Shown in pieces: positions 1-64,000 of a stretch of 64,000 nt of DNA (the first letter of the stretch is position 1; each line of letters opens with the position of its first letter). Where the stretch lies: assembly GCA_041484665.1 (NCBI GenBank), contig JBGPIA010000005.1, forward strand, positions 128,001 through 192,000, given 5' to 3'. The translations under genes were made by a program, and so were the position numbers. The notes beneath the pieces were generated by a model. It saw nothing but the letters and a program-made list of their open reading frames with translations, searched no databases and had not been told where the DNA came from. Source of the stretch: Candidatus Krumholzibacteriia bacterium (GTDB taxonomy: Bacteria; Krumholzibacteriota; Krumholzibacteriia; JAJRXK01).

Positions 1-1
1 G

Positions 2-475
2 CTGATGCTGCCCGGAACTGGCGACGCGGTGCAGTTGATGAAGGCCGGCCTCATGGAGCTGGCGGACATCTTCTTGGTGAACAAGGCCGACCGGGACGGT
101 GCGCAGGCCCTGGCCGTGCTGTTGCGCGCGCAGCTGACCGAGACCGCGCGGCCGGCGGGGGCCTGGATGCCGCCGGTGCTGCTGACCACGGCCTACCGCG
201 GCGAGGGGCTGGACCTTGTCCTCGAGGCCATCGAGCGACACCGGGCCTACCTGACCACCACGGGAGGGCTGGAAAGCCGCCGCCGTGCGGGCATCCGGGC
301 GCAGCTGCGCCAGCTGGTCGAAGGCGCTGTCCTGCAGCGGATGTGGAGCGATCCGGTGCTGTCGGCCGAACTGGACAAGGCCGTCGAGGAGGTGGCCGAG
401 CGCAAGTCGGACCCGGTGCGCTCCGCCGCACGACTCGTCCAGCGCATGCTGCCCGGCCGCAAAGGCGCGCGCTGA
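2..475 (+). CDS. meaB: Methylmalonyl-CoA mutase-associated GTPase MeaB/ArgK, 3' part (runs off the window start)
   Basis: PGTGDAVQLMKAGLMELADIFLVNKAD matches the MeaB switch III and NKxD region; lies next to a B12-binding subunit gene. Confidence 0.9.
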   Translation: MMLPGTGDAVQLMKAGLMELADIFLVNKADRDGAQALAVLLRAQLTETARPAGAWMPPVLLTTAYRGEGLDLVLEAIERHRAYLTTTGGLESRRRAGIRAQLRQLVEGAVLQRMWSDPVLSAELDKAVEEVAERKSDPVRSAARLVQRMLPGRKGAR

Positions 476-579
476 CCGCCCGCCGCGCTGACCGGCCGCT
501 ACGTTGACCGGTCGCTGCACTGGCAGGTCGCTGTGCTGGCCGGCCGCCGCGCTGTGGGGTGGCCGCGCTGACCAACCGC
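468..579. repeat. Degenerate 16-bp tandem repeat, 7 copies, consensus about YGCGCTGACCGGYCGC
   Basis: Units start at 468, 484, 500, 516, 532, 548 and 564, e.g. CGCGCTGACCGCCCGC, CGCGCTGACCGGCCGC, TACGTTGACCGGTCGC, CGCGCTGACCAACCGC. Confidence 0.8.
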
Positions 580-650
580 AACGCCGACGGTGGTGCACCC
601 GGCTTCCAGCTCCGCGATCCCGGGCGGCCGTGGAAGGATCCCGGCCGACC

Positions 651-679
651 TTTCCAAGCTTGCGTCGCCTACCTATACT
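651..679 (+). promoter_or_regulatory. Putative sigma70 promoter
   Basis: TTTCCA (651-656), 17-bp spacer, TATACT (674-679), upstream of the ATG at 795. Confidence 0.45.
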
Positions 680-751
680 CCTGCGAGCCCAGCGGTGGTC
701 AGGGCTCGCAACCGGGCTTTCCGTGTCTTCGCAGCTGCACGCGCTCCCGGT

Positions 752-784
752 GCTCCTTCCGTGGGTCGCCCGGGGGGAAGGAGC
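752..784 (+). promoter_or_regulatory. RBS-sequestering hairpin in the 5' leader
   Basis: GCTCCTTCC (752-760) is the exact reverse complement of GGAAGGAGC (776-784), which contains the Shine-Dalgarno sequence for ATG 795. Confidence 0.5.
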
Positions 785-794
785 GTCCTCCGCC

Positions 795-1196
795 ATGGGC
801 CGTGCGATCCGCGTCCTGCTCGCCAAGCCGGGTCTGGACGGGCACGACCGGGGCGCGAAGGTGATCGCATCAGCGCTGCGCGATGCGGGCATGGAGGTCA
901 TCTACACCGGTCTGCACCAGACGCCCGAGCAGATCGTGAGCGCGGCGATCCAGGAGGATGTGGATGTGCTCGCGCTGAGCATCCTCTCCGGCGCGCACAT
1001 GACCGTCTTCCCGCGCATCCTCGAGCTGCTGCGGGAACGCGGGGCCGAGCACATCCACGTCACCGGCGGTGGGATCCTCCCGGAGAAGGATGTCCAGGCG
1101 TTGCAGGCTCTGGGGGTGGGCCGCCTGTTCGGCCCCGGCACGGCGATGCGGGCAGTCGTCGAGTACATCCAGTCACTTCCGTTGCGCAAGCGCTGA
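795..1196 (+). CDS. Stand-alone cobalamin-binding (small) subunit of an acyl-CoA mutase
   Basis: [18 protein letters not shown] (DxHxxG), LSILSGAH and GGG motifs; 133 aa; SD GGAAGGAG. Confidence 0.93.
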
Positions 1197-1273
1197 CGGA
1201 GGCCGCTCGGCGCTCCCGGCGGCGGGACGGACGCCCGGGCAGGGCAGCGAAGGAGCAGAGGAGTCGGGGATTC

Positions 1274-2410
1274 ATGCAGCTTACCGAGAACCAGCGCATG
1301 GTGCAGGAGGTCGCGCGGCGCTTCGCGCAGGAGCGCATCGCGCCCCTCGCGGCGGAGATCGACGAGGCCGGACGTTTCCCCCAGGAGACGATCCGCGAGC
1401 TCGGCGAGATGGGTTTCCTGGGCGCGCAGGTGCCCGAGGAGTACGGCGGCGCCGGCCTGGACACGGTGAGCTACGCCCTCATCGTCGAGGAGCTCTCCAA
1501 GGTGTGCGGCTCCCATGGGCTGACCCTGGCGGCGCACAACAGCCTGGGCGCATGGCCGATCGTCGCCTTCGGCACCGAGGAGCAGAAGCGGCGCTGGCTG
1601 CCCAAGGGTGCCAGCGGCCAGATGCTGATCAGCTACGGCCTGACCGAACCCGGGGCCGGCAGCGACGCCGGCGGCACGCGCACGACCGCGGTGCCCGACG
1701 GCAGCACCTGGGTGCTCAACGGGAGCAAGAGCTGGATCACCAATGCCAGTTACGCCGGGCTCTACATTCTCACCGCCATGACCGATCGCTCCAAAGGTAC
1801 CAGCGGCGGGATCACGGCCTTCATCGTGGAGCGCGGGGCGAAGGGCTTCTCCGTGGGCAAGAAAGAGGACAAGCTGGGGATGCGGGCCAGCGACACCGCT
1901 CAATTGCTCCTGGAGGACGTGCGCGTACCCAACGACCAGGTGCTGGGACAGGTCGGGCAGGGCTTCAAGCAGTTCATGCAGACGCTCGACGGTGGACGGA
2001 TCTCGATTGGCGCGCTCGCGCTGGGGCTGGCCGAAGGAGCCCACGAGTTCTCGCTCAAGTACAGCAAGGAGCGCGAAGCCTTCGGCAAGACCATCTCCCA
2101 TTTCCAGGCCATCCAATGGATGCTGGCCGACGCCCGCACCGAGATCGAGGCCGCGCGCCTGCTGATCCACGACGCGGCCCAGCGCAAGGACGCCGCGCAG
2201 CCCTTCCGGCTGCAGAGCTCCATCGCCAAGCTGTACGCCAGCGAGATGGCCATGCGCGTCACCAACAACGCCATCCAGATCCTGGGCGGCTACGGCTACT
2301 GCAAGGACTACCCGGTGGAGCGGTTCTACCGTGATGCGAAGCTGTGTACGATCGGCGAGGGCACCAGCGAGATCCAGCGCCTGGTGATCGCGCGCGAGGT
2401 CCTGTCCTAG
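1274..2410 (+). CDS. Acyl-CoA dehydrogenase (short or branched chain)
   Basis: [51 protein letters not shown]. Confidence 0.95.
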
Positions 2411-2451
2411 GCGCCGCGGCTGCGCCCTTTCGTCGCGGGAGGTCGGTTCCC

Positions 2452-3642
2452 ATGGCAAGCAACGTCGTGATCGTGGCCGCGGCGCGCACGCCGGTCGGCC
2501 GCTTCCAGGGCGGGCTGGCCCCGCTGCGCGCACCGCAGCTGGGCGCGGTCGCAGTCAAAGAGGCCATCCGGCGCGCCGGCATCGAGCCCGGCGCCGTCGA
2601 TGAGGTGATCCTGGGCTGTGTGCTGCCTGCAGGGCTGGGCCAGAATCCGGCACGGCAGGCGGCCATCCACGGCGGTGTGCCCGACGGGGTCAGCGCCATG
2701 ACCCTCAACAAGGTCTGTGGCAGCGGCCTACGGGCGGTGTCGCTGGCGGCGCAGATCCTCAAGGCGGGCGACGCGCGCTGCGTGGTCGCCGGGGGCATGG
2801 AGTCGATGTCCAACACTCCCTACGCGCTGCCCGGTGCGCGGACGGGTTACCGGCTGGGTCATGGTCAGCTGGTCGACCTCATGATCCACGACGGCCTGTG
2901 GGACGCGTACAACGACTTCCACATGGGGATGACCGCTGAGCTGGTCGCCGAGAAGTACGGCATCGGCCGCGCGGAGCAGGACGCCTTCGCGCTGGGCAGC
3001 CACCGCAAGGCCGTCGCCGCCATGCAGGCCGGCAAGCTCAAAGCCGAGATCGTCGCCGTGGAGGTCCCGGTCGGCAAGGGACAGACGTCGCGCATCGAGC
3101 TGGACGAGGGCCCGCGCGCCGACTCCAGCCTGGAGGCGCTGGCGAAGCTCAAGCCAGCCTTCAAGCGCGACGGTGGCACCGTCACCGCGGGCAACGCGCC
3201 CAGCGTCAACGACGGCGCCGCGGCGCTGGTCGTCTGCACGGCCGAGGGCGCGCGGGAGCTGGGCAGCAGGGCGCAGTTCACCATCGAGGCGTACGCCACC
3301 GGTGGCGTGGAGCCCAAGTGGGTGATGATGGCTCCGGTGCGCGCGGTGAAGAACCTGCTGGCGAAGACGCGGACCGGCATCGGCGACTACGGGCTGATCG
3401 AGCTCAACGAGGCTTTCGCGGTGCAGGCTCTGGCCGTGATGCGCGAGCTGGAAATGGATCCCGCGCGCGTGAACGTGAATGGCGGCGCGGTCGCCCTCGG
3501 GCACCCGATCGGAGCCAGCGGGGCGCGCATCCTCACCACGCTGCTCTACGCCATGCAGGATCGCAATGTCGAGCGCGGTCTAGCCGCGCTCTGCCTGGGC
3601 GGAGGCGACGCGGTCGCGCTCAGCGTGCGCAGGATCGCGTAG
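2452..3642 (+). CDS. Acetyl-CoA C-acetyltransferase (thiolase)
   Basis: NKVCGSG (catalytic Cys), [25 protein letters not shown]. Confidence 0.95.
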
Positions 3643-3679
3643 GGGCGGGGGCGGACCCGCGCCCAGGACGGGAGTTCCG

Positions 3680-4534
3680 ATGGACAAGAGCAGGCTCGGC
3701 GTGGTGGGCGGGGGCACGATGGGCAACGGGATCGCCCACTTGTTCGCCCAGCACGGCCACCCCACCGTGCTCGTCGACGTCGACGACGCGGCGCTGGCGC
3801 GCGCACGCCAGACGATCGACGGCAATCTGGCCCGTCAGGTCAAGAAGGGCGCGCTGGACGAGGACGCGAAGACCGCCACCCTGGGTCGTATCACGTTCAC
3901 TCCCGACGTCGGGAAGCTTGCGGGCTGCGCCCTCGTCGTGGAGGCCGTGTTCGAGGACGAGGCGATCAAGCAGGCGCTCTACCGCCGGATCGATCCGCTG
4001 CTGCCCAAGGACGCCATTCTGGCCAGCAACACCAGCTCCATTTCGGTCACGCGGCTGGCGGCCGCCACCGCGCGCGCCGACCGCTTCATCGGAATGCACT
4101 TCATGAACCCGGTGCCGGTGATGAAGCTGGTGGAAGTGATCCGCGGCCACAATACCAGCGATGCGACGACCGCGCAGGTCATGGAGCTGGCCCGCGCGCT
4201 GGAAAAGGTGCCCGTCGAGGTGAACGACTACCCCGGCTTCGTGAGCAACCGGGTGCTCCTGCCCATGATCAACGAGGCGGTATTCTGCCTGCACGAGGGG
4301 GTCGCCACCGCGCAGGCCATCGACGAGGTCATGAAGCTGGGCATGGCGCACCCGATGGGCCCGCTGACGTTGGCCGACTTCATCGGCCTGGACGTTTGCC
4401 TGAGTATCCTGGAGGTCCTGTACGAGGGCTTCAACGACCCGAAGTACCGGCCGTGCCCACTGCTGCGCAAGATGGTCGCGGCCGGGCACCTGGGCCGCAA
4501 GAGTGGGCGCGGCTTCTACACATATCCGAGCTGA
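3680..4534 (+). CDS. hbd: 3-hydroxybutyryl-CoA dehydrogenase
   Basis: [11 protein letters not shown]ossmann motif, [28 protein letters not shown]. Confidence 0.93.
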
Positions 4535-4624
4535 TCGCGGCGCGGCCGCGTCACGCGGCGCGTGGCCCACGGGTCGCGCCCGCGCGGCCCGGGCCCCGTC
4601 CGCCGCAGCCGCCAGGGAGAGATC

Positions 4625-5764
4625 GTGAGATTCGATCTGACCAGCGAGCAGGAGCTCATCCGCAAGACGGCCCGCGCGTTCGCCGAGCGCGAGATCGTCC
4701 CGTTCGCCGCGAAGTGGGACAAGGAGTCGCGCTTTCCGGCGGAGGTCGTAGCCAAGCTCGCCGAGCTGGGTTTCATGGGGATGTTCGTGCCCGAGTCGTG
4801 GGGCGGTGCCGGCCTGGATGTCCTCAGCTATATCGTAGCGCTCGAGGAGATCTCGCGCGGGGACGCCAGTTGCGGCGTGATCATGTCGGTGAACAACAGC
4901 CTGGTGTGCTGGCCGTTGCTCCACTTCGGCACGCAAGCGCAGAAGGAGCGCTGGCTGAAGCCGCTGGCCGCCGGCCGGCAGCTGGGGGCGTTCTGCCTGA
5001 GCGAGCCGCAGGCGGGCACCGACGCCGCAGCGCAGAAGACGGTTGCGGTGCGCAAGGGCCAAGGCTACGTGCTCAATGGCACCAAGAACTTCATCACCAA
5101 TGGTGCGCACGCCGACGTGCTGCTCGTCTTCACCATGACCGACCTTGAGAAGGGGCACGGAGGAATTACGGCTTTCCTGGTCGATGCCCCTGCCAAGGGC
5201 GTAAGCGTGTCCCACACCGAGAAGAAGATGGGCATCAAGGCCTCCGATACCGCTCAGATCGTCCTGGAGGACGTGCAAGTGGGTGTGGAGAACCTGCTGG
5301 GCGAGGAAGGCAAGGGTTTCCGCGTGGCCATGTCCACCTTGGACGGCGGGCGCATCGGGATCGCCGCCCAAGCATTGGGCATCGCCCAGGCGGCCCTCGA
5401 GCACTCGATCCGTTACGCCAAGGAGCGTGAGCAGTTCGGGCGACCCATTGCCGAGTTCCAGGGCATCCAGTGGAAGATCGCCGACATGACCGCGCGCCTG
5501 GACGCCGCGCGACTGCTCACCTACCGGGCCGCTTGGATGAAGGACCAGGGGGCGCGTCACACACGCGAGTCCGCCATCGCCAAGCTGATGGCGAGCACAA
5601 CGGCCGTCTTCTGCGCCGAGGAAGCGGTGCAGATCTTCGGAGCCAACGGTTACTCGAAGGAGTACCCCGTGGAGAAGCTGATGCGCGACGCGAAGATCTG
5701 CGACATCTACGAGGGGACCAACGAGGTGCAGCGCATGGTCATCGCCCAAAGCATGCTGCAGTAG
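4625..5764 (+). CDS. Acyl-CoA dehydrogenase (butyryl-CoA dehydrogenase-like)
   Basis: CLSEPQAGTD, NGTKNFITNG, LDGGRIGIAAQA, IYEGTNEVQR; GTG start after GGGAG. Confidence 0.95.
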   Translation: MRFDLTSEQELIRKTARAFAEREIVPFAAKWDKESRFPAEVVAKLAELGFMGMFVPESWGGAGLDVLSYIVALEEISRGDASCGVIMSVNNSLVCWPLLHFGTQAQKERWLKPLAAGRQLGAFCLSEPQAGTDAAAQKTVAVRKGQGYVLNGTKNFITNGAHADVLLVFTMTDLEKGHGGITAFLVDAPAKGVSVSHTEKKMGIKASDTAQIVLEDVQVGVENLLGEEGKGFRVAMSTLDGGRIGIAAQALGIAQAALEHSIRYAKEREQFGRPIAEFQGIQWKIADMTARLDAARLLTYRAAWMKDQGARHTRESAIAKLMASTTAVFCAEEAVQIFGANGYSKEYPVEKLMRDAKICDIYEGTNEVQRMVIAQSMLQ

Positions 5765-5793
5765 TGCCCTTGCCGCTGACCCTGAGAGCCGCC

Positions 5794-6939
5794 GTGGACT
5801 TCGAGCTGACCGAAGAGCAGCAGCTGCTCGTCAAGGGAACGCGTGACCTCGCCCAGGGCGTGATCGCTCCGCGCTCCGCTCAGATGGACCGCGATGGCAG
5901 CGTCGATCCCGTGGTGCTGGAGGCGCTGCGGGCCAACGGGTACTTCAGTCTGGGCATTCCCCGGCAGTACGGCGGTCTGGGGCTCTCCACGTTCGGCTAC
6001 GGGCTGGTGATCGCCGAGCTGGCGCGCGTTGACGCCGGGATCGCCATCATGGTCTCGGTGCACAACGGCGTGGGCACCTACCCGATCATGGGGTTCGGCA
6101 ATGAGCAGCTGCGACTCCGCGTGCTGCCCGCCATGGCCAGCGGCACGCTGGCCAGCTTCTGCGTCACCGAGCCCGGCGTGGGCAGCGACGCCGCCAACCT
6201 CACCACGCGCGCCGAGGTCGTCGGATCGAGCTATCGATTGACCGGCGAAAAGATCTGGGTCACCAACGGCGCCCACGCGGGGTTCTTCGTGGTGCTGGCG
6301 CGCATGGACGGCAAGCGCGGGCACGACGGGATCTCGGCGTTCCTGGTGGAGCGCGGCGCGCCAGGCCTGACCATCGGGGCCAAGGAAGACAAGATGGGGC
6401 TGCGCTGCAGCGATGCAGTGTCCCTGGTGCTCGACGATGTGGCGGTGCCGCGCGAGAACCTCATCGGCGAAGAGGGGCAGGGCTTCAAGATCGCCATGGC
6501 CAGCCTGGATGGCGGGCGAATCGGCGTGGCCTACCAGGCCGTCGGCCTGGCCACTGCCTGCCTGGAGGCGGCGACGCGCTACGCGCAGGAGCGCGATGCG
6601 TTCGGCGGCCCCATCTCCAACCTGCAGGCCATCCAGTGGATGATCGCCCAGGCGGCCACCGAGCTCGAGGCGGCAACGCTGCTGGCGCACAAGGCCGCCA
6701 CGTTGAAGGACCAGGGCAAGCCATTCAGCAAGCACGCGGCGATGGCCAAGCTCTTCGGCAGCGAAATGGCAGGCCGGACGGCCGACATGGCCGTGCAGGT
6801 GCACGGCGGCTTCGGCTACAGCAAGGATTACGACGTGGAGCGGTACTTTCGCGACGCCCGCGTGCTGCGCATCTACGAGGGTACCAGCGAGGTCCAGAAG
6901 CTCGTGATCGCCCGCCGGCACTTCAACGGCGAGCGCTAA
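5794..6939 (+). CDS. Acyl-CoA dehydrogenase, third paralog (alternative in-frame GTG at 5764)
   Basis: VTEPGVGSD, WVTNG, DGGRIG, VHGGFGY, IYEGTSEVQK. Confidence 0.93.
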   Translation: MDFELTEEQQLLVKGTRDLAQGVIAPRSAQMDRDGSVDPVVLEALRANGYFSLGIPRQYGGLGLSTFGYGLVIAELARVDAGIAIMVSVHNGVGTYPIMGFGNEQLRLRVLPAMASGTLASFCVTEPGVGSDAANLTTRAEVVGSSYRLTGEKIWVTNGAHAGFFVVLARMDGKRGHDGISAFLVERGAPGLTIGAKEDKMGLRCSDAVSLVLDDVAVPRENLIGEEGQGFKIAMASLDGGRIGVAYQAVGLATACLEAATRYAQERDAFGGPISNLQAIQWMIAQAATELEAATLLAHKAATLKDQGKPFSKHAAMAKLFGSEMAGRTADMAVQVHGGFGYSKDYDVERYFRDARVLRIYEGTSEVQKLVIARRHFNGER

Positions 6940-7019
6940 GGTGGCGCCGGCGCGGCCATCGCGCCGACTCAGGTGCACCGCTGGCCAAGGACCACTGCCG
7001 ATTCAGGTCCAACGCTGGA

Positions 7020-7433
7020 TCAGGCCCAGCGGCGCGCGATCAGCCATCCCCACTGTGCAATGATGGCCGCAAGCGTGGCCGCCCGGAGCGAGGCCTTCTC
7101 CCGCCGTCCCAGCGCCGGCTCGCCGCGCAAGCGGGGCACGCCGCTCGCGAGCAGCGCCCAGCCGGCCCACGCCGCGCATGCCGCCAGCCCCACGGACACC
7201 AGCGCATTGGCGCGCAGCGCGGCGGCCAGGTCTCCGCGGCACAGCGCCAACGCCGCGCGCGTCCCGCCGCAGCTGAGGCAGGGCACGCCCGTCACGGCGC
7301 GCAGGGGGCAGAACGAAAAGCGCTGCACTGCGTGGGGCGCGATGCGCAGCAGCAGAGCCGTGCACGCCCCAATGGCGCCGAACACCAGACCGAACGGGCG
7401 CAGGCCCGCGCGCTCTTCAGCGACCCATCGCAT
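7020..7433 (-). CDS. DUF2752-like small membrane protein
   Basis: [19 protein letters not shown] matches the family pattern CP..TG.PC..CG.TR; start overlaps the Yip1 gene end. Confidence 0.8.
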
Positions 7434-8508
7434 CCCCGAGCCCCCGCAGCCACGCCATGCCGCCGAACGCCACGATTCCGGCGCAGAGAAGGCTGCAGCA
7501 GATGAGCGCCGGGAGGATGACGGCCAGCGCGGCGCGGCCGGTAGTGGTGCCGTGGAGCTCGCGCAGGGCAATCACCGAGACGACGATGCTCCATCCCCAC
7601 GCCACCAGACTGCCGCAGATCGGGAAGATCCCGACCAGACTCACGGTCCACGCGTACGCCCCGCCGCGCAGGGTCGCCTCGTAGCCCTCGTGCGCGCCGC
7701 CGGCGAGCATCAAGCAAACGTGGGTGATGCCGGACCCGACCACCAGGGCCAGCGGGGCGATCACTGGCATCAGGGCCAGCGCCAAGACCTCCGAGCCCAC
7801 CGTGCCAAAGAGGTGGTAGGGAAAATCGGTGGTGCGCTCGAACACTGTCGCCAGCGGAGCGAACAAAGCGGACCACGCCAGCGAGAAGGCCTGGACGATC
7901 ATGGCCGTGACGATGACGTAGAGGACCTGCAGACCCGTGCCGCCGCGCCGCGGCATGCGGGCGAAGGTCGCCGTGGGCCGCGTGAAGATCAGGCGCACAG
8001 TCAGCAGATACCCTTGGATCCACCCGAAGCGCGCATGATCCTCCCACGGCGGGGGGATGGGCGCCGGCGGTGGCATGCCGGGCCCCCAAGAGCCTCCAGG
8101 TCCCCCGGGGCTCGCGGGGCCGCCCGGACCATAGGGACTGCCCGGACCGCTCGGTCCATTGGGGCCTCCCGGACCCCCCGGGCCGCCCGAGCCGCCCGCG
8201 CCGTACGGTCCACCCGGTCCATAGGGGCCAGTCCCGCCGTAGGGGCCACCGGAGCCAGGGGAGCCAGTCGGCTCGTGCGCGCCGCCTGGGCCAGACGGGC
8301 CGGTTGCGTCAGACGGGCCGGTTGCGTCAGACGGGGCGGTCGCGTCAGACGGGCCGCCCGAGCGGTCCGTGGTACCCGCGCCGGGCGCCCCGTGACCGCC
8401 CGCGGGCGGTCCGCCCGGGGAGCCGACTGGTTGTCCACCCGGCGAACCCGGTGGCGTCCGACCCGGCGAGTCGCCCGGCTGCCCTGACGACGTGGAATCC
8501 TGGTCCAT
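7417..8508 (-). CDS. YIP1-family membrane protein with a long Gly/Pro-rich disordered N-terminus
   Basis: PPWED...[33 protein letters not shown], about 5 TM segments. Confidence 0.8.
8100..8355 (-). repeat. Coding tandem repeats (18-bp GPSDAT units; GPGGP/GPYG units) in the Yip1 N-terminus
   Basis: CAGACGGGCCGGTTGCGT-like unit repeated about 3-4 times at 8292-8355; GPGGPY-type peptide repeats. Confidence 0.7.
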
Positions 8509-8785
8509 GGATCGGCCTTTGGTTGCGCCCTCGGCACGCCGCGCGAGGCTCCGCATCGAAGTTTTGCGAGAACGGACCGCAGCGTACCCCGCGCGCCGGG
8601 AGGCGACAAGCGCGGGAACGTCGAGCGCGTGAGTGCCGACCTCGGCCGCCCTGTTGGGTCGCGACACGATGACGTACACTGGATGCACGATCCGGCCCAT
8701 GGGATGCGCGCGGAGGCTTCCCGCGGCTCCCGGCGGGCTCCCCCGCGCGCGCCAAGAGCGACGCGCTCCCCAGCGAGGCGCTGCC

Positions 8786-9754
8786 GTGAGCCAAGACGAG
8801 CCCGCCTTCGACGTGATCCTGCCGCGCCCGCGCGGTTTCTGCGCCGGGGTGGAGCGGGCGGTCCAGATCGTCGAGCTGGCTCTGGAGCAGCTGCACCCTC
8901 CGATCTACGTCCGCCGCGAGATCGTGCACAACCGCGCGGTCGTCGAACGCTTCCGTGCCCGGGGCGTCGTGTTCGTCGACTCCCTCGATGAGGTCCCGGC
9001 CCAGGCGGTTTGCGTGTTCTCGGCCCACGGCGTCGCGCCCGACGTGCGCGCGGCCGCCGATGCCCGCGGTCTGCAGGTGATCGACGCCACGTGCCCGCTG
9101 GTGACGAAGGTGCACGTCGAGGTGCTGCGACACGCCCGGGCCGGCGACACCATCCTACTGATCGGCCACGAGGGGCACGACGAGGTGATCGGCACCATGG
9201 GACATGCCCGCGACCAGGTCCGCCTGGTGGGCGATGTGCACGCGGCGCTCACTGTGGAGGTGCCCGACCCGCAGAGGGTCGCCTACGTGACTCAGACGAC
9301 GCTCTCGGTGGACGAGACCGCCGGGATCGTGCGCGCGCTGCGCGGCCGGTTTCCCGCGATCGAGGGACCTAAGACCGCCGACATCTGCTACGCGACGCAG
9401 AACCGCCAGGACGCCGTGAAGGCCCTGGTGCTGGAGGAGGGCATCGAGCTGCTGCTGGTGGTGGGCAGCGAGAACAGCAGCAACAGCCAGCGTCTGGTCG
9501 AGGTAGCGCAGAGCCTGGGCGCGCGCGGACAGCTGGTCGACGCTGCCAGCGATGTCGATCCCGCCTGGCTGCGGGGCGTGCGCCGTGTGGGGCTGACGGC
9601 GGGCGCGAGCGCCCCGGAGGACCTGGTCCAGGGCGTAGCCGCACGACTTGCGGCCCTCGGCGGTCGCCTGAGCGAGCGCGAGCTCATCCCCGAGGACGTC
9701 ACGTTCCCGCTGCCGCCGCAGCTCGCGCCCGCGCGCAACAGGTCGGGCGGATGA
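8786..9754 (+). CDS. ispH: 4-hydroxy-3-methylbut-2-enyl diphosphate reductase
   Basis: [46 protein letters not shown]. Confidence 0.97.
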
Positions 9755-10818
9755 GCCCCCGCGATTCGCGGCACCGCAGCACCCAGCGTCGCAAGCGCGA
9801 TCACCTGGAGCTCGCCCTCGATGACGAGGTGGAGTTCCAGTCCATCCGCAACGGGCTGGACGCTTTGGGTCTGGTCCACGACGCGCTGCCGGAGATCGAT
9901 TTCGACGCCATCGACCTGTCGGCGACGTTCCTGGGCCGCTCGCTGCGACTGCCATTGATCATCTCATCGATGACCGGCGGCACCCCCGAGGCCGCCCGGA
10001 TCAACCGCGCCCTGGCCAGCGCGGCCGCGCGCGTGGGATGCGCCATGGCCGTGGGCAGCCAGCGGGCCGCGCTGGAGGACCCGGCGTTGGCGGCGACCTA
10101 CGCCATCCGGGACCAGGCGCCCGACGTGCTGGTGCTCGGCAACCTGGGCGCCGTGCAGCTCAACTACGGCTACGGCATGGACCAGTGCCGCCGGGCGGTG
10201 GAGATGATCCGCGCCGATGGCCTGCTGCTGCACCTCAACAGCCTCCAGGAGGTGTTGCAGCCGGAGGGCAACCGCGACTTCTCGGGCCTGTTGGACAAGA
10301 TCGAGGCGCTCTGCCGCGAGCTGCCGTTCCCCGTGCTGCTGAAGACCACCGGCAACGGCCTCTCGCCGCGGGCGGCGGCCAAGCTCGCGCGGCTGGCGCG
10401 CGCCGGCCTGGCGGGGATCGAGGTCAGTGGCGCCGGCGGGACGAGCTGGGCGCGCATCGAGGCTCTCCGCGGCAACGATGCGGCCTCCCTGGACCAGTTC
10501 GGCGAGTTCGGCGAGACCACGGCCGACAGCATCCGCGCCGCAAGGGCGGCGGTGCCCGAGTTGCCGTTGATCGCCAGCGGCGGGGTCCGCCACGGCGCGG
10601 ACGTGGCCAAGGCCCTGGCCCTGGGGGCCGACCTAGTGGGGATCGCCCGGCCGCTCCTGAAGGCCGCCGTGCAAGGCCAAGCCCGCGTCGAGGAGGCGCT
10701 GCGGCGCGTTGCCTGGGAGCTGCAGGTGAGCTGCTTCTACGCCGGCCGAGGGGCTGCTCGGCAGCTATGTCCCCAGGATGTGGCTCCGGTCGGGAACTCG
10801 CGCGGCCGCACGGTGTAG
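9751..10818 (+). CDS. fni: Type 2 (FMN-dependent) isopentenyl-diphosphate isomerase
   Basis: RKRDHL, HDALPE, SSMTGG, GSQRAAL, HLNSLQE, GAGGTSW, ASGGVR; 4-bp overlap with ispH. Confidence 0.93.
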   Translation: MSPRDSRHRSTQRRKRDHLELALDDEVEFQSIRNGLDALGLVHDALPEIDFDAIDLSATFLGRSLRLPLIISSMTGGTPEAARINRALASAAARVGCAMAVGSQRAALEDPALAATYAIRDQAPDVLVLGNLGAVQLNYGYGMDQCRRAVEMIRADGLLLHLNSLQEVLQPEGNRDFSGLLDKIEALCRELPFPVLLKTTGNGLSPRAAAKLARLARAGLAGIEVSGAGGTSWARIEALRGNDAASLDQFGEFGETTADSIRAARAAVPELPLIASGGVRHGADVAKALALGADLVGIARPLLKAAVQGQARVEEALRRVAWELQVSCFYAGRGAARQLCPQDVAPVGNSRGRTV

Positions 10819-10866
10819 ACTTCCCGTTTCGTGCGCGGGTGGTTGCCTGGAGGGTGAGCCGCTGCC

Positions 10867-10895
10867 TGGACGCGCCCGGCCGACTCCCCTATACT
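10867..10895 (+). promoter_or_regulatory. Putative sigma70 promoter of the ABC operon
   Basis: TGGACG (10867-10872), 17-bp spacer, TATACT (10890-10895). Confidence 0.5.
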
Positions 10896-11081
10896 GCGCC
10901 CCCGGTTCTGCGGGGAGCGGTCAGGCCGCGCTCGAAGCTTCACGGGCAGCGGTTGGACCGCGCCCTCCGTTCTGCTCTGCCGGGCGCGGCCGCCGGCGAC
11001 ACGCCACCGGCCAGCCGCGTGCACGAGGGCGTCGGGGCCGGCCGGCCTGGCGCGCGTCGCCTTTCCAAGGAGCGAGACTCA

Positions 11082-12068
11082 ATGATCCGTGTCGAGGATG
11101 TGACCAAGCTCTACGGCCCCGTGCACGCCCTCGACCACGTCACCTTCGAGGTGGCTGACCGGCAGGTCCTGGGATTCCTGGGCCCCAACGGTGCCGGCAA
11201 GAGCACTGCGATGAAGATCATTACGACCTACATCGCGCCCTCGCAGGGGCGGGTGACGGTGGACGACCTCGACGTGAGCAAGTTCCCGATCGAGGTGAGG
11301 CGCAAGATCGGCTACCTGCCTGAGACCAACCCGCTCTACCCCGACATGCGCACCGACGACTACCTGCGGTTCTGTGGGGAGGCGCGTGGGCTCTCGGGTG
11401 CGGCCCTCCGCGAGCGCTTCCACTGGGTGGTGGAGGCCTGCGGCATCCAGAGCGTGCTCAAGAAGAACATCCACGAGTTGTCCAAGGGGTTCAAGCAGCG
11501 CACCGGATTGGCCCAGGCGCTGATCCACGATCCCCAGATCCTGATCCTCGACGAGCCTACCTCCGGACTCGACCCGCTCCAGATCATCGAGATCCGGCGC
11601 CTCGTCCAGGAGCTCGCCCGCAGCAAGACCATTGTGTTCAGCACGCACATCCTGCAGGAGGTGAGCGCCACCACCGATCGGATCATCATCATCAACGAGG
11701 GGCGGATCATCGCCGACGGCTACATCAGCGATCTCAAGAATGAGGCGGCGGGCGTCACCCACGTGCGCGCCACGATGTCCGCCTCCCGCGCCGCTGTGGA
11801 GCGCGAAGTGCAGCAGCTGGCCGGCCTGTCCGGCTGGAGCATCGTGGGCGAGGCGGACAACGCGGTGACCGTAGACCTCAAGTCGCCGCTGGGCAGCGAT
11901 CTGCGGCGCAAGGTCGGCGAGCTGGCGGCGCGCCATAACTGGCCCGTGCTCGAGCTGACGGTGCCGGCCTTGAGCCTGGAGGACGCCTTCATCGAACTCA
12001 TCAAGAAGAGCGACACGGCGCGCAAGCACGAGAAGGGCAGCCGCGCCAGGGAGGTGGTCCGTGCGTAA
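11082..12068 (+). CDS. ABC transporter ATP-binding protein, GldA-like
   Basis: GPNGAGKST, LSKGFKQR, ILDEPTSGLDP, STHIL; SD AAGGAG. Confidence 0.92.
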   Translation: MIRVEDVTKLYGPVHALDHVTFEVADRQVLGFLGPNGAGKSTAMKIITTYIAPSQGRVTVDDLDVSKFPIEVRRKIGYLPETNPLYPDMRTDDYLRFCGEARGLSGAALRERFHWVVEACGIQSVLKKNIHELSKGFKQRTGLAQALIHDPQILILDEPTSGLDPLQIIEIRRLVQELARSKTIVFSTHILQEVSATTDRIIIINEGRIIADGYISDLKNEAAGVTHVRATMSASRAAVEREVQQLAGLSGWSIVGEADNAVTVDLKSPLGSDLRRKVGELAARHNWPVLELTVPALSLEDAFIELIKKSDTARKHEKGSRAREVVRA

Positions 12069-12786
12069 CGTCGGGATCATCCTCCGCCGGGAGTTCCGCG
12101 CCTACTTCGACAGCCCGATTGCCTACATCTTCATGATCGTCTACTTGTGCGTGAACACCTGGCTGTTCATGAGCGGCTTCTTCCTCGCCGGCGTCGCGGA
12201 CATGCGGGGGTTCTTCGGCAACATCCCGTTGTTCAATACGTTCTTCCTCCCGGCCGTGGCCATGCGCCTGTGGGCGGAGGACAAGAAGAGCGGCACGATG
12301 GAGCTGCTCATGACCCTGCCCATGAAGTCGTGGGAGGTGGTCTTGGGCAAGTACCTGGCGGCCCTCTCCTTCTACGGCCTCACGCTGTTGGGGACGCTGA
12401 CCCTGCCCATCTCGCTGGCGATCCTGGGCAACCCGGACATGGGCGCGATCTTCGCGGGTTATCTGGGCAGCGTGCTGCTGGGCGCGTTCTTCCTGGCCAT
12501 CGGCATCTTCGTCAGCGGCCTGTTCAAGGACCAGATCGCGGCCTTTCTGGTCGGCTCGCTGCTGTGCCTGTTCTTCTACCTGGTGGGCCAGGACTGGGTG
12601 GCGGCTCCCATCGACGGCTGGATTGGCGGCCTGGGGAGCTTCCTGCAGAGCCACGTGGGCTTCTGGACCCATTTCGAGTCCATCGAGCGCGGCGTGGTCG
12701 ACCTGAAGAACCTGCTCTACTTCGCGACGCTGACAGCGCTGTTCCTGCTGCTCAACACGCTGTCGCTGGAAGGGAGGCGGTTCTGA
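12061..12786 (+). CDS. ABC-2 type permease, GldF-like
   Basis: REFRAYFDSPIAY, MRLWAEDKKSGTMELLMTLP, HFESIERGVVD. Confidence 0.9.
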   Translation: MRNVGIILRREFRAYFDSPIAYIFMIVYLCVNTWLFMSGFFLAGVADMRGFFGNIPLFNTFFLPAVAMRLWAEDKKSGTMELLMTLPMKSWEVVLGKYLAALSFYGLTLLGTLTLPISLAILGNPDMGAIFAGYLGSVLLGAFFLAIGIFVSGLFKDQIAAFLVGSLLCLFFYLVGQDWVAAPIDGWIGGLGSFLQSHVGFWTHFESIERGVVDLKNLLYFATLTALFLLLNTLSLEGRRF

Positions 12787-14516
12787 TGGCCAGCCGCAAG
12801 GTCAACTTCAACCTGACGTTCACCGCAACGGCGTGCCTGCTGTTCGGGATCGCCGTGACGTTTGTGGCGGTCGTGAGCCTGGCGTTGCATGCGCGCGTCG
12901 ACTTGACCTCCGACAAGACCTACACCGTGAGCCCGGCGGCCAAGCGCATCCTCACCAAGCTGGCCGTGCCGGTGCAGATCAAGGTCTACATGACCGGCGA
13001 GAACCAGATGCCCACGCAGTGGAAGACCCTCGAGCGCGACGTGGTGGACAAGCTCAAGGAGTTCCGCGTGGCATCGGGCGGCAAGCTCAGCTTCTCCGTG
13101 ATCGACCCTTCCGACAACGACGATCTCAAGGAGAAGCTCTCGCGCAAAGGGATCCGGCCGCTGCAAGTGTCTTCGGTCGAGCGCGACGAGATGGCGGTCA
13201 AGCTGATCTACAGCGCGATCGCCGTCGCGTACAAGGAGAAGCAGGAGGAGGTCATCCCGCAGGTCGTTCCCCAGAGCCTGGAGACGTTCGAATACCAGAT
13301 CTGCAACGCGGTCTCCAAGCTGACGCGCCAGAAGGACCCTGTGGTCGCGGTCTACACCAGCAAGCCGGAGATGGATCCCCAGGTCCGCATGCTCTACATG
13401 CAGATGGGCCAGCAGCCGCCCGAGCCGCCCGATGTGTACAAGTCCATCGGCGAGCTGCTGAAGCAGGCCAACTACGAGATCCGGCCCACCCAGATCAGCG
13501 AGTCGTCGCCCATCCCAGACGATGCCTCGACCCTGCTGCTGCTTGCGCCGCGCCACCTGGACGCGCGCCAGCGCTACGAGATCAACAGGTTCATCCACCG
13601 TGGGGGCAGCGCCATCCTGGCCGTCCAGCGCTACGAGTACGATTACAATCCGGGGCGCTCCGGCGGCTTCAACATCAGCGCCACGTCCATCGACAGCGGG
13701 CTGGATGAGCTGCTGACGGCCTACGGCGTGAAGGTCTCCGACAAGCTATTCATGGACGCCAACATGGCCGTGCTGCAGATTCCGCGCAGCGAGAACATGG
13801 GCATGTTCCAGGTCCAGGTGGCCGAGCCGATCAAGGCACCGATGCAGATCCGCGTCAACGGCGACCAGCTCAACAACCAGACGTCCATCACCAACCGCAT
13901 CTCCGAGATCCTGTACCTGTGGGGTAGCCGCCTGCTGCCCGACGAGAGCAAGCTCGGCGCGGGCAAGGTCGAGCTGACGCCGTTGTTCTCCAGCACCAAG
14001 CAATCGTGGGAGGTCGACTACAGCGGCGGCCCGATCACCGCCGCCTCCATCCAGTCCGATCCCACGAAGTTCGTGGGGCCGGCTCCGTTGGCCGTTATGC
14101 TGCGTGGCGCACTATCCAATCCGTACGAGACCGGCACCATCCCGCCCTGGGCGAAGGCGACCCCGGACAGCAACCCGCCGCCGCCCAAGCCCGTCGAGCT
14201 TTTCGAGCCCAAGGAATCGAAGCTCGTCGTGGTGGGGTGCGCCCAGATGTTCACCGACAACCTGCTGGGCGTGGCGGGCAACGCCATGTTCCTCATGAAC
14301 GCGGTGGACGCGGTGACCCTGGGCAATGACCTGATCGAGATCCGTGGCAAGTCGATCACGCAGAGGGTCATCGCGCCGGTCAGCAGCCAGAAGAAGCTCG
14401 CCGTACGCCTGTTCTCCACCGTGCTGGTGCCGGTGGTCATTGCGATCTACGGCATCCTGCGCATGGTGCGCCGCCGCCGCGAGGAGGCGGCCTACCTGGC
14501 AGCCCAGGCGGGCTGA
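12786..14516 (+). CDS. GldG-family ABC auxiliary (substrate-binding-like) protein
   Basis: N-terminal TM, RVDLTSDKTYTVS, FEYQI, NAMFLMNAVD, C-terminal TM followed by RRRR. Confidence 0.85.
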   Translation: MASRKVNFNLTFTATACLLFGIAVTFVAVVSLALHARVDLTSDKTYTVSPAAKRILTKLAVPVQIKVYMTGENQMPTQWKTLERDVVDKLKEFRVASGGKLSFSVIDPSDNDDLKEKLSRKGIRPLQVSSVERDEMAVKLIYSAIAVAYKEKQEEVIPQVVPQSLETFEYQICNAVSKLTRQKDPVVAVYTSKPEMDPQVRMLYMQMGQQPPEPPDVYKSIGELLKQANYEIRPTQISESSPIPDDASTLLLLAPRHLDARQRYEINRFIHRGGSAILAVQRYEYDYNPGRSGGFNISATSIDSGLDELLTAYGVKVSDKLFMDANMAVLQIPRSENMGMFQVQVAEPIKAPMQIRVNGDQLNNQTSITNRISEILYLWGSRLLPDESKLGAGKVELTPLFSSTKQSWEVDYSGGPITAASIQSDPTKFVGPAPLAVMLRGALSNPYETGTIPPWAKATPDSNPPPPKPVELFEPKESKLVVVGCAQMFTDNLLGVAGNAMFLMNAVDAVTLGNDLIEIRGKSITQRVIAPVSSQKKLAVRLFSTVLVPVVIAIYGILRMVRRRREEAAYLAAQAG

Positions 14517-14530
14517 CGAGGAGTGGGGCG

Positions 14531-15559
14531 ATGGGAAGCAAGCGTAATCTGATCGTCATGGGCATCCTCCTGGTGGGTCTGGTGGCCCTGTACCTCCTCA
14601 CCAGCCGGCACCGCACGAACATCGACACGTCCGGGGGCTTCGTCGACTTGGTTCCGGGCAAGCTCTCCACCGACGAGGTCTTCGGGATCGAGGCCTACCG
14701 CGGCCGTACCCGCGACAAGGGGCTCACGCTTGCTCGCCAGGGGGACGCCTGGACGGTGACCAGCCGTTTCGGTGCTCCGGCCAACGTGAACAAGATCCGA
14801 AGCCTCCTGGGCAACCTCGAGAGCCTCGAGGGCGAGGTGCGCAGCGACAGCCCCACTGTGCTGGCGGACTACGGTCTGTCCGACTCCCTGGCACTGCACG
14901 TCGTGCTCAAGAAGGAATCGGGGGAGGCACGACTACACCTGCTGCTGGGCAAGCGCAGCGGCAATGGCTCCTTCGTGCGCCAGGACGGCAGCGACAAAGC
15001 CATCATGGCCAGCACGAACATCCTGGGCGACTTCGGGATCTGGGGCGACGAAACCCCCGACCCCGATCCGAAACTGTGGCTCGACCTGGACGCCTACAAG
15101 GTCGACCGCGAGCAGGTCAGCCAGCTCGCGTTGCTCAGCGGAGGCAAGAGCCTCGAGCTGAAGAAAGAGGTTTCGCAGCCACCGCCGACCACCGCCCCAG
15201 CCGACAGCAACGCGCCCAAGACACCGCCGACCTACGAGTGGCGCGTAACCAAGCCCACGAGCTTTCTCGCACTCAAGACGCGCGGCGACGGCATCCTGGG
15301 CTCGCTCGTGGCCGTGCGCGCGCGTGACATGGCCGACCCCAACGTTACCGCCGAGCAGACCGGCCTGGGGGCGAAGGCCGATCGGGCGGTCCTGACGCTC
15401 TCGACAGGCGTCACCGATACGCTGTTGTTCGGCGCCGATCTGCCTAGCGACACGACCCAGCTGTATTTCCGTGTCGCGGGCAAGGACCGCGTGTGGGTAG
15501 TGCCCAACTACATCAAGCAAAACGTCTTCAAGAAACCCGAGGACCTGAAGCCGCAGTGA
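14531..15559 (+). CDS. DUF4340-domain membrane-anchored protein
   Basis: N-terminal TM; duplicated W...A...L..L...YGL / L.(L/F)G pattern; usual fourth gene of GldAFG-like operons. Confidence 0.75.
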   Translation: MGSKRNLIVMGILLVGLVALYLLTSRHRTNIDTSGGFVDLVPGKLSTDEVFGIEAYRGRTRDKGLTLARQGDAWTVTSRFGAPANVNKIRSLLGNLESLEGEVRSDSPTVLADYGLSDSLALHVVLKKESGEARLHLLLGKRSGNGSFVRQDGSDKAIMASTNILGDFGIWGDETPDPDPKLWLDLDAYKVDREQVSQLALLSGGKSLELKKEVSQPPPTTAPADSNAPKTPPTYEWRVTKPTSFLALKTRGDGILGSLVAVRARDMADPNVTAEQTGLGAKADRAVLTLSTGVTDTLLFGADLPSDTTQLYFRVAGKDRVWVVPNYIKQNVFKKPEDLKPQ

Positions 15560-15692
15560 CCAGCGGGCGACGCCCGCCAGCGCGGCCTGGCGTTACCGCG
15601 GGGCCCATCCGGCGGGGACGCTCGGAATCGGGTGCCGGTCCGGCCGCGCGTTCCCGCCCATCGATGTCCAGGGTCTCTCGCCCCGGGACGTG

Positions 15693-15856
15693 ACCCCTCA
15701 CCGACGTTCGCCGTCGAGATCTTGTCGAACTTGTTCCCAACCCCTCACGGACGTTCGCCGTTCTGACTCGCGATCCGGCGCCGCGGTGGCCGGTACTGCC
15801 GACGTTCGCCATCGCGCTGCATCGCGGCTGAATCCCAACGGCCATGCACGTCCGCC
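15693..15856. repeat. Degenerate interspaced direct repeats with a period of about 46-51 bp
   Basis: ACCCCTCACCGACGTTCGCCGT (15693) and ACCCCTCACGGACGTTCGCCGT (15740) match at 21/22; partial CCGACGTTCGCC at 15799; weaker copy at 15845. Confidence 0.55.
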
Positions 15857-16233
15857 GCCGACCGCCCGCGTCGCCGACCCGATCAACCAGGTCGGCCCGA
15901 GTGACTTGGCCAGCCGAACTGACGCGACCAATCCCACCGGCCCGACCAGCCCGACCGCCTAGGCCGTTCGCAGTCGCGCGGCGGAAGCGATGCTGTCGAC
16001 CCGCCTCCATGATCGGGATCGGCGCTTCGAACTGCGCCGCGCCAACCACAACCGCTTCTGGAGGTCCCCGATCATCGCTTGACCTCATTCTACGCCCAGC
16101 TCTGCGCGAGCTGGCGACGCAGAGCGCGCGCTGACGCTGCCGAGCGCGAGCTGCCCTGACCGGCGCCCGCCGGCACCGAAGACAAGGCAGCCGCCATGCC
16201 GAAGGTCCGACCGCGCGCGCCGCGGCGTCAGCG

Positions 16234-16410
16234 CTTGTGATTTCATCAGTTACACAAGGATGCTCCGCGCAAGTTGTCGCGCACTGTTGACAGCGGTGCC
16301 CAGCTGGTCGGGCACCCTTGGCGTGCGGCGACTGCAAGCGTGCTTGTCGCAGGAACTTGAGCATGTGTAATGATCTCAGGACACTTCCCGGGAATCAGGA
16401 CACATTCCGG
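16234..16410. other. Lower-GC structured non-coding element (nested inverted repeats plus a 16-bp direct repeat pair)
   Basis: ATCA/TTACAC/ATGCTC/CAAGTT (16245-16275) are complementary to AACTTG/GAGCAT/GTGTAA/TGAT (16354-16374); GGTGCCC/GGGCACC hairpin; TCAGGACAC repeats at 16376 and 16395. Confidence 0.4.
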
Positions 16411-16690
16411 TGCTCGAGATTGAGACGCGCGCCTGTCGGCGCTCTCGACCGAGCGCGCGCCGCGTGCGCCGCTGGGCATCCGCCGACGCTGCGCGAGCGC
16501 GCAGATCCGAACTCCGGGGTGCGCCCCATGGGCACCGGCAGCGCTGCGGGGGACCGCTCGACGCTGTGACGGCTCCTCGGATGGCTGCCCAACGGCTCCT
16601 TGCACGGCGGCCGAAGGGCCGCTCGGACGGCTGCAAGCGCGCAGCGGGACAATGCTGCTACACTGAACGCCCACCCTCGAGGAGGTCGTC

Positions 16691-17668
16691 ATGGCGCTTG
16701 TGAAGCTCCTGATGTTGGCGCTCGTTGGGCTTTGCACCGTCGATCTCGCGGCGGCAGCACAGCCGCCTACGAATGAGGAGCTGGCCCGGCCCTTTGCCTA
16801 CGACGCGACGCAGCCGCCCCAGGCCAAGCTGACGCCGCTCTTCGAGCGCGACGGCGTGACTGCCTACGATCTGCAGTACCCGAGCCCCAAGGGAGGGACG
16901 GTCACCGGCTACCTGGTCGTGCCTGCGGGCAAGGGCCCGTTCGCGGGACTGCTGTTCGGTCATTGGGGCCCCGGCAACCGCACCGAGTTCCTGCCGGAGG
17001 CCATGTTGTACGCGGCGGCCGGCGCGGTCGGCGTGATGATCGACTACCCCTGGGTGCGGCCGGCGCCCTGGCGCGTCCCGCAGGGGCGCGGCTTGGCCGA
17101 GGCCGAGAAGGACCGCGATTCGTGGATTGCGGCGGTGGTCGACCTGAGGTGCGCTCTCGACTTGCTGTGCGCGCGGCGAGATGTCGATACGCGGCGTATC
17201 GGCTACGTAGGGCACAGCTACGGTGCGCAGTGGGGGGCGATCCTCACCGCAGTCGATCGCCGCATTAAGGCCGCGGTGCTCGTGGGCGGCGTGCCCAGCG
17301 TCGAGGCGCTCTTCGACGCGAGCGCTGATCCGAACTTCATCGCGCTGCGTCAGGCGACTCCAAAAGAGGAGCTCGATCACTACCTCGAGCTCAATCGGCC
17401 CTTCGACGGGATCCGCTATGTACCGTACGCCGCGCCGGCGCCGTTGTTCTTCCAGTTCGCCTGCTACGAGCAGGGCTTCAGCGAGGCCGCCATGAAGGGC
17501 TACTTCGAGGTCGCGAGCGAGCCCAAGCTGGTCCGCTGGTACGAGACAGCCCACGACCTGAACGACCTGCAGACGCTGGGCGACCGTGCCACCTGGCTGC
17601 AGCAGAAGCTGCGCTTGCGGCCCGTCCAGCCGATCCTGCGCCAGCGGCTCGAGTCGGATCTGAAGTAA
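16691..17668 (+). CDS. Secreted alpha/beta hydrolase (esterase or peptidase-like)
   Basis: Signal peptide; IGYVGHSYGA nucleophile elbow; C-terminal His (ETAHDL); SD GAGGAGG; TGcTACACT extended -10 at 16656-16664. Confidence 0.85.
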   Translation: MALVKLLMLALVGLCTVDLAAAAQPPTNEELARPFAYDATQPPQAKLTPLFERDGVTAYDLQYPSPKGGTVTGYLVVPAGKGPFAGLLFGHWGPGNRTEFLPEAMLYAAAGAVGVMIDYPWVRPAPWRVPQGRGLAEAEKDRDSWIAAVVDLRCALDLLCARRDVDTRRIGYVGHSYGAQWGAILTAVDRRIKAAVLVGGVPSVEALFDASADPNFIALRQATPKEELDHYLELNRPFDGIRYVPYAAPAPLFFQFACYEQGFSEAAMKGYFEVASEPKLVRWYETAHDLNDLQTLGDRATWLQQKLRLRPVQPILRQRLESDLK

Positions 17669-17772
17669 GCGCGCGGTCGAGCCAGAGAAGCTGGGGGTGC
17701 GCTTCTGCGCGCTTCGCGCGCGAGATGTGGCCGGGCGCCCGCCTCCGTGCGGGACAAACTGGCGCTTGGCCC

Positions 17773-18042
17773 ATGTTCGCATGTTCTAAAAATCGATGCA
17801 CGGGGACGTACGCATCCGAGGTCGGATTCAGCGTGACAGTCGCGGTGGATGCCGCCGGCATTCTCACGGCATCCACGCCGGAGCTGCCGAGCGTCGCCCT
17901 CGCGCCCGCGGGCAGCGCGGTATTCAAGGCGGTCACGGGGGACGACATGACGCTCGAGTTCGGCGGTGCCGCCGGGACGAACTTCAGCGAGCTCACCATC
18001 ACGAACGCCGGCAGGGTCATGCGCCTCACGCGCAAGGACTAG
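17773..18042 (+). pseudogene. Probable 5'-truncated gene fragment resembling a serine-hydrolase C-terminal (DUF3471-like) domain
   Basis: GTY...VTV...L......L.P.....F.....LEF......LT......R pattern with normal codon usage, but no credible N-terminus or RBS. Confidence 0.4.
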
Positions 18043-18075
18043 CGGAGGGCAAACCAAGCACCGGCGTGCCCCACC

Positions 18076-19506
18076 TCAGCTCGCGTGTGCGCCCATGGCA
18101 CGCTTGAGTGGCTTGTTGAACATCCAGATGGCGATCCCCGCGCCGACGCCCAGCACCAGCAGCAACATGAAGAACGCCTCGCGCGGAATGCGCGTGTACA
18201 GCGCTCCGATGTAGCCCGACAGCAGGTTGCCGAAGAAGCTGGAGAGGAACCACATCCCCATCATCATCGACACGATGCGCGCCGGCGAGACCTTGCTCAC
18301 CAGCGAGAGCCCGATCGGTGACAGGTACAGCTCGCCGATCGTCAGCAGCAGCGTGGCGAACGCCGGCCAGAAGACGCTCCCCTTACCGTTGCCCACGATG
18401 CGCGCCCCGATCACCATGACGATGAACGAGATGCCCAGGATGAAACAGCCGATGGCCATCTTGGCCACGCTGCTGGGTTCCTGCTTGCGCTTGGCCTGCC
18501 AGGACCACAGGATCGTCGACAGCGGTGCGAAGATGAAGATGAACAGCGGATTGAACGACTGGAACCAGGTCGAGGGCACGTGGAACCCGCCGATGGAGGG
18601 CCAGCGCGTCTGCTCGTCGGCCCAGGTCTGCATGGTGTTGCCCTGCTGCTCGTAGACCGCCCAGAAGACGACGTTCAGCGCGCAGAGCGCCACCAGCGCC
18701 CAGACACGGCGCCACTCCTCGCTGGTGAGCTTCTGCGCCGCTGTAGCCGCCGCGGTCCCCGCGTTTCTGCTGCGCGTCAGCGTATCCGGCGCGAGGTGCT
18801 TGCGGCCCAGCGCTTGGACCACCAGACCCAGGCACATGCCCACGCCCGCTGCGAAGAACCCCCAACGCCAGCCGTGCAGGGCGGCCAGCGTGCCGCAGAT
18901 CAGGTTGCAGATGAAGGCGCCCAGGTTGATGCCCATGTAGAAGATCGTGAAGGCCCCGTCGCGCCGTGGATCCCCCGGCGGGTAGAGGCTGCCGACCTGT
19001 GTGGAGATGTTGGGTTTGAAGAACCCATTGCCGCAGACCAGCACCAGCAGGCCGATGAAGAAGAGGTTCTCGGCGCCGAACAGCAGGAACTGCCCCAGCG
19101 CCATGAGGATGCCGCCGATGTACACCGCCTTGCGCTGCCCAAGGTAGCGGTCGGCGAGGATCCCGCCGAAGAGCGGCGTCAGGTAGACCAGGCCCGTGTA
19201 CCAGCCGTAGACCACCGACGCCTGCGCCTGCACGCCGGTGGGCAGCAGCCCCTGGATGGCGTTCCAGCCCGCGACCGAGCCGGGATTGCCCGTGCCGTTG
19301 AACGCTCCGCCCTGCAGCACCTGGCGCGTGGCGACGAACAGATAGTTCACCATGTACAGCTTCAGCAGACCCCGCATGCCGTAGTAGGAGAAGCGCTCCC
19401 ACATCTCGGTGAAGAACAGGACGAAGAGGCCCACGGGGTGCCCGAGGAGCTGCTTGCGCGTCGGCGGTCCGACCCAGGCAGGCTCGGGCGCGATTGCGGT
19501 CGTCAT
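18076..19506 (-). CDS. Proton-dependent oligopeptide transporter (POT/PTR, DtpT-like)
   Basis: GHPVGL, EMWERFSYYGMR (ExxERFxYY), FFKPNIS, FYMGINLG, FQSFNP, GELYLSPIGLS. Confidence 0.95.
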   Translation of the reverse strand: MTTAIAPEPAWVGPPTRKQLLGHPVGLFVLFFTEMWERFSYYGMRGLLKLYMVNYLFVATRQVLQGGAFNGTGNPGSVAGWNAIQGLLPTGVQAQASVVYGWYTGLVYLTPLFGGILADRYLGQRKAVYIGGILMALGQFLLFGAENLFFIGLLVLVCGNGFFKPNISTQVGSLYPPGDPRRDGAFTIFYMGINLGAFICNLICGTLAALHGWRWGFFAAGVGMCLGLVVQALGRKHLAPDTLTRSRNAGTAAATAAQKLTSEEWRRVWALVALCALNVVFWAVYEQQGNTMQTWADEQTRWPSIGGFHVPSTWFQSFNPLFIFIFAPLSTILWSWQAKRKQEPSSVAKMAIGCFILGISFIVMVIGARIVGNGKGSVFWPAFATLLLTIGELYLSPIGLSLVSKVSPARIVSMMMGMWFLSSFFGNLLSGYIGALYTRIPREAFFMLLLVLGVGAGIAIWMFNKPLKRAMGAHAS

Positions 19507-19753
19507 GGGTATGGCTCGCTCCAGGAAGTGGTAGGGTTGCTGGCGCGGACAGTTTGGGGGCTCGACGACGCGCGGGGCCGCGACGAGGGGGGTCGGGGCT
19601 GCCGTCGCGTGGGGTTGCGCTGGCCGACCGGGCGGCTGCCCACGGTCGCAGTCACGATAGTCGGTCGCGCGCGCGTCTGGAAGGGGTCTTTCTGTGGACC
19701 TACGGGCCCCCCGATGCGTCGTCGATCCCCGAGGCACCCCATCCAGCGGCTCG

Positions 19754-21655
19754 TCAGCGCAGCGGATTCTCCAGGACGATCTGGCGGACCCACAGCCCGC
19801 GCACACTGGTCTCGCGTCCGGCCAGCGCGCGGAAGCGGTCGAACGCGCGCGAACGTGGAGCCGGCTCTGCGGTGCTCGCCGGCAGCTCTGCGAGCCCCCC
19901 GGTGCCGCGCAGCCTCTCCACCGATGCCGTACCGACTGCGGCATACTCGATCGGTCTGTCCGGCGCGGGTGCTGGCAGCCGGCCGAGGTCGGCCTCCAGC
20001 TCGGGCACCGGCTCGGGGCTCACCACCAGCAGGAAGTACTCGCGGCCACCACGGCTCGTCACGGTCCAGGCCTGCTCATGGCCGGCGATCGTTCCCGGCA
20101 GCACGAACGTCGAATCGGCGGGCAGTGGGTTGTGCATATCGAACCGCGGCTGAGGGAAGAGCAGGAACCGCTCGCCGCGGTCGTCTTCGTTGAGCACGTA
20201 CACCCACGCTGCGCGCGTCGCGCGCACCTCGAGTGAGAGGCGGTCTCCCGGGGAGACCCGGTCCCCCGTCACCAGCCGGAGCGCCGCGCCGGCGTCGCGG
20301 CGCAGGAATGAGGCCTCGGCCGCATAGGTCCCCTCTGCGGCAGCCGGCCCGCCGGCCGCACCGGCCGTGGCCGGCGTGGCAGACGCAACCGGAAATGCGG
20401 CTCTACCCTGCGGGGCAGTTCCACCCGGCGCCGCGTCCCCGCCAGGCGCGTTGGCTGCACCTGGTGAGGTGGCCGGAACGCTTCCGCCGACGTGCGTATC
20501 CACTGGCCCGACACGCGTCCGCCACACGCCGAAGGCCGCGAGGGTAGCGACCACCGCAACCCCCGCGAGCACCCGGGTCCGCCGCGTCGCATGCGGAACG
20601 TGCAGACGGCGCGCCGCCGGGGCAGCGGTCTGCTGCCAGCCCCGCAGCGCGTCCACGAGCAGTTGCGCGCTCACAACGCGCGACTCCGGGACCGGAGCGA
20701 TCGCCCGCTCTACGATCTCGGCGAGCGGCGCAGGCACGTCGGGACGGACCTGGAGCAGCCCGGGCGCGGGACCGCCAGCGGCGGCGGCGCGCAGCTCGGA
20801 GAACGTGCTGGCCACGAACGGATGCCGCCCCGCGAGCGCGAACCACAGCAAGAGGCCCAGCGAGTAGACGTCCGATCGCACGTTCGGGGGCGCCCCCACC
20901 AGCAGCTCGGGCGCCATGTACATCGGCGTGCCCGAGGGCCAGGTCGCTTGCGCCGCGGCGTCGTCCCAGCGCACCCCCAGGCCGAAGTCGGTGAGCACGT
21001 AGCGGCCTTCGGCGTCGCGTACGACGTTGGCGGGCTTAACGTCGCGATGGAGCAGCCCCGCCGTGTGCACCGCGGCCAGCGCCGCGCCGATCTCGACACC
21101 CAGGCGCACTGCCTCGCTCGCAGGCAGCGGCCCGCGGCTGCGCACCTCCCGCTCCAGCGTGGTGCCACGCACGAGCTCCATCCACAGCCCCACGCGGCCG
21201 TCGTGGCGGTCGATCCCGAGGATCGCGACGACGTGGGGATGGCGGATGCGGGCCGCCGCGCGCCCCTCCTCGAGCAACGGGGAATCGCCGGTGTCCGCGG
21301 ACCCACCGCGCGCGTCCGGACGGATCAGCTTCAGCGCGACCTCTCGCAGAAGCTTGGGATCCCAGGCGCGGTAGACGTCTGCGTGGGCGCCCACCCCGAT
21401 GCGCTCGAGCAGCAGGAGCTCGCCCCAGCGCTGGGGCATGCTGCCCGTTTCGCGGCCGCCCGCCCGTGCGATCTCCGACTCGCTGCCGCGCTGGAGGTTG
21501 CGGCTGAAGTCGGCGATGCGGGAAACGTCGCGCAGATTCTCCACCCGGGGCCGCTGCGATGGAGTCGCTCCGCGTACGGCTGAGTCCCAGTCCACGGGCG
21601 TCCCGTCCGCCACGGGCCCCAGGAATTCGTCGAGCGGATCTCGCTCAGCGGGCAT
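19754..21655 (-). CDS. Membrane Ser/Thr protein kinase with a C-terminal DUF4384-like extracytoplasmic domain
   Basis: VALK, HRDVKPAN, TDFG, GTPMYMAPE, SDVYSLG; one TM; GDRLSLEV...WVYVLN...LLFP. Confidence 0.9.
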   Translation of the reverse strand: MPAERDPLDEFLGPVADGTPVDWDSAVRGATPSQRPRVENLRDVSRIADFSRNLQRGSESEIARAGGRETGSMPQRWGELLLLERIGVGAHADVYRAWDPKLLREVALKLIRPDARGGSADTGDSPLLEEGRAAARIRHPHVVAILGIDRHDGRVGLWMELVRGTTLEREVRSRGPLPASEAVRLGVEIGAALAAVHTAGLLHRDVKPANVVRDAEGRYVLTDFGLGVRWDDAAAQATWPSGTPMYMAPELLVGAPPNVRSDVYSLGLLLWFALAGRHPFVASTFSELRAAAAGGPAPGLLQVRPDVPAPLAEIVERAIAPVPESRVVSAQLLVDALRGWQQTAAPAARRLHVPHATRRTRVLAGVAVVATLAAFGVWRTRVGPVDTHVGGSVPATSPGAANAPGGDAAPGGTAPQGRAAFPVASATPATAGAAGGPAAAEGTYAAEASFLRRDAGAALRLVTGDRVSPGDRLSLEVRATRAAWVYVLNEDDRGERFLLFPQPRFDMHNPLPADSTFVLPGTIAGHEQAWTVTSRGGREYFLLVVSPEPVPELEADLGRLPAPAPDRPIEYAAVGTASVERLRGTGGLAELPASTAEPAPRSRAFDRFRALAGRETSVRGLWVRQIVLENPLR

Positions 21656-22256
21656 GGCCCATCGCCTCCGCCAGGCGCCCGAGCGCCCTCTGCACCGCCA
21701 TACGGGCCGCGTCCCGGCTCGGCCGCCCGGTCATCGCTGCGATCTCCTCGTACTCGAAGGCCAGCTCGATTCGTAGGTGCAACAATTCCCCGTCCTCCTC
21801 GTCCAGCTGCGCGAGCCCGCGCTCGAAGCGCTGCAGCACGTCAGCACCGATGGCGTCCTCTAACGGCGAGGGTGCGGGGTCGTGCAGGTCCTCCGGCACG
21901 GCAGCGGACCCATGCCGTCGGGCCGCCCAGCGCACCTGATCTAGAATACGGTTGAGCACGGCCTGGCGAACATACGCCTGGAAGCCCCCGGGACCCCGGA
22001 CCTCGACGCGGTCCAGCCCCTCCAGGGTCCGCAGCAGCGTATCCTGCACCAGGTCGGCCGTATCCAGCAGGGAGCGGGCGAAGACAGGCAGCCGGCCGCT
22101 CGCCCATCGCTGTAGGCGAGGCAGATAGCGGGCCAAAAGCTGCTCGCGGGCGCGCGCGTCGCCCCCCTTGGCAAGCAGCAGCAGATCGCTCGTCGCGACG
22201 AGGGGAGCAGCCCGGTCTGAGCCCGGGGCGTTCCAGGGGGGCGGGTGCGCCGACAA
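21645..22256 (-). CDS. ECF RNA polymerase sigma factor, kinase-associated
   Basis: GDARAREQLLARYLPRL, DLVQ, region 4 YEEIA...AARMAVQRAL.RL; overlaps the kinase start. Confidence 0.9.
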   Translation of the reverse strand: MSAHPPPWNAPGSDRAAPLVATSDLLLLAKGGDARAREQLLARYLPRLQRWASGRLPVFARSLLDTADLVQDTLLRTLEGLDRVEVRGPGGFQAYVRQAVLNRILDQVRWAARRHGSAAVPEDLHDPAPSPLEDAIGADVLQRFERGLAQLDEEDGELLHLRIELAFEYEEIAAMTGRPSRDAARMAVQRALGRLAEAMGHAR

Positions 22257-22442
22257 CAGCGGAGACCTCCAGGTGCCGGAAGCCGAATCGACGCCCCACG
22301 GGCGCCGAGGGGACCCGCGCCGGGCGAGGCTTCTATCATACGCGCACCGGCGATACCGGAAGAAGGCCGCCGGTCGCGCCAGGGTGCTTGGACACTCGGG
22401 CCCGGGAAGAGCGGACGCACCGCGCCGAAGGCGGTGGCGCGC

Positions 22443-23201
22443 TCAGCGCAGCGGCTTCACCTGCGCTCCCGCCGCCTCGAGCCGCGCGCGGACCGCGCGC
22501 GCGATCGCGGGCGAGCCGGGGGTGTCCCCGTGGATGCAGATGGTGTCCGCACGGACCGCGACGGGCGTGCCATTCCAGGCCACCACCCCGCGCCCCGTCA
22601 CGATCCCCAGCGCCTGTTCGGCCGCCTGCGCCGGCTCCGTCACCAGCGCGTCCGGATGGTCACGCCCGCGCAGTCCGCCGTCGGGCTCGTAACGCCGGTC
22701 GGCGAAGGCCTCCGCAGCCACGCGCAGGCCCATCGCTTCCCAGCTGCGGAGCATGGGCGAGCCCGCCAGGCCCACCAGGATGAGCTCCTGGCTCCACCGC
22801 GCGACCGCCCGCGCGATCGCTTCGGCAACGGCATTGTCGCGGCCAGCGGCGTGGTAGAGGGCGCCATGGGGCTTTACGTGGACGAGACTTGCCCCCAGCC
22901 GCGACGCCACCTCTGCGAGCGAGCGGATCTGGGTGAGCACGAATGTCTCGATCTCGGCAGGGCTCACGCGCAGCTCCCGGCGGCCGAAGCCCTCCTGATC
23001 CGGATAGCCGGGGTGTGCACCGACGGCAACCCCGTGCCGCAGCGCGGAGCGGATCGTGTGCTCCATGGTGGACTCATCGCCGGCGTGCCCACCGCAGGCC
23101 ACGTTTGCCGAGGAGACGCATGCCATCAGCGCGTCCTGCGTGCCGTCGCGGATGGCCTCCGGCCGCTCTCCCACGTCGCAATTGAGATCGATGATGGGCA
23201 T
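22443..23201 (-). CDS. pxpA: 5-oxoprolinase subunit A (LamB/YcsF family)
   Basis: IDLNCDVGE, ANVACGGHAGD, GAHPGYPD..GFGRR, HVKPHGALY, EAFADRRY, CIHGD. Confidence 0.95.
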   Translation of the reverse strand: MPIIDLNCDVGERPEAIRDGTQDALMACVSSANVACGGHAGDESTMEHTIRSALRHGVAVGAHPGYPDQEGFGRRELRVSPAEIETFVLTQIRSLAEVASRLGASLVHVKPHGALYHAAGRDNAVAEAIARAVARWSQELILVGLAGSPMLRSWEAMGLRVAAEAFADRRYEPDGGLRGRDHPDALVTEPAQAAEQALGIVTGRGVVAWNGTPVAVRADTICIHGDTPGSPAIARAVRARLEAAGAQVKPLR

Positions 23202-23318
23202 GGGATCAACTCGCCTGCGAGCAGATGATCCGGCCGCTCACGTCCGATGGAGCGATCCTGGCCCGCGCGCCGTCGCGAGCGATCAAGGCGTTCACGGCCG
23301 CCCCGCGGAGGTGACGAC

Positions 23319-24581
23319 TCACGACAATACCTCGCCCCGCGTCTCGGGCAGCAGGAGCATGCACACTGCGCCGAGCAGATAGAAGAGGGATGTCACTGCC
23401 AACGCACTGCCGATACCGAACCGGTCGGCCAGGGCCCCGATCAGCAGCGGGGAGCCAGCGCTCGCAGCGCGGCCGATGTTGTAACAGAACCCCTGCGCGG
23501 TGGCGCGGATCGCCGAGGGGAACAGCTCCGCCAGCAAGGCGCCGAACACGCTGAAGTAGCCGTGCCCGAGGAAGCCGACCAGGGGGCCCAGGATCAGGAG
23601 CGTCGTCTGGCTCCGCGCGCAGAGACCGTACACGGGCACGAGGATCGCGGCCCCGAGCACGAAGGCGAGGAAGACCTTTCGGCGGCCGAACCGGTCGGCC
23701 AGCACTCCAAACAGCGTGTAGCCCAGGAACGCTCCCGCCTGCATCACGATGATCCAGGTCGACGAGCGGACCACCCCCAGCCCGGCGCCGCCGCCCTCGA
23801 CAGGGGACGCCAGGTAGGTGGGAATCCAGGTGAAGAGTCCCCAGTACGCGCAGAGCAGGGCGGTCCCCATGGCGGTGGCCGCCAGCGTCCTGGCGAGCAG
23901 CGGCGGACGGAAGATCGCTGCGGGTGACAGGCGATCGCGTCCGGCGGCCGCGCCTGCGGTCCCCACCGCAGTGCGCTGGCGCGCCCAGATCTCGGGCTCG
24001 GGAACGCTCCTTCGCACCCAGGCCGCGAACAGCGCTGGGAGCACGCCGATCAAAAAAAGCGGCCGCCACCCGTATCGCGGGAGGACCGCCGCGGCAAGTC
24101 CCGCCGCCAGCATGTACCCGATCGCCCAACCCGATTGCATCAGGCCGATGGCCTTGCCCCGGTGCTGCGGCGGCCACGTTTCGGCCACCAACACCGAGCC
24201 TGCGGTCCACTCGGCTCCCAGCCCGATTCCCACGAGCGCGCGCCACAGGATCAGCGCCCCCAACCCGCGCGCGGTGGCGGTTGCCGCCGTGAACACCGAG
24301 TAGACAAGGACGGCAATGACGAGCATCCGGCTGCGGCCGAAACGGTCCGCCAGGACGCCGGCGGCCGCCCCACCCAAGGCCGAGGCGAGCAGGGTAACCG
24401 ACGCGAGAGCGCCCGCGGTCGCGGAGCTTAGCGAGAACTCGGACCGGATCGCGGTCAGCGCGAAGGCGTACAGCATCACGTCCATTGCATCGAGCATCCA
24501 GCCGACCTGGGCCGCGAGCAGCGTCTTCCACTGGAGCGGCGTGATCTCCCGCCTCCAGGTCCGGGGGTGCTCGGGCGTCAT
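23319..24581 (-). CDS. MFS transporter (aromatic acid or sialate-like subfamily)
   Basis: GWMLDAMD, LADRFGR twice, GAEWTAGSVLVAETWP..RG, AELFPSAIRATAQG, LPETRG. Confidence 0.92.
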   Translation of the reverse strand: MTPEHPRTWRREITPLQWKTLLAAQVGWMLDAMDVMLYAFALTAIRSEFSLSSATAGALASVTLLASALGGAAAGVLADRFGRSRMLVIAVLVYSVFTAATATARGLGALILWRALVGIGLGAEWTAGSVLVAETWPPQHRGKAIGLMQSGWAIGYMLAAGLAAAVLPRYGWRPLFLIGVLPALFAAWVRRSVPEPEIWARQRTAVGTAGAAAGRDRLSPAAIFRPPLLARTLAATAMGTALLCAYWGLFTWIPTYLASPVEGGGAGLGVVRSSTWIIVMQAGAFLGYTLFGVLADRFGRRKVFLAFVLGAAILVPVYGLCARSQTTLLILGPLVGFLGHGYFSVFGALLAELFPSAIRATAQGFCYNIGRAASAGSPLLIGALADRFGIGSALAVTSLFYLLGAVCMLLLPETRGEVLS

Positions 24582-25549
24582 GCCGGCTCCAGGGCGTTCG
24601 TCCAGCGTCGTTCCTGCTCGCGGAACGCCGCATGCGCCTGCGCCATGGACACGGGCTCGAACCGCACGCGATTGCGCGGACGCAGTTGGCCCAGGGCGGG
24701 TAGGTCGGCTGCGATCACGTTGGCGATCTTCGGATAGCCTCCCGTCGTCTGCTGCTCGACGAACAGAACGATGGGCTGCCCGCTCTCCGGTAGCTGGACG
24801 GCGCCCAGGCACACGCCCTCGGTGAGCATTTGCCGCGAGCCCGTCGGGATCGGCGCGGGACCCACGAGCCGCAGGCCCATACGATCGGCCTGCTCGGTGA
24901 CCTCGTAGGACGCGCGGTGGAACTCCGCGAGCGACTCAGGGGCGAACCAGTCGGCCTGGGGGCCCTCTGTCACGCGCAGAATACCTCGGAGAATGACCTC
25001 CTCGATCTCACGCGGCGCGATGCTCAGCCGGCGAAGGGGCTCGCCGGGATCGGGACCGATCTCGATCCGATCGCCTCGCCGCAGCGCCCGGCCCTGGAAT
25101 CCGCCAATCCCACTCAACAAATGCGTCGAGACGCTTCCGAGTACGCGAGGGACCTCGACCCCTCCGCGCGCGCACAGGTAGCATCGCGCACCCGAGCGCG
25201 TCGGGCCCAGACGCACGAGCTCACCCACGGCCACGCGCACCGCGGTCCACAAGGGGAGTGGGCGCATGTCGGGGCGCGGTCCTGCGCTCGTGGCCGGACC
25301 TTCGATCGTCGCTTTGAAGGCGGAGCCGGCCAGAGCGACGACCGCTGGCACGTCGGTCTCGAAGGTACCGCCGACGAGAGTCATCTCCAGGGCGCCGGCG
25401 TCCTGCGGGTTGCCGACCAGACGGTTGCCCACGCGCAGCGAGAGCGTATCGGCGGCTCCCGCCGCCGATACGCCGAGGATGCCATGGCCGAAGCGGCCCA
25501 GATCCTGGACCGTCGTCAGAAGGCCGGGCTCGATCACGCGCAGCGCCAT
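24578..25549 (-). CDS. pxpC: 5-oxoprolinase subunit C
   Basis: PGLLTTVQDLGR, NRLVGN, GARCYL, DRMGLRL, QTTGGYPKI. Confidence 0.93.
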   Translation of the reverse strand: MALRVIEPGLLTTVQDLGRFGHGILGVSAAGAADTLSLRVGNRLVGNPQDAGALEMTLVGGTFETDVPAVVALAGSAFKATIEGPATSAGPRPDMRPLPLWTAVRVAVGELVRLGPTRSGARCYLCARGGVEVPRVLGSVSTHLLSGIGGFQGRALRRGDRIEIGPDPGEPLRRLSIAPREIEEVILRGILRVTEGPQADWFAPESLAEFHRASYEVTEQADRMGLRLVGPAPIPTGSRQMLTEGVCLGAVQLPESGQPIVLFVEQQTTGGYPKIANVIAADLPALGQLRPRNRVRFEPVSMAQAHAAFREQERRWTNALEPA

Positions 25550-26245
25550 CTACGCACCATGGCTGGCGAGCAGCCGGAAATCGCGCACGGAGATCGGCGC
25601 GAAGCGGACGCGATCGCCCGGCGCGAGCCGCGCGGGTGGAGCGTGATCGACGCGGAAAAGCTCGAGCGGAGTCCGTCCGACGATTCGCCAGCCCCCGGGC
25701 GTGGCGAACGGGTAGATGCCCGCCTGCGCGCCTCCAATGGCGACGCTTCCGGCCGGAACTCTCCGGCGCGGGACGGTGAGCCGGGGCGTGGCAATGATCT
25801 CCGGCAACCCGCCCAGGTACGGGAAGCCCGGAACGAAGCCGAGGAAGTGGACAACGTACTCGGCGCAGGAGTGCAGGCGCACCACGTCGTGGGTCGAGAG
25901 TTCGTGCAGGCGCGCGACGTCCTCGAGATCGGGCGCGAACTCGGCCTCGTAGCACACGGGCAGTTCGACTAGACGCCGTTGCGGCTGCGTGCGCTCCGTG
26001 GCGTGGGTGAGGGCCTGGCGCACATCGGATTCGAACCGACCGGGCTCGGCCGATCTGGGGTCGAAGACAGCCAGAATGGACGCGTACGCAGGGTGCAGGT
26101 TGAGCAGACCGGGAATCCGGGCATCCCGGAGCGTCTCGAGCGCCGACAGCACCCGGCCCTGGACCTCCGTGGAGACCTCGTCACCGAGCGTCACGAGAAG
26201 GCCCCGATCGCTCGCCCAGCGGTATGTGGGCTCCAGGAGGCTCAC
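25550..26245 (-). CDS. pxpB: 5-oxoprolinase subunit B
   Basis: PAYAS, ELPVCY...PDL, LGFVPGFPYL, GSVAIGG.QAGIYP..TPGGW.IVGRT. Confidence 0.93.
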   Translation of the reverse strand: MSLLEPTYRWASDRGLLVTLGDEVSTEVQGRVLSALETLRDARIPGLLNLHPAYASILAVFDPRSAEPGRFESDVRQALTHATERTQPQRRLVELPVCYEAEFAPDLEDVARLHELSTHDVVRLHSCAEYVVHFLGFVPGFPYLGGLPEIIATPRLTVPRRRVPAGSVAIGGAQAGIYPFATPGGWRIVGRTPLELFRVDHAPPARLAPGDRVRFAPISVRDFRLLASHGA

Positions 26246-26333
26246 GCGCAGGAGTGTACCGCAAGGGGGGAGCGATTGCCGATCACGCGGGGGCGGAGAC
26301 TTTGGTGGCGCGCGGGCGCGCTGCCCCACAACT

Positions 26334-26810
26334 TCAGGGCCCGCCGTCCGGGCCGCTTGGGCGGGAAGCACGCAGGCGCTCGAGGGAGGCGCCGGCCTGC
26401 GGCAGCAGCGCCGACTTGGGGAACTGCGCCTCGAACAGCTCCAGCCGCGCGACGGCGTGGTCCACATCGCGTTGCGGATTGAGCAGGTTACCCTCGGCCT
26501 CGGCCCAGCGCAGCAGCGCCTCGGCGCGCACCTCCTCGGGCACGCCCTGCTTCTGGTGGAGGGAATGAAAGAGCGAGATGGAGTCCCCGCACCGACCGTC
26601 GCGCGCAAGAGCCTTGGCGCGCGTCAGCTCGGCCTGCGCGGCAGTGCGGTGGAGCGTGAGCGCAGTGTTCTCGCTGGCGGTCCGCTCTCCGAGGGCATCC
26701 TCGCCCTCGTGGTAGCTGCGGTCGACGGTCGTGCGGGAGCCGCACCCCGACGCGAGGAGCGCGATCAAGGCAACGGCGAGCCCCAAGGACACGAGACGGC
26801 AGCGGTCCAT
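26334..26810 (-). CDS. Hypothetical lipoprotein with TPR-like helices
   Basis: Lipobox LASGC; AEALLRWA...AVARLELFEAQFPKS resembles TPR/YbgF-type repeats. Confidence 0.65.
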   Translation of the reverse strand: MDRCRLVSLGLAVALIALLASGCGSRTTVDRSYHEGEDALGERTASENTALTLHRTAAQAELTRAKALARDGRCGDSISLFHSLHQKQGVPEEVRAEALLRWAEAEGNLLNPQRDVDHAVARLELFEAQFPKSALLPQAGASLERLRASRPSGPDGGP

Positions 26811-27020
26811 GCTGGCCTCGCTTCGCACGACGGGGGCGCCAAGAGAGTGGCGCCGAGACGACAGTGGGGGCGCTTGGAAAGCTGGGGGCGCAAGAGAGGA
26901 TCGCGCCGCCGCCGCTCCAAGCCCAGCGGCGGTCGCGTGCTAACCTGGGCCTCCCCCGGACGTCTTCCAGACAGCAAGCGTCGCCCTGCGATCGACGCAC
27001 CTTCCCATCGGGAGGTTGCC

Positions 27021-27782
27021 ATGATCGCTCCGCTGGGCTCGTTCGCGGTCCCCGCCGTCCGTCCACCCGAAGCGGCGACCACCGCCGCGCAGACTGCCGC
27101 CCGCGCCGCCGCGCTCGCTGCCACTCGTGCCCCGCTGGCGGCCACTCACGCCGCGCTCGCTGCCACTCGTGCCCCGCAGGCTGGCACTCGCGCCGCGCTC
27201 GCGGCAGCCATGGTCATCGCGCTTGCCACCGCCGTGCTCGTCGTGCTGGCGGCCACGCCGGCCAGCGCCAGCGCCGATCCCGAAGTGCTCCGCCTGCTCG
27301 ACGCCGCCCGCGAGGCGTACGCCAGCGGCGAACAACACGCCGCCCTGCTCCACATGGAGCAGGCCCGGGCTCGGATCGAGGCGCAGGCGCGCAGCGTGAG
27401 CGCCGGCGTCCTGCAGAACCTGGCAATCCTCCACGAGAATCTCGCGCGCTACCGGCTCTGCGCCCACGGTCGCTCGCCCGATCTCAACGCAACCTACCAG
27501 ACGACCGTGGAGCTCCTGCTGGTCGTCGAGGGTGCGTACCAACAGCCCCGGAGGCCCTCACACTCCGGCCGGTGGCAGATCGACTTCGACATCGACGGGC
27601 GCCTCCAGCGGATCGGCGAGATGGACGTGGAGTACGTACCCTTCTCGGACCGCATCCGCCGGCTGGGTCCAATCGAGATCGAGTATCAGCCGTTCAGTGA
27701 GGTGCCGCGCCGCATCGGGTGCATCGAGTTCCGTTGGGTTTTCGGCGAGCTGTGGGAGGTAGCCGGCGAAAGTGTGCGGTAG
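27021..27782 (+). CDS. Hypothetical exported protein with N-terminal Ala-rich repeats and C-terminal RIG..(I/V)EY repeats
   Basis: SD GGAGG; hydrophobic signal ending ASA; an internal ATG near 27210 is an alternative start. Confidence 0.65.
   Translation: MIAPLGSFAVPAVRPPEAATTAAQTAARAAALAATRAPLAATHAALAATRAPQAGTRAALAAAMVIALATAVLVVLAATPASASADPEVLRLLDAAREAYASGEQHAALLHMEQARARIEAQARSVSAGVLQNLAILHENLARYRLCAHGRSPDLNATYQTTVELLLVVEGAYQQPRRPSHSGRWQIDFDIDGRLQRIGEMDVEYVPFSDRIRRLGPIEIEYQPFSEVPRRIGCIEFRWVFGELWEVAGESVR
27108..27207 (+). repeat. 42-bp tandem repeat, about 2.4 copies (AALAATRAPxAxTx)
   Basis: GCCGCGCTCGCTGCCACTCGTGCCCCGC present twice, plus a partial third copy. Confidence 0.75.
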
Positions 27783-28002
27783 GCGCTGGGGGCGAGCCGT
27801 TCGATCGCCGCGCGGCCCGGCTCCAATCAAAGCCCCTGCGCGGGACGCGGCGAGGCAGGCGCTGCTAGGCTGCGGATCGCGCTCGCACGCGCGGTTAGAT
27901 GCTTGGCCTCGCCGGAGCGGCCAGCCCGCGAGGCAGCCGGCGACGAACCCTGCAGCTCGAAGTACACTCTGCCCTCCACCCGGGCCAGGAGGGGAGACGA
28001 GC

Positions 28003-29250
28003 GTGCCACGCTTCCAGCAGTTCTTTCGATCGCTGCGCGAGCTCAGCCGGTCGTTCTGGACGGCGAACGTCTCGGAGCTGTTCGAGCGGATCGCCTTCTA
28101 CGGAATGACGCCCGTGCTCGTCCCGTATCTCACGCAGGTCCGCGGCTTCGAGGCCGGCACTGCGATCCGCTTGAGCGGCAACTTCGGTCTGGTCGTGTAC
28201 GGCCTGCCCGTGCTGTCGGGATTCCTGGCCGACCTGCTGGGTTACCGGCGCGCGATGATGCTGGCTTACGGGGTGCTGGCAGCGGGCTACCTGCTGCTGG
28301 GCCGCGCAGGCGGCTTCACCGCCGTGGCCGGATCGCTGCTCCTGATCGCGCTGGGCGCCTCATTGATCAAGCCCACGATCACGGGCACCACCCAGCGCAC
28401 GTGCAGCGAGACGCTGCGGCCGCTGGGCTTCTCCATCTACTACACACTCGTGAACATCGGCGGCTTCCTCGGCCCGAACATCTCGGGGCAGGTCTCCGCG
28501 GCCTTCGGTCCCAGCAGCGTCTTCTGGACGAGCGCCGCGGCGGTGGCCGCCGCGCTGGTGCTCGTGTTGGTGATGTTCCGCGAGCCACCCGCCCCCGAGG
28601 GCGTGACCGAGAAGAAGCGGCTCGGCAGCTTCCTGGCAGACTTCGCCCGGGTGGTGACCAACCCGCGGCTGGTCGTGCTGTTCCTGCTGGTGGCGGGCTT
28701 CTGGAGCCTGTTCTTCCAGTTCTACGGCGCCTTCACGCTGTACATGACTCGCGACCTCGGCCTTTCGCAGCTGCAGGCCAATCGGATCATCTCGCTGGAC
28801 GCGCTGGCCATCATCCTGTTCCAGGTGGTCGTGGGCTACCTCGTGCGCAAGCTGGCGACCTCGCGGGCGGTGTGGATCGCGGCTCTGGTGGCCTCAGGCG
28901 GCATCGCGGTCATCGGGCTGCGCGCGTCGTGGACCACCGCCGCGGCGGGCGTGCTGATCTTCTCCGTCGGTGAAATGATCTACTCGGCGCATTTCTACGC
29001 GTACCTCGGGAAACTCGCCCCTCCCGGGCAGGTCGGGATGTACATGGGCTTTGCCTTCCTGCCGATCGCGCTCGGCAGCTTCCTGTCCGGCCAGATCGGC
29101 GGACCCGTCTCGTCGTACTTCCGCGACACGGTGGGCGAGCCCCGGCTGATGTGGTTCGCCTTTGCGGCGGTGGGCCTGGTCTCGGCGCTGGGGCTGGCGC
29201 TGCTGTCCCGCGTTGCAGAGCGGAAGGAGGCGGTCTCGGGGCGGGGCTAG
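28003..29250 (+). CDS. MFS transporter, POT-like peptide transporter
   Basis: ELFERIAFYG (ExxER), IKPTI, SIYYTLVNIGG, GEM; about 12 TMs. Confidence 0.88.
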   Translation: MPRFQQFFRSLRELSRSFWTANVSELFERIAFYGMTPVLVPYLTQVRGFEAGTAIRLSGNFGLVVYGLPVLSGFLADLLGYRRAMMLAYGVLAAGYLLLGRAGGFTAVAGSLLLIALGASLIKPTITGTTQRTCSETLRPLGFSIYYTLVNIGGFLGPNISGQVSAAFGPSSVFWTSAAAVAAALVLVLVMFREPPAPEGVTEKKRLGSFLADFARVVTNPRLVVLFLLVAGFWSLFFQFYGAFTLYMTRDLGLSQLQANRIISLDALAIILFQVVVGYLVRKLATSRAVWIAALVASGGIAVIGLRASWTTAAAGVLIFSVGEMIYSAHFYAYLGKLAPPGQVGMYMGFAFLPIALGSFLSGQIGGPVSSYFRDTVGEPRLMWFAFAAVGLVSALGLALLSRVAERKEAVSGRG

Positions 29251-29597
29251 GTCGTTTCGAGGGAGAACGCCGCGATTGCGTCGGCCTCGCTGTCGTAGAC
29301 CTCGAAGATGTTCCGCAGGTCGATCGTGAAGAAGACTTCGTCCACGCGCGGATTCAGGCCAGTGAACTTGAGCCGTCCGCCACAGCGGCGGAAGACGAAG
29401 AAGGCGCGCACGAGCGCGCCCACGCCCGTGCTATCGATCCACGGGACGTCCTCCATGTTCACGATGACATCGAGATTGGACTGCAGGGCGAGCTCGTCGA
29501 GCCTGTCGTGCAGCAGCGCGTACTCATCCGGTCCGGCCATCTTGCCATGCAGGTGCAGGACGACCACCCGACCGGCGCGCTTGGTGTCGATCCGCAT
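29247..29597 (-). CDS. STAS-domain anti-sigma factor antagonist
   Basis: VVVLHLHG, V.WIDSTGVGALV (phosphorylatable Ser), IFEVYDSE..A. Confidence 0.88.
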   Translation of the reverse strand: MRIDTKRAGRVVVLHLHGKMAGPDEYALLHDRLDELALQSNLDVIVNMEDVPWIDSTGVGALVRAFFVFRRCGGRLKFTGLNPRVDEVFFTIDLRNIFEVYDSEADAIAAFSLETT

Positions 29598-29701
29598 GGC
29601 CTCTCCTGAGGCGCGGGGCAACCTCTAGCTTAGGGGAGGCTTGGCCTTGCGCCAAGCACCGCTTGTACACCGCGGCAGCCGGGATGCCGTAGACGCGGCG
29701 C

Positions 29702-31096
29702 TCAGCTCGCGGCGACCTTGTTCAGTCCGTCCAGCCCAGCCACCTTGTAAGCCTCGGCGAGCGTCGGGTAATTGAACACCGTGTCACGGAAGTAGTGCAT
29801 CGTCCCGCCCAGGGCGAGCACCGCCTGTCCGATGTGCACGATCTCCGTGGCCTGCTCCCCGATCGTGTGCACACCGAGCAGCTTCAGCGAGCGCGGATCG
29901 AACAGGATCTTGAGCAACCCGACCTCGGCGCCGAGCATCTGCCCCTTGGCCAGCTCCGCGTAGCGGGCCACCCCGACCTCGTAGGGCACCTTGGCCTCCG
30001 TCAGCTCCTGCTCCGTTCGGCCCACCATCGAGATCTCCGGGATGGTATAGATCCCATAGGGCAGGAGCTCCCGCCGTTGGATCGGGGCTTCGCCGAACAT
30101 GTGGCAGCTGGCCAGGCGCCCCTGCTCCATGGAGGTAGAAGCCAGCGCGGGGAACCCGATCACATCGCCCGCGGCGTAGATGTGCGGGACGGCGCTGCGG
30201 AAGTGCTCGTCCACCGTGATGCGTCCCCGCGCGTCGGCGGCCAGGCCGGCCGCCGGCAAGTTCAGCAGGTCGGAGTTCGCCTGCCGTCCCACCGCGTGCA
30301 GCAGGCCGTCACCCTGCACCTGCTTGCCGCTCTCCAGCTCGGCGACGACGCGGTGAGCCTCGCTGACGCGCACCGACACGACCTTCTCGCCGAGGCGGAA
30401 GACCACGCCGCGCTGGCGCATGCACCAGGTCAGCGCGTCCACGATCTCGCGGTCCACGAAATCCAGGACCGTGGAACGCTGCTCGATCAGCGTGACGCGC
30501 ATGCCGAGCGCGCTGAACATCGAGGCGTACTCGATGCCGATCACCCCAGCTCCGACCACCATCAGATCGCGCGGGATCCGCTGCGACTGGCCGAGGTCGT
30601 CGGTGTCGAGCACCCGCTCACGGTCGAAGGGGATCGAGGGGTCGCGCGCCGGCCGCGTTCCGCAGGCGATCAGGACATGGGCGGCCTCGACCTGCGCCTG
30701 CCCGGCGCCGGTGTCGACCTCCAGCGTGTGCGGTCCCACGAACCGCGCGGTGCCGTCGAGCACGGCCACGCCGTTGCGCTTCAGCTGCGCCCGCACCACC
30801 TCCGCCTCGCGCGCCACCACCGTCTGCACGCGGAAGGCGAGGTCGGCGGCGGAGATGGTGTCCTTCAGCGAGTAGTCCTTACCGTAGAACGTGCGTTGCT
30901 GGAAGCCGGAGAGGTACAGGATCGCCTCGCGCAGGGTCTTGGACGGGATCGTGCCGGTGTGCAGGCAGGCGCCGCCGATGCGGGCTCTCCGGTCGACGAC
31001 CGCGACGCGCTTGCCGAGCTTGGCGGCCGCGATCGCGCCTTTCTGCCCGGCCGGGCCGGAGCCAATGACAACGAGATCGTACGCTTCTGACGGCAC
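29702..31096 (-). CDS. sthA: Soluble pyridine nucleotide transhydrogenase
   Basis: GSGPAGQKGA, GGACLHTGTIPSKTLRE (single Cys), GFPALASTSMEQGR, FNYPTLAEAYKVA. Confidence 0.92.
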   Translation of the reverse strand: MPSEAYDLVVIGSGPAGQKGAIAAAKLGKRVAVVDRRARIGGACLHTGTIPSKTLREAILYLSGFQQRTFYGKDYSLKDTISAADLAFRVQTVVAREAEVVRAQLKRNGVAVLDGTARFVGPHTLEVDTGAGQAQVEAAHVLIACGTRPARDPSIPFDRERVLDTDDLGQSQRIPRDLMVVGAGVIGIEYASMFSALGMRVTLIEQRSTVLDFVDREIVDALTWCMRQRGVVFRLGEKVVSVRVSEAHRVVAELESGKQVQGDGLLHAVGRQANSDLLNLPAAGLAADARGRITVDEHFRSAVPHIYAAGDVIGFPALASTSMEQGRLASCHMFGEAPIQRRELLPYGIYTIPEISMVGRTEQELTEAKVPYEVGVARYAELAKGQMLGAEVGLLKILFDPRSLKLLGVHTIGEQATEIVHIGQAVLALGGTMHYFRDTVFNYPTLAEAYKVAGLDGLNKVAAS

Positions 31097-31460
31097 GCGA
31101 TTCCTCCCGGCGCAGGGTCCAGTCGACCAACGCGGCGCATTCTAGCACGCGCGGCGTGGCAAGGCGCTCCCCGGCCGCAGACGTCAAGACAGGCTGCAGC
31201 CGTGCGGGTCGTTCGCGCGGCCGAGGTCGATGTCGAGCGCGCGGCGCAGCGGCAGCGCATGGTGCAGCCTGGGGTCTGCCGCTGGGCCCAGGCGTGCCTC
31301 CTTGCGGCGGCTCCCACTCGCAGCGTACTGCGTACAACGTTGACCGCGGTCGTCGCGGCGAGGACGATTGCCGGCTCGCCGCTTTGGCGCTGGGCGCCTC
31401 GCCCCGGCCACGAGCGGCCACGGCATCTCGAGTCGCGTCTGGGAAGGGACCAGCGGCGTA

Positions 31461-32687
31461 GTGGACTCCCCGTCGAACAGCCGGCCGGACGCCGGCGCGT
31501 CGCAGAGATCGTCGCACGAGCGCGAGCGGCCCCGCCGCCTGCGTGAGCTGGCGTGGGTGTTCGCGAAGCTCGGGCTGACGGCCTTCGGCGGTCCGGCCGC
31601 CCACATCGCGCTGAAGGAGGAGGAGGTGGTGCGGCGCCGCAGCTGGCTCAGCCGCGAGGAGTTCCTCGATCTACTCGGTGCGACGAATCTCATTCCCGGT
31701 CCGAACTCGACCGAGATGGCGATCCACATTGGCCTGCGGCGCGCAGGCTGGGCAGGGCTGCTGGTGGCCGGTGCTTGCTTCATCATGCCGGCCGTCACCA
31801 TCGTCACGGCGCTCGCTTGGGCGTACGTTCGATTCGGACGCCTGCCCTAGACGGGCGCGCTCCTCCATGGCATCAAGCCGGTGATCATCGCGATCGTGCT
31901 CCAGGCCCTTTGGGGGCTCGGCCGCGCCGCTCTCAAGACCTGGGCCCTGGCCCTGCTCGCCGCTGGTGCCGCCGGCCTGTGCGCGCTCGGGGTGAACGAG
32001 CTGCTCGTGCTGCTGGTCGCCGGGCTCCTGGCCGCTGCCGGCGCAAGGACCCGGCGCTCCCTCGAGGCGGGGAGGCGCTGGGCAGGAAGCGGCGTGCTCC
32101 TCACCGCGTCCACGCTCTCACCGGCAGCGCTGGGCACGGTGGCCGGGGGTGCCGCTGGCGCGCCGAGCGTCGTGACGGTGTTCCTGGTGTTCGCGAAGGC
32201 CGGCGCGGTGCTCTTCGGCAGCGGCTACGTGCTCCTGGCGCTGCTGCGGGCGGACCTGGTGGAGCGACTGGGGTGGTTGACGCAGGGCCAGCTGCTGGAC
32301 GCCGTCGCGGTCGGCCAGATGACGCCCGGCCCCGTCTTCACCACTGCCACGTTCATCGGCTACGTGTTGGGCGGAATGCGCGCAGCCACGGCGGCGACCG
32401 CCGGCGTCTTCCTGCCGGCGTTCATCTTCGTCGCCGTGAGCGGGCCAATCGTGCCGCGTCTGCGACGGTCTACCACCGCAGGCGCATTCCTCGACGGGGT
32501 GAACGCCGCCGCACTCGCCCTGATGGCCGTCGTGACCTGGCAGCTCCCCGGCGCGGCGCTGGTGGATGGCTGGACCATCGGTCTCGCCGTGCTGAGCGCG
32601 GTGCTGCTGTTGCTCTTGCGGGTCAACTCCGCCTGGCTCGTGCTCGGCGGCGGGCTGGTCGGCGTCGCCCTCCCCCTCCTGAGGTAA
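31461..32687 (+). pseudogene. chrA: Long-chain chromate transporter ChrA interrupted by an in-frame TAG at 31848-31850
   Basis: AFGGPAAH, IPGPNSTE, then RFGRLP*TGALLHGIKPV continues in the same frame; second half LFGSGY, GQMTPGP. Confidence 0.85.
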
Positions 32688-32691
32688 TCCC

Positions 32692-33478
32692 GTGGGCGGT
32701 ACCGCTCTACGCACCCACGCATCGGCCTGGTCTTTACCCGCGCGGTCGTGGCTCGGTGGGCTGGCGATGCTGTCCGCGCTGCCGACGGCGGCCTTGGCGG
32801 GTCCGCCCTCCGCGACGGACGACCCCGAGCCGGTGGAGCTGCGCCACTGGGAGTTCTAGCTGGCCTCCCTGGTGGCGCATGACGCTTCCGGGTGGGCGGG
32901 GCACCGCGCCCCAGTTCGAGATCAACTACGGAGCCGTGGCAGAGACGCAATTGCACGTCATCGCGCCGCTGGCGTTTCTCCGAGAGGAGCCGGGCTCCAG
33001 CCGGCACGGCTACGGCGACACCGAGCTGGGCGTGAAGCGGCGCTTGGTGCGCGAGACGGCGACCGCGCCCCAGATCGGCGTCTTTCCGCTCGTCGAGATC
33101 CCGACGGGCGACGAGCAGCGTGGCCTCGGCAGCGGACACTGGCAGGTGTTCCTGCCGGTCAGGGTGCAGAAGGAGGCGGGCGCCTGGTCGACCTACGGCG
33201 GTGGCGGGTACTGGATCAACCCGGGCAGGGGAAACACCAACTGGTGGTTCCTGGGAGGACAGCTTCAACGCCGGCTGACGCCAAGCAGCGCCGTCGGAGC
33301 CGAGATTTTCCACACGACACCGAACGAGGACGACGGCGTGTCGGAGACCCGCTTCAATGCTGGCCTGGTCATCGATCTCAGCGCGAAGGACCACCTGCTG
33401 CTCTCGGCCGGCCGCGGACTGCACGGACCGAATGTGTTCCAGGGGTACGTGGCCTATCAGCTCACGCTTGGACCGTGA
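32692..33478 (+). pseudogene. Outer-membrane beta-barrel 'transporter'-family gene disrupted by an in-frame TAG (32857-32859) and a +1 frameshift (about 32898-32901)
   Basis: Signal-like segment, then AGPPSATDDPEPVELRHWEF*LAS... in frame 1, switching to TAPQFEINYG...GYGDTELGVK...PTGD..RGLGSG in frame 2; ends YVAYQLTLGP. Confidence 0.7.
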
Positions 33479-33548
33479 CGGCTGCGCGCCGGCGCCGGGG
33501 ACGCACGTAGCGTGCGCGCGTCACGCGCGTGAAGGGCGAAGCCGCGCG

Positions 33549-34328
33549 CTAGTCGAACCGCGCCTTCACGCTGCCCCACGAGGCGGCGGGAGTGGGCACT
33601 TCCCCGCACACGTCATGGTTGCGCTGCCGAAGCGCCGCAGTGAGAACAAGCTCGACCGCGCTCACGATCTGCGGCTTTACGGAGTCCAGAACGAAATTCC
33701 CGAGGACTGCGTACAGCTGCAGGCATGCGTCGGCGGATTGGAGTTCCGTCGGGCTCAGACTCAGCTGCACGCTCCCGGGGACCAGTTTGTACAGGGTGCA
33801 GGCGCCCAACGGCTCTGTGCGGACCCATGCGCCGATGGTAGCGGCGCCCAACGCGTAGCCATCGGCGGCCACCGTTCCGGAGCCGAACTCGCCGCAGAAG
33901 GGAGTCTTCTGCCGGACGGTGTGCACATCCAGGAAGAGCTGGGCCGCCGTGACCGAAAACTGGATCGAGTCCCCCGCGCTGCCAACGACGTCCACCACCG
34001 CCGCGTTCTGGCAACCGTAGAGATTGAGGGGCGCAGTGGCCGTCGCCGCCGGGGGGGCGGTAGGATTCGGCGGGGCGCAGAAGGCGAATCCGACGAGCGA
34101 CGCCTCGAACTGCACTCCGTTGAATTGGCCGCTGACCGTCCCCGTGATTTCGTTGCCCTGCAGGTTGTTGAGGGCGGTCTGCAGGTCGTCGGCGAAGCTG
34201 GCTACGGCGCTGTCCGGGGGCAACGCGCCGGCCGCGCCGCACGCTGCCAACGCCGCCAGCGCCAACGCCGCCGCCCGCAGCACCAACATGCCTCGCCGCG
34301 CCCGGGCCGCGTGTGGGAGCTTGCGCAT
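33549..34328 (-). CDS. Secreted Cys-containing hypothetical protein with C-terminal VP..SWGSVKARFD motif
   Basis: SD GAGGAG; hydrophobic signal peptide (possible lipobox LAAC); tail VPTPAASWGSVKARFD*. Confidence 0.75.
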   Translation of the reverse strand: MRKLPHAARARRGMLVLRAAALALAALAACGAAGALPPDSAVASFADDLQTALNNLQGNEITGTVSGQFNGVQFEASLVGFAFCAPPNPTAPPAATATAPLNLYGCQNAAVVDVVGSAGDSIQFSVTAAQLFLDVHTVRQKTPFCGEFGSGTVAADGYALGAATIGAWVRTEPLGACTLYKLVPGSVQLSLSPTELQSADACLQLYAVLGNFVLDSVKPQIVSAVELVLTAALRQRNHDVCGEVPTPAASWGSVKARFD

Positions 34329-34442
34329 CTCGGTCTCCTCGCTGCGCCAGGGCGCTGGAAGGGGGACCACGCTCCAGCTTGCATCGAGCATAGACGGCCG
34401 CGTGTCCCCACCGCAAGCTCGGGGCGGCCGTGCGCAGCGTCC

Positions 34443-35504
34443 TCAGGGCTCGAACGCCGTCTCCAGGCATGCCTGGGCGCCGCTGCTCAGGGTCAGCGTC
34501 GTGCCCTCTGCGACCTCTTTGTTCACCAACGCCAGCGCCACGGCGCCGGGGCCGTCGATGCGCTCGACAGCAGCCGCGATCCACCCGGTCGCTCGCCCGT
34601 CGTACAGCAGCTCATCGCCGGGCGCGGGTGCAGGGGAGAGTGCGCTTACCAGCACGCGCCGCCGCCGCACCTTGTCGTAATTGGCCAGACGCGCCACGAC
34701 CTCCTGCCCGATGTAGCAGCCCTTGGTGAAGGAGACGAACGGCGCGAGCCCGGCCTCCAGCGGATTGAGCGTGTCGCCCAGCTCGGGGCCCGGCCGCAGG
34801 CGGCCGTGCTCGATGCACCACTGGAGATAGGCGCGCTCGCCCGTGACAGCGCCGCCGCGCTCGCGCACGGCACCCGCCGCGCAACGCGCGAGCTCGCCTG
34901 CGTGCGCGGCGTGAAGCGCGACCGCATGGAGGTGCTGGGACCACGGCGCGGGCTCGCGCAGCAGCAAAGCGCCCGCGTTGCTCGCGTGGGCGAACCCGCC
35001 CGGCTGCGGCACCGGGCAGCCGAGCGCTCCTGCGACCACCTCTGCGGCCCCATCGCCGACTGCCAGGAGCGCCACCGCGTCCGGCTGCCGCTCGACCTGC
35101 ACGTCTTCGAGGATCACGTAGCGCTCGATCCACTGCGCCAGCGCCGCGCCCCGCCCCTCGCCGGCCAGCAGCCACATCCGGTCGTCCCCGGGGGCGGCGA
35201 CCGCCAGGTCCACGATGCGCCCCTTGTCATTGGTGAACACCAGCGCAGCCGCCTGGCCGGGCTGCAGGCCACGCACATCGGAGGCGCAGAGCCGCTGGAG
35301 GAGATCAACCCGGTCGGCTCCCCGGATCACCAGCAGATCCCCCGTTCCCCGGTCCCGCAGGGCCAGTCCCGACCGAAGGGCGCGCAGCCCCTCGAGCGCG
35401 GGCGCGACCTCCAGCGCCGGCCGTCCCGGCGTCTCGGCCTGGCTGCGGCCGGGCCCCAGCGGGCTACCGAACGGGGTCTGATCGCCCATCTGCTTCGAGT
35501 CCAA
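34443..35504 (-). CDS. ygfZ: Folate-binding YgfZ/GcvT-family protein (alternative ATG at 35489)
   Basis: KGCYIGQEVVAR signature; G.DR.DLLQ, KGRIVD, NPLEAGL. Confidence 0.9.
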   Translation of the reverse strand: MDSKQMGDQTPFGSPLGPGRSQAETPGRPALEVAPALEGLRALRSGLALRDRGTGDLLVIRGADRVDLLQRLCASDVRGLQPGQAAALVFTNDKGRIVDLAVAAPGDDRMWLLAGEGRGAALAQWIERYVILEDVQVERQPDAVALLAVGDGAAEVVAGALGCPVPQPGGFAHASNAGALLLREPAPWSQHLHAVALHAAHAGELARCAAGAVRERGGAVTGERAYLQWCIEHGRLRPGPELGDTLNPLEAGLAPFVSFTKGCYIGQEVVARLANYDKVRRRRVLVSALSPAPAPGDELLYDGRATGWIAAAVERIDGPGAVALALVNKEVAEGTTLTLSSGAQACLETAFEP

Positions 35505-35536
35505 CGGGTTGTGCCGCCGTCCGCCCGCGGCCTGCC

Positions 35537-35581
35537 TTGACGCCCCTCGGGGGTGAAACTACACTGATTCGTAGTGATTTC
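35537..35581 (+). promoter_or_regulatory. Sigma70 promoter of iscS with an overlapping palindromic operator candidate
   Basis: TTGACG (35537-35542), 17-bp spacer, TACACT (35560-35565); ACTAC-N8-GTAGT inverted repeat at 35558-35575. Confidence 0.6.
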
Positions 35582-35732
35582 GTGACCCGGCCGCCACGGC
35601 AGCGGGGCTGCATGGCGTCGGGCCGCCCGGTGAGCCCGCCGAGACCTCACCTGGCGCGTGGAGCACGCGGCGGGGTCAGTCGGAAGGGCGCGCCCAACCA
35701 GCGCCCGGACCATCCGGTCAGCGGAATGGATC

Positions 35733-36911
35733 ATGCACGATCGCATCTACATGGACAATCACGCCAGCACGCCCACCGATCCGCGCGTGGTCGAGGCGAT
35801 GCTGCCGTATTTCACGGAGCGCTTCGGCAATGCCGCGAGCCAGCACCTGTACGGCTGGGAGGCGCAGGAGGCGGTGGAGCGCGCCGCGCACGAGGTGGCC
35901 GCGCTGCTGGGCGTCGATGCCAAGGAGATTGTGTTCACCAGCGGCGCCACCGAGAGCAACAACCTGGCAGTCTGGGGCGCGATGGAGGCGGCTCGTGCGC
36001 GCGGCCGCCACTTCGTGACGACTGCCATCGAGCATCCCTCGGTGCTGGAGGTGGCCGCGCAGCTGCAGGAGCAGGGTTGCGAGGTGACCTACGTGCCGGC
36101 GGACCGTTCCGGCGTGGTCGACTCCGCTGCCGTGACCGCCGCCCTGCGTGCGGACACGGTCCTGTGCTCGGTGATGTGGGCCAACAACGAAATCGGGACG
36201 CTCCAGCCGGTGGAGGCGATCGCTGCCGCGTGCCGCGAGCGCGGCGTGCTCTTCCATACCGACGCCGTGCAGGCCGCAGGCAAGGTTCCCATCGCTGCCG
36301 CCGCGCGCGAGCTGGATCTCATCTCCATCAGCGGTCACAAAATGTGCGGACCCAAGGGCATCGGCGCCCTGAGCGTCCGCCGGCGCCGGCCCAAGGTGCA
36401 CCTCGCGCCGCGGACCTTCGGCGGCGGACAGCAGAGAGGGCTGCGCGCGGGCACGCTCCCCGTCCCCCTGATCGTGGGGCTGGGCGAGGCCTGCACGCTC
36501 TGCGCGCGCGAGCTGGATGCCGAGGCGGCGCGCGTGGGCGGTCTGCGCGACCGGCTGTGGAGCCAGCTCAGCGTGAGTCTGGACGGCGTGCGGCTCAACG
36601 GCGATCTCAAGCGGCGCCTGCCCGGAAACCTCAACGTGAGCTTCGCCGGCGTGGAGGCCGAGGCGCTCTTGCTGGAGCTGAAGTGGATCGCGCTCAGCAG
36701 CGGCTCCGCGTGCGCCTCCGCCGAGCACAAGCCCAGCCACGTGCTGCTCGCGATCGGGCTCAGCGCGGAAGAGGCGCACTCCAGCATGCGCTTCGGGCTG
36801 GGGCGATTCACCACCGCGCAGGAGGTCGAGCGCGTGGCCGACGCGGTGGTCCAGACCGTCACGAGGATGCGCGAGACCTCGCCGCTGGCAGGGCGGGTCG
36901 TTCGCTCGTAA
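35733..36911 (+). CDS. iscS: Cysteine desulfurase, IscS/NifS class I
   Basis: YMDNHAST, FTSGATESNN, HTDAVQ, SGHK (PLP Lys), SSGSAC, RFGLGRFTT. Confidence 0.93.
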   Translation: MHDRIYMDNHASTPTDPRVVEAMLPYFTERFGNAASQHLYGWEAQEAVERAAHEVAALLGVDAKEIVFTSGATESNNLAVWGAMEAARARGRHFVTTAIEHPSVLEVAAQLQEQGCEVTYVPADRSGVVDSAAVTAALRADTVLCSVMWANNEIGTLQPVEAIAAACRERGVLFHTDAVQAAGKVPIAAAARELDLISISGHKMCGPKGIGALSVRRRRPKVHLAPRTFGGGQQRGLRAGTLPVPLIVGLGEACTLCARELDAEAARVGGLRDRLWSQLSVSLDGVRLNGDLKRRLPGNLNVSFAGVEAEALLLELKWIALSSGSACASAEHKPSHVLLAIGLSAEEAHSSMRFGLGRFTTAQEVERVADAVVQTVTRMRETSPLAGRVVRS

Positions 36912-36926
36912 CCGCAGGAGGAACCG

Positions 36927-37256
36927 ATGATCGTCGTGACTGACAAGGCGGCCGCCGCGGCCCTGGCGGCTCTGCGGGAAGAGGGCGCCGACCCGTCGCA
37001 GCGGTTCCTGCGGGTGGCGATCCAGGGGGGCGGCTGCTCCGGGCTCAACTACAAACTCAACTTCGACTCCCAGCCGCGCGAGGGGGACGAGGTCCTGACC
37101 CTCGGCGAGCTGCGGGTGGCCGTCGACCCCAAGAGCCTGCTCTTCCTCGAAGGCATGACGCTGGATTACTCGGCGGGTCTCAACGGCAAGGGGTTCGTCT
37201 TCAACAATCCCAACGCCACGGGCACCTGCGGCTGCGGGCAGTCGTTCAAGGTCTGA
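36927..37256 (+). CDS. iscA: A-type Fe-S carrier (IscA/ErpA/HesB family)
   Basis: GGGCSG and [14 protein letters not shown]. Confidence 0.92.
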
Positions 37257-37457
37257 CCGCCCAGGGCCACGGCAATTGCGCGACCCATCTGGGGCGCAGA
37301 CCAACGCCGGGCACGACAGGAGGCGCGCGGATGCGGGCCCCCTGCGCGTATGTGGTCCTTGCGTGCCCCGCGAGCGGGTGAAACAATCATCGAGGCCACC
37401 GGTCGGCTCCCTCTCGCCGGGGTGCACAGTCGACGTACCCAGCCCAATGGAGTGACC

Positions 37458-39224
37458 ATGCGATTCTCGGTACGCCATCAGCGACTGCACGAGGCGGCCG
37501 CCGACGTCCTGGTCGTCGGCGTCCATGGCGTGACCCAGTCTCCCGACGGGGAGCTCGCCTCGCTCGACCGCCGCGCCCGCGGCGGGCTGTCGGAGGCTTT
37601 CGGCTTCGGCGATTTCAAGGGGAAGGAAGGCCAGCTGGCCTGGGTGCCGGTGCAGCGCCTCCCGTTCAAGCGCGTGCTGTTGGCCGGCCTGGGAGCGGCG
37701 AAGGACCTGAAGACCGAAACGGTCCGCACCGCGATGGGGACCGTGTCCATAGCGGCGCGCCGTGCCGGCGTGCGCCGGCTGGCGGTGACGCTCCCGACTG
37801 CCGCAACGTTCGAACCGGCCGTCATGGCCTGCGCGATCGCCGAAGGCCTCGTGCTGGGCTCGTACGATCCCGAGGCCTTCAAGACCAAGGGCCGCGCAGA
37901 GAAGGGCCGCCCCGCGGACCGCGTGCTCCTGATCGTGGCCGACACCACAGACGTCCCAGGGGTCCAGGAAGGCGCCCGCCGCGGCGCAGCGTATGCGCAC
38001 GCCACCAACTTCGTCCGCGATCTCGGCAATCGCCCGTCCAACGTGCTCACGCCGCCGCAGCTCGCGGCCGCGGCGCGCGAGATGGCGGCGCGCTACAAGG
38101 GGAGCGTGACCTGCACCGTGTGGGGTCCGCGCGAGATGGAGCAGCACCGCATGGGCGGCATCCTGGGCGTGGGGCGCGGTAGCGCCGAGCCCAGCCAGTT
38201 CATCCAGCTCGAGTACCGGCCGAGGGGTGCAGGCGCCTCCCTGCCAAAGATCGCCTTCGTGGGCAAGGGCCTCACCTTTGATACCGGCGGGATCAGCCTC
38301 AAGCCGGCCGCCAGCATGGACCTGATGAAGATGGACATGTGCGGAGCGGGAGCCGTGCTGGGCGCGATCCAGATCCTGGCGGAGCTGCAGTTGCGCGTGC
38401 ACGTCCTGGGCTACATCGCCGCCGCCGAGAACATGCCCGACGGCAGGGCGATCAAGCCAGGCGACCTGCTCACGATGATGAACGGGATGACAGTCGAGGT
38501 GAACAACACGGACGCGGAGGGTCGGCTGGTGCTGGCCGACGCGCTGCACCACGCCACGCGGCAGAAGCCGGCGTTCATCGTGGACGTGGCGACGCTGACG
38601 GGCGCCTGCCAGATCGCCCTGGGTGACGCCGCCTGCGGGCTCATGAGCGAGGACGACGATCTGGTCGCGCTCATCGAGCGCGCGGCGCTCGACGTCGACG
38701 AGCCGGTCTGGCGGCTGCCGCTGAACGACTCCCATCGCAAGCGGATGGAGGGCCACGTCGCCGACCTGAAGAACACGGGGGCCAAGGAGGGCGGGGCGCT
38801 GACTGCGGCGGGCTTCCTGAGCTACTTCACGCGCGGGTCGCGGTGGGCGCACCTGGACATCGCGGGCATGGCGTGGGCCGAGGAGACACGCCCGTGCTTT
38901 CCCAAGGGCGCGACCGGCTACGGGGCGCGGCTGCTGGCGGCCATCGCCGAGCAGGCAGCGGCGAGCCTGCCGTCGGCGGTGAGCGCTCCGGCCACGCGGC
39001 GCAAGTCGCCGGCCCCGCGAAGGAGAGCCGCAGCGCGCTTGAAAGTCGCCGCGAAGGACGCGCCGAGAGCGACCTCGAAGGCGGCCCCGAAGGTCGCGCG
39101 GAAAGCAGCCCCGGACGCCGCGCGGAAGGCAGCCCCGGACGCCGCGCGGAAGGCAGCGCCGGCCGCCCCCGGCGCAGCTACCCCCGCCCGACGCGGCCGG
39201 GGTAAACCTGCAGCGCGGCGGTGA
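37458..39224 (+). CDS. pepA: Leucyl aminopeptidase (M17) with a basic Lys/Ala/Pro/Arg C-terminal tail
   Basis: VGKGLTFDTGG, MKMDM, NTDAEGRLVLADA, ATLTGA, WAHLDIAG. Confidence 0.93.
   Translation: MRFSVRHQRLHEAAADVLVVGVHGVTQSPDGELASLDRRARGGLSEAFGFGDFKGKEGQLAWVPVQRLPFKRVLLAGLGAAKDLKTETVRTAMGTVSIAARRAGVRRLAVTLPTAATFEPAVMACAIAEGLVLGSYDPEAFKTKGRAEKGRPADRVLLIVADTTDVPGVQEGARRGAAYAHATNFVRDLGNRPSNVLTPPQLAAAAREMAARYKGSVTCTVWGPREMEQHRMGGILGVGRGSAEPSQFIQLEYRPRGAGASLPKIAFVGKGLTFDTGGISLKPAASMDLMKMDMCGAGAVLGAIQILAELQLRVHVLGYIAAAENMPDGRAIKPGDLLTMMNGMTVEVNNTDAEGRLVLADALHHATRQKPAFIVDVATLTGACQIALGDAACGLMSEDDDLVALIERAALDVDEPVWRLPLNDSHRKRMEGHVADLKNTGAKEGGALTAAGFLSYFTRGSRWAHLDIAGMAWAEETRPCFPKGATGYGARLLAAIAEQAAASLPSAVSAPATRRKSPAPRRRAAARLKVAAKDAPRATSKAAPKVARKAAPDAARKAAPDAARKAAPAAPGAATPARRGRGKPAARR
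39052..39170 (+). repeat. 24-bp coding tandem repeat (KAAPDAAR-like, about 5 units) in the PepA tail
   Basis: AA(A/G)GCAGCCCCGGACGCCGCGCGG repeated; peptide KDAPRATS-KAAPKVAR-KAAPDAAR-KAAPDAAR-KAAP. Confidence 0.8.
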
Positions 39225-40410
39225 GCGCCCGCATCGCGTCGCGCAGCTTGCCTTCCTCCAGCACGTAGGCGATGCGCGCCTCGTCGCGACCCAGCCCCGG
39301 CGTAGCGTAGAAGCCGTCCGCGGGAGCGATCATCACCGTCTGGCCGTCCAATTCGAAGTCGCGCAGCAGGAACTCGGCGAAGGCGTTCGCGTCGTCGACC
39401 GGCAGCTTGACGCACAGGTAGAACGCGCCTTCCGGCTTGGGCACCGTGACGCCGGGGGTCGCAGCCAGGGCCGCATACACCGTGTCGCGGCGGCGCTGGT
39501 ACTCAGCGATCACCTCGGTCATGTAGCTGGGCGGGACCTCATTGAGCGCCGTGCCGAGGAACTGCGCCAGGGTCGGCGGGCAGAGGCGCGCCTGTCCGAA
39601 CTTCAGGATCGCCCCCAGCAGCTCGCGGTTGCGCGTCACGATGTTGCCGAGGCGGGCGCCACACAGCGAGATGCGCTTGGACAAGCTGTCCACCATGATG
39701 GCGCGGTCTTCCAGCCCGGGCAGCGTGAGCACCGACCGCTGCCGGCGGCCGTCGTAGGCGAACTCGCGGTAGACCTCGTCACACACCAGGTACAATCCGC
39801 GGTCGCGGCAGATGGAGGCGACGCGCTCCATCTCTTCGTCGGTATAGACCGTGCCTGTCGGATTGTTCGGCGTGCAGAGCAGGATGGCGCGTGTGCGCGG
39901 CGTGATCGCACGCTCGATTCGCTTGCGCTCCGGCAAGTGGTAGCCGTCCTCGGCGTGGGTCGCCACGGGTACGGGGCGCACGCCCATCATCGAGGCGAAG
40001 CCGTTGTAGTTGGTGTAGAACGGCTCGAACACGAGCACTTCGTCGCCGGGGTCACAGACGGCGCCCAGCGTGAACAAGATCGCCTCGCTGCCGCCGGTGG
40101 TGACGAAGATCTCTTCGGCGGCGACATCGATGCCACACCGCTGGTAGTAGATCCGCAGCGTCTCGACGAACTCGGGCAGCCCTTGCGACGGGCCATAGGG
40201 GATGTTGTGCGCCTGGAAGGCAGCCAGGCGCTGCAGGACCACCTGGGGCGTCGGGATATCCGGCTGTCCGATGTTCAACGCGTAGACTGTCTTGCCCGCG
40301 GCGCGGGCGGCGGCGGCCAGCGGCGCCAGCCGCCGGATGGGCGAGGCAGGCATCTCCTGCGCGCGCTTGCTGAGGGAGAGACGCTGGCTCATGCGGGCCT
40401 CCGGCTGCAT
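39178..40410 (-). CDS. PLP-dependent class I/II (aspartate-like) aminotransferase
   Basis: LNIGQPD, TTGGSEA, PNNPTG, DEVY, SLSKR...GARLG; SD GGAGGAG; alternative start at 40392. Confidence 0.92.
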   Translation of the reverse strand: MQPEARMSQRLSLSKRAQEMPASPIRRLAPLAAAARAAGKTVYALNIGQPDIPTPQVVLQRLAAFQAHNIPYGPSQGLPEFVETLRIYYQRCGIDVAAEEIFVTTGGSEAILFTLGAVCDPGDEVLVFEPFYTNYNGFASMMGVRPVPVATHAEDGYHLPERKRIERAITPRTRAILLCTPNNPTGTVYTDEEMERVASICRDRGLYLVCDEVYREFAYDGRRQRSVLTLPGLEDRAIMVDSLSKRISLCGARLGNIVTRNRELLGAILKFGQARLCPPTLAQFLGTALNEVPPSYMTEVIAEYQRRRDTVYAALAATPGVTVPKPEGAFYLCVKLPVDDANAFAEFLLRDFELDGQTVMIAPADGFYATPGLGRDEARIAYVLEEGKLRDAMRALTAALQVYPGRVGRG

Positions 40411-40608
40411 CGGGTCTCCTCCATCGCTGGCCGCGGCCTGCAACGCGGCGATCCACCCCAACAAGATGGTGCGCAGCAGGGCGCGAGTCTAGCAGAGGCT
40501 CGTCCGGCCGTCAGGTGGCGCAACGCCGGGTCGGGCAATGCAGCGCGGGAGATGGCGGCGCCGCGCGGCCGGTCGGTGCAGCGACGGCTCGGGCATCGCC
40601 GCACCCGG

Positions 40609-41535
40609 TCAGGCCGTCTCGCTGCGCGGGTCGAAGGCGTCGCGCAGCCCGTCGCCCAGGAAATTCAGCGACAGCAGCGTGAGCCCCAGGGCCAGCCCGG
40701 GGAACAGCACCAGCCACCAGCTTGTGCGCACGGCGTTGATGGCGGCGGCGCCTTCGCTGGCCAATGAGCCCCAGCTGGCCGCCGGAGGCTGCACGCCCAG
40801 GCCCAGGAAGCTCAGGAACGCCTCCTCCAGCATCACCGCCGGAATGGTGAGGGTCGCGTAGACCAGCACCGGGCCGAGCATGTTGGGCAGCAGATGCCGC
40901 AGCACGATGCGCCGGCGGGGGACTCCCAGGGCGCGCGCGGCCTCCACGAACTCGCGGTCCTTCAGCCGCTTGATCTCCCCGCGCACGATGCGGCTCATGG
41001 TGAGCCACTGCACGGCCCCCAGCGCCACGAACAACAGCACCAGGCTCTGGCCGAAGTACGCCACCAGCAGGATCACGAAGAACATGAACGGCAAGCCGTA
41101 CAACATGTCGACCACGCGCATCATGATATTGTCGAGCCGCCCGCCGGCCCAACCCGCGATCGTGCCCCACGTCACGCCAATCAGCAGACTCACCAGAGTC
41201 GCCACCAGGCCCACCGCCAGGCTCAGGCGGCCGCCGTAGAGCACCCGCGTGTAGAGGTCGCGCCCGTTGGGGTCCGTGCCGAACGGGTGGTGCAGGCTGG
41301 GAGGCTGATACTGGCCCGCCAGGTCCTGGGCGGAGAAACCGTAGGGCGACAACAGCGGCGCGGCGACCGTCGCCACCACCACCAAGCCCAGCACGCCGGC
41401 GCTCACCGTGGCGGCCGTGTTGTGGCGCAGGCGGCGCAACGCCTGGCGCCAGGGGCCCGGCGACGCAGCGCGCGCAGGCGTAGCGGCGGCCGGGACGGCG
41501 ACGGCTTCGCCGCCAGCGTTGGGCGCGGCCGCCAT
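40609..41535 (-). CDS. oppC: Oligopeptide ABC transporter permease
   Basis: HPFGTD.NGRD, EFVEAARALG, RHLLPN, FLGDGLRDAFDP. Confidence 0.92.
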   Translation of the reverse strand: MAAAPNAGGEAVAVPAAATPARAASPGPWRQALRRLRHNTAATVSAGVLGLVVVATVAAPLLSPYGFSAQDLAGQYQPPSLHHPFGTDPNGRDLYTRVLYGGRLSLAVGLVATLVSLLIGVTWGTIAGWAGGRLDNIMMRVVDMLYGLPFMFFVILLVAYFGQSLVLLFVALGAVQWLTMSRIVRGEIKRLKDREFVEAARALGVPRRRIVLRHLLPNMLGPVLVYATLTIPAVMLEEAFLSFLGLGVQPPAASWGSLASEGAAAINAVRTSWWLVLFPGLALGLTLLSLNFLGDGLRDAFDPRSETA

Positions 41536-42452
41536 CAGCCCAGCTCCACGCGCGGGTCCAACGCGCTGTAGAGCACGTCGACCAGCAGATTGAGGGCGAT
41601 CAGCAGGGCGCTGTAGAGCAGGACGGTTCCCATGGCCAGCGTGTAATCGCGATTGAGCGCTGCATTGACCAGGAAGCTCCCCAGCCCCGGGACCGAGAAG
41701 ATCTGCTCGACCACCACGCTGCCCACCAGGATCGAGGCGGTGGCCGGGCCCAGGTAGCTGATCACCGGCAGCAGCGCCGGCCGCAGCACGTGCTTGAGGA
41801 CGACCTGGCGCTCGGACAGCCCCTTGGCGCGCGCAGTGCGCACGAAGTCCTGCCCGACGACCTCCAGCGCTCCGGCGCGCATCAAGCGTGCGATGGTCGC
41901 GGCCCGCAGCGCCCCCAGCGTCACGGCAGGCAGGAGCAGCTGCTGCAGGCTGCCGATCCCGCCCACGGGCAAGAGCCGCAGCTGGAACACAAACACGATG
42001 ATCAGCAGCGGCCCGAGCACGAAGTTGGGCACGCAGATGCCCAGGAGCGCGATCCCCATCGCCAGGCGGTCGGGCCAGCGGTTGTGGCGCAGCGCGGCGA
42101 TCAACCCCAGCGGGATGCCTGTGACGAGCGCCATCGCCAGCGCGAGCACTCCCAACGTCAGCGACACGGGGAACGCCTGGGCGATGATCTCGCGGACGCT
42201 CCAGCCCACGTACTTGTAGCTGGGGCCCAGATCGCCGTGCAGCAGCCCGCCGACGTACAGCGAGAGCTGCTGCGGCAACGGCTGGTGCAGGCCGTAGCGC
42301 GCCTCGAGGTTGGCCTGCACGGCCGGCGGCAGCGCGCGCTCCGTGTCGAAGGGCCCGCCCGGGGCCAGCCGCATGAACAGGAACGACCCCACGACGATCG
42401 CCAGCAGAAGCGGGATCGTGGAGAGCAATCGGCGCGCGAGGAACGATCTCAT
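41535..42452 (-). CDS. oppB: Oligopeptide ABC transporter permease
   Basis: APGGPF, GDLGPS, DFVRTARAKGL, NRDY, LDPRV. Confidence 0.92.
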   Translation of the reverse strand: MRSFLARRLLSTIPLLLAIVVGSFLFMRLAPGGPFDTERALPPAVQANLEARYGLHQPLPQQLSLYVGGLLHGDLGPSYKYVGWSVREIIAQAFPVSLTLGVLALAMALVTGIPLGLIAALRHNRWPDRLAMGIALLGICVPNFVLGPLLIIVFVFQLRLLPVGGIGSLQQLLLPAVTLGALRAATIARLMRAGALEVVGQDFVRTARAKGLSERQVVLKHVLRPALLPVISYLGPATASILVGSVVVEQIFSVPGLGSFLVNAALNRDYTLAMGTVLLYSALLIALNLLVDVLYSALDPRVELG

Positions 42453-44245
42453 CGGGAGCGTCCGGATGCTACCGCCGGGGCGGCCGCACCGACGGCACCG
42501 ACCCCACCGACGGCACCGACCGCACCCACCGCGCCGACCGCGCCTGCGGCAGACGCCTTGGCCGTGGTGCGCCGGACCATCTTCAGATCCAGCAATCCCA
42601 GCAGATTGGGCTGCAGCCCCTGCCAGCGCGCGCCGTCGAATAGCCGGGTCTCCACGAAATAGTACACAGGCAGGATGATGCACTCGCGCTGCGTCACGAT
42701 CTCCTCGCAGCGGCGCAGAAGCTCCATGCGCCGCGCCACCTCCAGCGTGCGAGCGGCGCGCGCGATCAAGCTGTCGTACTCGGCGCTGGCGAAGCCGGTG
42801 CGGTTGTTGCCGCTACCGCTCGACCAGATCTCCAGGAAGGTGTTGGGATCGAGGTAGTCGCCGGTCCAGTTGCCGCGGGCAATGTCGTAGTCAAGCTCAC
42901 GGGTGGTGGCCATGAAGACCTTCCACTCCTGATTGCGTAGCTCGACGTGGATGCCCAGCTCCTTGCTCCACTGCTGCTGCACGACCTCGGCGATCTGCTT
43001 GCTCGACTCGCTGGTGTTGAACAGCAGGGTGATGGTGGGGAAGCCCCGCCCGTCCGGAAACCCGGCCTGGGCCAGCAGGTCGCGCGCCAGCTCGGGCTGG
43101 TAGCCGGCCAGCTGCGCCTCGGTGTAGCCGGGCATGCCTGGCGGGACCAGGCTGTGTGCCGGCTGCTGGCCGCCGCGCGTGACGTGCTCGACGATGGCCT
43201 GCGCGTCTACGGCGTGGTAGAGCGCCATGCGCACGCGCACGTCGGACAGCGGTGGCCGCGTCACGTTGAACCGGTAGAAGAACGTCGTGAGGTTGGGCGA
43301 GCTGTGGAAGTCGGCTCGCGTACGCAGCTGGTCGACGATGGCCAGCGGGATGCCCGAGCCGTCCACCCAGTCGAGCACGCCGCTCGTGTAGCGGTTGAAG
43401 TTGCCGTTGATGTAGTCGCCGGGCAGCGCGTCCACCACATCCAGGCTGATCGCGGAGGCGTTCCAGTACGTGGGGCTGCGCTGCAGACGCATGCGGCGGT
43501 TGAGCTGCCAATCGGCCAGCACGAAGGCGCCATTGGTCACGATGTTGCCCGGGCGCAGCCAGCGGTCACCCTGCTGCTCGACGGCCCAGCGCGGCACGGG
43601 CAACAGCGACGGCAGCGCGCAGAGGTCCAGGAAGTAAGGCGTGGGGCTCTCCAGCCGCACGACGAACGTCGAGTCATCGGGGCAGCGCAGCCCGAGCTGG
43701 CCCGGATCGCGCGACTGGCCGGCGTTGAACGCCCGCGCCCCCTCCAGCGGGTAGAGGATGCCGGCGTACTTGGATGCGGTCGCCGGCTCCAGCAGCCGGG
43801 TCCAGGCGTAGTGGAAATCAGCGCTGGTGACGCGGCGCCCGTCGCTCCACGCGGCGCGCCGCAGGTGAAACGTGTAGTTGCGGCCGTCGGCGCTGACCTC
43901 CCACGCCCGTGCCATCCCGGGCGCGGGGGCCAGCGTCTGCGGATCGCGCGTGGTGAGACCTTCCCAGAGATTCAGCGCAATGATCCCGCCATTGGGGTCG
44001 CTCACCAGGCCGGGGTCGATCGTCTCGGGCTCGCGATTGAGGAAGGTGAAGTCGGCCAGGTCCTCGTGCAGCCCGCAGCCGGCGCAGAGCAGCGCAGCGG
44101 CCAGCAGCGAGGCAATGAGGCGCAACGTCGCGATGGCGCGCAGGCGTACCGCGCGGTATCGTGCCCGCCGCTGTGCCGCCGCGGGGCCCGCCGCCCGGGC
44201 AGCGCCGGCTGCGAAGCGCGTCCGATCGCTGTTGCGCAGAGTCAT
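42449..44245 (-). CDS. oppA: Oligopeptide ABC transporter substrate-binding lipoprotein (start uncertain)
   Basis: Lipobox CAGC; EPETIDP, WSDG.RVT..DF.YAW.R, NGAF, W.GDY.DP.TFL; C-terminal GAV repeats. Confidence 0.9.
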   Translation of the reverse strand: MTLRNSDRTRFAAGAARAAGPAAAQRRARYRAVRLRAIATLRLIASLLAAALLCAGCGLHEDLADFTFLNREPETIDPGLVSDPNGGIIALNLWEGLTTRDPQTLAPAPGMARAWEVSADGRNYTFHLRRAAWSDGRRVTSADFHYAWTRLLEPATASKYAGILYPLEGARAFNAGQSRDPGQLGLRCPDDSTFVVRLESPTPYFLDLCALPSLLPVPRWAVEQQGDRWLRPGNIVTNGAFVLADWQLNRRMRLQRSPTYWNASAISLDVVDALPGDYINGNFNRYTSGVLDWVDGSGIPLAIVDQLRTRADFHSSPNLTTFFYRFNVTRPPLSDVRVRMALYHAVDAQAIVEHVTRGGQQPAHSLVPPGMPGYTEAQLAGYQPELARDLLAQAGFPDGRGFPTITLLFNTSESSKQIAEVVQQQWSKELGIHVELRNQEWKVFMATTRELDYDIARGNWTGDYLDPNTFLEIWSSGSGNNRTGFASAEYDSLIARAARTLEVARRMELLRRCEEIVTQRECIILPVYYFVETRLFDGARWQGLQPNLLGLLDLKMVRRTTAKASAAGAVGAVGAVGAVGGVGAVGAAAPAVASGRSR

Positions 44246-44304
44246 CACGCGGTGCCGGTGGGGGCGGGGCCGGCGGCGCATTGTAGCGCAGCCCCGGGCG
44301 GACC

Positions 44305-45642
44305 ATGAACCTCGATCGACCACTCCTCGCGCGGATCCTGCGGCTGGGCACGCCGGTGGTCCTGGGGACCATCAGCGCGACCACCATGGGTCTGATCGAC
44401 ATGGCGATGGTGGGCCGGCTGGGCCCTGCCTACCTCGCGGCCGTGGGGCTGGCGACCAACCTCTTCAGCACCGTGGTCCGCACGACCCTCGCGTTGGGCC
44501 AGGCAGCCCAGACGCTCACGGCGCGGCGCGTCGGCGAGTCCCGCGAGGCAGCCGTGGGGGAGGTGGTGGACGTGGCCCTCACGCTGGGAGTGGTCGTGGG
44601 TGTGGCCATCACGGTGCTGATGGCGCTCGCTGCGGGGCCGGCCATGGGGCTGTTGGCCCACCAGCCCGAGCTGGCCCGGCTGGGTGCGGGCTACATCATC
44701 TGGCGGGCGCCCGAGGCGCTGTTCCTGATGCTGTTGTTCGTCTACCGGGGCTTCTTCGAGGGGATCGGCCGCACGGCGGTGCCCGCCCTGGTGGGCGTGG
44801 TCACCATGCTGTGCAACGTGGCGCTCAACTGGTGTCTGATCTACGGCAAGCTGGGGATGCCGCGGATGGAGGCGAGGGGGGCGGGGCTGGCCTCGGCGCT
44901 GGCGACCTTGATCGGTGCGCTGTTGCTCGCGCTGCTGGCCCGCTCGGCGGGCCTGCGCCAGCGATTCGACCTGCGGCTGCGCCCGAGCTTGAAGGCCGCG
45001 ATCCTGCGCCCGCTGTGGCGCGTGGCCTGGCCCGGCGCCCTACGCACGTTCCTCGTGATCCTGAGCTTCACCTTGTTCCTGGCCATCATCGAGCGACTGG
45101 GCACCGTGCAGTTGGCGGCCAGCAACGGCGTCATCCTGATCCTGAGCTTCAGCTTCATGCCGGCAATCGGCGTGGGCACCGCGGTGGCGACCCTGGTCGG
45201 CCAGAGCCTAGGCCGCCATGACGTCGCGGCGGCGCGGCGTACGGGGTGGCATGGCGTGCTGGTGAGCGTGGCCTTCATGGGGATCATGGGCGTGCTGTTC
45301 CTCTCGGCTCCGCGGCCGTGCCTGCGCCTGTTCACCAACGATCCCGAGATCCTGGACGTGGGCGTGCCAGTGCTGCGTTTGATGGGGCTGGTGCAGATGT
45401 TCGACGCCACCGGACTCACGCTCGCGGGGGCAATCGGTGGGGCGGGGCACACGCGGCTGGTGATGCTGGCCGACGTGGGGAGCGCCTACCTGCTGTTCCT
45501 GCCGCTGACCTGGCTGATTGCCCTGCGCCTGCACCACGGGCTCATGGGCGCCTGGCTCGCGGCGATGATCTGGTTCTTCGTCTTCGCGGTGCTGATGGTG
45601 CTCGCCTGGGCACGCGGAGGTTGGGCGCGGGTGCGGGTGTAG
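44305..45642 (+). CDS. MATE family efflux transporter
   Basis: D.AMVGRLG..LAAVG, LIYGKLGMP.ME..GAG, LVGQSLG; about 12 TMs. Confidence 0.92.
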   Translation: MNLDRPLLARILRLGTPVVLGTISATTMGLIDMAMVGRLGPAYLAAVGLATNLFSTVVRTTLALGQAAQTLTARRVGESREAAVGEVVDVALTLGVVVGVAITVLMALAAGPAMGLLAHQPELARLGAGYIIWRAPEALFLMLLFVYRGFFEGIGRTAVPALVGVVTMLCNVALNWCLIYGKLGMPRMEARGAGLASALATLIGALLLALLARSAGLRQRFDLRLRPSLKAAILRPLWRVAWPGALRTFLVILSFTLFLAIIERLGTVQLAASNGVILILSFSFMPAIGVGTAVATLVGQSLGRHDVAAARRTGWHGVLVSVAFMGIMGVLFLSAPRPCLRLFTNDPEILDVGVPVLRLMGLVQMFDATGLTLAGAIGGAGHTRLVMLADVGSAYLLFLPLTWLIALRLHHGLMGAWLAAMIWFFVFAVLMVLAWARGGWARVRV

Positions 45643-45790
45643 GGGCGCCGGCGCCTGTTGCGCCGACGCGCGCGGCGGTATCTTCCATTCGCCTCCGCCT
45701 CGGGGAGCGTGTATAACCTCCCCCTGGAGGCGCGCCGCGCACGGCGCGCCACCTCCACGCCTCTGCCTGCCTCCCAGGGAGCCCGTGTCG

Positions 45791-47518
45791 ATGGACGACC
45801 TGCCCCTGTTCGCCAACGCCGATCGCCCGCAGGTCGAGCCGCCGCAGGCCAAGTCCCCGCAGGCCAAGCGCAAGCGGGCCTCCAAGCGCCGCCTTGGCAA
45901 GGATGCCGACCCTGGCCTGGGGCGCGCGGTGGACGGCGCGCCCGAGCCCGCTGCCGCGGAGGCCGGCGCGCCCGGGGCGGGGCCCGCGGCGGTGCCGGAG
46001 CCGGGGCCTTTGGTGAATTCCGACCTGGTCGCCCCCGCCGCGCCGACCACCTGGTCGGTGCTCCAGCTGAATCAGGCGATCGCCTTGGCGCTGGAGGCCG
46101 CCTTTCCCGGCGAGGTCTGGGTCCGCGGCGAGATCCAGGGACTCGATCGCTCGCGCGCGCCGGGCAAGAAGCACTGGTACTTCGAGCTCGTGGAGAAGAA
46201 GGCCGCTCGCGATGAGGTCGCCGCGCGCGTCCCGGTGGCCCTGCTGGAGTGGAACCGCGTGGGGATGCCGCGCGACGAGCAGGACTTCATGCGCCAGGAA
46301 GCCGCCGACGGACGCGAGGTGCGCATCCGCGCCCACATCGGTTATTACGCTCCCTTCGGCAAGCTCCAGCTGGAGATGACCGGCGTCGACCCGGCCTTCA
46401 CGCTCGGCCAGCTCGCTGCCAGCCGCGAGCGCATCCTGCGGACGCTGGCCGCCGAGCGGCTGCTCGAGAAGAACAAGCTGGTGCCGCTGCCGCTGGTCCC
46501 GTTGCGCATCGGGCTGGTCACCAGCATCGGCAGCGCCGCCTACAATGACTTCGTGCAGGAGCTCTCGCGCAGCGGCTACGGATTCCGCGTCCTGGCGCGC
46601 GACGTCCGGGTGCAGGGGGAGGAGACCGAGCCCAGCGTCGTGGCCGCGCTGAAGGATTTCGCGCGGCGCCGGCCCGACGTGGTCGTCATCGTGCGCGGCG
46701 GAGGCTCGCGCAGCGATCTGGCCTGGTTTGACAGCGAGGCGATCGCCCGCGCCATCGCCGCCATGCCCGTGCCCGTGCTGACCGGGATCGGCCACGAGAT
46801 CGATCGCAGCGTTGCCGACGAGGTGGCCCACCAGTACTTCAAGACCCCCACGGCCTGCGCGGCATTCCTCGCCGAGCGCGCCCGCGAGTTCGCGCTGCAG
46901 TTGCGCGGGAGCTGGGAGCAGGTCGCCGGGTTGGCGCGCAGCCTGCTCGACGTACAATCCGAGGAGATCATGCGCGTCGCGGCGACGGCGGGACGGCTCG
47001 CGCGGACCACCGTGCGCGTGCAGGACCGCGCGCTGGCCGAGCGGGCGCGCCGCGTGCGGCGCGAGGCGCCGCGGCTGCTCGAGCAGCACGGTATGCGCCT
47101 GGCGCGGCGCAGCGGCGAGATCGCCGCCGCCGGCCGCCTGCGCGTCGCGCACCAGGCGGCCGGGCTGGCGGCCGCGCGACAGGCGCTGGCGTTGCCGCGG
47201 CTGCTGCGGCCGCTGCTGGCGCGTCACCGCCACGGCGAGGAGCTCGTGGCGCGCGTGCTGCACCTGGCCGGCCTGCGCGCGGCGACGCACCTGGAGCGCA
47301 TGGCCGCCCAGGAGCTGCGCGTGCGCGCGCTGGACCCGCGCCGGGTGCTGGCGCGCGGATTCACGCTGACCAACGACGGCGGCGGGCGCCTGCTGCGCAG
47401 CGCCACCGACGTGGTCCAGGGCGCCACTCTCGTCACCACCTTCGTCGACGGACAAGCGCGCAGCCGCGTCGAGCAGACTCCGTCACGCCCTCCCGGCACA
47501 CAAGGAGAGCCAGCATGA
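45791..47518 (+). CDS. xseA: Exodeoxyribonuclease VII large subunit
   Basis: VWVRGEI, HWYFEL, IGLVTS..SAA..D, IVRGGGS..DL..FD, GIGHE.D, TPTA, LARGF. Confidence 0.93.
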   Translation: MDDLPLFANADRPQVEPPQAKSPQAKRKRASKRRLGKDADPGLGRAVDGAPEPAAAEAGAPGAGPAAVPEPGPLVNSDLVAPAAPTTWSVLQLNQAIALALEAAFPGEVWVRGEIQGLDRSRAPGKKHWYFELVEKKAARDEVAARVPVALLEWNRVGMPRDEQDFMRQEAADGREVRIRAHIGYYAPFGKLQLEMTGVDPAFTLGQLAASRERILRTLAAERLLEKNKLVPLPLVPLRIGLVTSIGSAAYNDFVQELSRSGYGFRVLARDVRVQGEETEPSVVAALKDFARRRPDVVVIVRGGGSRSDLAWFDSEAIARAIAAMPVPVLTGIGHEIDRSVADEVAHQYFKTPTACAAFLAERAREFALQLRGSWEQVAGLARSLLDVQSEEIMRVAATAGRLARTTVRVQDRALAERARRVRREAPRLLEQHGMRLARRSGEIAAAGRLRVAHQAAGLAAARQALALPRLLRPLLARHRHGEELVARVLHLAGLRAATHLERMAAQELRVRALDPRRVLARGFTLTNDGGGRLLRSATDVVQGATLVTTFVDGQARSRVEQTPSRPPGTQGEPA

Positions 47519-47778
47519 GCGCCAAGCCGGCCGCCCAGGCCGATTCCATGCAGCCCGAGACCCGCTACGCCCAGGCCGTGGAGGAGCTCGACAAGATCCT
47601 GAAGGAGCTGGAGAACGACACCATCGACGTGGACGATCTGGCGGCGCGCGTGCGCCGCGCCAGCGAGCTCATCCAGTTGTGCCGCGACCGGCTCACGCGC
47701 ACCAAGATGGAGATCGAGCAGATCGTCAAGGACCTGGAGAGCTTCGAGCAGGAGGCTTCCGAGGAGGAGGGCGGGTGA
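47515..47778 (+). CDS. xseB: Exodeoxyribonuclease VII small subunit
   Basis: YAQAVEEL..I..ELE....DL...V.RA..LI..CR..L; overlaps the xseA stop. Confidence 0.9.
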   Translation: MSAKPAAQADSMQPETRYAQAVEELDKILKELENDTIDVDDLAARVRRASELIQLCRDRLTRTKMEIEQIVKDLESFEQEASEEEGG

Positions 47779-49781
47779 CGGACGTCCCGGCCGCGGCGAA
47801 GGCGGGCGCGGGACCCGACGTGAGCGCCGGCGCGGGCGGCAACGCCCCGGAATCTGCGGGCAACGCCCCCGAGCCCTTCATCCAGGCACGCGACGGAGAA
47901 ACGCCGGACCAGATCGACGCGCGCTGGCTGCGCGACGTCTACCGCGGTGAGGGCGATTCTCAGCTGACGCTGCGCGCGGTCCTCACCGGGGCGCTGCTCG
48001 GCGCGCTCATGGCCCTCAGCAATCTCTACGTCGGCCTGAAGGCCGGCTGGGCCCTGGGCGTGGCCATCACCGCATGCATCCTCAGCCACTCGCTGTGGCA
48101 GGGACTGGTCGGCCTGCGACTGGCGCGCAGCCCGCTCTCGCTGCTCGAGAGCAACTGCATGCAGTCGACGGCCTCGGCGGCCGGTTTCTCCACGGTCTCG
48201 ATCATGGTGTCTGCCGTCCCTGCGTACCTGATGCTCACCGGCGTGATGGTGCGCCCCTTGTGGCTGGTCTTGTGGACGTTCTTCCTATCGATGCTGGGCG
48301 TGATGATGGCGATCCCGCTCAAGCGCCAGATGATCAACCGCGAGCAGCTGGCCTTTCCCAGCGGCGTCGCCGCGGCGCAGACTCTGCGCGGCCTGCACGA
48401 GCGCGGCAGCGAGGCCGTGCGCCAGGCGCGGGCGCTGTTCGCCGCGATGGGCGTGGGCGCGCTCTCGGGCTGGCTCAGCGGCAACACGTTCCGCTGGTGG
48501 AGGCTGCCCCGGCTGCCGGAGTCGCTGTCGTTTCCCGGGCGGCTGGCGGGCTTCCCGCTGTCGGACTACACGATCGGCGTCGACCTGGGTGCCGTCTCGA
48601 TCGCCGCGGGCGCGCTGATCGGGCTGCGCACCACGGTGTGGATGCTGGCCGGCTCGGCGCTCAACTACCTGATCATCGTGCCGTGGCTCTTGCGCAGCGG
48701 GCGGTTGGAGGCCGTCGACTACCGGCTCATCCATCGGTCGTTCAGCCTGTGGGCGGGCGCTGCGATCATGATCAGCGCGTCGTTGACCTCGCTCGCGCTG
48801 CAATGGCGCGTGGTGGGCAGGGGGCTGCGCGAGCTGGCAACGCTGGTTTCGGGCGTGACGCGGCGGCGGCGGGTACAGGAGCAGGCGGGGGCTTTGGCGG
48901 GCGCGGCCGCCGAGGCGGCGCCCCTGCGCCCTGCGGCCCGTCTGGCAGCCCTCGAGCTCCCCGGAGGCTGGTTCGCATTCGGCCTGGTCGCGGCCTCGAC
49001 CGGCATCGTGCTGGTGGGCTACCGCGCGTTCGCCATTGCGCCCGGACTGTCGCTCCTGTCGATCGCACTCTCGTTCGTGCTGGTCATGGTGGCCAGCCGC
49101 GCCACCGGCGAGACGGACATCACCCCCAGCGGCGACATGGGCAAGATCACACAGCTCGTGTTCGGCGTCGTGGCGCCGGGCAGCATGACCGGCAACATCA
49201 TGATGGCCTCGGTCACGTCCGCGGCGGCGGCGTCGAGCTCGGACCTGCTGGTCGACCTCAAGTGCGGCTACCTGCTCGGCGCCAGCCCACGCCCGCAGTT
49301 CCTCGCGCAATTCCTCGGGGTGGTCGCCGGCACGGCGGTCGTAGTCCCGGCGTTCACGCTGATCGTGCCGCGCGCCTCGATGCTCGGGACGCCAGCGCTG
49401 CCCGCACCGGCCGCACAGGCGTGGCAGGCGATGGCCGAGCTGATGATCGCCGGTGCCTCCGTGCTCAACGATACGGCGCGCTGGGGGCTGTTGTTCGGGC
49501 TGCTGGTGGGCATCCTCATCCCGCTCCTGGAGGAGGCCTACCCCAAGCGCGCCCGCTGGATCCCCAGCCCCTTCGGGCTGGGGTTGGGGCTGGTGATCTA
49601 CTTCAGCAACAGCGCGGCGTTCTTCGTCGGGGCGCTGTTGGCGTGGCTCTTCGCGCGGAGGTCGCCGCAGCGGGCGCAGCGTTACAGCGTGCCCATCGCC
49701 AGCGGACTGATCGCCGGCGAGAGTCTGATCGGGGTGCTGCTGGCGGCGTTGATTGCCCTGGGGGTGATGCCGGCGGAGTAG
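47775..49781 (+). CDS. OPT-family oligopeptide transporter
   Basis: QLTLRAVLTG, NLYVGLKAGW, FPSG.AAA, GETDITP, DLKCGYLLGA.PR.Q, SGLIAGES. Confidence 0.92.
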   Translation: MTDVPAAAKAGAGPDVSAGAGGNAPESAGNAPEPFIQARDGETPDQIDARWLRDVYRGEGDSQLTLRAVLTGALLGALMALSNLYVGLKAGWALGVAITACILSHSLWQGLVGLRLARSPLSLLESNCMQSTASAAGFSTVSIMVSAVPAYLMLTGVMVRPLWLVLWTFFLSMLGVMMAIPLKRQMINREQLAFPSGVAAAQTLRGLHERGSEAVRQARALFAAMGVGALSGWLSGNTFRWWRLPRLPESLSFPGRLAGFPLSDYTIGVDLGAVSIAAGALIGLRTTVWMLAGSALNYLIIVPWLLRSGRLEAVDYRLIHRSFSLWAGAAIMISASLTSLALQWRVVGRGLRELATLVSGVTRRRRVQEQAGALAGAAAEAAPLRPAARLAALELPGGWFAFGLVAASTGIVLVGYRAFAIAPGLSLLSIALSFVLVMVASRATGETDITPSGDMGKITQLVFGVVAPGSMTGNIMMASVTSAAAASSSDLLVDLKCGYLLGASPRPQFLAQFLGVVAGTAVVVPAFTLIVPRASMLGTPALPAPAAQAWQAMAELMIAGASVLNDTARWGLLFGLLVGILIPLLEEAYPKRARWIPSPFGLGLGLVIYFSNSAAFFVGALLAWLFARRSPQRAQRYSVPIASGLIAGESLIGVLLAALIALGVMPAE

Positions 49782-49902
49782 TTGCGGGCGGCGCAGGCCG
49801 GCTGGATGGCGTCCGGCGGGCACCGGGCACGGCCTGCCCGTCGCCCGGATCCTCCACGGCAACGACGAAGCCCGAGGGCGGGATGAGGCCGCCAGCCGGC
49901 CC

Positions 49903-50400
49903 TTACTGCCTGCGCTCGCACAGCTCCAGCAGCACGCCGCCGCTGGAGCGCGGGTGCACGAAGGCGATCATCTTGCCGTGCGCCCCCTGGCGGGGCTTGC
50001 GGTCGATCATTTCAAGCCCGGCCGCCTCGGCGGCACGGATGGCGGCCACGCAGTCGGGCACGCGCAGCGCGATGTGGTGCACGCCGCCGCCGCGCTTGGC
50101 AATGAACTTCGCCACCGGCGAGTCGGGATTCGAAGGCTCCAACAGCTCCAACAGCCCACCGCCACCCAGCTCGAGGATCGCGACCTTCACGCCGTCGTAG
50201 TCGACGGTTTCCTCTTCGACCAGCGGCAGTCCCAGCAGGTCGCGATACAGCGTCAGCCCCTCGCGCAGGCTGGGCACGGCGACGCCGATGTGATCCAGAC
50301 CGTGGGAGAGGGCTCGCAGCGCCGTGGGCAGCGTGTTCAGCGCCCGATCCACCTGCTCGGGGTCGAGCTTCAGCTGCGTCTTCTTCGCTGTTTCCTTCAT
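49903..50400 (-). CDS. mce: Methylmalonyl-CoA epimerase (alternative start at 50412)
   Basis: DHIGVAV, ELLEP, GGGVHHIAL, AFVHPRSSGGVLLELC. Confidence 0.93.
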   Translation of the reverse strand: MKETAKKTQLKLDPEQVDRALNTLPTALRALSHGLDHIGVAVPSLREGLTLYRDLLGLPLVEEETVDYDGVKVAILELGGGGLLELLEPSNPDSPVAKFIAKRGGGVHHIALRVPDCVAAIRAAEAAGLEMIDRKPRQGAHGKMIAFVHPRSSGGVLLELCERRQ

Positions 50401-50411
50401 CGGCTCCTTCA

Positions 50412-52087
<1,676 letters not shown>

Positions 52088-52091
<4 letters not shown>

Positions 52092-52780
52092 GACGCGCCC
52101 CCCGCGCCCCCCGCTCCGCGCGGCCGCCGCGGGGGGGCCGCCGGTCCGTCGGTGGGGCGTGGCCGCGCCGGTCCCGTGACCGCGGCCTGCGGCTCGCTCG
52201 TGCGGGGCGGCCGCAGCGTAACTGTTGCCAGCTCGTCTGCGCTTGGGGGCGGCAGGTCGGCGGGGTCGGCCAGGCGCAGCAGCACGGTGCCGCCCTCCAC
52301 TTTCTGGCCCGGCTTGACCAGCACCTCGCCCACAACCCCGGCACGGGGCGCGGCGAGCTCGTTCTGCATCTTCATCGCCTCGAGCACGATCAGGGGCTCG
52401 CCGGCCGCCACGCGCTGGCCCGGCTGCACCTTGATCGTCACCACCAGCCCGGGCATCTCCGCACGCAGCTCCGAGCGCCCCTCGTGCGTGCGCCGCGCGC
52501 CGCCGGCGGCTGCGGCCAGCTCGTCGAGCACCTCGACGTGCTCGCGCTGACCGTTGAGGAACGCGGCGCGCAGCCGCGGGCCCAGGCGCGCGATGTCCAC
52601 CAGGAACATGCGTCCCTCCTGGCGGATCGACACGCTGCGGCCGCCATCCAGGATGCGCAGGTCCTCGAAGCTGGACCCCCGCGCGGACTCCACGCGTACG
52701 CGGCCCGCAGCGTCGCGCACCACGGTTGCCCGGGCGTCCAGGCCGACGCGGCGGATGTGGTAGGTCTTGCGCAGCTCCAT
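52088..52780 (-). CDS. Biotin carboxyl carrier protein of acyl-CoA carboxylase
   Basis: [16 protein letters not shown] biotinylation motif; low-complexity C-terminal tail. Confidence 0.9.
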
Positions 52781-52831
52781 GATGATCTCGCCTGTCTTCG
52801 AAGGCTCACGGGCCCCAAACGGTCCGCACGC

Positions 52832-54535
52832 TCACTTCGGGCGCCGCTGCACCAGACTGCGGCCGGCCGTCCCCCAGCGCGAGAGGGGAGGGGGGACGCA
52901 CCCCGCCGGGCCGCTGACGCCGCCCGGCGCGCCACTCTCGCGACTCTCGCCGCGCGCGTCCCCCGCGCCGCCGGTGTCGCTCGTCCCGCCCGCGCCGGTC
53001 TCGGCCAGAGCCAGCGCCGCCGCCAGCGCGTCGAGCTCGTCGGCGCGCAGCTCGCGGCGCAGCTCGTCGGGCTTGAAGCGCTCGCCCAGGAAGTGCGTGG
53101 AGTACCGCCCGGCCAGGAACTCCGGCTGCTGCAGTACCCACTGGTGGAGCGGGACGTTGTGGGCGAACCCCAGCAGGCGGTACTCGGCGAGCGCCCGGCG
53201 CCCCCGGGCGATGGCCGCGGCGCGGCCCTCACCGTAGACGATCAGCTTGGCCAGCAGCGGATCGTAGTAGATCGGGATCTCGTAGCCCTCGCGGATTCCC
53301 AGGTCGTTGCGCACGCCCGCGCCCTGCGGCGGCTGCAGGCGGATCACCCGCCCCAGGCTGGGCGCGAAATCGCGCCAGGGGTCTTCGGCATAGATGCGGA
53401 ACTCGATGGCGTGCCCGCGCTGGCGCAGGTCCTCCTGCCGGAAGGGCAGCGGCTCGCCGGCGGCCACACGCACCATGGCGGCCACCAGGTCCACCCCCAC
53501 GACCCACTCGGTGACCGGGTGCTCCACCTGCAGGCGCGTATTCATTTCGAGGAAGTAGAAGTTGTCCTGCTCATCGACGATGAACTCGACCGTGCCCGCG
53601 CCGACGTAGCCCGCCGATTGGGCGGCCTTCACGGCGGCCGTGCACAGCTGCTGGCGCAGCGCCGGCCCAATCGACGGGCTCGGGCTCTCCTCGATCACCT
53701 TCTGGTGACGCCGCTGCACGCTGCACTCGCGCTCGAACAGGTGCACGCACTGTCCGTGGGTATCGGCCAGGATCTGCACCTCGATGTGGCGGGGGCGCTG
53801 CAGGGACTTCTCCATGAAGATCTCGCCGTCGCCGAATGCGCCCAGCGCTTCGCCCTGGGTGCGCTCCAGCGCGGTCGCCAGCAACTCCGGCCGCTGCACC
53901 ACGCGCATCCCCTTACCGCCGCCGCCCGCGGCGGCCTTGAGCATCACCGGGTAGCCGATGCGCTGGGCAAAGGCCTGCGCCTGCGCCAGGTCGCGCAGCG
54001 GCTCGGTCAGCCCCGGCACGACCGGCACGCCTGCCTGCTCCATGAGCCGGCGCGCGGCGATCTTGTTGCCCATTTTGCGCATGGGCTCCGGTGGCGGGCC
54101 GATGAACGTGAGCCCCGCGTCGGCCACCGCCTGGCTGAACTGCGGGTTCTCGCTGAGGAAGCCATAGCCAGGATGGATCGCGGTGGCGCCGCTGCGGCGC
54201 GCCGCCTCCAGCATGCGATCGATGCGCAGGTAGCTCTCTGCCGACGGCCCAGGTCCTACGGGCCAGGCCTCATCGGCTGTGATGGTGTGTAGCGCCTCGC
54301 GGTCGGGCTCGCTGTAGACGGCCACCGCGGTGATGCCCAGCTCGCGCAGCGCGTGCTGCACGCGCACGGAGATCTCACCGCGATTGGCAATCAGCACCTT
54401 CGAGAAGGGAGGGCGCTGCGGCGCCGGCGCCATCGACGCTGCGGCCGCCGTCCCCGGCGCCACCGAGCCTGCCGTTCGGGCGGCCGCCGCTCCCGGCGCG
54501 GGCGCGGCAGGGCGGCGGGTGCGCTGCGCGCTCAT
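52832..54535 (-). CDS. Biotin carboxylase subunit of propionyl/acetyl-CoA carboxylase
   Basis: [57 protein letters not shown]. Confidence 0.95.
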
Positions 54536-56088
54536 AGCGGGATGTTGCCGTGCTTCTTGCGGGGGAGCTCAGCGCGCTTGTTGCGCAGGCTGCGCAGGGC
54601 GGCGATCAAGCGCGCGCGCGTCTGCGCCGGCTCGATGATGTCGTCGAGATAGCCCAGGCTGGCCGCCACGTACGGGTTTACGAAGGTCGCCTGGTACTCG
54701 GCGATCTTCTGCTGGCGCACGGCCTCGGGGTCGGCGGCGGATTCGATCTCACGCCGGTAGAGGATGTTCACGGCCCCATCGGGGCCCATCACCGCCAGCT
54801 CCGCCGTCGGCCAGGCGACGTTCCAGTCCCCGCGGATGTGCTTGGAGCTCATGACGTCGTACGCGCCGCCGTAGGCCTTGCGGGTAATCACCGTCAGCTT
54901 GGGTACGGTGGCCTCGCAGTAGGCGTAGAGCAGCTTGGCTCCGTGCTTGATCAGCCCGCCGAACTCCTGCTGCGTGCCGGGCAGGAAGCCTGGCACGTCC
55001 TCGAAGGTCACCAGCGGGACGTTGAAGCAGTCGCAGGTGCGCACGAAGCGCGCGCCCTTGAGGCTGGCATCGATGTCCAGCACGCCGGCCAGCTGCCGGG
55101 GTTGATTGCCGACGATGCCCACCGCCTGGCCGCCCAGGCGCGCGAATCCCACGACGATGTTGGGGGCGTACTCGGGATGGATCTCGAAGAACTCCCCGTC
55201 GTCGACCACCAGTCCAACGACATCCTTCATGTCGTACGGCTGCCGGGGATCGTCGGGGACGACACCGTTGAGGCGCGACTCCCGCCGGTCGACCGGATCG
55301 CGGCAGACCGTCACCGGTGGGTCTTCCAGGTTGTTCTGGGGCAGATAGCTCAGCAGCTTCTTCACCAGCAGCAGGCACTGCTGGTCATTGGCCGCGCGCA
55401 GGTGGGCCACGCCGCTCTTGCTGTTGTGCGTGCGCGCGCCGCCCAGCTCCTCGGCGGTCACCTCCTCGTTGGTGACCATCTTGATCACGTTGGGGCCCGT
55501 GACGAACATGTGGCTCGTGCCGTCCACCATGATCGTGAAATCGGTGATCGCGGGGCTGTACACCGCGCCGCCGGCGCAGGGCCCCATGATGGCGCTGATC
55601 TGGGGCACCACGCCCGAGGCCATGGTATTGCGCCAGAAGATCTCGGCGTAACCCGCCAGGCTCTGCACGCCCTCTTGGATGCGCGCGCCTCCGCTGTCGT
55701 TGAGGCCGACCAACGGGCAGCCATTCTCCAGCGCCTGGTCCATCAGGCGGCAGACCTTCTCGGCGTTGGCCTCGCTCATGCTGCCGCCAAAGACGGTGAA
55801 GTCCTGGGCGAAGACGTAGACCTGCCGTCCGTCGATCTGCCCGACGCCGGTCACCATGCCGTCACCGGGCGGCTGGTTGGACGCCATCCCCAGATCGGTG
55901 CAGCGGTGCGTCACGAACACGCCCGTCTCCTGGAAGCTGTCCGGGTCCAGCAGCAGGTGGATGCGCTCGCGCGCCGTGAGGCGGCCCGAGGCGTGGATCT
56001 TATCGATCCGCTCCTGGCCGCCGCCGAGCATGGCCAACTCGCGGTGGCGGTTCAGCTCCGCGAGCCGCTCCTGGAACTTTTCACCCAT
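54532..56088 (-). CDS. pccB: Propionyl-CoA carboxylase carboxyltransferase (beta) subunit
   Basis: [55 protein letters not shown]. Confidence 0.93.
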
Positions 56089-56377
56089 CGTGTGGTCCGG
56101 TTCCCCGGTTTCTGGTTGGTCCACGGCGCAGGTCCACGAGAGGCCGCCCATGGGTCCGAGGTGGTGGACGGCCGCGTCGAGTCCGCGCCAGCGCGGGCCG
56201 CGGGTCACGCGGACGTGCGGGCGGGACAGGGCTCTCCCGCTTGGCCCGCGGCCGTCACGCGCGGCCCTCGGCGGCTCGAACGCCAAGAATACCAAGGGGA
56301 ATCGGTGCCGCCCACCGGCAAGTGAGCCCGTCCCAGCTTGCGAGGCGGATGCCCGCCCCGGGGGACGCGGTGGGGTT

Positions 56378-59167
56378 CTACTCGACCTGCAGCACCGAGT
56401 TGCGCCCGCCGAACCCGTCGGAGACCGCCGCGGGGTTCTCCGGGTCGGCGATCCAGTGGTCGCCGTCGATGGCGAGCTTGTACTCGAAGCGACCCGGGCC
56501 CAGGCGTACCTCGGCGCGCCAGCGCCCGTTCCCCAGGGCGGCCATGGGCGTCGCTGCGGGAGACCAGCCGTTGAAACTCCCCACCACCGCCACCGTCCGG
56601 GCAGCCGGGTTGACGTAGGTGATGGGCACCAGGCGCACCTCCGTGCGTGCCCGGTTCTCCGGGGTCGCGGGCCGCGCGGGCTGCCCGCTGATGTAGGCGT
56701 AGCCGTCCATGAGGTGCTCGAGTTCGTTGCTCACCGAGTGCAGCGGCCCCTGGTCGACGTCAGCGAACTGCAGGCGGAAGCGGGCGCGGCGGCCGGCGCC
56801 ACCGGCGACCTTCACCAGCACGTAGTTGGTTCCGATCGCGAAGCCAGCGTCGGCTTGGGTCTGCCGGCGAAAGCCCTCCAGCCGCGCCACCTCCTCACCG
56901 GCGATCCGCACCAACGCGGGGGAGTCGCACTCCAGCCGGACGGTGGCTTCGCGCGTGGAGGTGGTCAGCGCCGTGAGGGCGTACCACACGCCAGCCGGCC
57001 CGGACGCGTCGGCCAGGGTGATCCAGCCGTCCTCCTCCAAACGTGTCGATGGCAGGTGCTGCCAGTGCGCCGGCCCCGCTGGCGCCGGGTAGCCCTCCCC
57101 CAGATCGATCGCTCCGTCGGGGCCCTGGCGCGCGTTGATGGCCGCGGCCATACCGGTCCAATCATTGGGCCCGGCCGCTGGGCTCTCGAAGGGACCGATC
57201 CACAGCCACCGGAAGTGGACCGGCACCTGCGTTTCCAGAGTCGAGATCAGGCGCGTCGCGTCGTGGAAGCGCCACTGCACCGCGACCAGCCCCGGCGCGA
57301 GCAACGGCGGCGGCGCGAGCTGCAACGTCCAGGTCCGCTGCTCGCCCGGGCCGAGCGTGAAGTCGGCTTCGCTGGCGGGACTCACCACCCACTCGGTCGG
57401 CGCCATCAGCTCGAAGCGGCCAGCCTGCTCGTTCTCGACCTGGTTGGCGATCTCGACCTCGCAGACGGTCCGCGGCGGGCTGGCCTCCTCGGCCACGATC
57501 CGGACGCTCGCGCGCAGCGCCTCGACGACGGAGGTGCCGGGCGCGTAGGCCGGGCGCCCGTGGGGGCCGCGCAGGACCAGCCACCAGAATCCGGTCCGGT
57601 CGGGCAGCGGCGGGAGCTGCCCGCGCAGCTCCAGGGTGTCTTGCAGCACGACCGCCACGGGCGAGGCCGCCATGAGCGTCGTGCCGTTGGTCCAGGTCGC
57701 CGACCAGCTCCCTTGCGCCGCGTTGACAGCGTCGGCGCCGGAACGGTACCGCACGTGGAGCAGCGGGCTGGCACCTCGCGCCGTCACGTGCGGGAGTACT
57801 TCCGCCGCGTAGGCCGCGTCCACCGTCGGGCGCAGCAGCAGCTGGATCGCGTCCTCCGCCAGGCGGTCCAGCGCGTCGCCCATCCACTGCGCGAGATCCT
57901 CGTCGCGCCAGCCGAAGGCCGCGGCCTTCGCATCGCCGTTGGGCGAGCGGGTGGTCATGCGCCCCGCCGCGAAGCGGTTGCGGCGCTCGACCGGATTGAA
58001 CGACCGCCACTGCTCCGCGCGGGCGACCAGCACGTGGGCCAGCGAGTCCGCGCCCGTCCCCGCGCCTGGATCAGGCCGCTGCATCAGTGCCAGCGTCTCG
58101 TCGCGCTCCAGCGGCTGCAGCACGAGCGCGCGCGACAACAGCTCCACGATGGACCGGGTGCGCAGCAGCGGCTGCCACCGCCCCGGCCGCGCCGGAGCCG
58201 TCACCGCCGTTACGGTGGCGCCCGCGCTCGTCGTCGCGCCCCCGCCCAAGCCCTTGCTCGAGACGCCCCCCGTCGCGGCCCAAAGCCGCAGCGGGACCCG
58301 ATCCCGATTGGGCAGGCCGTGGGCGCGCAGGGCTTGATCGGTCAGCTCGACGAGCTCTGGATCGTAGAGGGCGGCGATCGCCGTGCGCAGCAAGGCGGCC
58401 GTCTGCTCCGCGGTGAACAGACTGAGCTCGGGATGCCGCGGCCAGTCGGCCTTGGGGTCCAGCCGCCGGATCGCGCGGCCGGTGCGCTGGGCCTGCGAAA
58501 CGCTGACATCGTTGCCGACCAGCAGCGACTCGGCGGTCGCGGTCGCCCGCGCGTGCACCGTGGGCGCCTCGAGCGCCAGCGGCAGGAGGCAACCCAGCGA
58601 CAGCGGCTCGTCGATCAACCGGCCCGCGGTGTCCAGCGCGGCGTACCCGCCAGTCTGCGGATCGTACAGCTGCGCCATCATGTGGCGGTGGACGAGCGCG
58701 CGCTCCCGCCACCAGACCAGCGCGTCGAAGAAGTACTCCCGCCGCGCGGCCATCTCGGCTAAGGCCTCCGCGTAGACCAGCTGCAATCCCGGCAGGACCG
58801 CTGCGGTCCGGCACCCTTTCAGACCTGCAGCGCGCAGCACGCGTGCGTCCTCGCGCCACAGCCCGCCGTTCTGGGGGTCGAGGTGGCGGCCCAGCCAGAA
58901 ATGCCACCGCGCCAGAGCGCGGTAGGTGTTCTCATCGGGGGGCAAGCCGGCCCGCTCGGCCTCGGTCACCGCCGCCGCGAGCAGCGGCAGCTGGGCCGTG
59001 TTGAAGCTGCGGGCCATGGTGTCCAGGTCGCCGGCAGCACCCTGCGCGCTGGTGACGAAGAATGGCCGCAGGGCAGAGAGATCCTGCGCCGGCGCCGCCA
59101 CGGCCGCACCGCTGAAGAGGGCCAGCGCCAGGGGAATAGCTGGGAACAGACGGATCGCGCGCGCCAT
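56378..59167 (-). CDS. Large secreted multidomain carbohydrate-active-like protein with a C-terminal glycogen-binding (CBM48/AMPK-beta-like) domain
   Basis: Signal peptide; C-terminal V.VVGSFNGW...W...L.PG..EYK..IDG..W..DP.NP....DGFGG.NS; NEW3-like and jelly-roll-like segments. Confidence 0.75.
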
Positions 59168-59268
59168 TATCGGCCCCAAGTGGCTGCAAGCGGCAGGCCA
59201 GAGGCCCTTGTCTCCACGTAGGTTTGCTGCTTGGATGGGACGTCACCCCCCATCCCCCCGGAGCCACC

Positions 59269-60450
59269 GTGAGTGCATCGCTTCCGCCTCTGGCCCAGGT
59301 TGCCGCTGCCGCGCGTACGCCGATCGGACGCTACCTGGGCACCCTGTCCGATCGCACCGCCGTGGAGCTGGGTGTTCATGCGGTGACGGCCGCCCTGGAG
59401 CGCGCCCAGGTGGAGCCGCGGTCGGTGGACCTGCTCGTGTTCGGGCTGGCCCGCGGGGCCGGCACCGGACCCAACCCGGCGCGGCAGGTGAGCGTGCGTG
59501 CTGGACTTGCGCACACGACGCCGGCCTACACCGTGAACATGGCCTGCGCCAGCAGCAGCCAGGCGATTCTGGAAGGCGTCGCGGCGCTGGCGCTGGGCAG
59601 GGCGCGTCGCGTGGTGGTGGGGGGGATGGAGAGCATGAGCAACGTCCCGTACCTGCTTCCCAAAGCGCGCACGGGGTATCGCATGGGCCACGCGCCACTG
59701 GTGGACGCCATGTACCAGGACGGTTTCCACTGCCCGCTCGCCGATCAGCTCATGGGCGCCACCGCCGAGACGCTGGCCCGCGAATACGGGATCAGCCGGC
59801 GCGAGCAGGACGCCTACGCGCTGGAGAGCCAGCGGCGCGCCGGGGTGGCGTGGAGCGCGGGGGAGTTCAACGATGAGATCGCGCCGGTGCCGGCCGACGG
59901 CCCGCGGGCGGGTCTGGACCGCGACGAGCATCCGCGGCCCGACACCACCCTCGAGGCGCTGGCCAAGCTGCCGGCCGTGTTCGCCCAGGACGGCACGGTG
60001 ACGGCCGGCTCGAGCAGCGGCCTCACCGATGGGGCGGTGGCGCTGGTCCTGGAGCCGCCCGGCGCGCGCCGCGACGCTCTGGCGGAAATCGTCGATTACG
60101 AGGTGGCCGGCGTGGATCCAGCGCGCATGGGGATCGGTCCGGTGCCCGCCACGCGGCGGCTGCTGGCGCGCACCGGCCTGCACCTGTCCGACATCGGCCT
60201 GGTGGAGCTCAACGAGGCGTTCGCAGCGCAGGTGCTTGCCTGCGCGCGTGACCTCCAGCTCGATCTGACCCGCACCAACGTCCGGGGAGGCGCGATCGCG
60301 CTGGGCCATCCCATCGGCGCCACCGGCGCGCGCATCACCACGACCCTCATCCACGCCATGCGTGACCGTGGGGCCCGCCTGGGGCTCTCCACCCTCTGCG
60401 TGAGCGGTGGCATGGGCGTCTCCATCCTGCTGAGGCAGCCCGTCAGCTGA
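59269..60450 (+). CDS. Thiolase (acetyl-CoA acyltransferase), second paralog
   Basis: [33 protein letters not shown]. Confidence 0.93.
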
Positions 60451-60748
60451 GGGCTGGTGCCTGCGGACTCCTCCGCAGGCCGCTGCGCGGGTTCACGCTC
60501 CCAAGCGCTTCCCGTCGCGGGGCCACGGCGCGCCGCGCCCCTGCGATCCTCACGCACCCATGCCGCTCGGCGCGGTCACGACGTGGCAGACCGCCTGGAG
60601 CAAGCGCCGTGCAGCCGCCACCGTGCAGCGCGAGCGGCGTCTGGTGGGCGAGCGCCCGGCGGCGCATGCGCCTCTCCCTCGCGGGGCCGCCGCTGCGATA
60701 GACTCCATGTCACGCGAATCGAGCTCGACACCTCCAGGAGACGCATCG

Positions 60749-61822
60749 ATGTTCGCACCCCGATCGTTGGCCGCGGACGCGCGGCCGGGTCGCACGCCGC
60801 TGCTGCCTGCCCCGGCCCTGCCGCTGGCCTGCGCCCTGCTGCTTGCGCCGGCCTTGCTGCTCGCGCCCGCGCTGAGGCCGGCTCCGGCGCTCGCCTCCAA
60901 GCCCGTCGATGCCAAGGTCCTCGCGGCCAAGGCGGTCGTGCAGGACGGCGGCTATGCGCCGCGGCCAGGCGCGTTCGCCACGGTCTTGACCGAGAGCGAG
61001 CCCAACGACACTCCGGCCACCGCCAACCCCGTTGCCGTCGGGGAGTCGATCGAGGCGGCGCTCACCAGTGGCGACGTGGACTGGTTCCGCGTGACGGCAA
61101 CTGCCGGTGAGTACTTCACCCTCTCCACCTCCGCGCGCGACGGGAGCTTCACCGACACGGTGATGCGCGCCGTGGGGTCCGATGGCGCTACCCAGCTCGC
61201 GACGGACGACGATGCGGGCGCCGGTCTGTTCTCCGCGCTGGAGCATTTCCTCTGCCCGGCCGGGGGAGTCATCTACGTCGAGGTCCGGCACTTCAGTCAA
61301 AGCGGGCAGGGCGCGTATCTCTTCGGCGTCGAACCCGGCAGGCCGCCTCTGCCGGCTCCCGCCAACGATGCCCGCGGTGGCGCCGTCGTCGTCCAGTGCA
61401 CTAGCGTGACCTCCGGCACCACTCGCGGGGCGGCCAGCGACGTGAGCAACGACGACGTCGCATGCGTTCCCTACGCGCCCAACGGGGGCGACGTGTTCTA
61501 TCGCGTGGCAGTTCCTTACAGCTACCAACTCACGGTCCAGGCCTCCACGGCGACCAGCACCGACCCCTCGCTTTACCTGCTCGTGGACTGGGGGGCGGGG
61601 GCCCTCACCTGCATCGCCGGCTCCGACGCCGGGTTCGTCGACGAGGACGAGTTGGTCAGCTTCGTCAACGACCACCCGGGTGATCCCCCGATGGTCACGA
61701 TCGTCGTGGACAGCTGGAGCGCGCGGAGCGAGGGCGAGTTCACGTTGGCGGTCTCGTGCGAGTTCCTGGTCCCCATCCAGCAGTCCACGTGGGGCGCGCT
61801 GAAGGCCGTATACGGGGAGTGA
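60749..61822 (+). CDS. Secreted protein with a PPC-like beta-sandwich, a Cys-rich domain and a C-terminal TWGALKAVY motif
   Basis: SD AGGAG; signal ending ALA; ESEPND, DVDWF, DT.M, DDDAG.GLFS; ND...GTT...DVFY; tail VPIQQSTWGALKAVYGE*. Confidence 0.8.
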   Translation: MFAPRSLAADARPGRTPLLPAPALPLACALLLAPALLLAPALRPAPALASKPVDAKVLAAKAVVQDGGYAPRPGAFATVLTESEPNDTPATANPVAVGESIEAALTSGDVDWFRVTATAGEYFTLSTSARDGSFTDTVMRAVGSDGATQLATDDDAGAGLFSALEHFLCPAGGVIYVEVRHFSQSGQGAYLFGVEPGRPPLPAPANDARGGAVVVQCTSVTSGTTRGAASDVSNDDVACVPYAPNGGDVFYRVAVPYSYQLTVQASTATSTDPSLYLLVDWGAGALTCIAGSDAGFVDEDELVSFVNDHPGDPPMVTIVVDSWSARSEGEFTLAVSCEFLVPIQQSTWGALKAVYGE

Positions 61823-61929
61823 GCCTGCGCCGGGAACCCCGCCGGCGCTCCGTTTGGGTCTGCAGCTGTTGCTTGCGCGGTTGCCCCCGCGGTTGCCCGC
61901 ACCCGCGGCTGGGCTCCCCCTGATTCTGA

Positions 61930-61992
61930 TTATGTGATGGGCCGCCGGAGCATCCGGCGGCCTTCATAACCCTGCCCGGACGGGCGTTTTTT
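61930..61992 (+). terminator. Tandem hairpins; the second is followed by a T-tract (putative intrinsic terminator)
   Basis: GGCCGCCGGA-GCA-TCCGGCGGCC (61940-61962), then GCCC-GGAC-GGGC followed by GTTTTTT. Confidence 0.5.
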
Positions 61993-62245
61993 CCCTCGCA
62001 TCGGCACTTGGCAGTTGTTCCGCGAGCGGGCCGCCCTCTATACTGGCCATGCCTTCTCGTGGGACCCCGGTCCAGTCCGCGTACCTGAAGTCAGGTCGTT
62101 CTCGCCGAGGAGGTGGACATCCGAGCCAACGGCTGGAAGAGGCTGCGACACCGCGCGCCCGCACCGGATCCACCCGCTGGATCCCCTCCGGCTTGTCAGC
62201 TCGCCGTGGGCCCCTGATCTGATTTCCCACCGACCGGAGGTGTTC

Positions 62246-63256
62246 ATGCGTGCATCTTGGTCACGGTTGATCCTCGCAGCGCTGTGTCTGGCTCTATTTG
62301 CGACGGCCGCGTTTGCCGAGGACGAATTGCAGTTCAAGGCCCGTATCGACAAGCTGGCGGAAGCCGCTCGGTTCACGCCGGATTTCAGCATTCCGCTGGC
62401 CGTCATCAACGAGACCGAGCCCAACAACTCGTGCGCCGCGCCCGATCCGGCGGCCATGCTCGCCGGCCAGATCAACGCGACGCTCTCACCGGCAGGCGAC
62501 GAGGACTGGTTCTACTTCAACGGCGCGGCCGGCCAGTGCCTGACGCTGGCCACCGCCTCGGTGGCCGGCAGCACGACCGACACGCAACTCTACCTGTACG
62601 ACGCAGCTAGCTGTGGCAGCCCGGCTGCCTATCTGGTCTGGGACGACGACGCAGGCCCCGGCCTGTTCTCGTTGATCAGTGCCTTCCCGCTGCCCGCGGC
62701 GGGCACGTACTACGTCCGGGTCAAGCACTACAGCGCCTCGGGGACGGGAGCCTATCTCCTCACGACAACGCTGGCTGCTTGCCCCTCGGCTCCGCCCAAC
62801 GACCTGTGCGCCCATGCGATCCCGGTGCACTGCAACTCGCTGGTGCAGGGCACGACGGAGAACGCGACCAACAACATCACCGAGAATGTGTCCAACCCGT
62901 GCGTCATCGGTTCCTCGGCCGCCGGACCGGACGTGTTCTACTCGATCTGCGTGCCCAACGGCGTCCAGCTCCAGACGGTGACGACTCCGTTGTCGATCTG
63001 GGATCCGGCGATCTGGTTCGTTACCAACTGCAATGATGCGACGACCTGCGTCGCCGGGACCGATGTGGGATTCTCGGGCGATCCCGAGACTCTCGACTGG
63101 ACCAACGACACCGGCGCCGAGGTCTGCCTGTACATCGTGCTGGACAGCTGGACGGCCAGCCAGGTCGGTGCCTTTACCATCGAGATCGGCTGCCAGCAGG
63201 TCGTCCCGGACGTCAAGTCGAGCTGGGGCACCATCAAGGCGCACTACAAGAACTAG
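62246..63256 (+). CDS. Secreted paralog of the preceding gene with a C-terminal SWGTIKAHY motif
   Basis: SD GGAGG; signal ending AFA; ETEPNN, DEDWF, DDDAGPGLFS, PNDLC, GPDVFY; tail VPDVKSSWGTIKAHYKN*. Confidence 0.85.
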   Translation: MRASWSRLILAALCLALFATAAFAEDELQFKARIDKLAEAARFTPDFSIPLAVINETEPNNSCAAPDPAAMLAGQINATLSPAGDEDWFYFNGAAGQCLTLATASVAGSTTDTQLYLYDAASCGSPAAYLVWDDDAGPGLFSLISAFPLPAAGTYYVRVKHYSASGTGAYLLTTTLAACPSAPPNDLCAHAIPVHCNSLVQGTTENATNNITENVSNPCVIGSSAAGPDVFYSICVPNGVQLQTVTTPLSIWDPAIWFVTNCNDATTCVAGTDVGFSGDPETLDWTNDTGAEVCLYIVLDSWTASQVGAFTIEIGCQQVVPDVKSSWGTIKAHYKN

Positions 63257-63759
63257 CGCCGACCGCAAGCGTGCCGAGCGGGCGACTGGCTCCCCCGCCG
63301 GCCGCCCGGCGCGGCGCGGGAGTGCCTGCGGCGTCACGCCGGCTTCGAGCATGTGGATGTCGAGCGGGCCGGGTCCTCCCGGCCCGCTCGCGTTGGATGC
63401 CTGCCGCAACTCCAGCGCGGGCCCGTTGAGCCGCCTCCCTTCCATCCCGTATGCTCGTGGCCAAGACTCGAGCGGGCGCGCCACCTGGCCTCGAACCAGC
63501 GGTCCTTGGTGGCTTGCGAAGCGTGCGCCCGTCCTGGCAGTTGTCCGCCCGCCGGGCGGATGCTCGCCCTGCACCATCGAAAGGCAGCTGGCTCGCCATA
63601 TTCCCCAGCACGCGCTGCTCGTCACCGTTGCTTCGCGGCGCTCGATCCCGCTGCACCAGCCTCTGCGGCCGTCGCGTCCTGTCCCTTGGCCACGGTTGGC
63701 TCCGCCGTATCACGGGTTCCGTCCCTTCCACCCCGTCGCGCCGGTGGGCCCTGCGGGCC

Positions 63760-64000
63760 GTGCTCGGCCTGCTGCTGATCGCGCTGCCGGCGCTGGGTGC
63801 GGGCGGGCCGGCGCGCGCGGGGTTGCTCGCGGCCGCGGGTTTGCCGGAGCTCGCCGGGCCGTAGGACCAGCGGGCGCCCGTGGGCAGCATCGGGGTGTAC
63901 TTCGACCCTGCCTACAGGCAGCAGAGCAGCGCCGTCGCGGTGCCATTCGCCCCGTTCAACTTCTATGTCGTCGCCAAGGGGCTGCAGCAGCCGGGAGTGC
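63760..64000 (+). pseudogene. 5' part of a secreted-protein gene with an in-frame TAG (63862-63864) after the signal peptide; start uncertain; runs off the window end
   Basis: VLGLLLIALPALGAGGPARA signal-like segment, then ELAGP*DQRAPVGSIGVYFDPAYRQQSSAVAVPFAPFNFYVVAKG stays open in the same frame. Confidence 0.55.

Follow-up and report, generated by a model that had tools for sequence, protein, structure and literature searches.

Small exported proteins encoded by a Krumholzibacteriia genome end in a nine-residue core, [ST]-[WF]-G-x-[VLI]-K-x-x-[YF], which is carried by many unrelated bodies. We are inclined to read this tail as a portable C-terminal docking or sorting peptide that would be recognised, after Sec export, by a barrel-LipA-LipB module, whose operon, newly identified here, is the most likely candidate reader.

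A C-terminal tail on unrelated exported proteins

The window, that is, the whole stretch of 64,000 nucleotides analysed, contains three tails and the genes that bear them:

33549..33599, minus strand: tail 1, VPTPAASWGSVKARFD and stop codon; profile score 40.6
61769..61822, plus strand: tail 2, VPIQQSTWGALKAVYGE and stop codon; profile score 38.4
63203..63256, plus strand: tail 3, VPDVKSSWGTIKAHYKN and stop codon; profile score 42.8
33549..34334, minus strand: exported (possibly lipo-) protein of ~246-261 aa; belongs to no Pfam or NCBIfam family and is a singleton in the set of tail bodies
60710..61822, plus strand: exported protein with a PPC domain (PF04151 at 6.7e-7); starts at 60710 or, alternatively, at 60749 (uncertain)
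62246..63256, plus strand: exported PPC/DVUA0089-like protein (PF04151 at 3.2e-10; NF038127 below cut-off)

As the initial annotation had described, the three tails are real and identically spaced internally, and a hydrophobic export signal stands at the start of each protein. The minus-strand protein, which has a possible lipobox (LAAC), is indeed unlike the other two, which are PPC-domain paralogues of each other. An Rfam scan of the window gave no match, and an ESM Atlas search with a window tail gave no usable match.

Using a profile search, we identified 76 tail-ending frames in the genome, every one within 14 residues of the stop codon, with a variable overhang of 0-14 residues after the tail aromatic. 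The strict regular expression proposed in the initial annotation matched 25 frames at ≤6 residues from the stop, and 1 more at 8 residues, among 78,516 six-frame ORFs. In called genes, the nine-column core scored ≥14 at 67 positions at the terminus and at 5 inside the protein; this 311-fold enrichment is inflated because the profile was trained on terminal hits. The motif thus lies near the stop and is not equally frequent internally, and its recurrence is not due to chance. Two further elements that had been taken to define the tail proved less general. The core is preceded by [VIL]P in 61 of the 76 tails, but this feature is lineage-specific, as leaders differ in other phyla; a Cys does precede the V in the window tails (by 3, 4 and 4 residues), but it falls outside the core and occurs at -3/-4 in just 14 of 76 tails genome-wide. 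Within the core, G and K are near-invariant, which suggests a protein partner.

PEP-CTERM/exosortase, GlyGly-CTERM/rhombosortase and LPxTG/sortase signals are short C-terminal tags with a transmembrane (TM) helix and a basic cluster. The tail resembles them in its shortness, its C-terminal place and its spread over many unrelated small exported proteins, but it has neither their motifs nor a TM helix or basic cluster: none of the 76 tails exceeded a KD hydropathy of 1.6, the maximum 19-residue value over the last 45 aa being 1.51 and the median 0.57. The distinction drawn earlier from TM-helix signals therefore holds, while the suggested short amphipathic helix is consistent with the AlphaFold helix of a similar LipA segment but not with the core periodicity, which peaked at 150-160 degrees rather than 100 in a crude test that singled out no helix. 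No model in Pfam or NCBIfam covers the tail, so it has no existing name there, and a full-text search of literature open without subscription returned nothing on the tail or on the barrel-LipA-LipB module.

The 71 tail bodies fall into 47 BLAST families, bearing out the view that the tail is a portable module and not a feature of one homologous family. By a crude test, a signal peptide is present in 54 of 60 tail proteins, compared with 1383 of 3448 other genes. The domains recognised in the cargo are typical of surface proteins (LamG, DUF642, CHRD, LTD, PPC, beta-helix, cohesin, CBM20 and alginate lyase), and some bodies weakly resemble the PEP-CTERM families PepA, FDP_fam and choice-of-anchor (below cut-off).

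Exchange of the tail with type IX signals

The genome encodes components of a type A type IX secretion system (T9SS), namely SprA, PorU and PorV, together with two further PorV-like barrels and ~214 proteins with a C-terminal domain (CTD) signal. Importantly, the same body may carry either signal: C28:39420 and C28:34770, one with the tail and the other with the CTD, are 67% identical over 198 aa, and further tail/CTD pairs were found in C15, C7/C11 and C5. In this genome, the two signals are nearly mutually exclusive, as the initial annotation had proposed to check. Against a CTD profile built from this genome, 1 of the 76 tail frames overlapped, in a protein whose CTD-like domain precedes the tail, and 0 of 213 CTD linkers contained the core. 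The idea that the tail copies the CTD linker was rejected, since a loose T-x-V occurs in 139 of 209 linkers but in 18 of 76 tails; VP is present in 49 of 209 linkers. Tail genes adjoin CTD genes in 16 of 66 cases, compared with 50 of 642 size-matched controls, but this is no higher than CTD-CTD clustering (57/208) and so is not evidence of cognate pairs. Proteins with the tail are small, at a median of 220 aa and a maximum of 421, whereas CTD cargo has a median of 726 aa (p=3e-19), as would be expected of a separate route.

The closest known analogue is the type A CTD (TIGR04183/PF18962), with its PorV shuttle and PorU sortase, which likewise combines a Sec signal with a C-terminal signal and here shares cargo bodies and the C-terminal slot with the tail. 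In work on the short CTDs of Prevotella intermedia, the shortest known examples are three-stranded sheets of 43-55 aa with motifs B, D and E (PMC11969387). The tail, in contrast, is a nine-residue core, not a beta-domain of 43-82 aa, lacks these motifs, and gave no match when scored against TIGR04183/FlgD_ig-type CTD models in NCBIfam and Pfam. It also differs in occurring where GldM was undetected and in being tied by phylogenetic profile to an unrelated barrel/lipoprotein module. Type B CTDs (TIGR04131) with their PorP/SprF shuttles set a precedent for a further class of signal served by a separate receptor in the outer membrane at the same translocon, although these are folded domains with gene-linked cognate shuttles (PMC12618676). 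The candidate barrel described below, by comparison, is a single-copy protein of 28 strands with no Pfam or NCBIfam family.

A conserved barrel-LipA-LipB operon as candidate reader

The initial annotation had left the cognate machinery unnamed; a concrete candidate, which would bind the tail, now emerges:

C9:87315-90738 of G000, outside the window: candidate reader operon barrel-LipA-LipB, conserved and unnamed

The barrel is a plug-less outer-membrane protein, LipA an NTF2-fold lipoprotein ending in a tail-like helix, and LipB its tail-less paralogue. The barrel directly precedes LipA in all 30 loci of the phylum, with LipB next in 29, and this barrel-LipA order recurs in 10/10 genomes of two further families, in 19 of 23 Eisenbacteria-phylum loci (G175 left out) and, in the Zixibacteria-labelled phylum, at 11 of 12 LipA loci. 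In Bacteroidota-phylum genomes, the barrel does not adjoin LipA/LipB. Measured against 3,646 control C-termini, 37 of 74 LipA C-termini lie above the 99.9th percentile, compared with 5 of 68 for LipB, all from the Eisenbacteria phylum; the LipA helix of this genome is degenerate (score -6.4).

AlphaFold modelled LipA with a pLDDT of 92, placing the tail-like segment as a helix behind an NTF2/SnoaL-like domain, an assignment of fold only. Its best structural match, among many ties at 5-14% identity, was 3rob_A (Z 14.2, rmsd 2.1 Å over 121 residues). The top match of the barrel, MtrB (6r2q_B; TM 0.47, Z 17.8, rmsd 8.5-9.4 Å), is generic and tied with CymA and SprA. MtrB, and LptD with its lipoprotein LptE, are likewise large barrels without a plug of their own, which a partner fills, and the candidate barrel is co-encoded with lipoproteins, but the match is at barrel level with ~10% identity, and the partners here are NTF2-fold lipoproteins rather than a cytochrome or LptE. 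The barrel had no match in Pfam, NCBIfam or PDB sequences, and no solved relative was found by sequence for LipA, the barrel or the small tail protein described below. Homologue searches by word index stayed shallow, with 5 matches for the Cloacimonadota LipA and 2 for the barrel; a profile search yielded 432 representatives. For LipA, mutual-information covariation lacked the depth (Neff 64) needed to position the helix. Complex prediction with barrel residues 95-703, LipA, LipB and a 30-aa window tail, scoring the tail, gave 0.57, 0.60 and 0.58, and unrelated partners gave 0.00 and 0.00; a control with the barrel replaced reached 0.81, so that the values do not single out this four-chain combination and weigh neither for nor against binding.

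Of 121 genomes of the phylum, 120 contain the tail, which occurs also in Eisenbacteria and Poribacteria, so that the lineages named in the initial annotation were right. Genomes that have the module without the tail expansion still retain one tail-bearing secreted protein. In the Bacteroidota phylum, a small secreted protein ending in TWGxIKxxF, of which the tail is the most conserved part, is present in 44 of 45 LipA-positive and 0 of 20 LipA-negative genomes, and the barrel in 19 of 24 and 0 of 10, respectively. In the Zixibacteria phylum, a different body carries the tail in 2/2 LipA-positive but 0/3 LipA-negative genomes; the module is present in 12 of 41 Zixibacteria. Lineage confounds this profile: the division within the Bacteroidota probably coincides with class boundaries and thus does not represent many independent events. 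Poribacteria, with 30-174 tail-pattern matches per genome compared with 6-56 in the control, nevertheless gave 1 weak partial barrel match in 21 genomes and weak NTF2 lipoprotein matches to LipA in 18 of 21 (E 1e-8 to 4e-4). One genome (G125) has a tail at a contig edge and no LipA or barrel match.

Proposed route and alternative readings

In the mechanism we favour, a flexible leader followed by [ST]-W-G-x-hydrophobic-K-x-x-aromatic, probably a short helix, would act following Sec export and send small proteins of a single domain towards the outer membrane or the cell surface. By imitating the helix at LipA's own C-terminus, the tail would bind the pair of NTF2 lipoproteins, the simplest site being a matching empty site on LipB, and the cargo may then cross the outer membrane via the barrel or be handed over to the SprA pore of a GldM-less T9SS. 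More tentatively, and with the balance of probability against it, the module may constitute an undescribed secretion system of deep FCB lineages, in which the lipoprotein pair captures small folded proteins by the nine-residue helix and the dedicated 28-strand barrel exports them, in parallel to a motor-less T9SS; Ignavibacteria-type genomes would have kept a single ancestral substrate, which Krumholzibacteria and Eisenbacteria expanded to dozens. GldM (TIGR03517) gave no match in G000 and 13 other genomes outside the Bacteroidota phylum, and exceeded its cut-off in 0 of 46 LipA-positive but 9 of 20 LipA-negative genomes; judged by GldM in these incomplete genomes, the canonical motor ring (GldKLMN/PorKLMN) was not found.

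A less probable reading makes the tail a third and minimal kind of T9SS signal that a PorV/PorP-like shuttle or SprA reads directly, with the module a separate envelope complex and LipA merely signal-bearing cargo. SprA-like genes occur in every tail lineage tested, including the Poribacteria, where no clear barrel was detected (18/18, there below cut-off), the T9SS parts of this genome and the interchange of tail and CTD on bodies fit such a role, and distinct T9SS signals use distinct shuttles (PMC12618676). Yet SprA is present in 12 of 17 LipA-negative Bacteroidota-phylum genomes while the tail protein is in 0 of 20, and the tail lacks the length and motifs of the short CTDs (PMC11969387).

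Slightly less probable again is a non-covalent retention anchor, which would keep proteins in the periplasm or on the surface by docking them to the lipoprotein module or to a different envelope protein, and would itself be no export signal. Docking would fit the clear tail directly upstream of the CTD in 1 of 30 Poribacteria CTD proteins (L401), which shows that the tail can lie internally and may act once export has taken place; a strict tail-then-CTD DNA pattern was found in 0/5 Poribacteria genomes, and 5 others gave one out-of-frame chance match. The single CTD-fold-plus-tail protein of this genome, the tails on LipB paralogues and the variable overhang would fit it too. However, the majority of tail proteins carry no further signal for the outer membrane, though their paralogues are T9SS cargo, and one single-copy receptor for ~70 ligands would suit transit better than permanent anchoring.

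It is very unlikely that the tail marks proteins for processing or degradation (by a PDZ protease or sortase-like transpeptidase) or is a receptor-free membrane-binding helix: it does fill the slot of PEP-CTERM and CTD signals in a genome with five C25-family peptidases, but it has no TM helix, exosortase (PF09721) had 0 matches in this 93.65% complete genome, the distance to the C-terminal carboxylate is not fixed, no scissile motif is invariant across phyla and the near-invariant G and K point to binding by a protein; nothing in our analysis supports the cleavage or transpeptidation role once suggested.

If docking of the tail to the barrel-LipA-LipB module is borne out, a tag of nine residues would, with an outer-membrane module of three genes, form a protein-targeting route serving up to 1-2% of genes in several widespread uncultured phyla, and this would inform the understanding of type IX-like systems in FCB lineages without detected GldM. 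Ignavibacteria-type genomes include cultured relatives, and since the module and one tail protein persist in them, the question can be put to the test directly. So short and portable a tag for export or display would also have practical use as a tool, and thousands of hypothetical proteins would be annotated by the tail as envelope-targeted.

The tail as a terminal tag on exported proteins

The three C-terminal tails on which the initial annotation built its proposal of a sorting signal were recovered in the window, at 33549-33599 (minus strand), 61769-61822 and 63203-63256, with the internal spacing it had described. The window corresponds to C5:128001-192000 of the source genome, G000 (5.45 Mb, 69.5% GC, 93.65% complete), in which that annotation's regular expression gave 25 terminal matches and one 8 residues before a stop. 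An iterated profile identified 76 frames scoring above 22, each 0-14 residues from the stop and separated by a gap from internal matches, which start at 19.9; 10 of these frames are absent from the gene-finder calls, and the set includes a few short fragments. The motif core reads [ST]-[WF]-G-x-[VLI]-K-x-x-[YF], with K in 70 and G in 66 of 71 profile training rows. The VP said to precede it holds for the majority ([VIL]P in 61 of 76 tails), but the Cys placed 3 or 4 residues upstream does not (14 of 76).

The 71 tail bodies long enough for comparison fall into 47 families, so the tail is not confined to one homologous family. As predicted, tails co-occur with export signals: by a crude test, 54 of the 60 tail proteins called as genes have a signal peptide, as do 149 of 202 proteins with a type IX secretion (T9SS) C-terminal domain (CTD), versus 1383 of 3448 other proteins. 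Where Pfam names a domain on the 67 tail proteins scanned, it is of surface type (LamG, DUF642, CHRD, LTD, PPC, beta-helix, cohesin, CBM20, alginate lyase, GSDH); the rest have no Pfam name, and no Pfam or NCBIfam model spans the tail. The tail is very probably a genuine envelope-targeting signal. Separately, an eight-member family of tail proteins starting D-[IL]-G-[VI]-F-F-D (C5:3-3248, C7:115333, C8:31795, C15:60723 and others) lies in part in tandem upstream of a C25 peptidase gene; its domain also occurs within large CTD proteins.

The profile has matches in 120 of the 121 genomes from the source genome's own phylum; counts range from 0 to 63 in a genome, with no more than 70 candidates scored in each. 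A scan with one genome per species gave at least 120 tail loci, about 6 of 120 resembling chance frames. The 80 listed by title include Eisenbacteria (23), Poribacteria (7), Latescibacterota (5) and Krumholzibacteriia (2), the four groups that the initial annotation had named as carriers. Within the Eisenbacteria phylum, the core pattern matches 23-80 times in 18 of 25 genomes and 2-9 times in the remaining 7 (controls 0-5); in 31 Poribacteria-phylum genomes, where the leader is AV[ED]xxGK, a shorter pattern gives 30-174 matches versus 6-56 in the control.

Relation to type IX secretion

CTERM signals of the PEP-CTERM type contain a transmembrane helix; none was found in the 76 G000 tails, which therefore do not belong to that class. 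Nor are they T9SS CTDs, which are sheets of 43-82 aa (PMC11969387). Tails are comparable to both in position and cargo.

The canonical T9SS components are listed in PMC9127263. G000 encodes the pore SprA and the sortase PorU adjoining the shuttle PorV; it also has additional PorV-like barrels, and 214 of its proteins end in a type A-like CTD. No match to the motor component GldM, or to exosortase, was found in this 93.65% complete genome. Several bodies occur once tailed and once within a CTD protein (identity up to 67%). The tail is portable, sits at the terminus of Sec cargo and is exchangeable with the CTD. Tail proteins have a median of 220 aa (maximum 421) and CTD proteins one of 726 aa. 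The suggested mutual exclusivity proved nearly complete: the core is absent from all 213 CTD linkers, and a single protein, possibly an adaptor, carries a CTD-like domain followed by a tail:

G000 C29:20010-20588 (L049:1014-1589), minus strand: signal peptide, stand-alone CTD/FlgD-like domain and tail

Among 30 sampled Poribacteria CTD proteins, a tail peptide precedes the CTD in one clear and one or two degenerate cases; the arrangement is therefore real yet uncommon.

At C3:70000-85000 (L054) and C12:21400-34000 (L061), genes for a TonB-dependent receptor, a divergent-CTD protein and a PorV-like barrel are consecutive, and on C3 ExbB/ExbD, TolC and GWxTD protein genes come next; these clusters may energise a GldM-less T9SS. 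The window itself encodes a GldA/GldF/GldG-type ABC transporter cluster with a DUF4340 protein (11082-15559, plus strand), in a genome with no GldM match. It also holds a gene for an ECF-type sigma factor and, next, one for a Ser/Thr kinase that carries a DUF4384 domain (19754-22256, minus strand), and a chromate-transporter-like gene, its family named by eye, split into 97-aa and 268-aa frames by a frameshift or sequencing error (31557-32687, plus strand).

A candidate reader operon

A Cloacimonadota match, a lipoprotein with a W-x-D motif and then a tail, has relatives in G000, flanked by rsmA and secD/secF:

G000 C9:87315-90738 (L202:5316-8739): candidate reader operon, a 703-aa gene and two lipoproteins

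In its AlphaFold model the 703-aa product forms a plug-less barrel of 28 strands (pLDDT 83; residues 1-94 unresolved), with generic structural matches only, MtrB ranking first. LipA is modelled with an NTF2-like fold and a C-terminal helix at 188-196; LipB is a paralog without this helix. Barrel-LipA order was found in 30 of 30 loci (LipB next in 29), in all 10 retested genomes of families f2 and f3, which a single-query search had missed, and in 19 of 23 Eisenbacteria-phylum loci (LipA present in 23 of 25 genomes, the unpublished G175 left out); for the Zixibacteria-labelled phylum the count is 11 of 12 LipA loci. LipA C-termini such as SWSELKGQF and SWAELKNAYR agree with the cargo core. Tail-like termini above the 99.9th percentile of controls were found in 37 of 74 LipA versus 5 of 68 LipB proteins; G000's own LipA ends in a degenerate one. 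The conserved module itself bears the tag and co-occurs with it. As an unnamed operon kept across several FCB phyla, it is of interest even without a link to the tail. One LipB paralog (52% identical) with an acquired tail (C23:7637-8293, L041) adjoins an integrase-like gene and CTD genes.

LipA occurs in 46 of 121 Bacteroidota-phylum genomes, mostly with LipB and away from the barrel, which lies elsewhere in 19 of 24 LipA-positive versus 0 of 10 LipA-negative genomes. Tail counts in LipA-positive genomes equal background, yet TWGSIKA[ML]F recurs as the end of a single-copy protein of about 135 aa (signal peptide, beta-rich domain, tail) whose most conserved region is the tail. Full-length copies were found in 44 of 45 LipA-positive versus 0 of 20 LipA-negative genomes; SprA is present in 12 of 17 LipA-negative genomes tested. 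GldM exceeds the cut-off in 0 of 46 LipA-positive versus 9 of 20 LipA-negative genomes, and the LipA/tail-protein contrast probably follows lineage. The beta-rich domain is shared with many large proteins, probably CTD cargo. The family is unnamed and labelled Ignavibacteriota/Bacteroidota; of 8,000 proteins scored, 4,394 reach E<=1e-15. In the Zixibacteria-labelled phylum, TWGKIKALFK terminates another small secreted body, found in 2 of 2 LipA-positive versus 0 of 3 LipA-negative genomes.

In Ignavibacteria-type genomes (L359-L374, for example L366:5901-6287) the protein of about 135 aa ends V[RK]RTWGSIKA[ML]F, and its gene is frequently followed by one that is maf-like or serves pyrimidine synthesis. 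One Bacteroidota-phylum genome, G198, has a non-Bacteroidia-type SprA score and no LipA, barrel, tail-protein or GldM match, possibly through joint loss.

Alternative readers and proposed route

Against the module as reader, Poribacteria are rich in tails, and 18 of 18 genomes have a SprA that is divergent and scores below cut-off, but the barrel was not found in 21 genomes beyond one weak partial match. A LipA-type search there returned weak NTF2 lipoprotein matches only (18 of 21 genomes), three of those listed ending in a tail-like segment. Likewise, G125 (Zixibacteria-labelled phylum) has a contig-edge tail and no LipA or barrel match. Direct reading of the tail by a T9SS shuttle is unlikely, and its action as a retention anchor slightly more so; that it is a processing tag is very unlikely. 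In Poribacteria-phylum loci L305, L310 and L315-L317, a conserved NTF2/SnoaL lipoprotein has a DUF5683 gene on one side and a chain-length-determinant-like gene on the other; a paralog has a tail-like terminus in L303, L304, L311 and L312, and sits upstream of a tail gene in the first three.

No published description of the tail or module was found in full-text searches of the open-access literature. Type B CTDs offer a precedent for a second signal with its own receptor (PMC12618676). For reading by the barrel-lipoprotein module, we propose that the tag would bind the NTF2 lipoproteins by imitating LipA's helix, and that bound cargo would then pass the outer membrane, perhaps through the barrel, although this is tentative, or, more doubtfully, through SprA once handed over.
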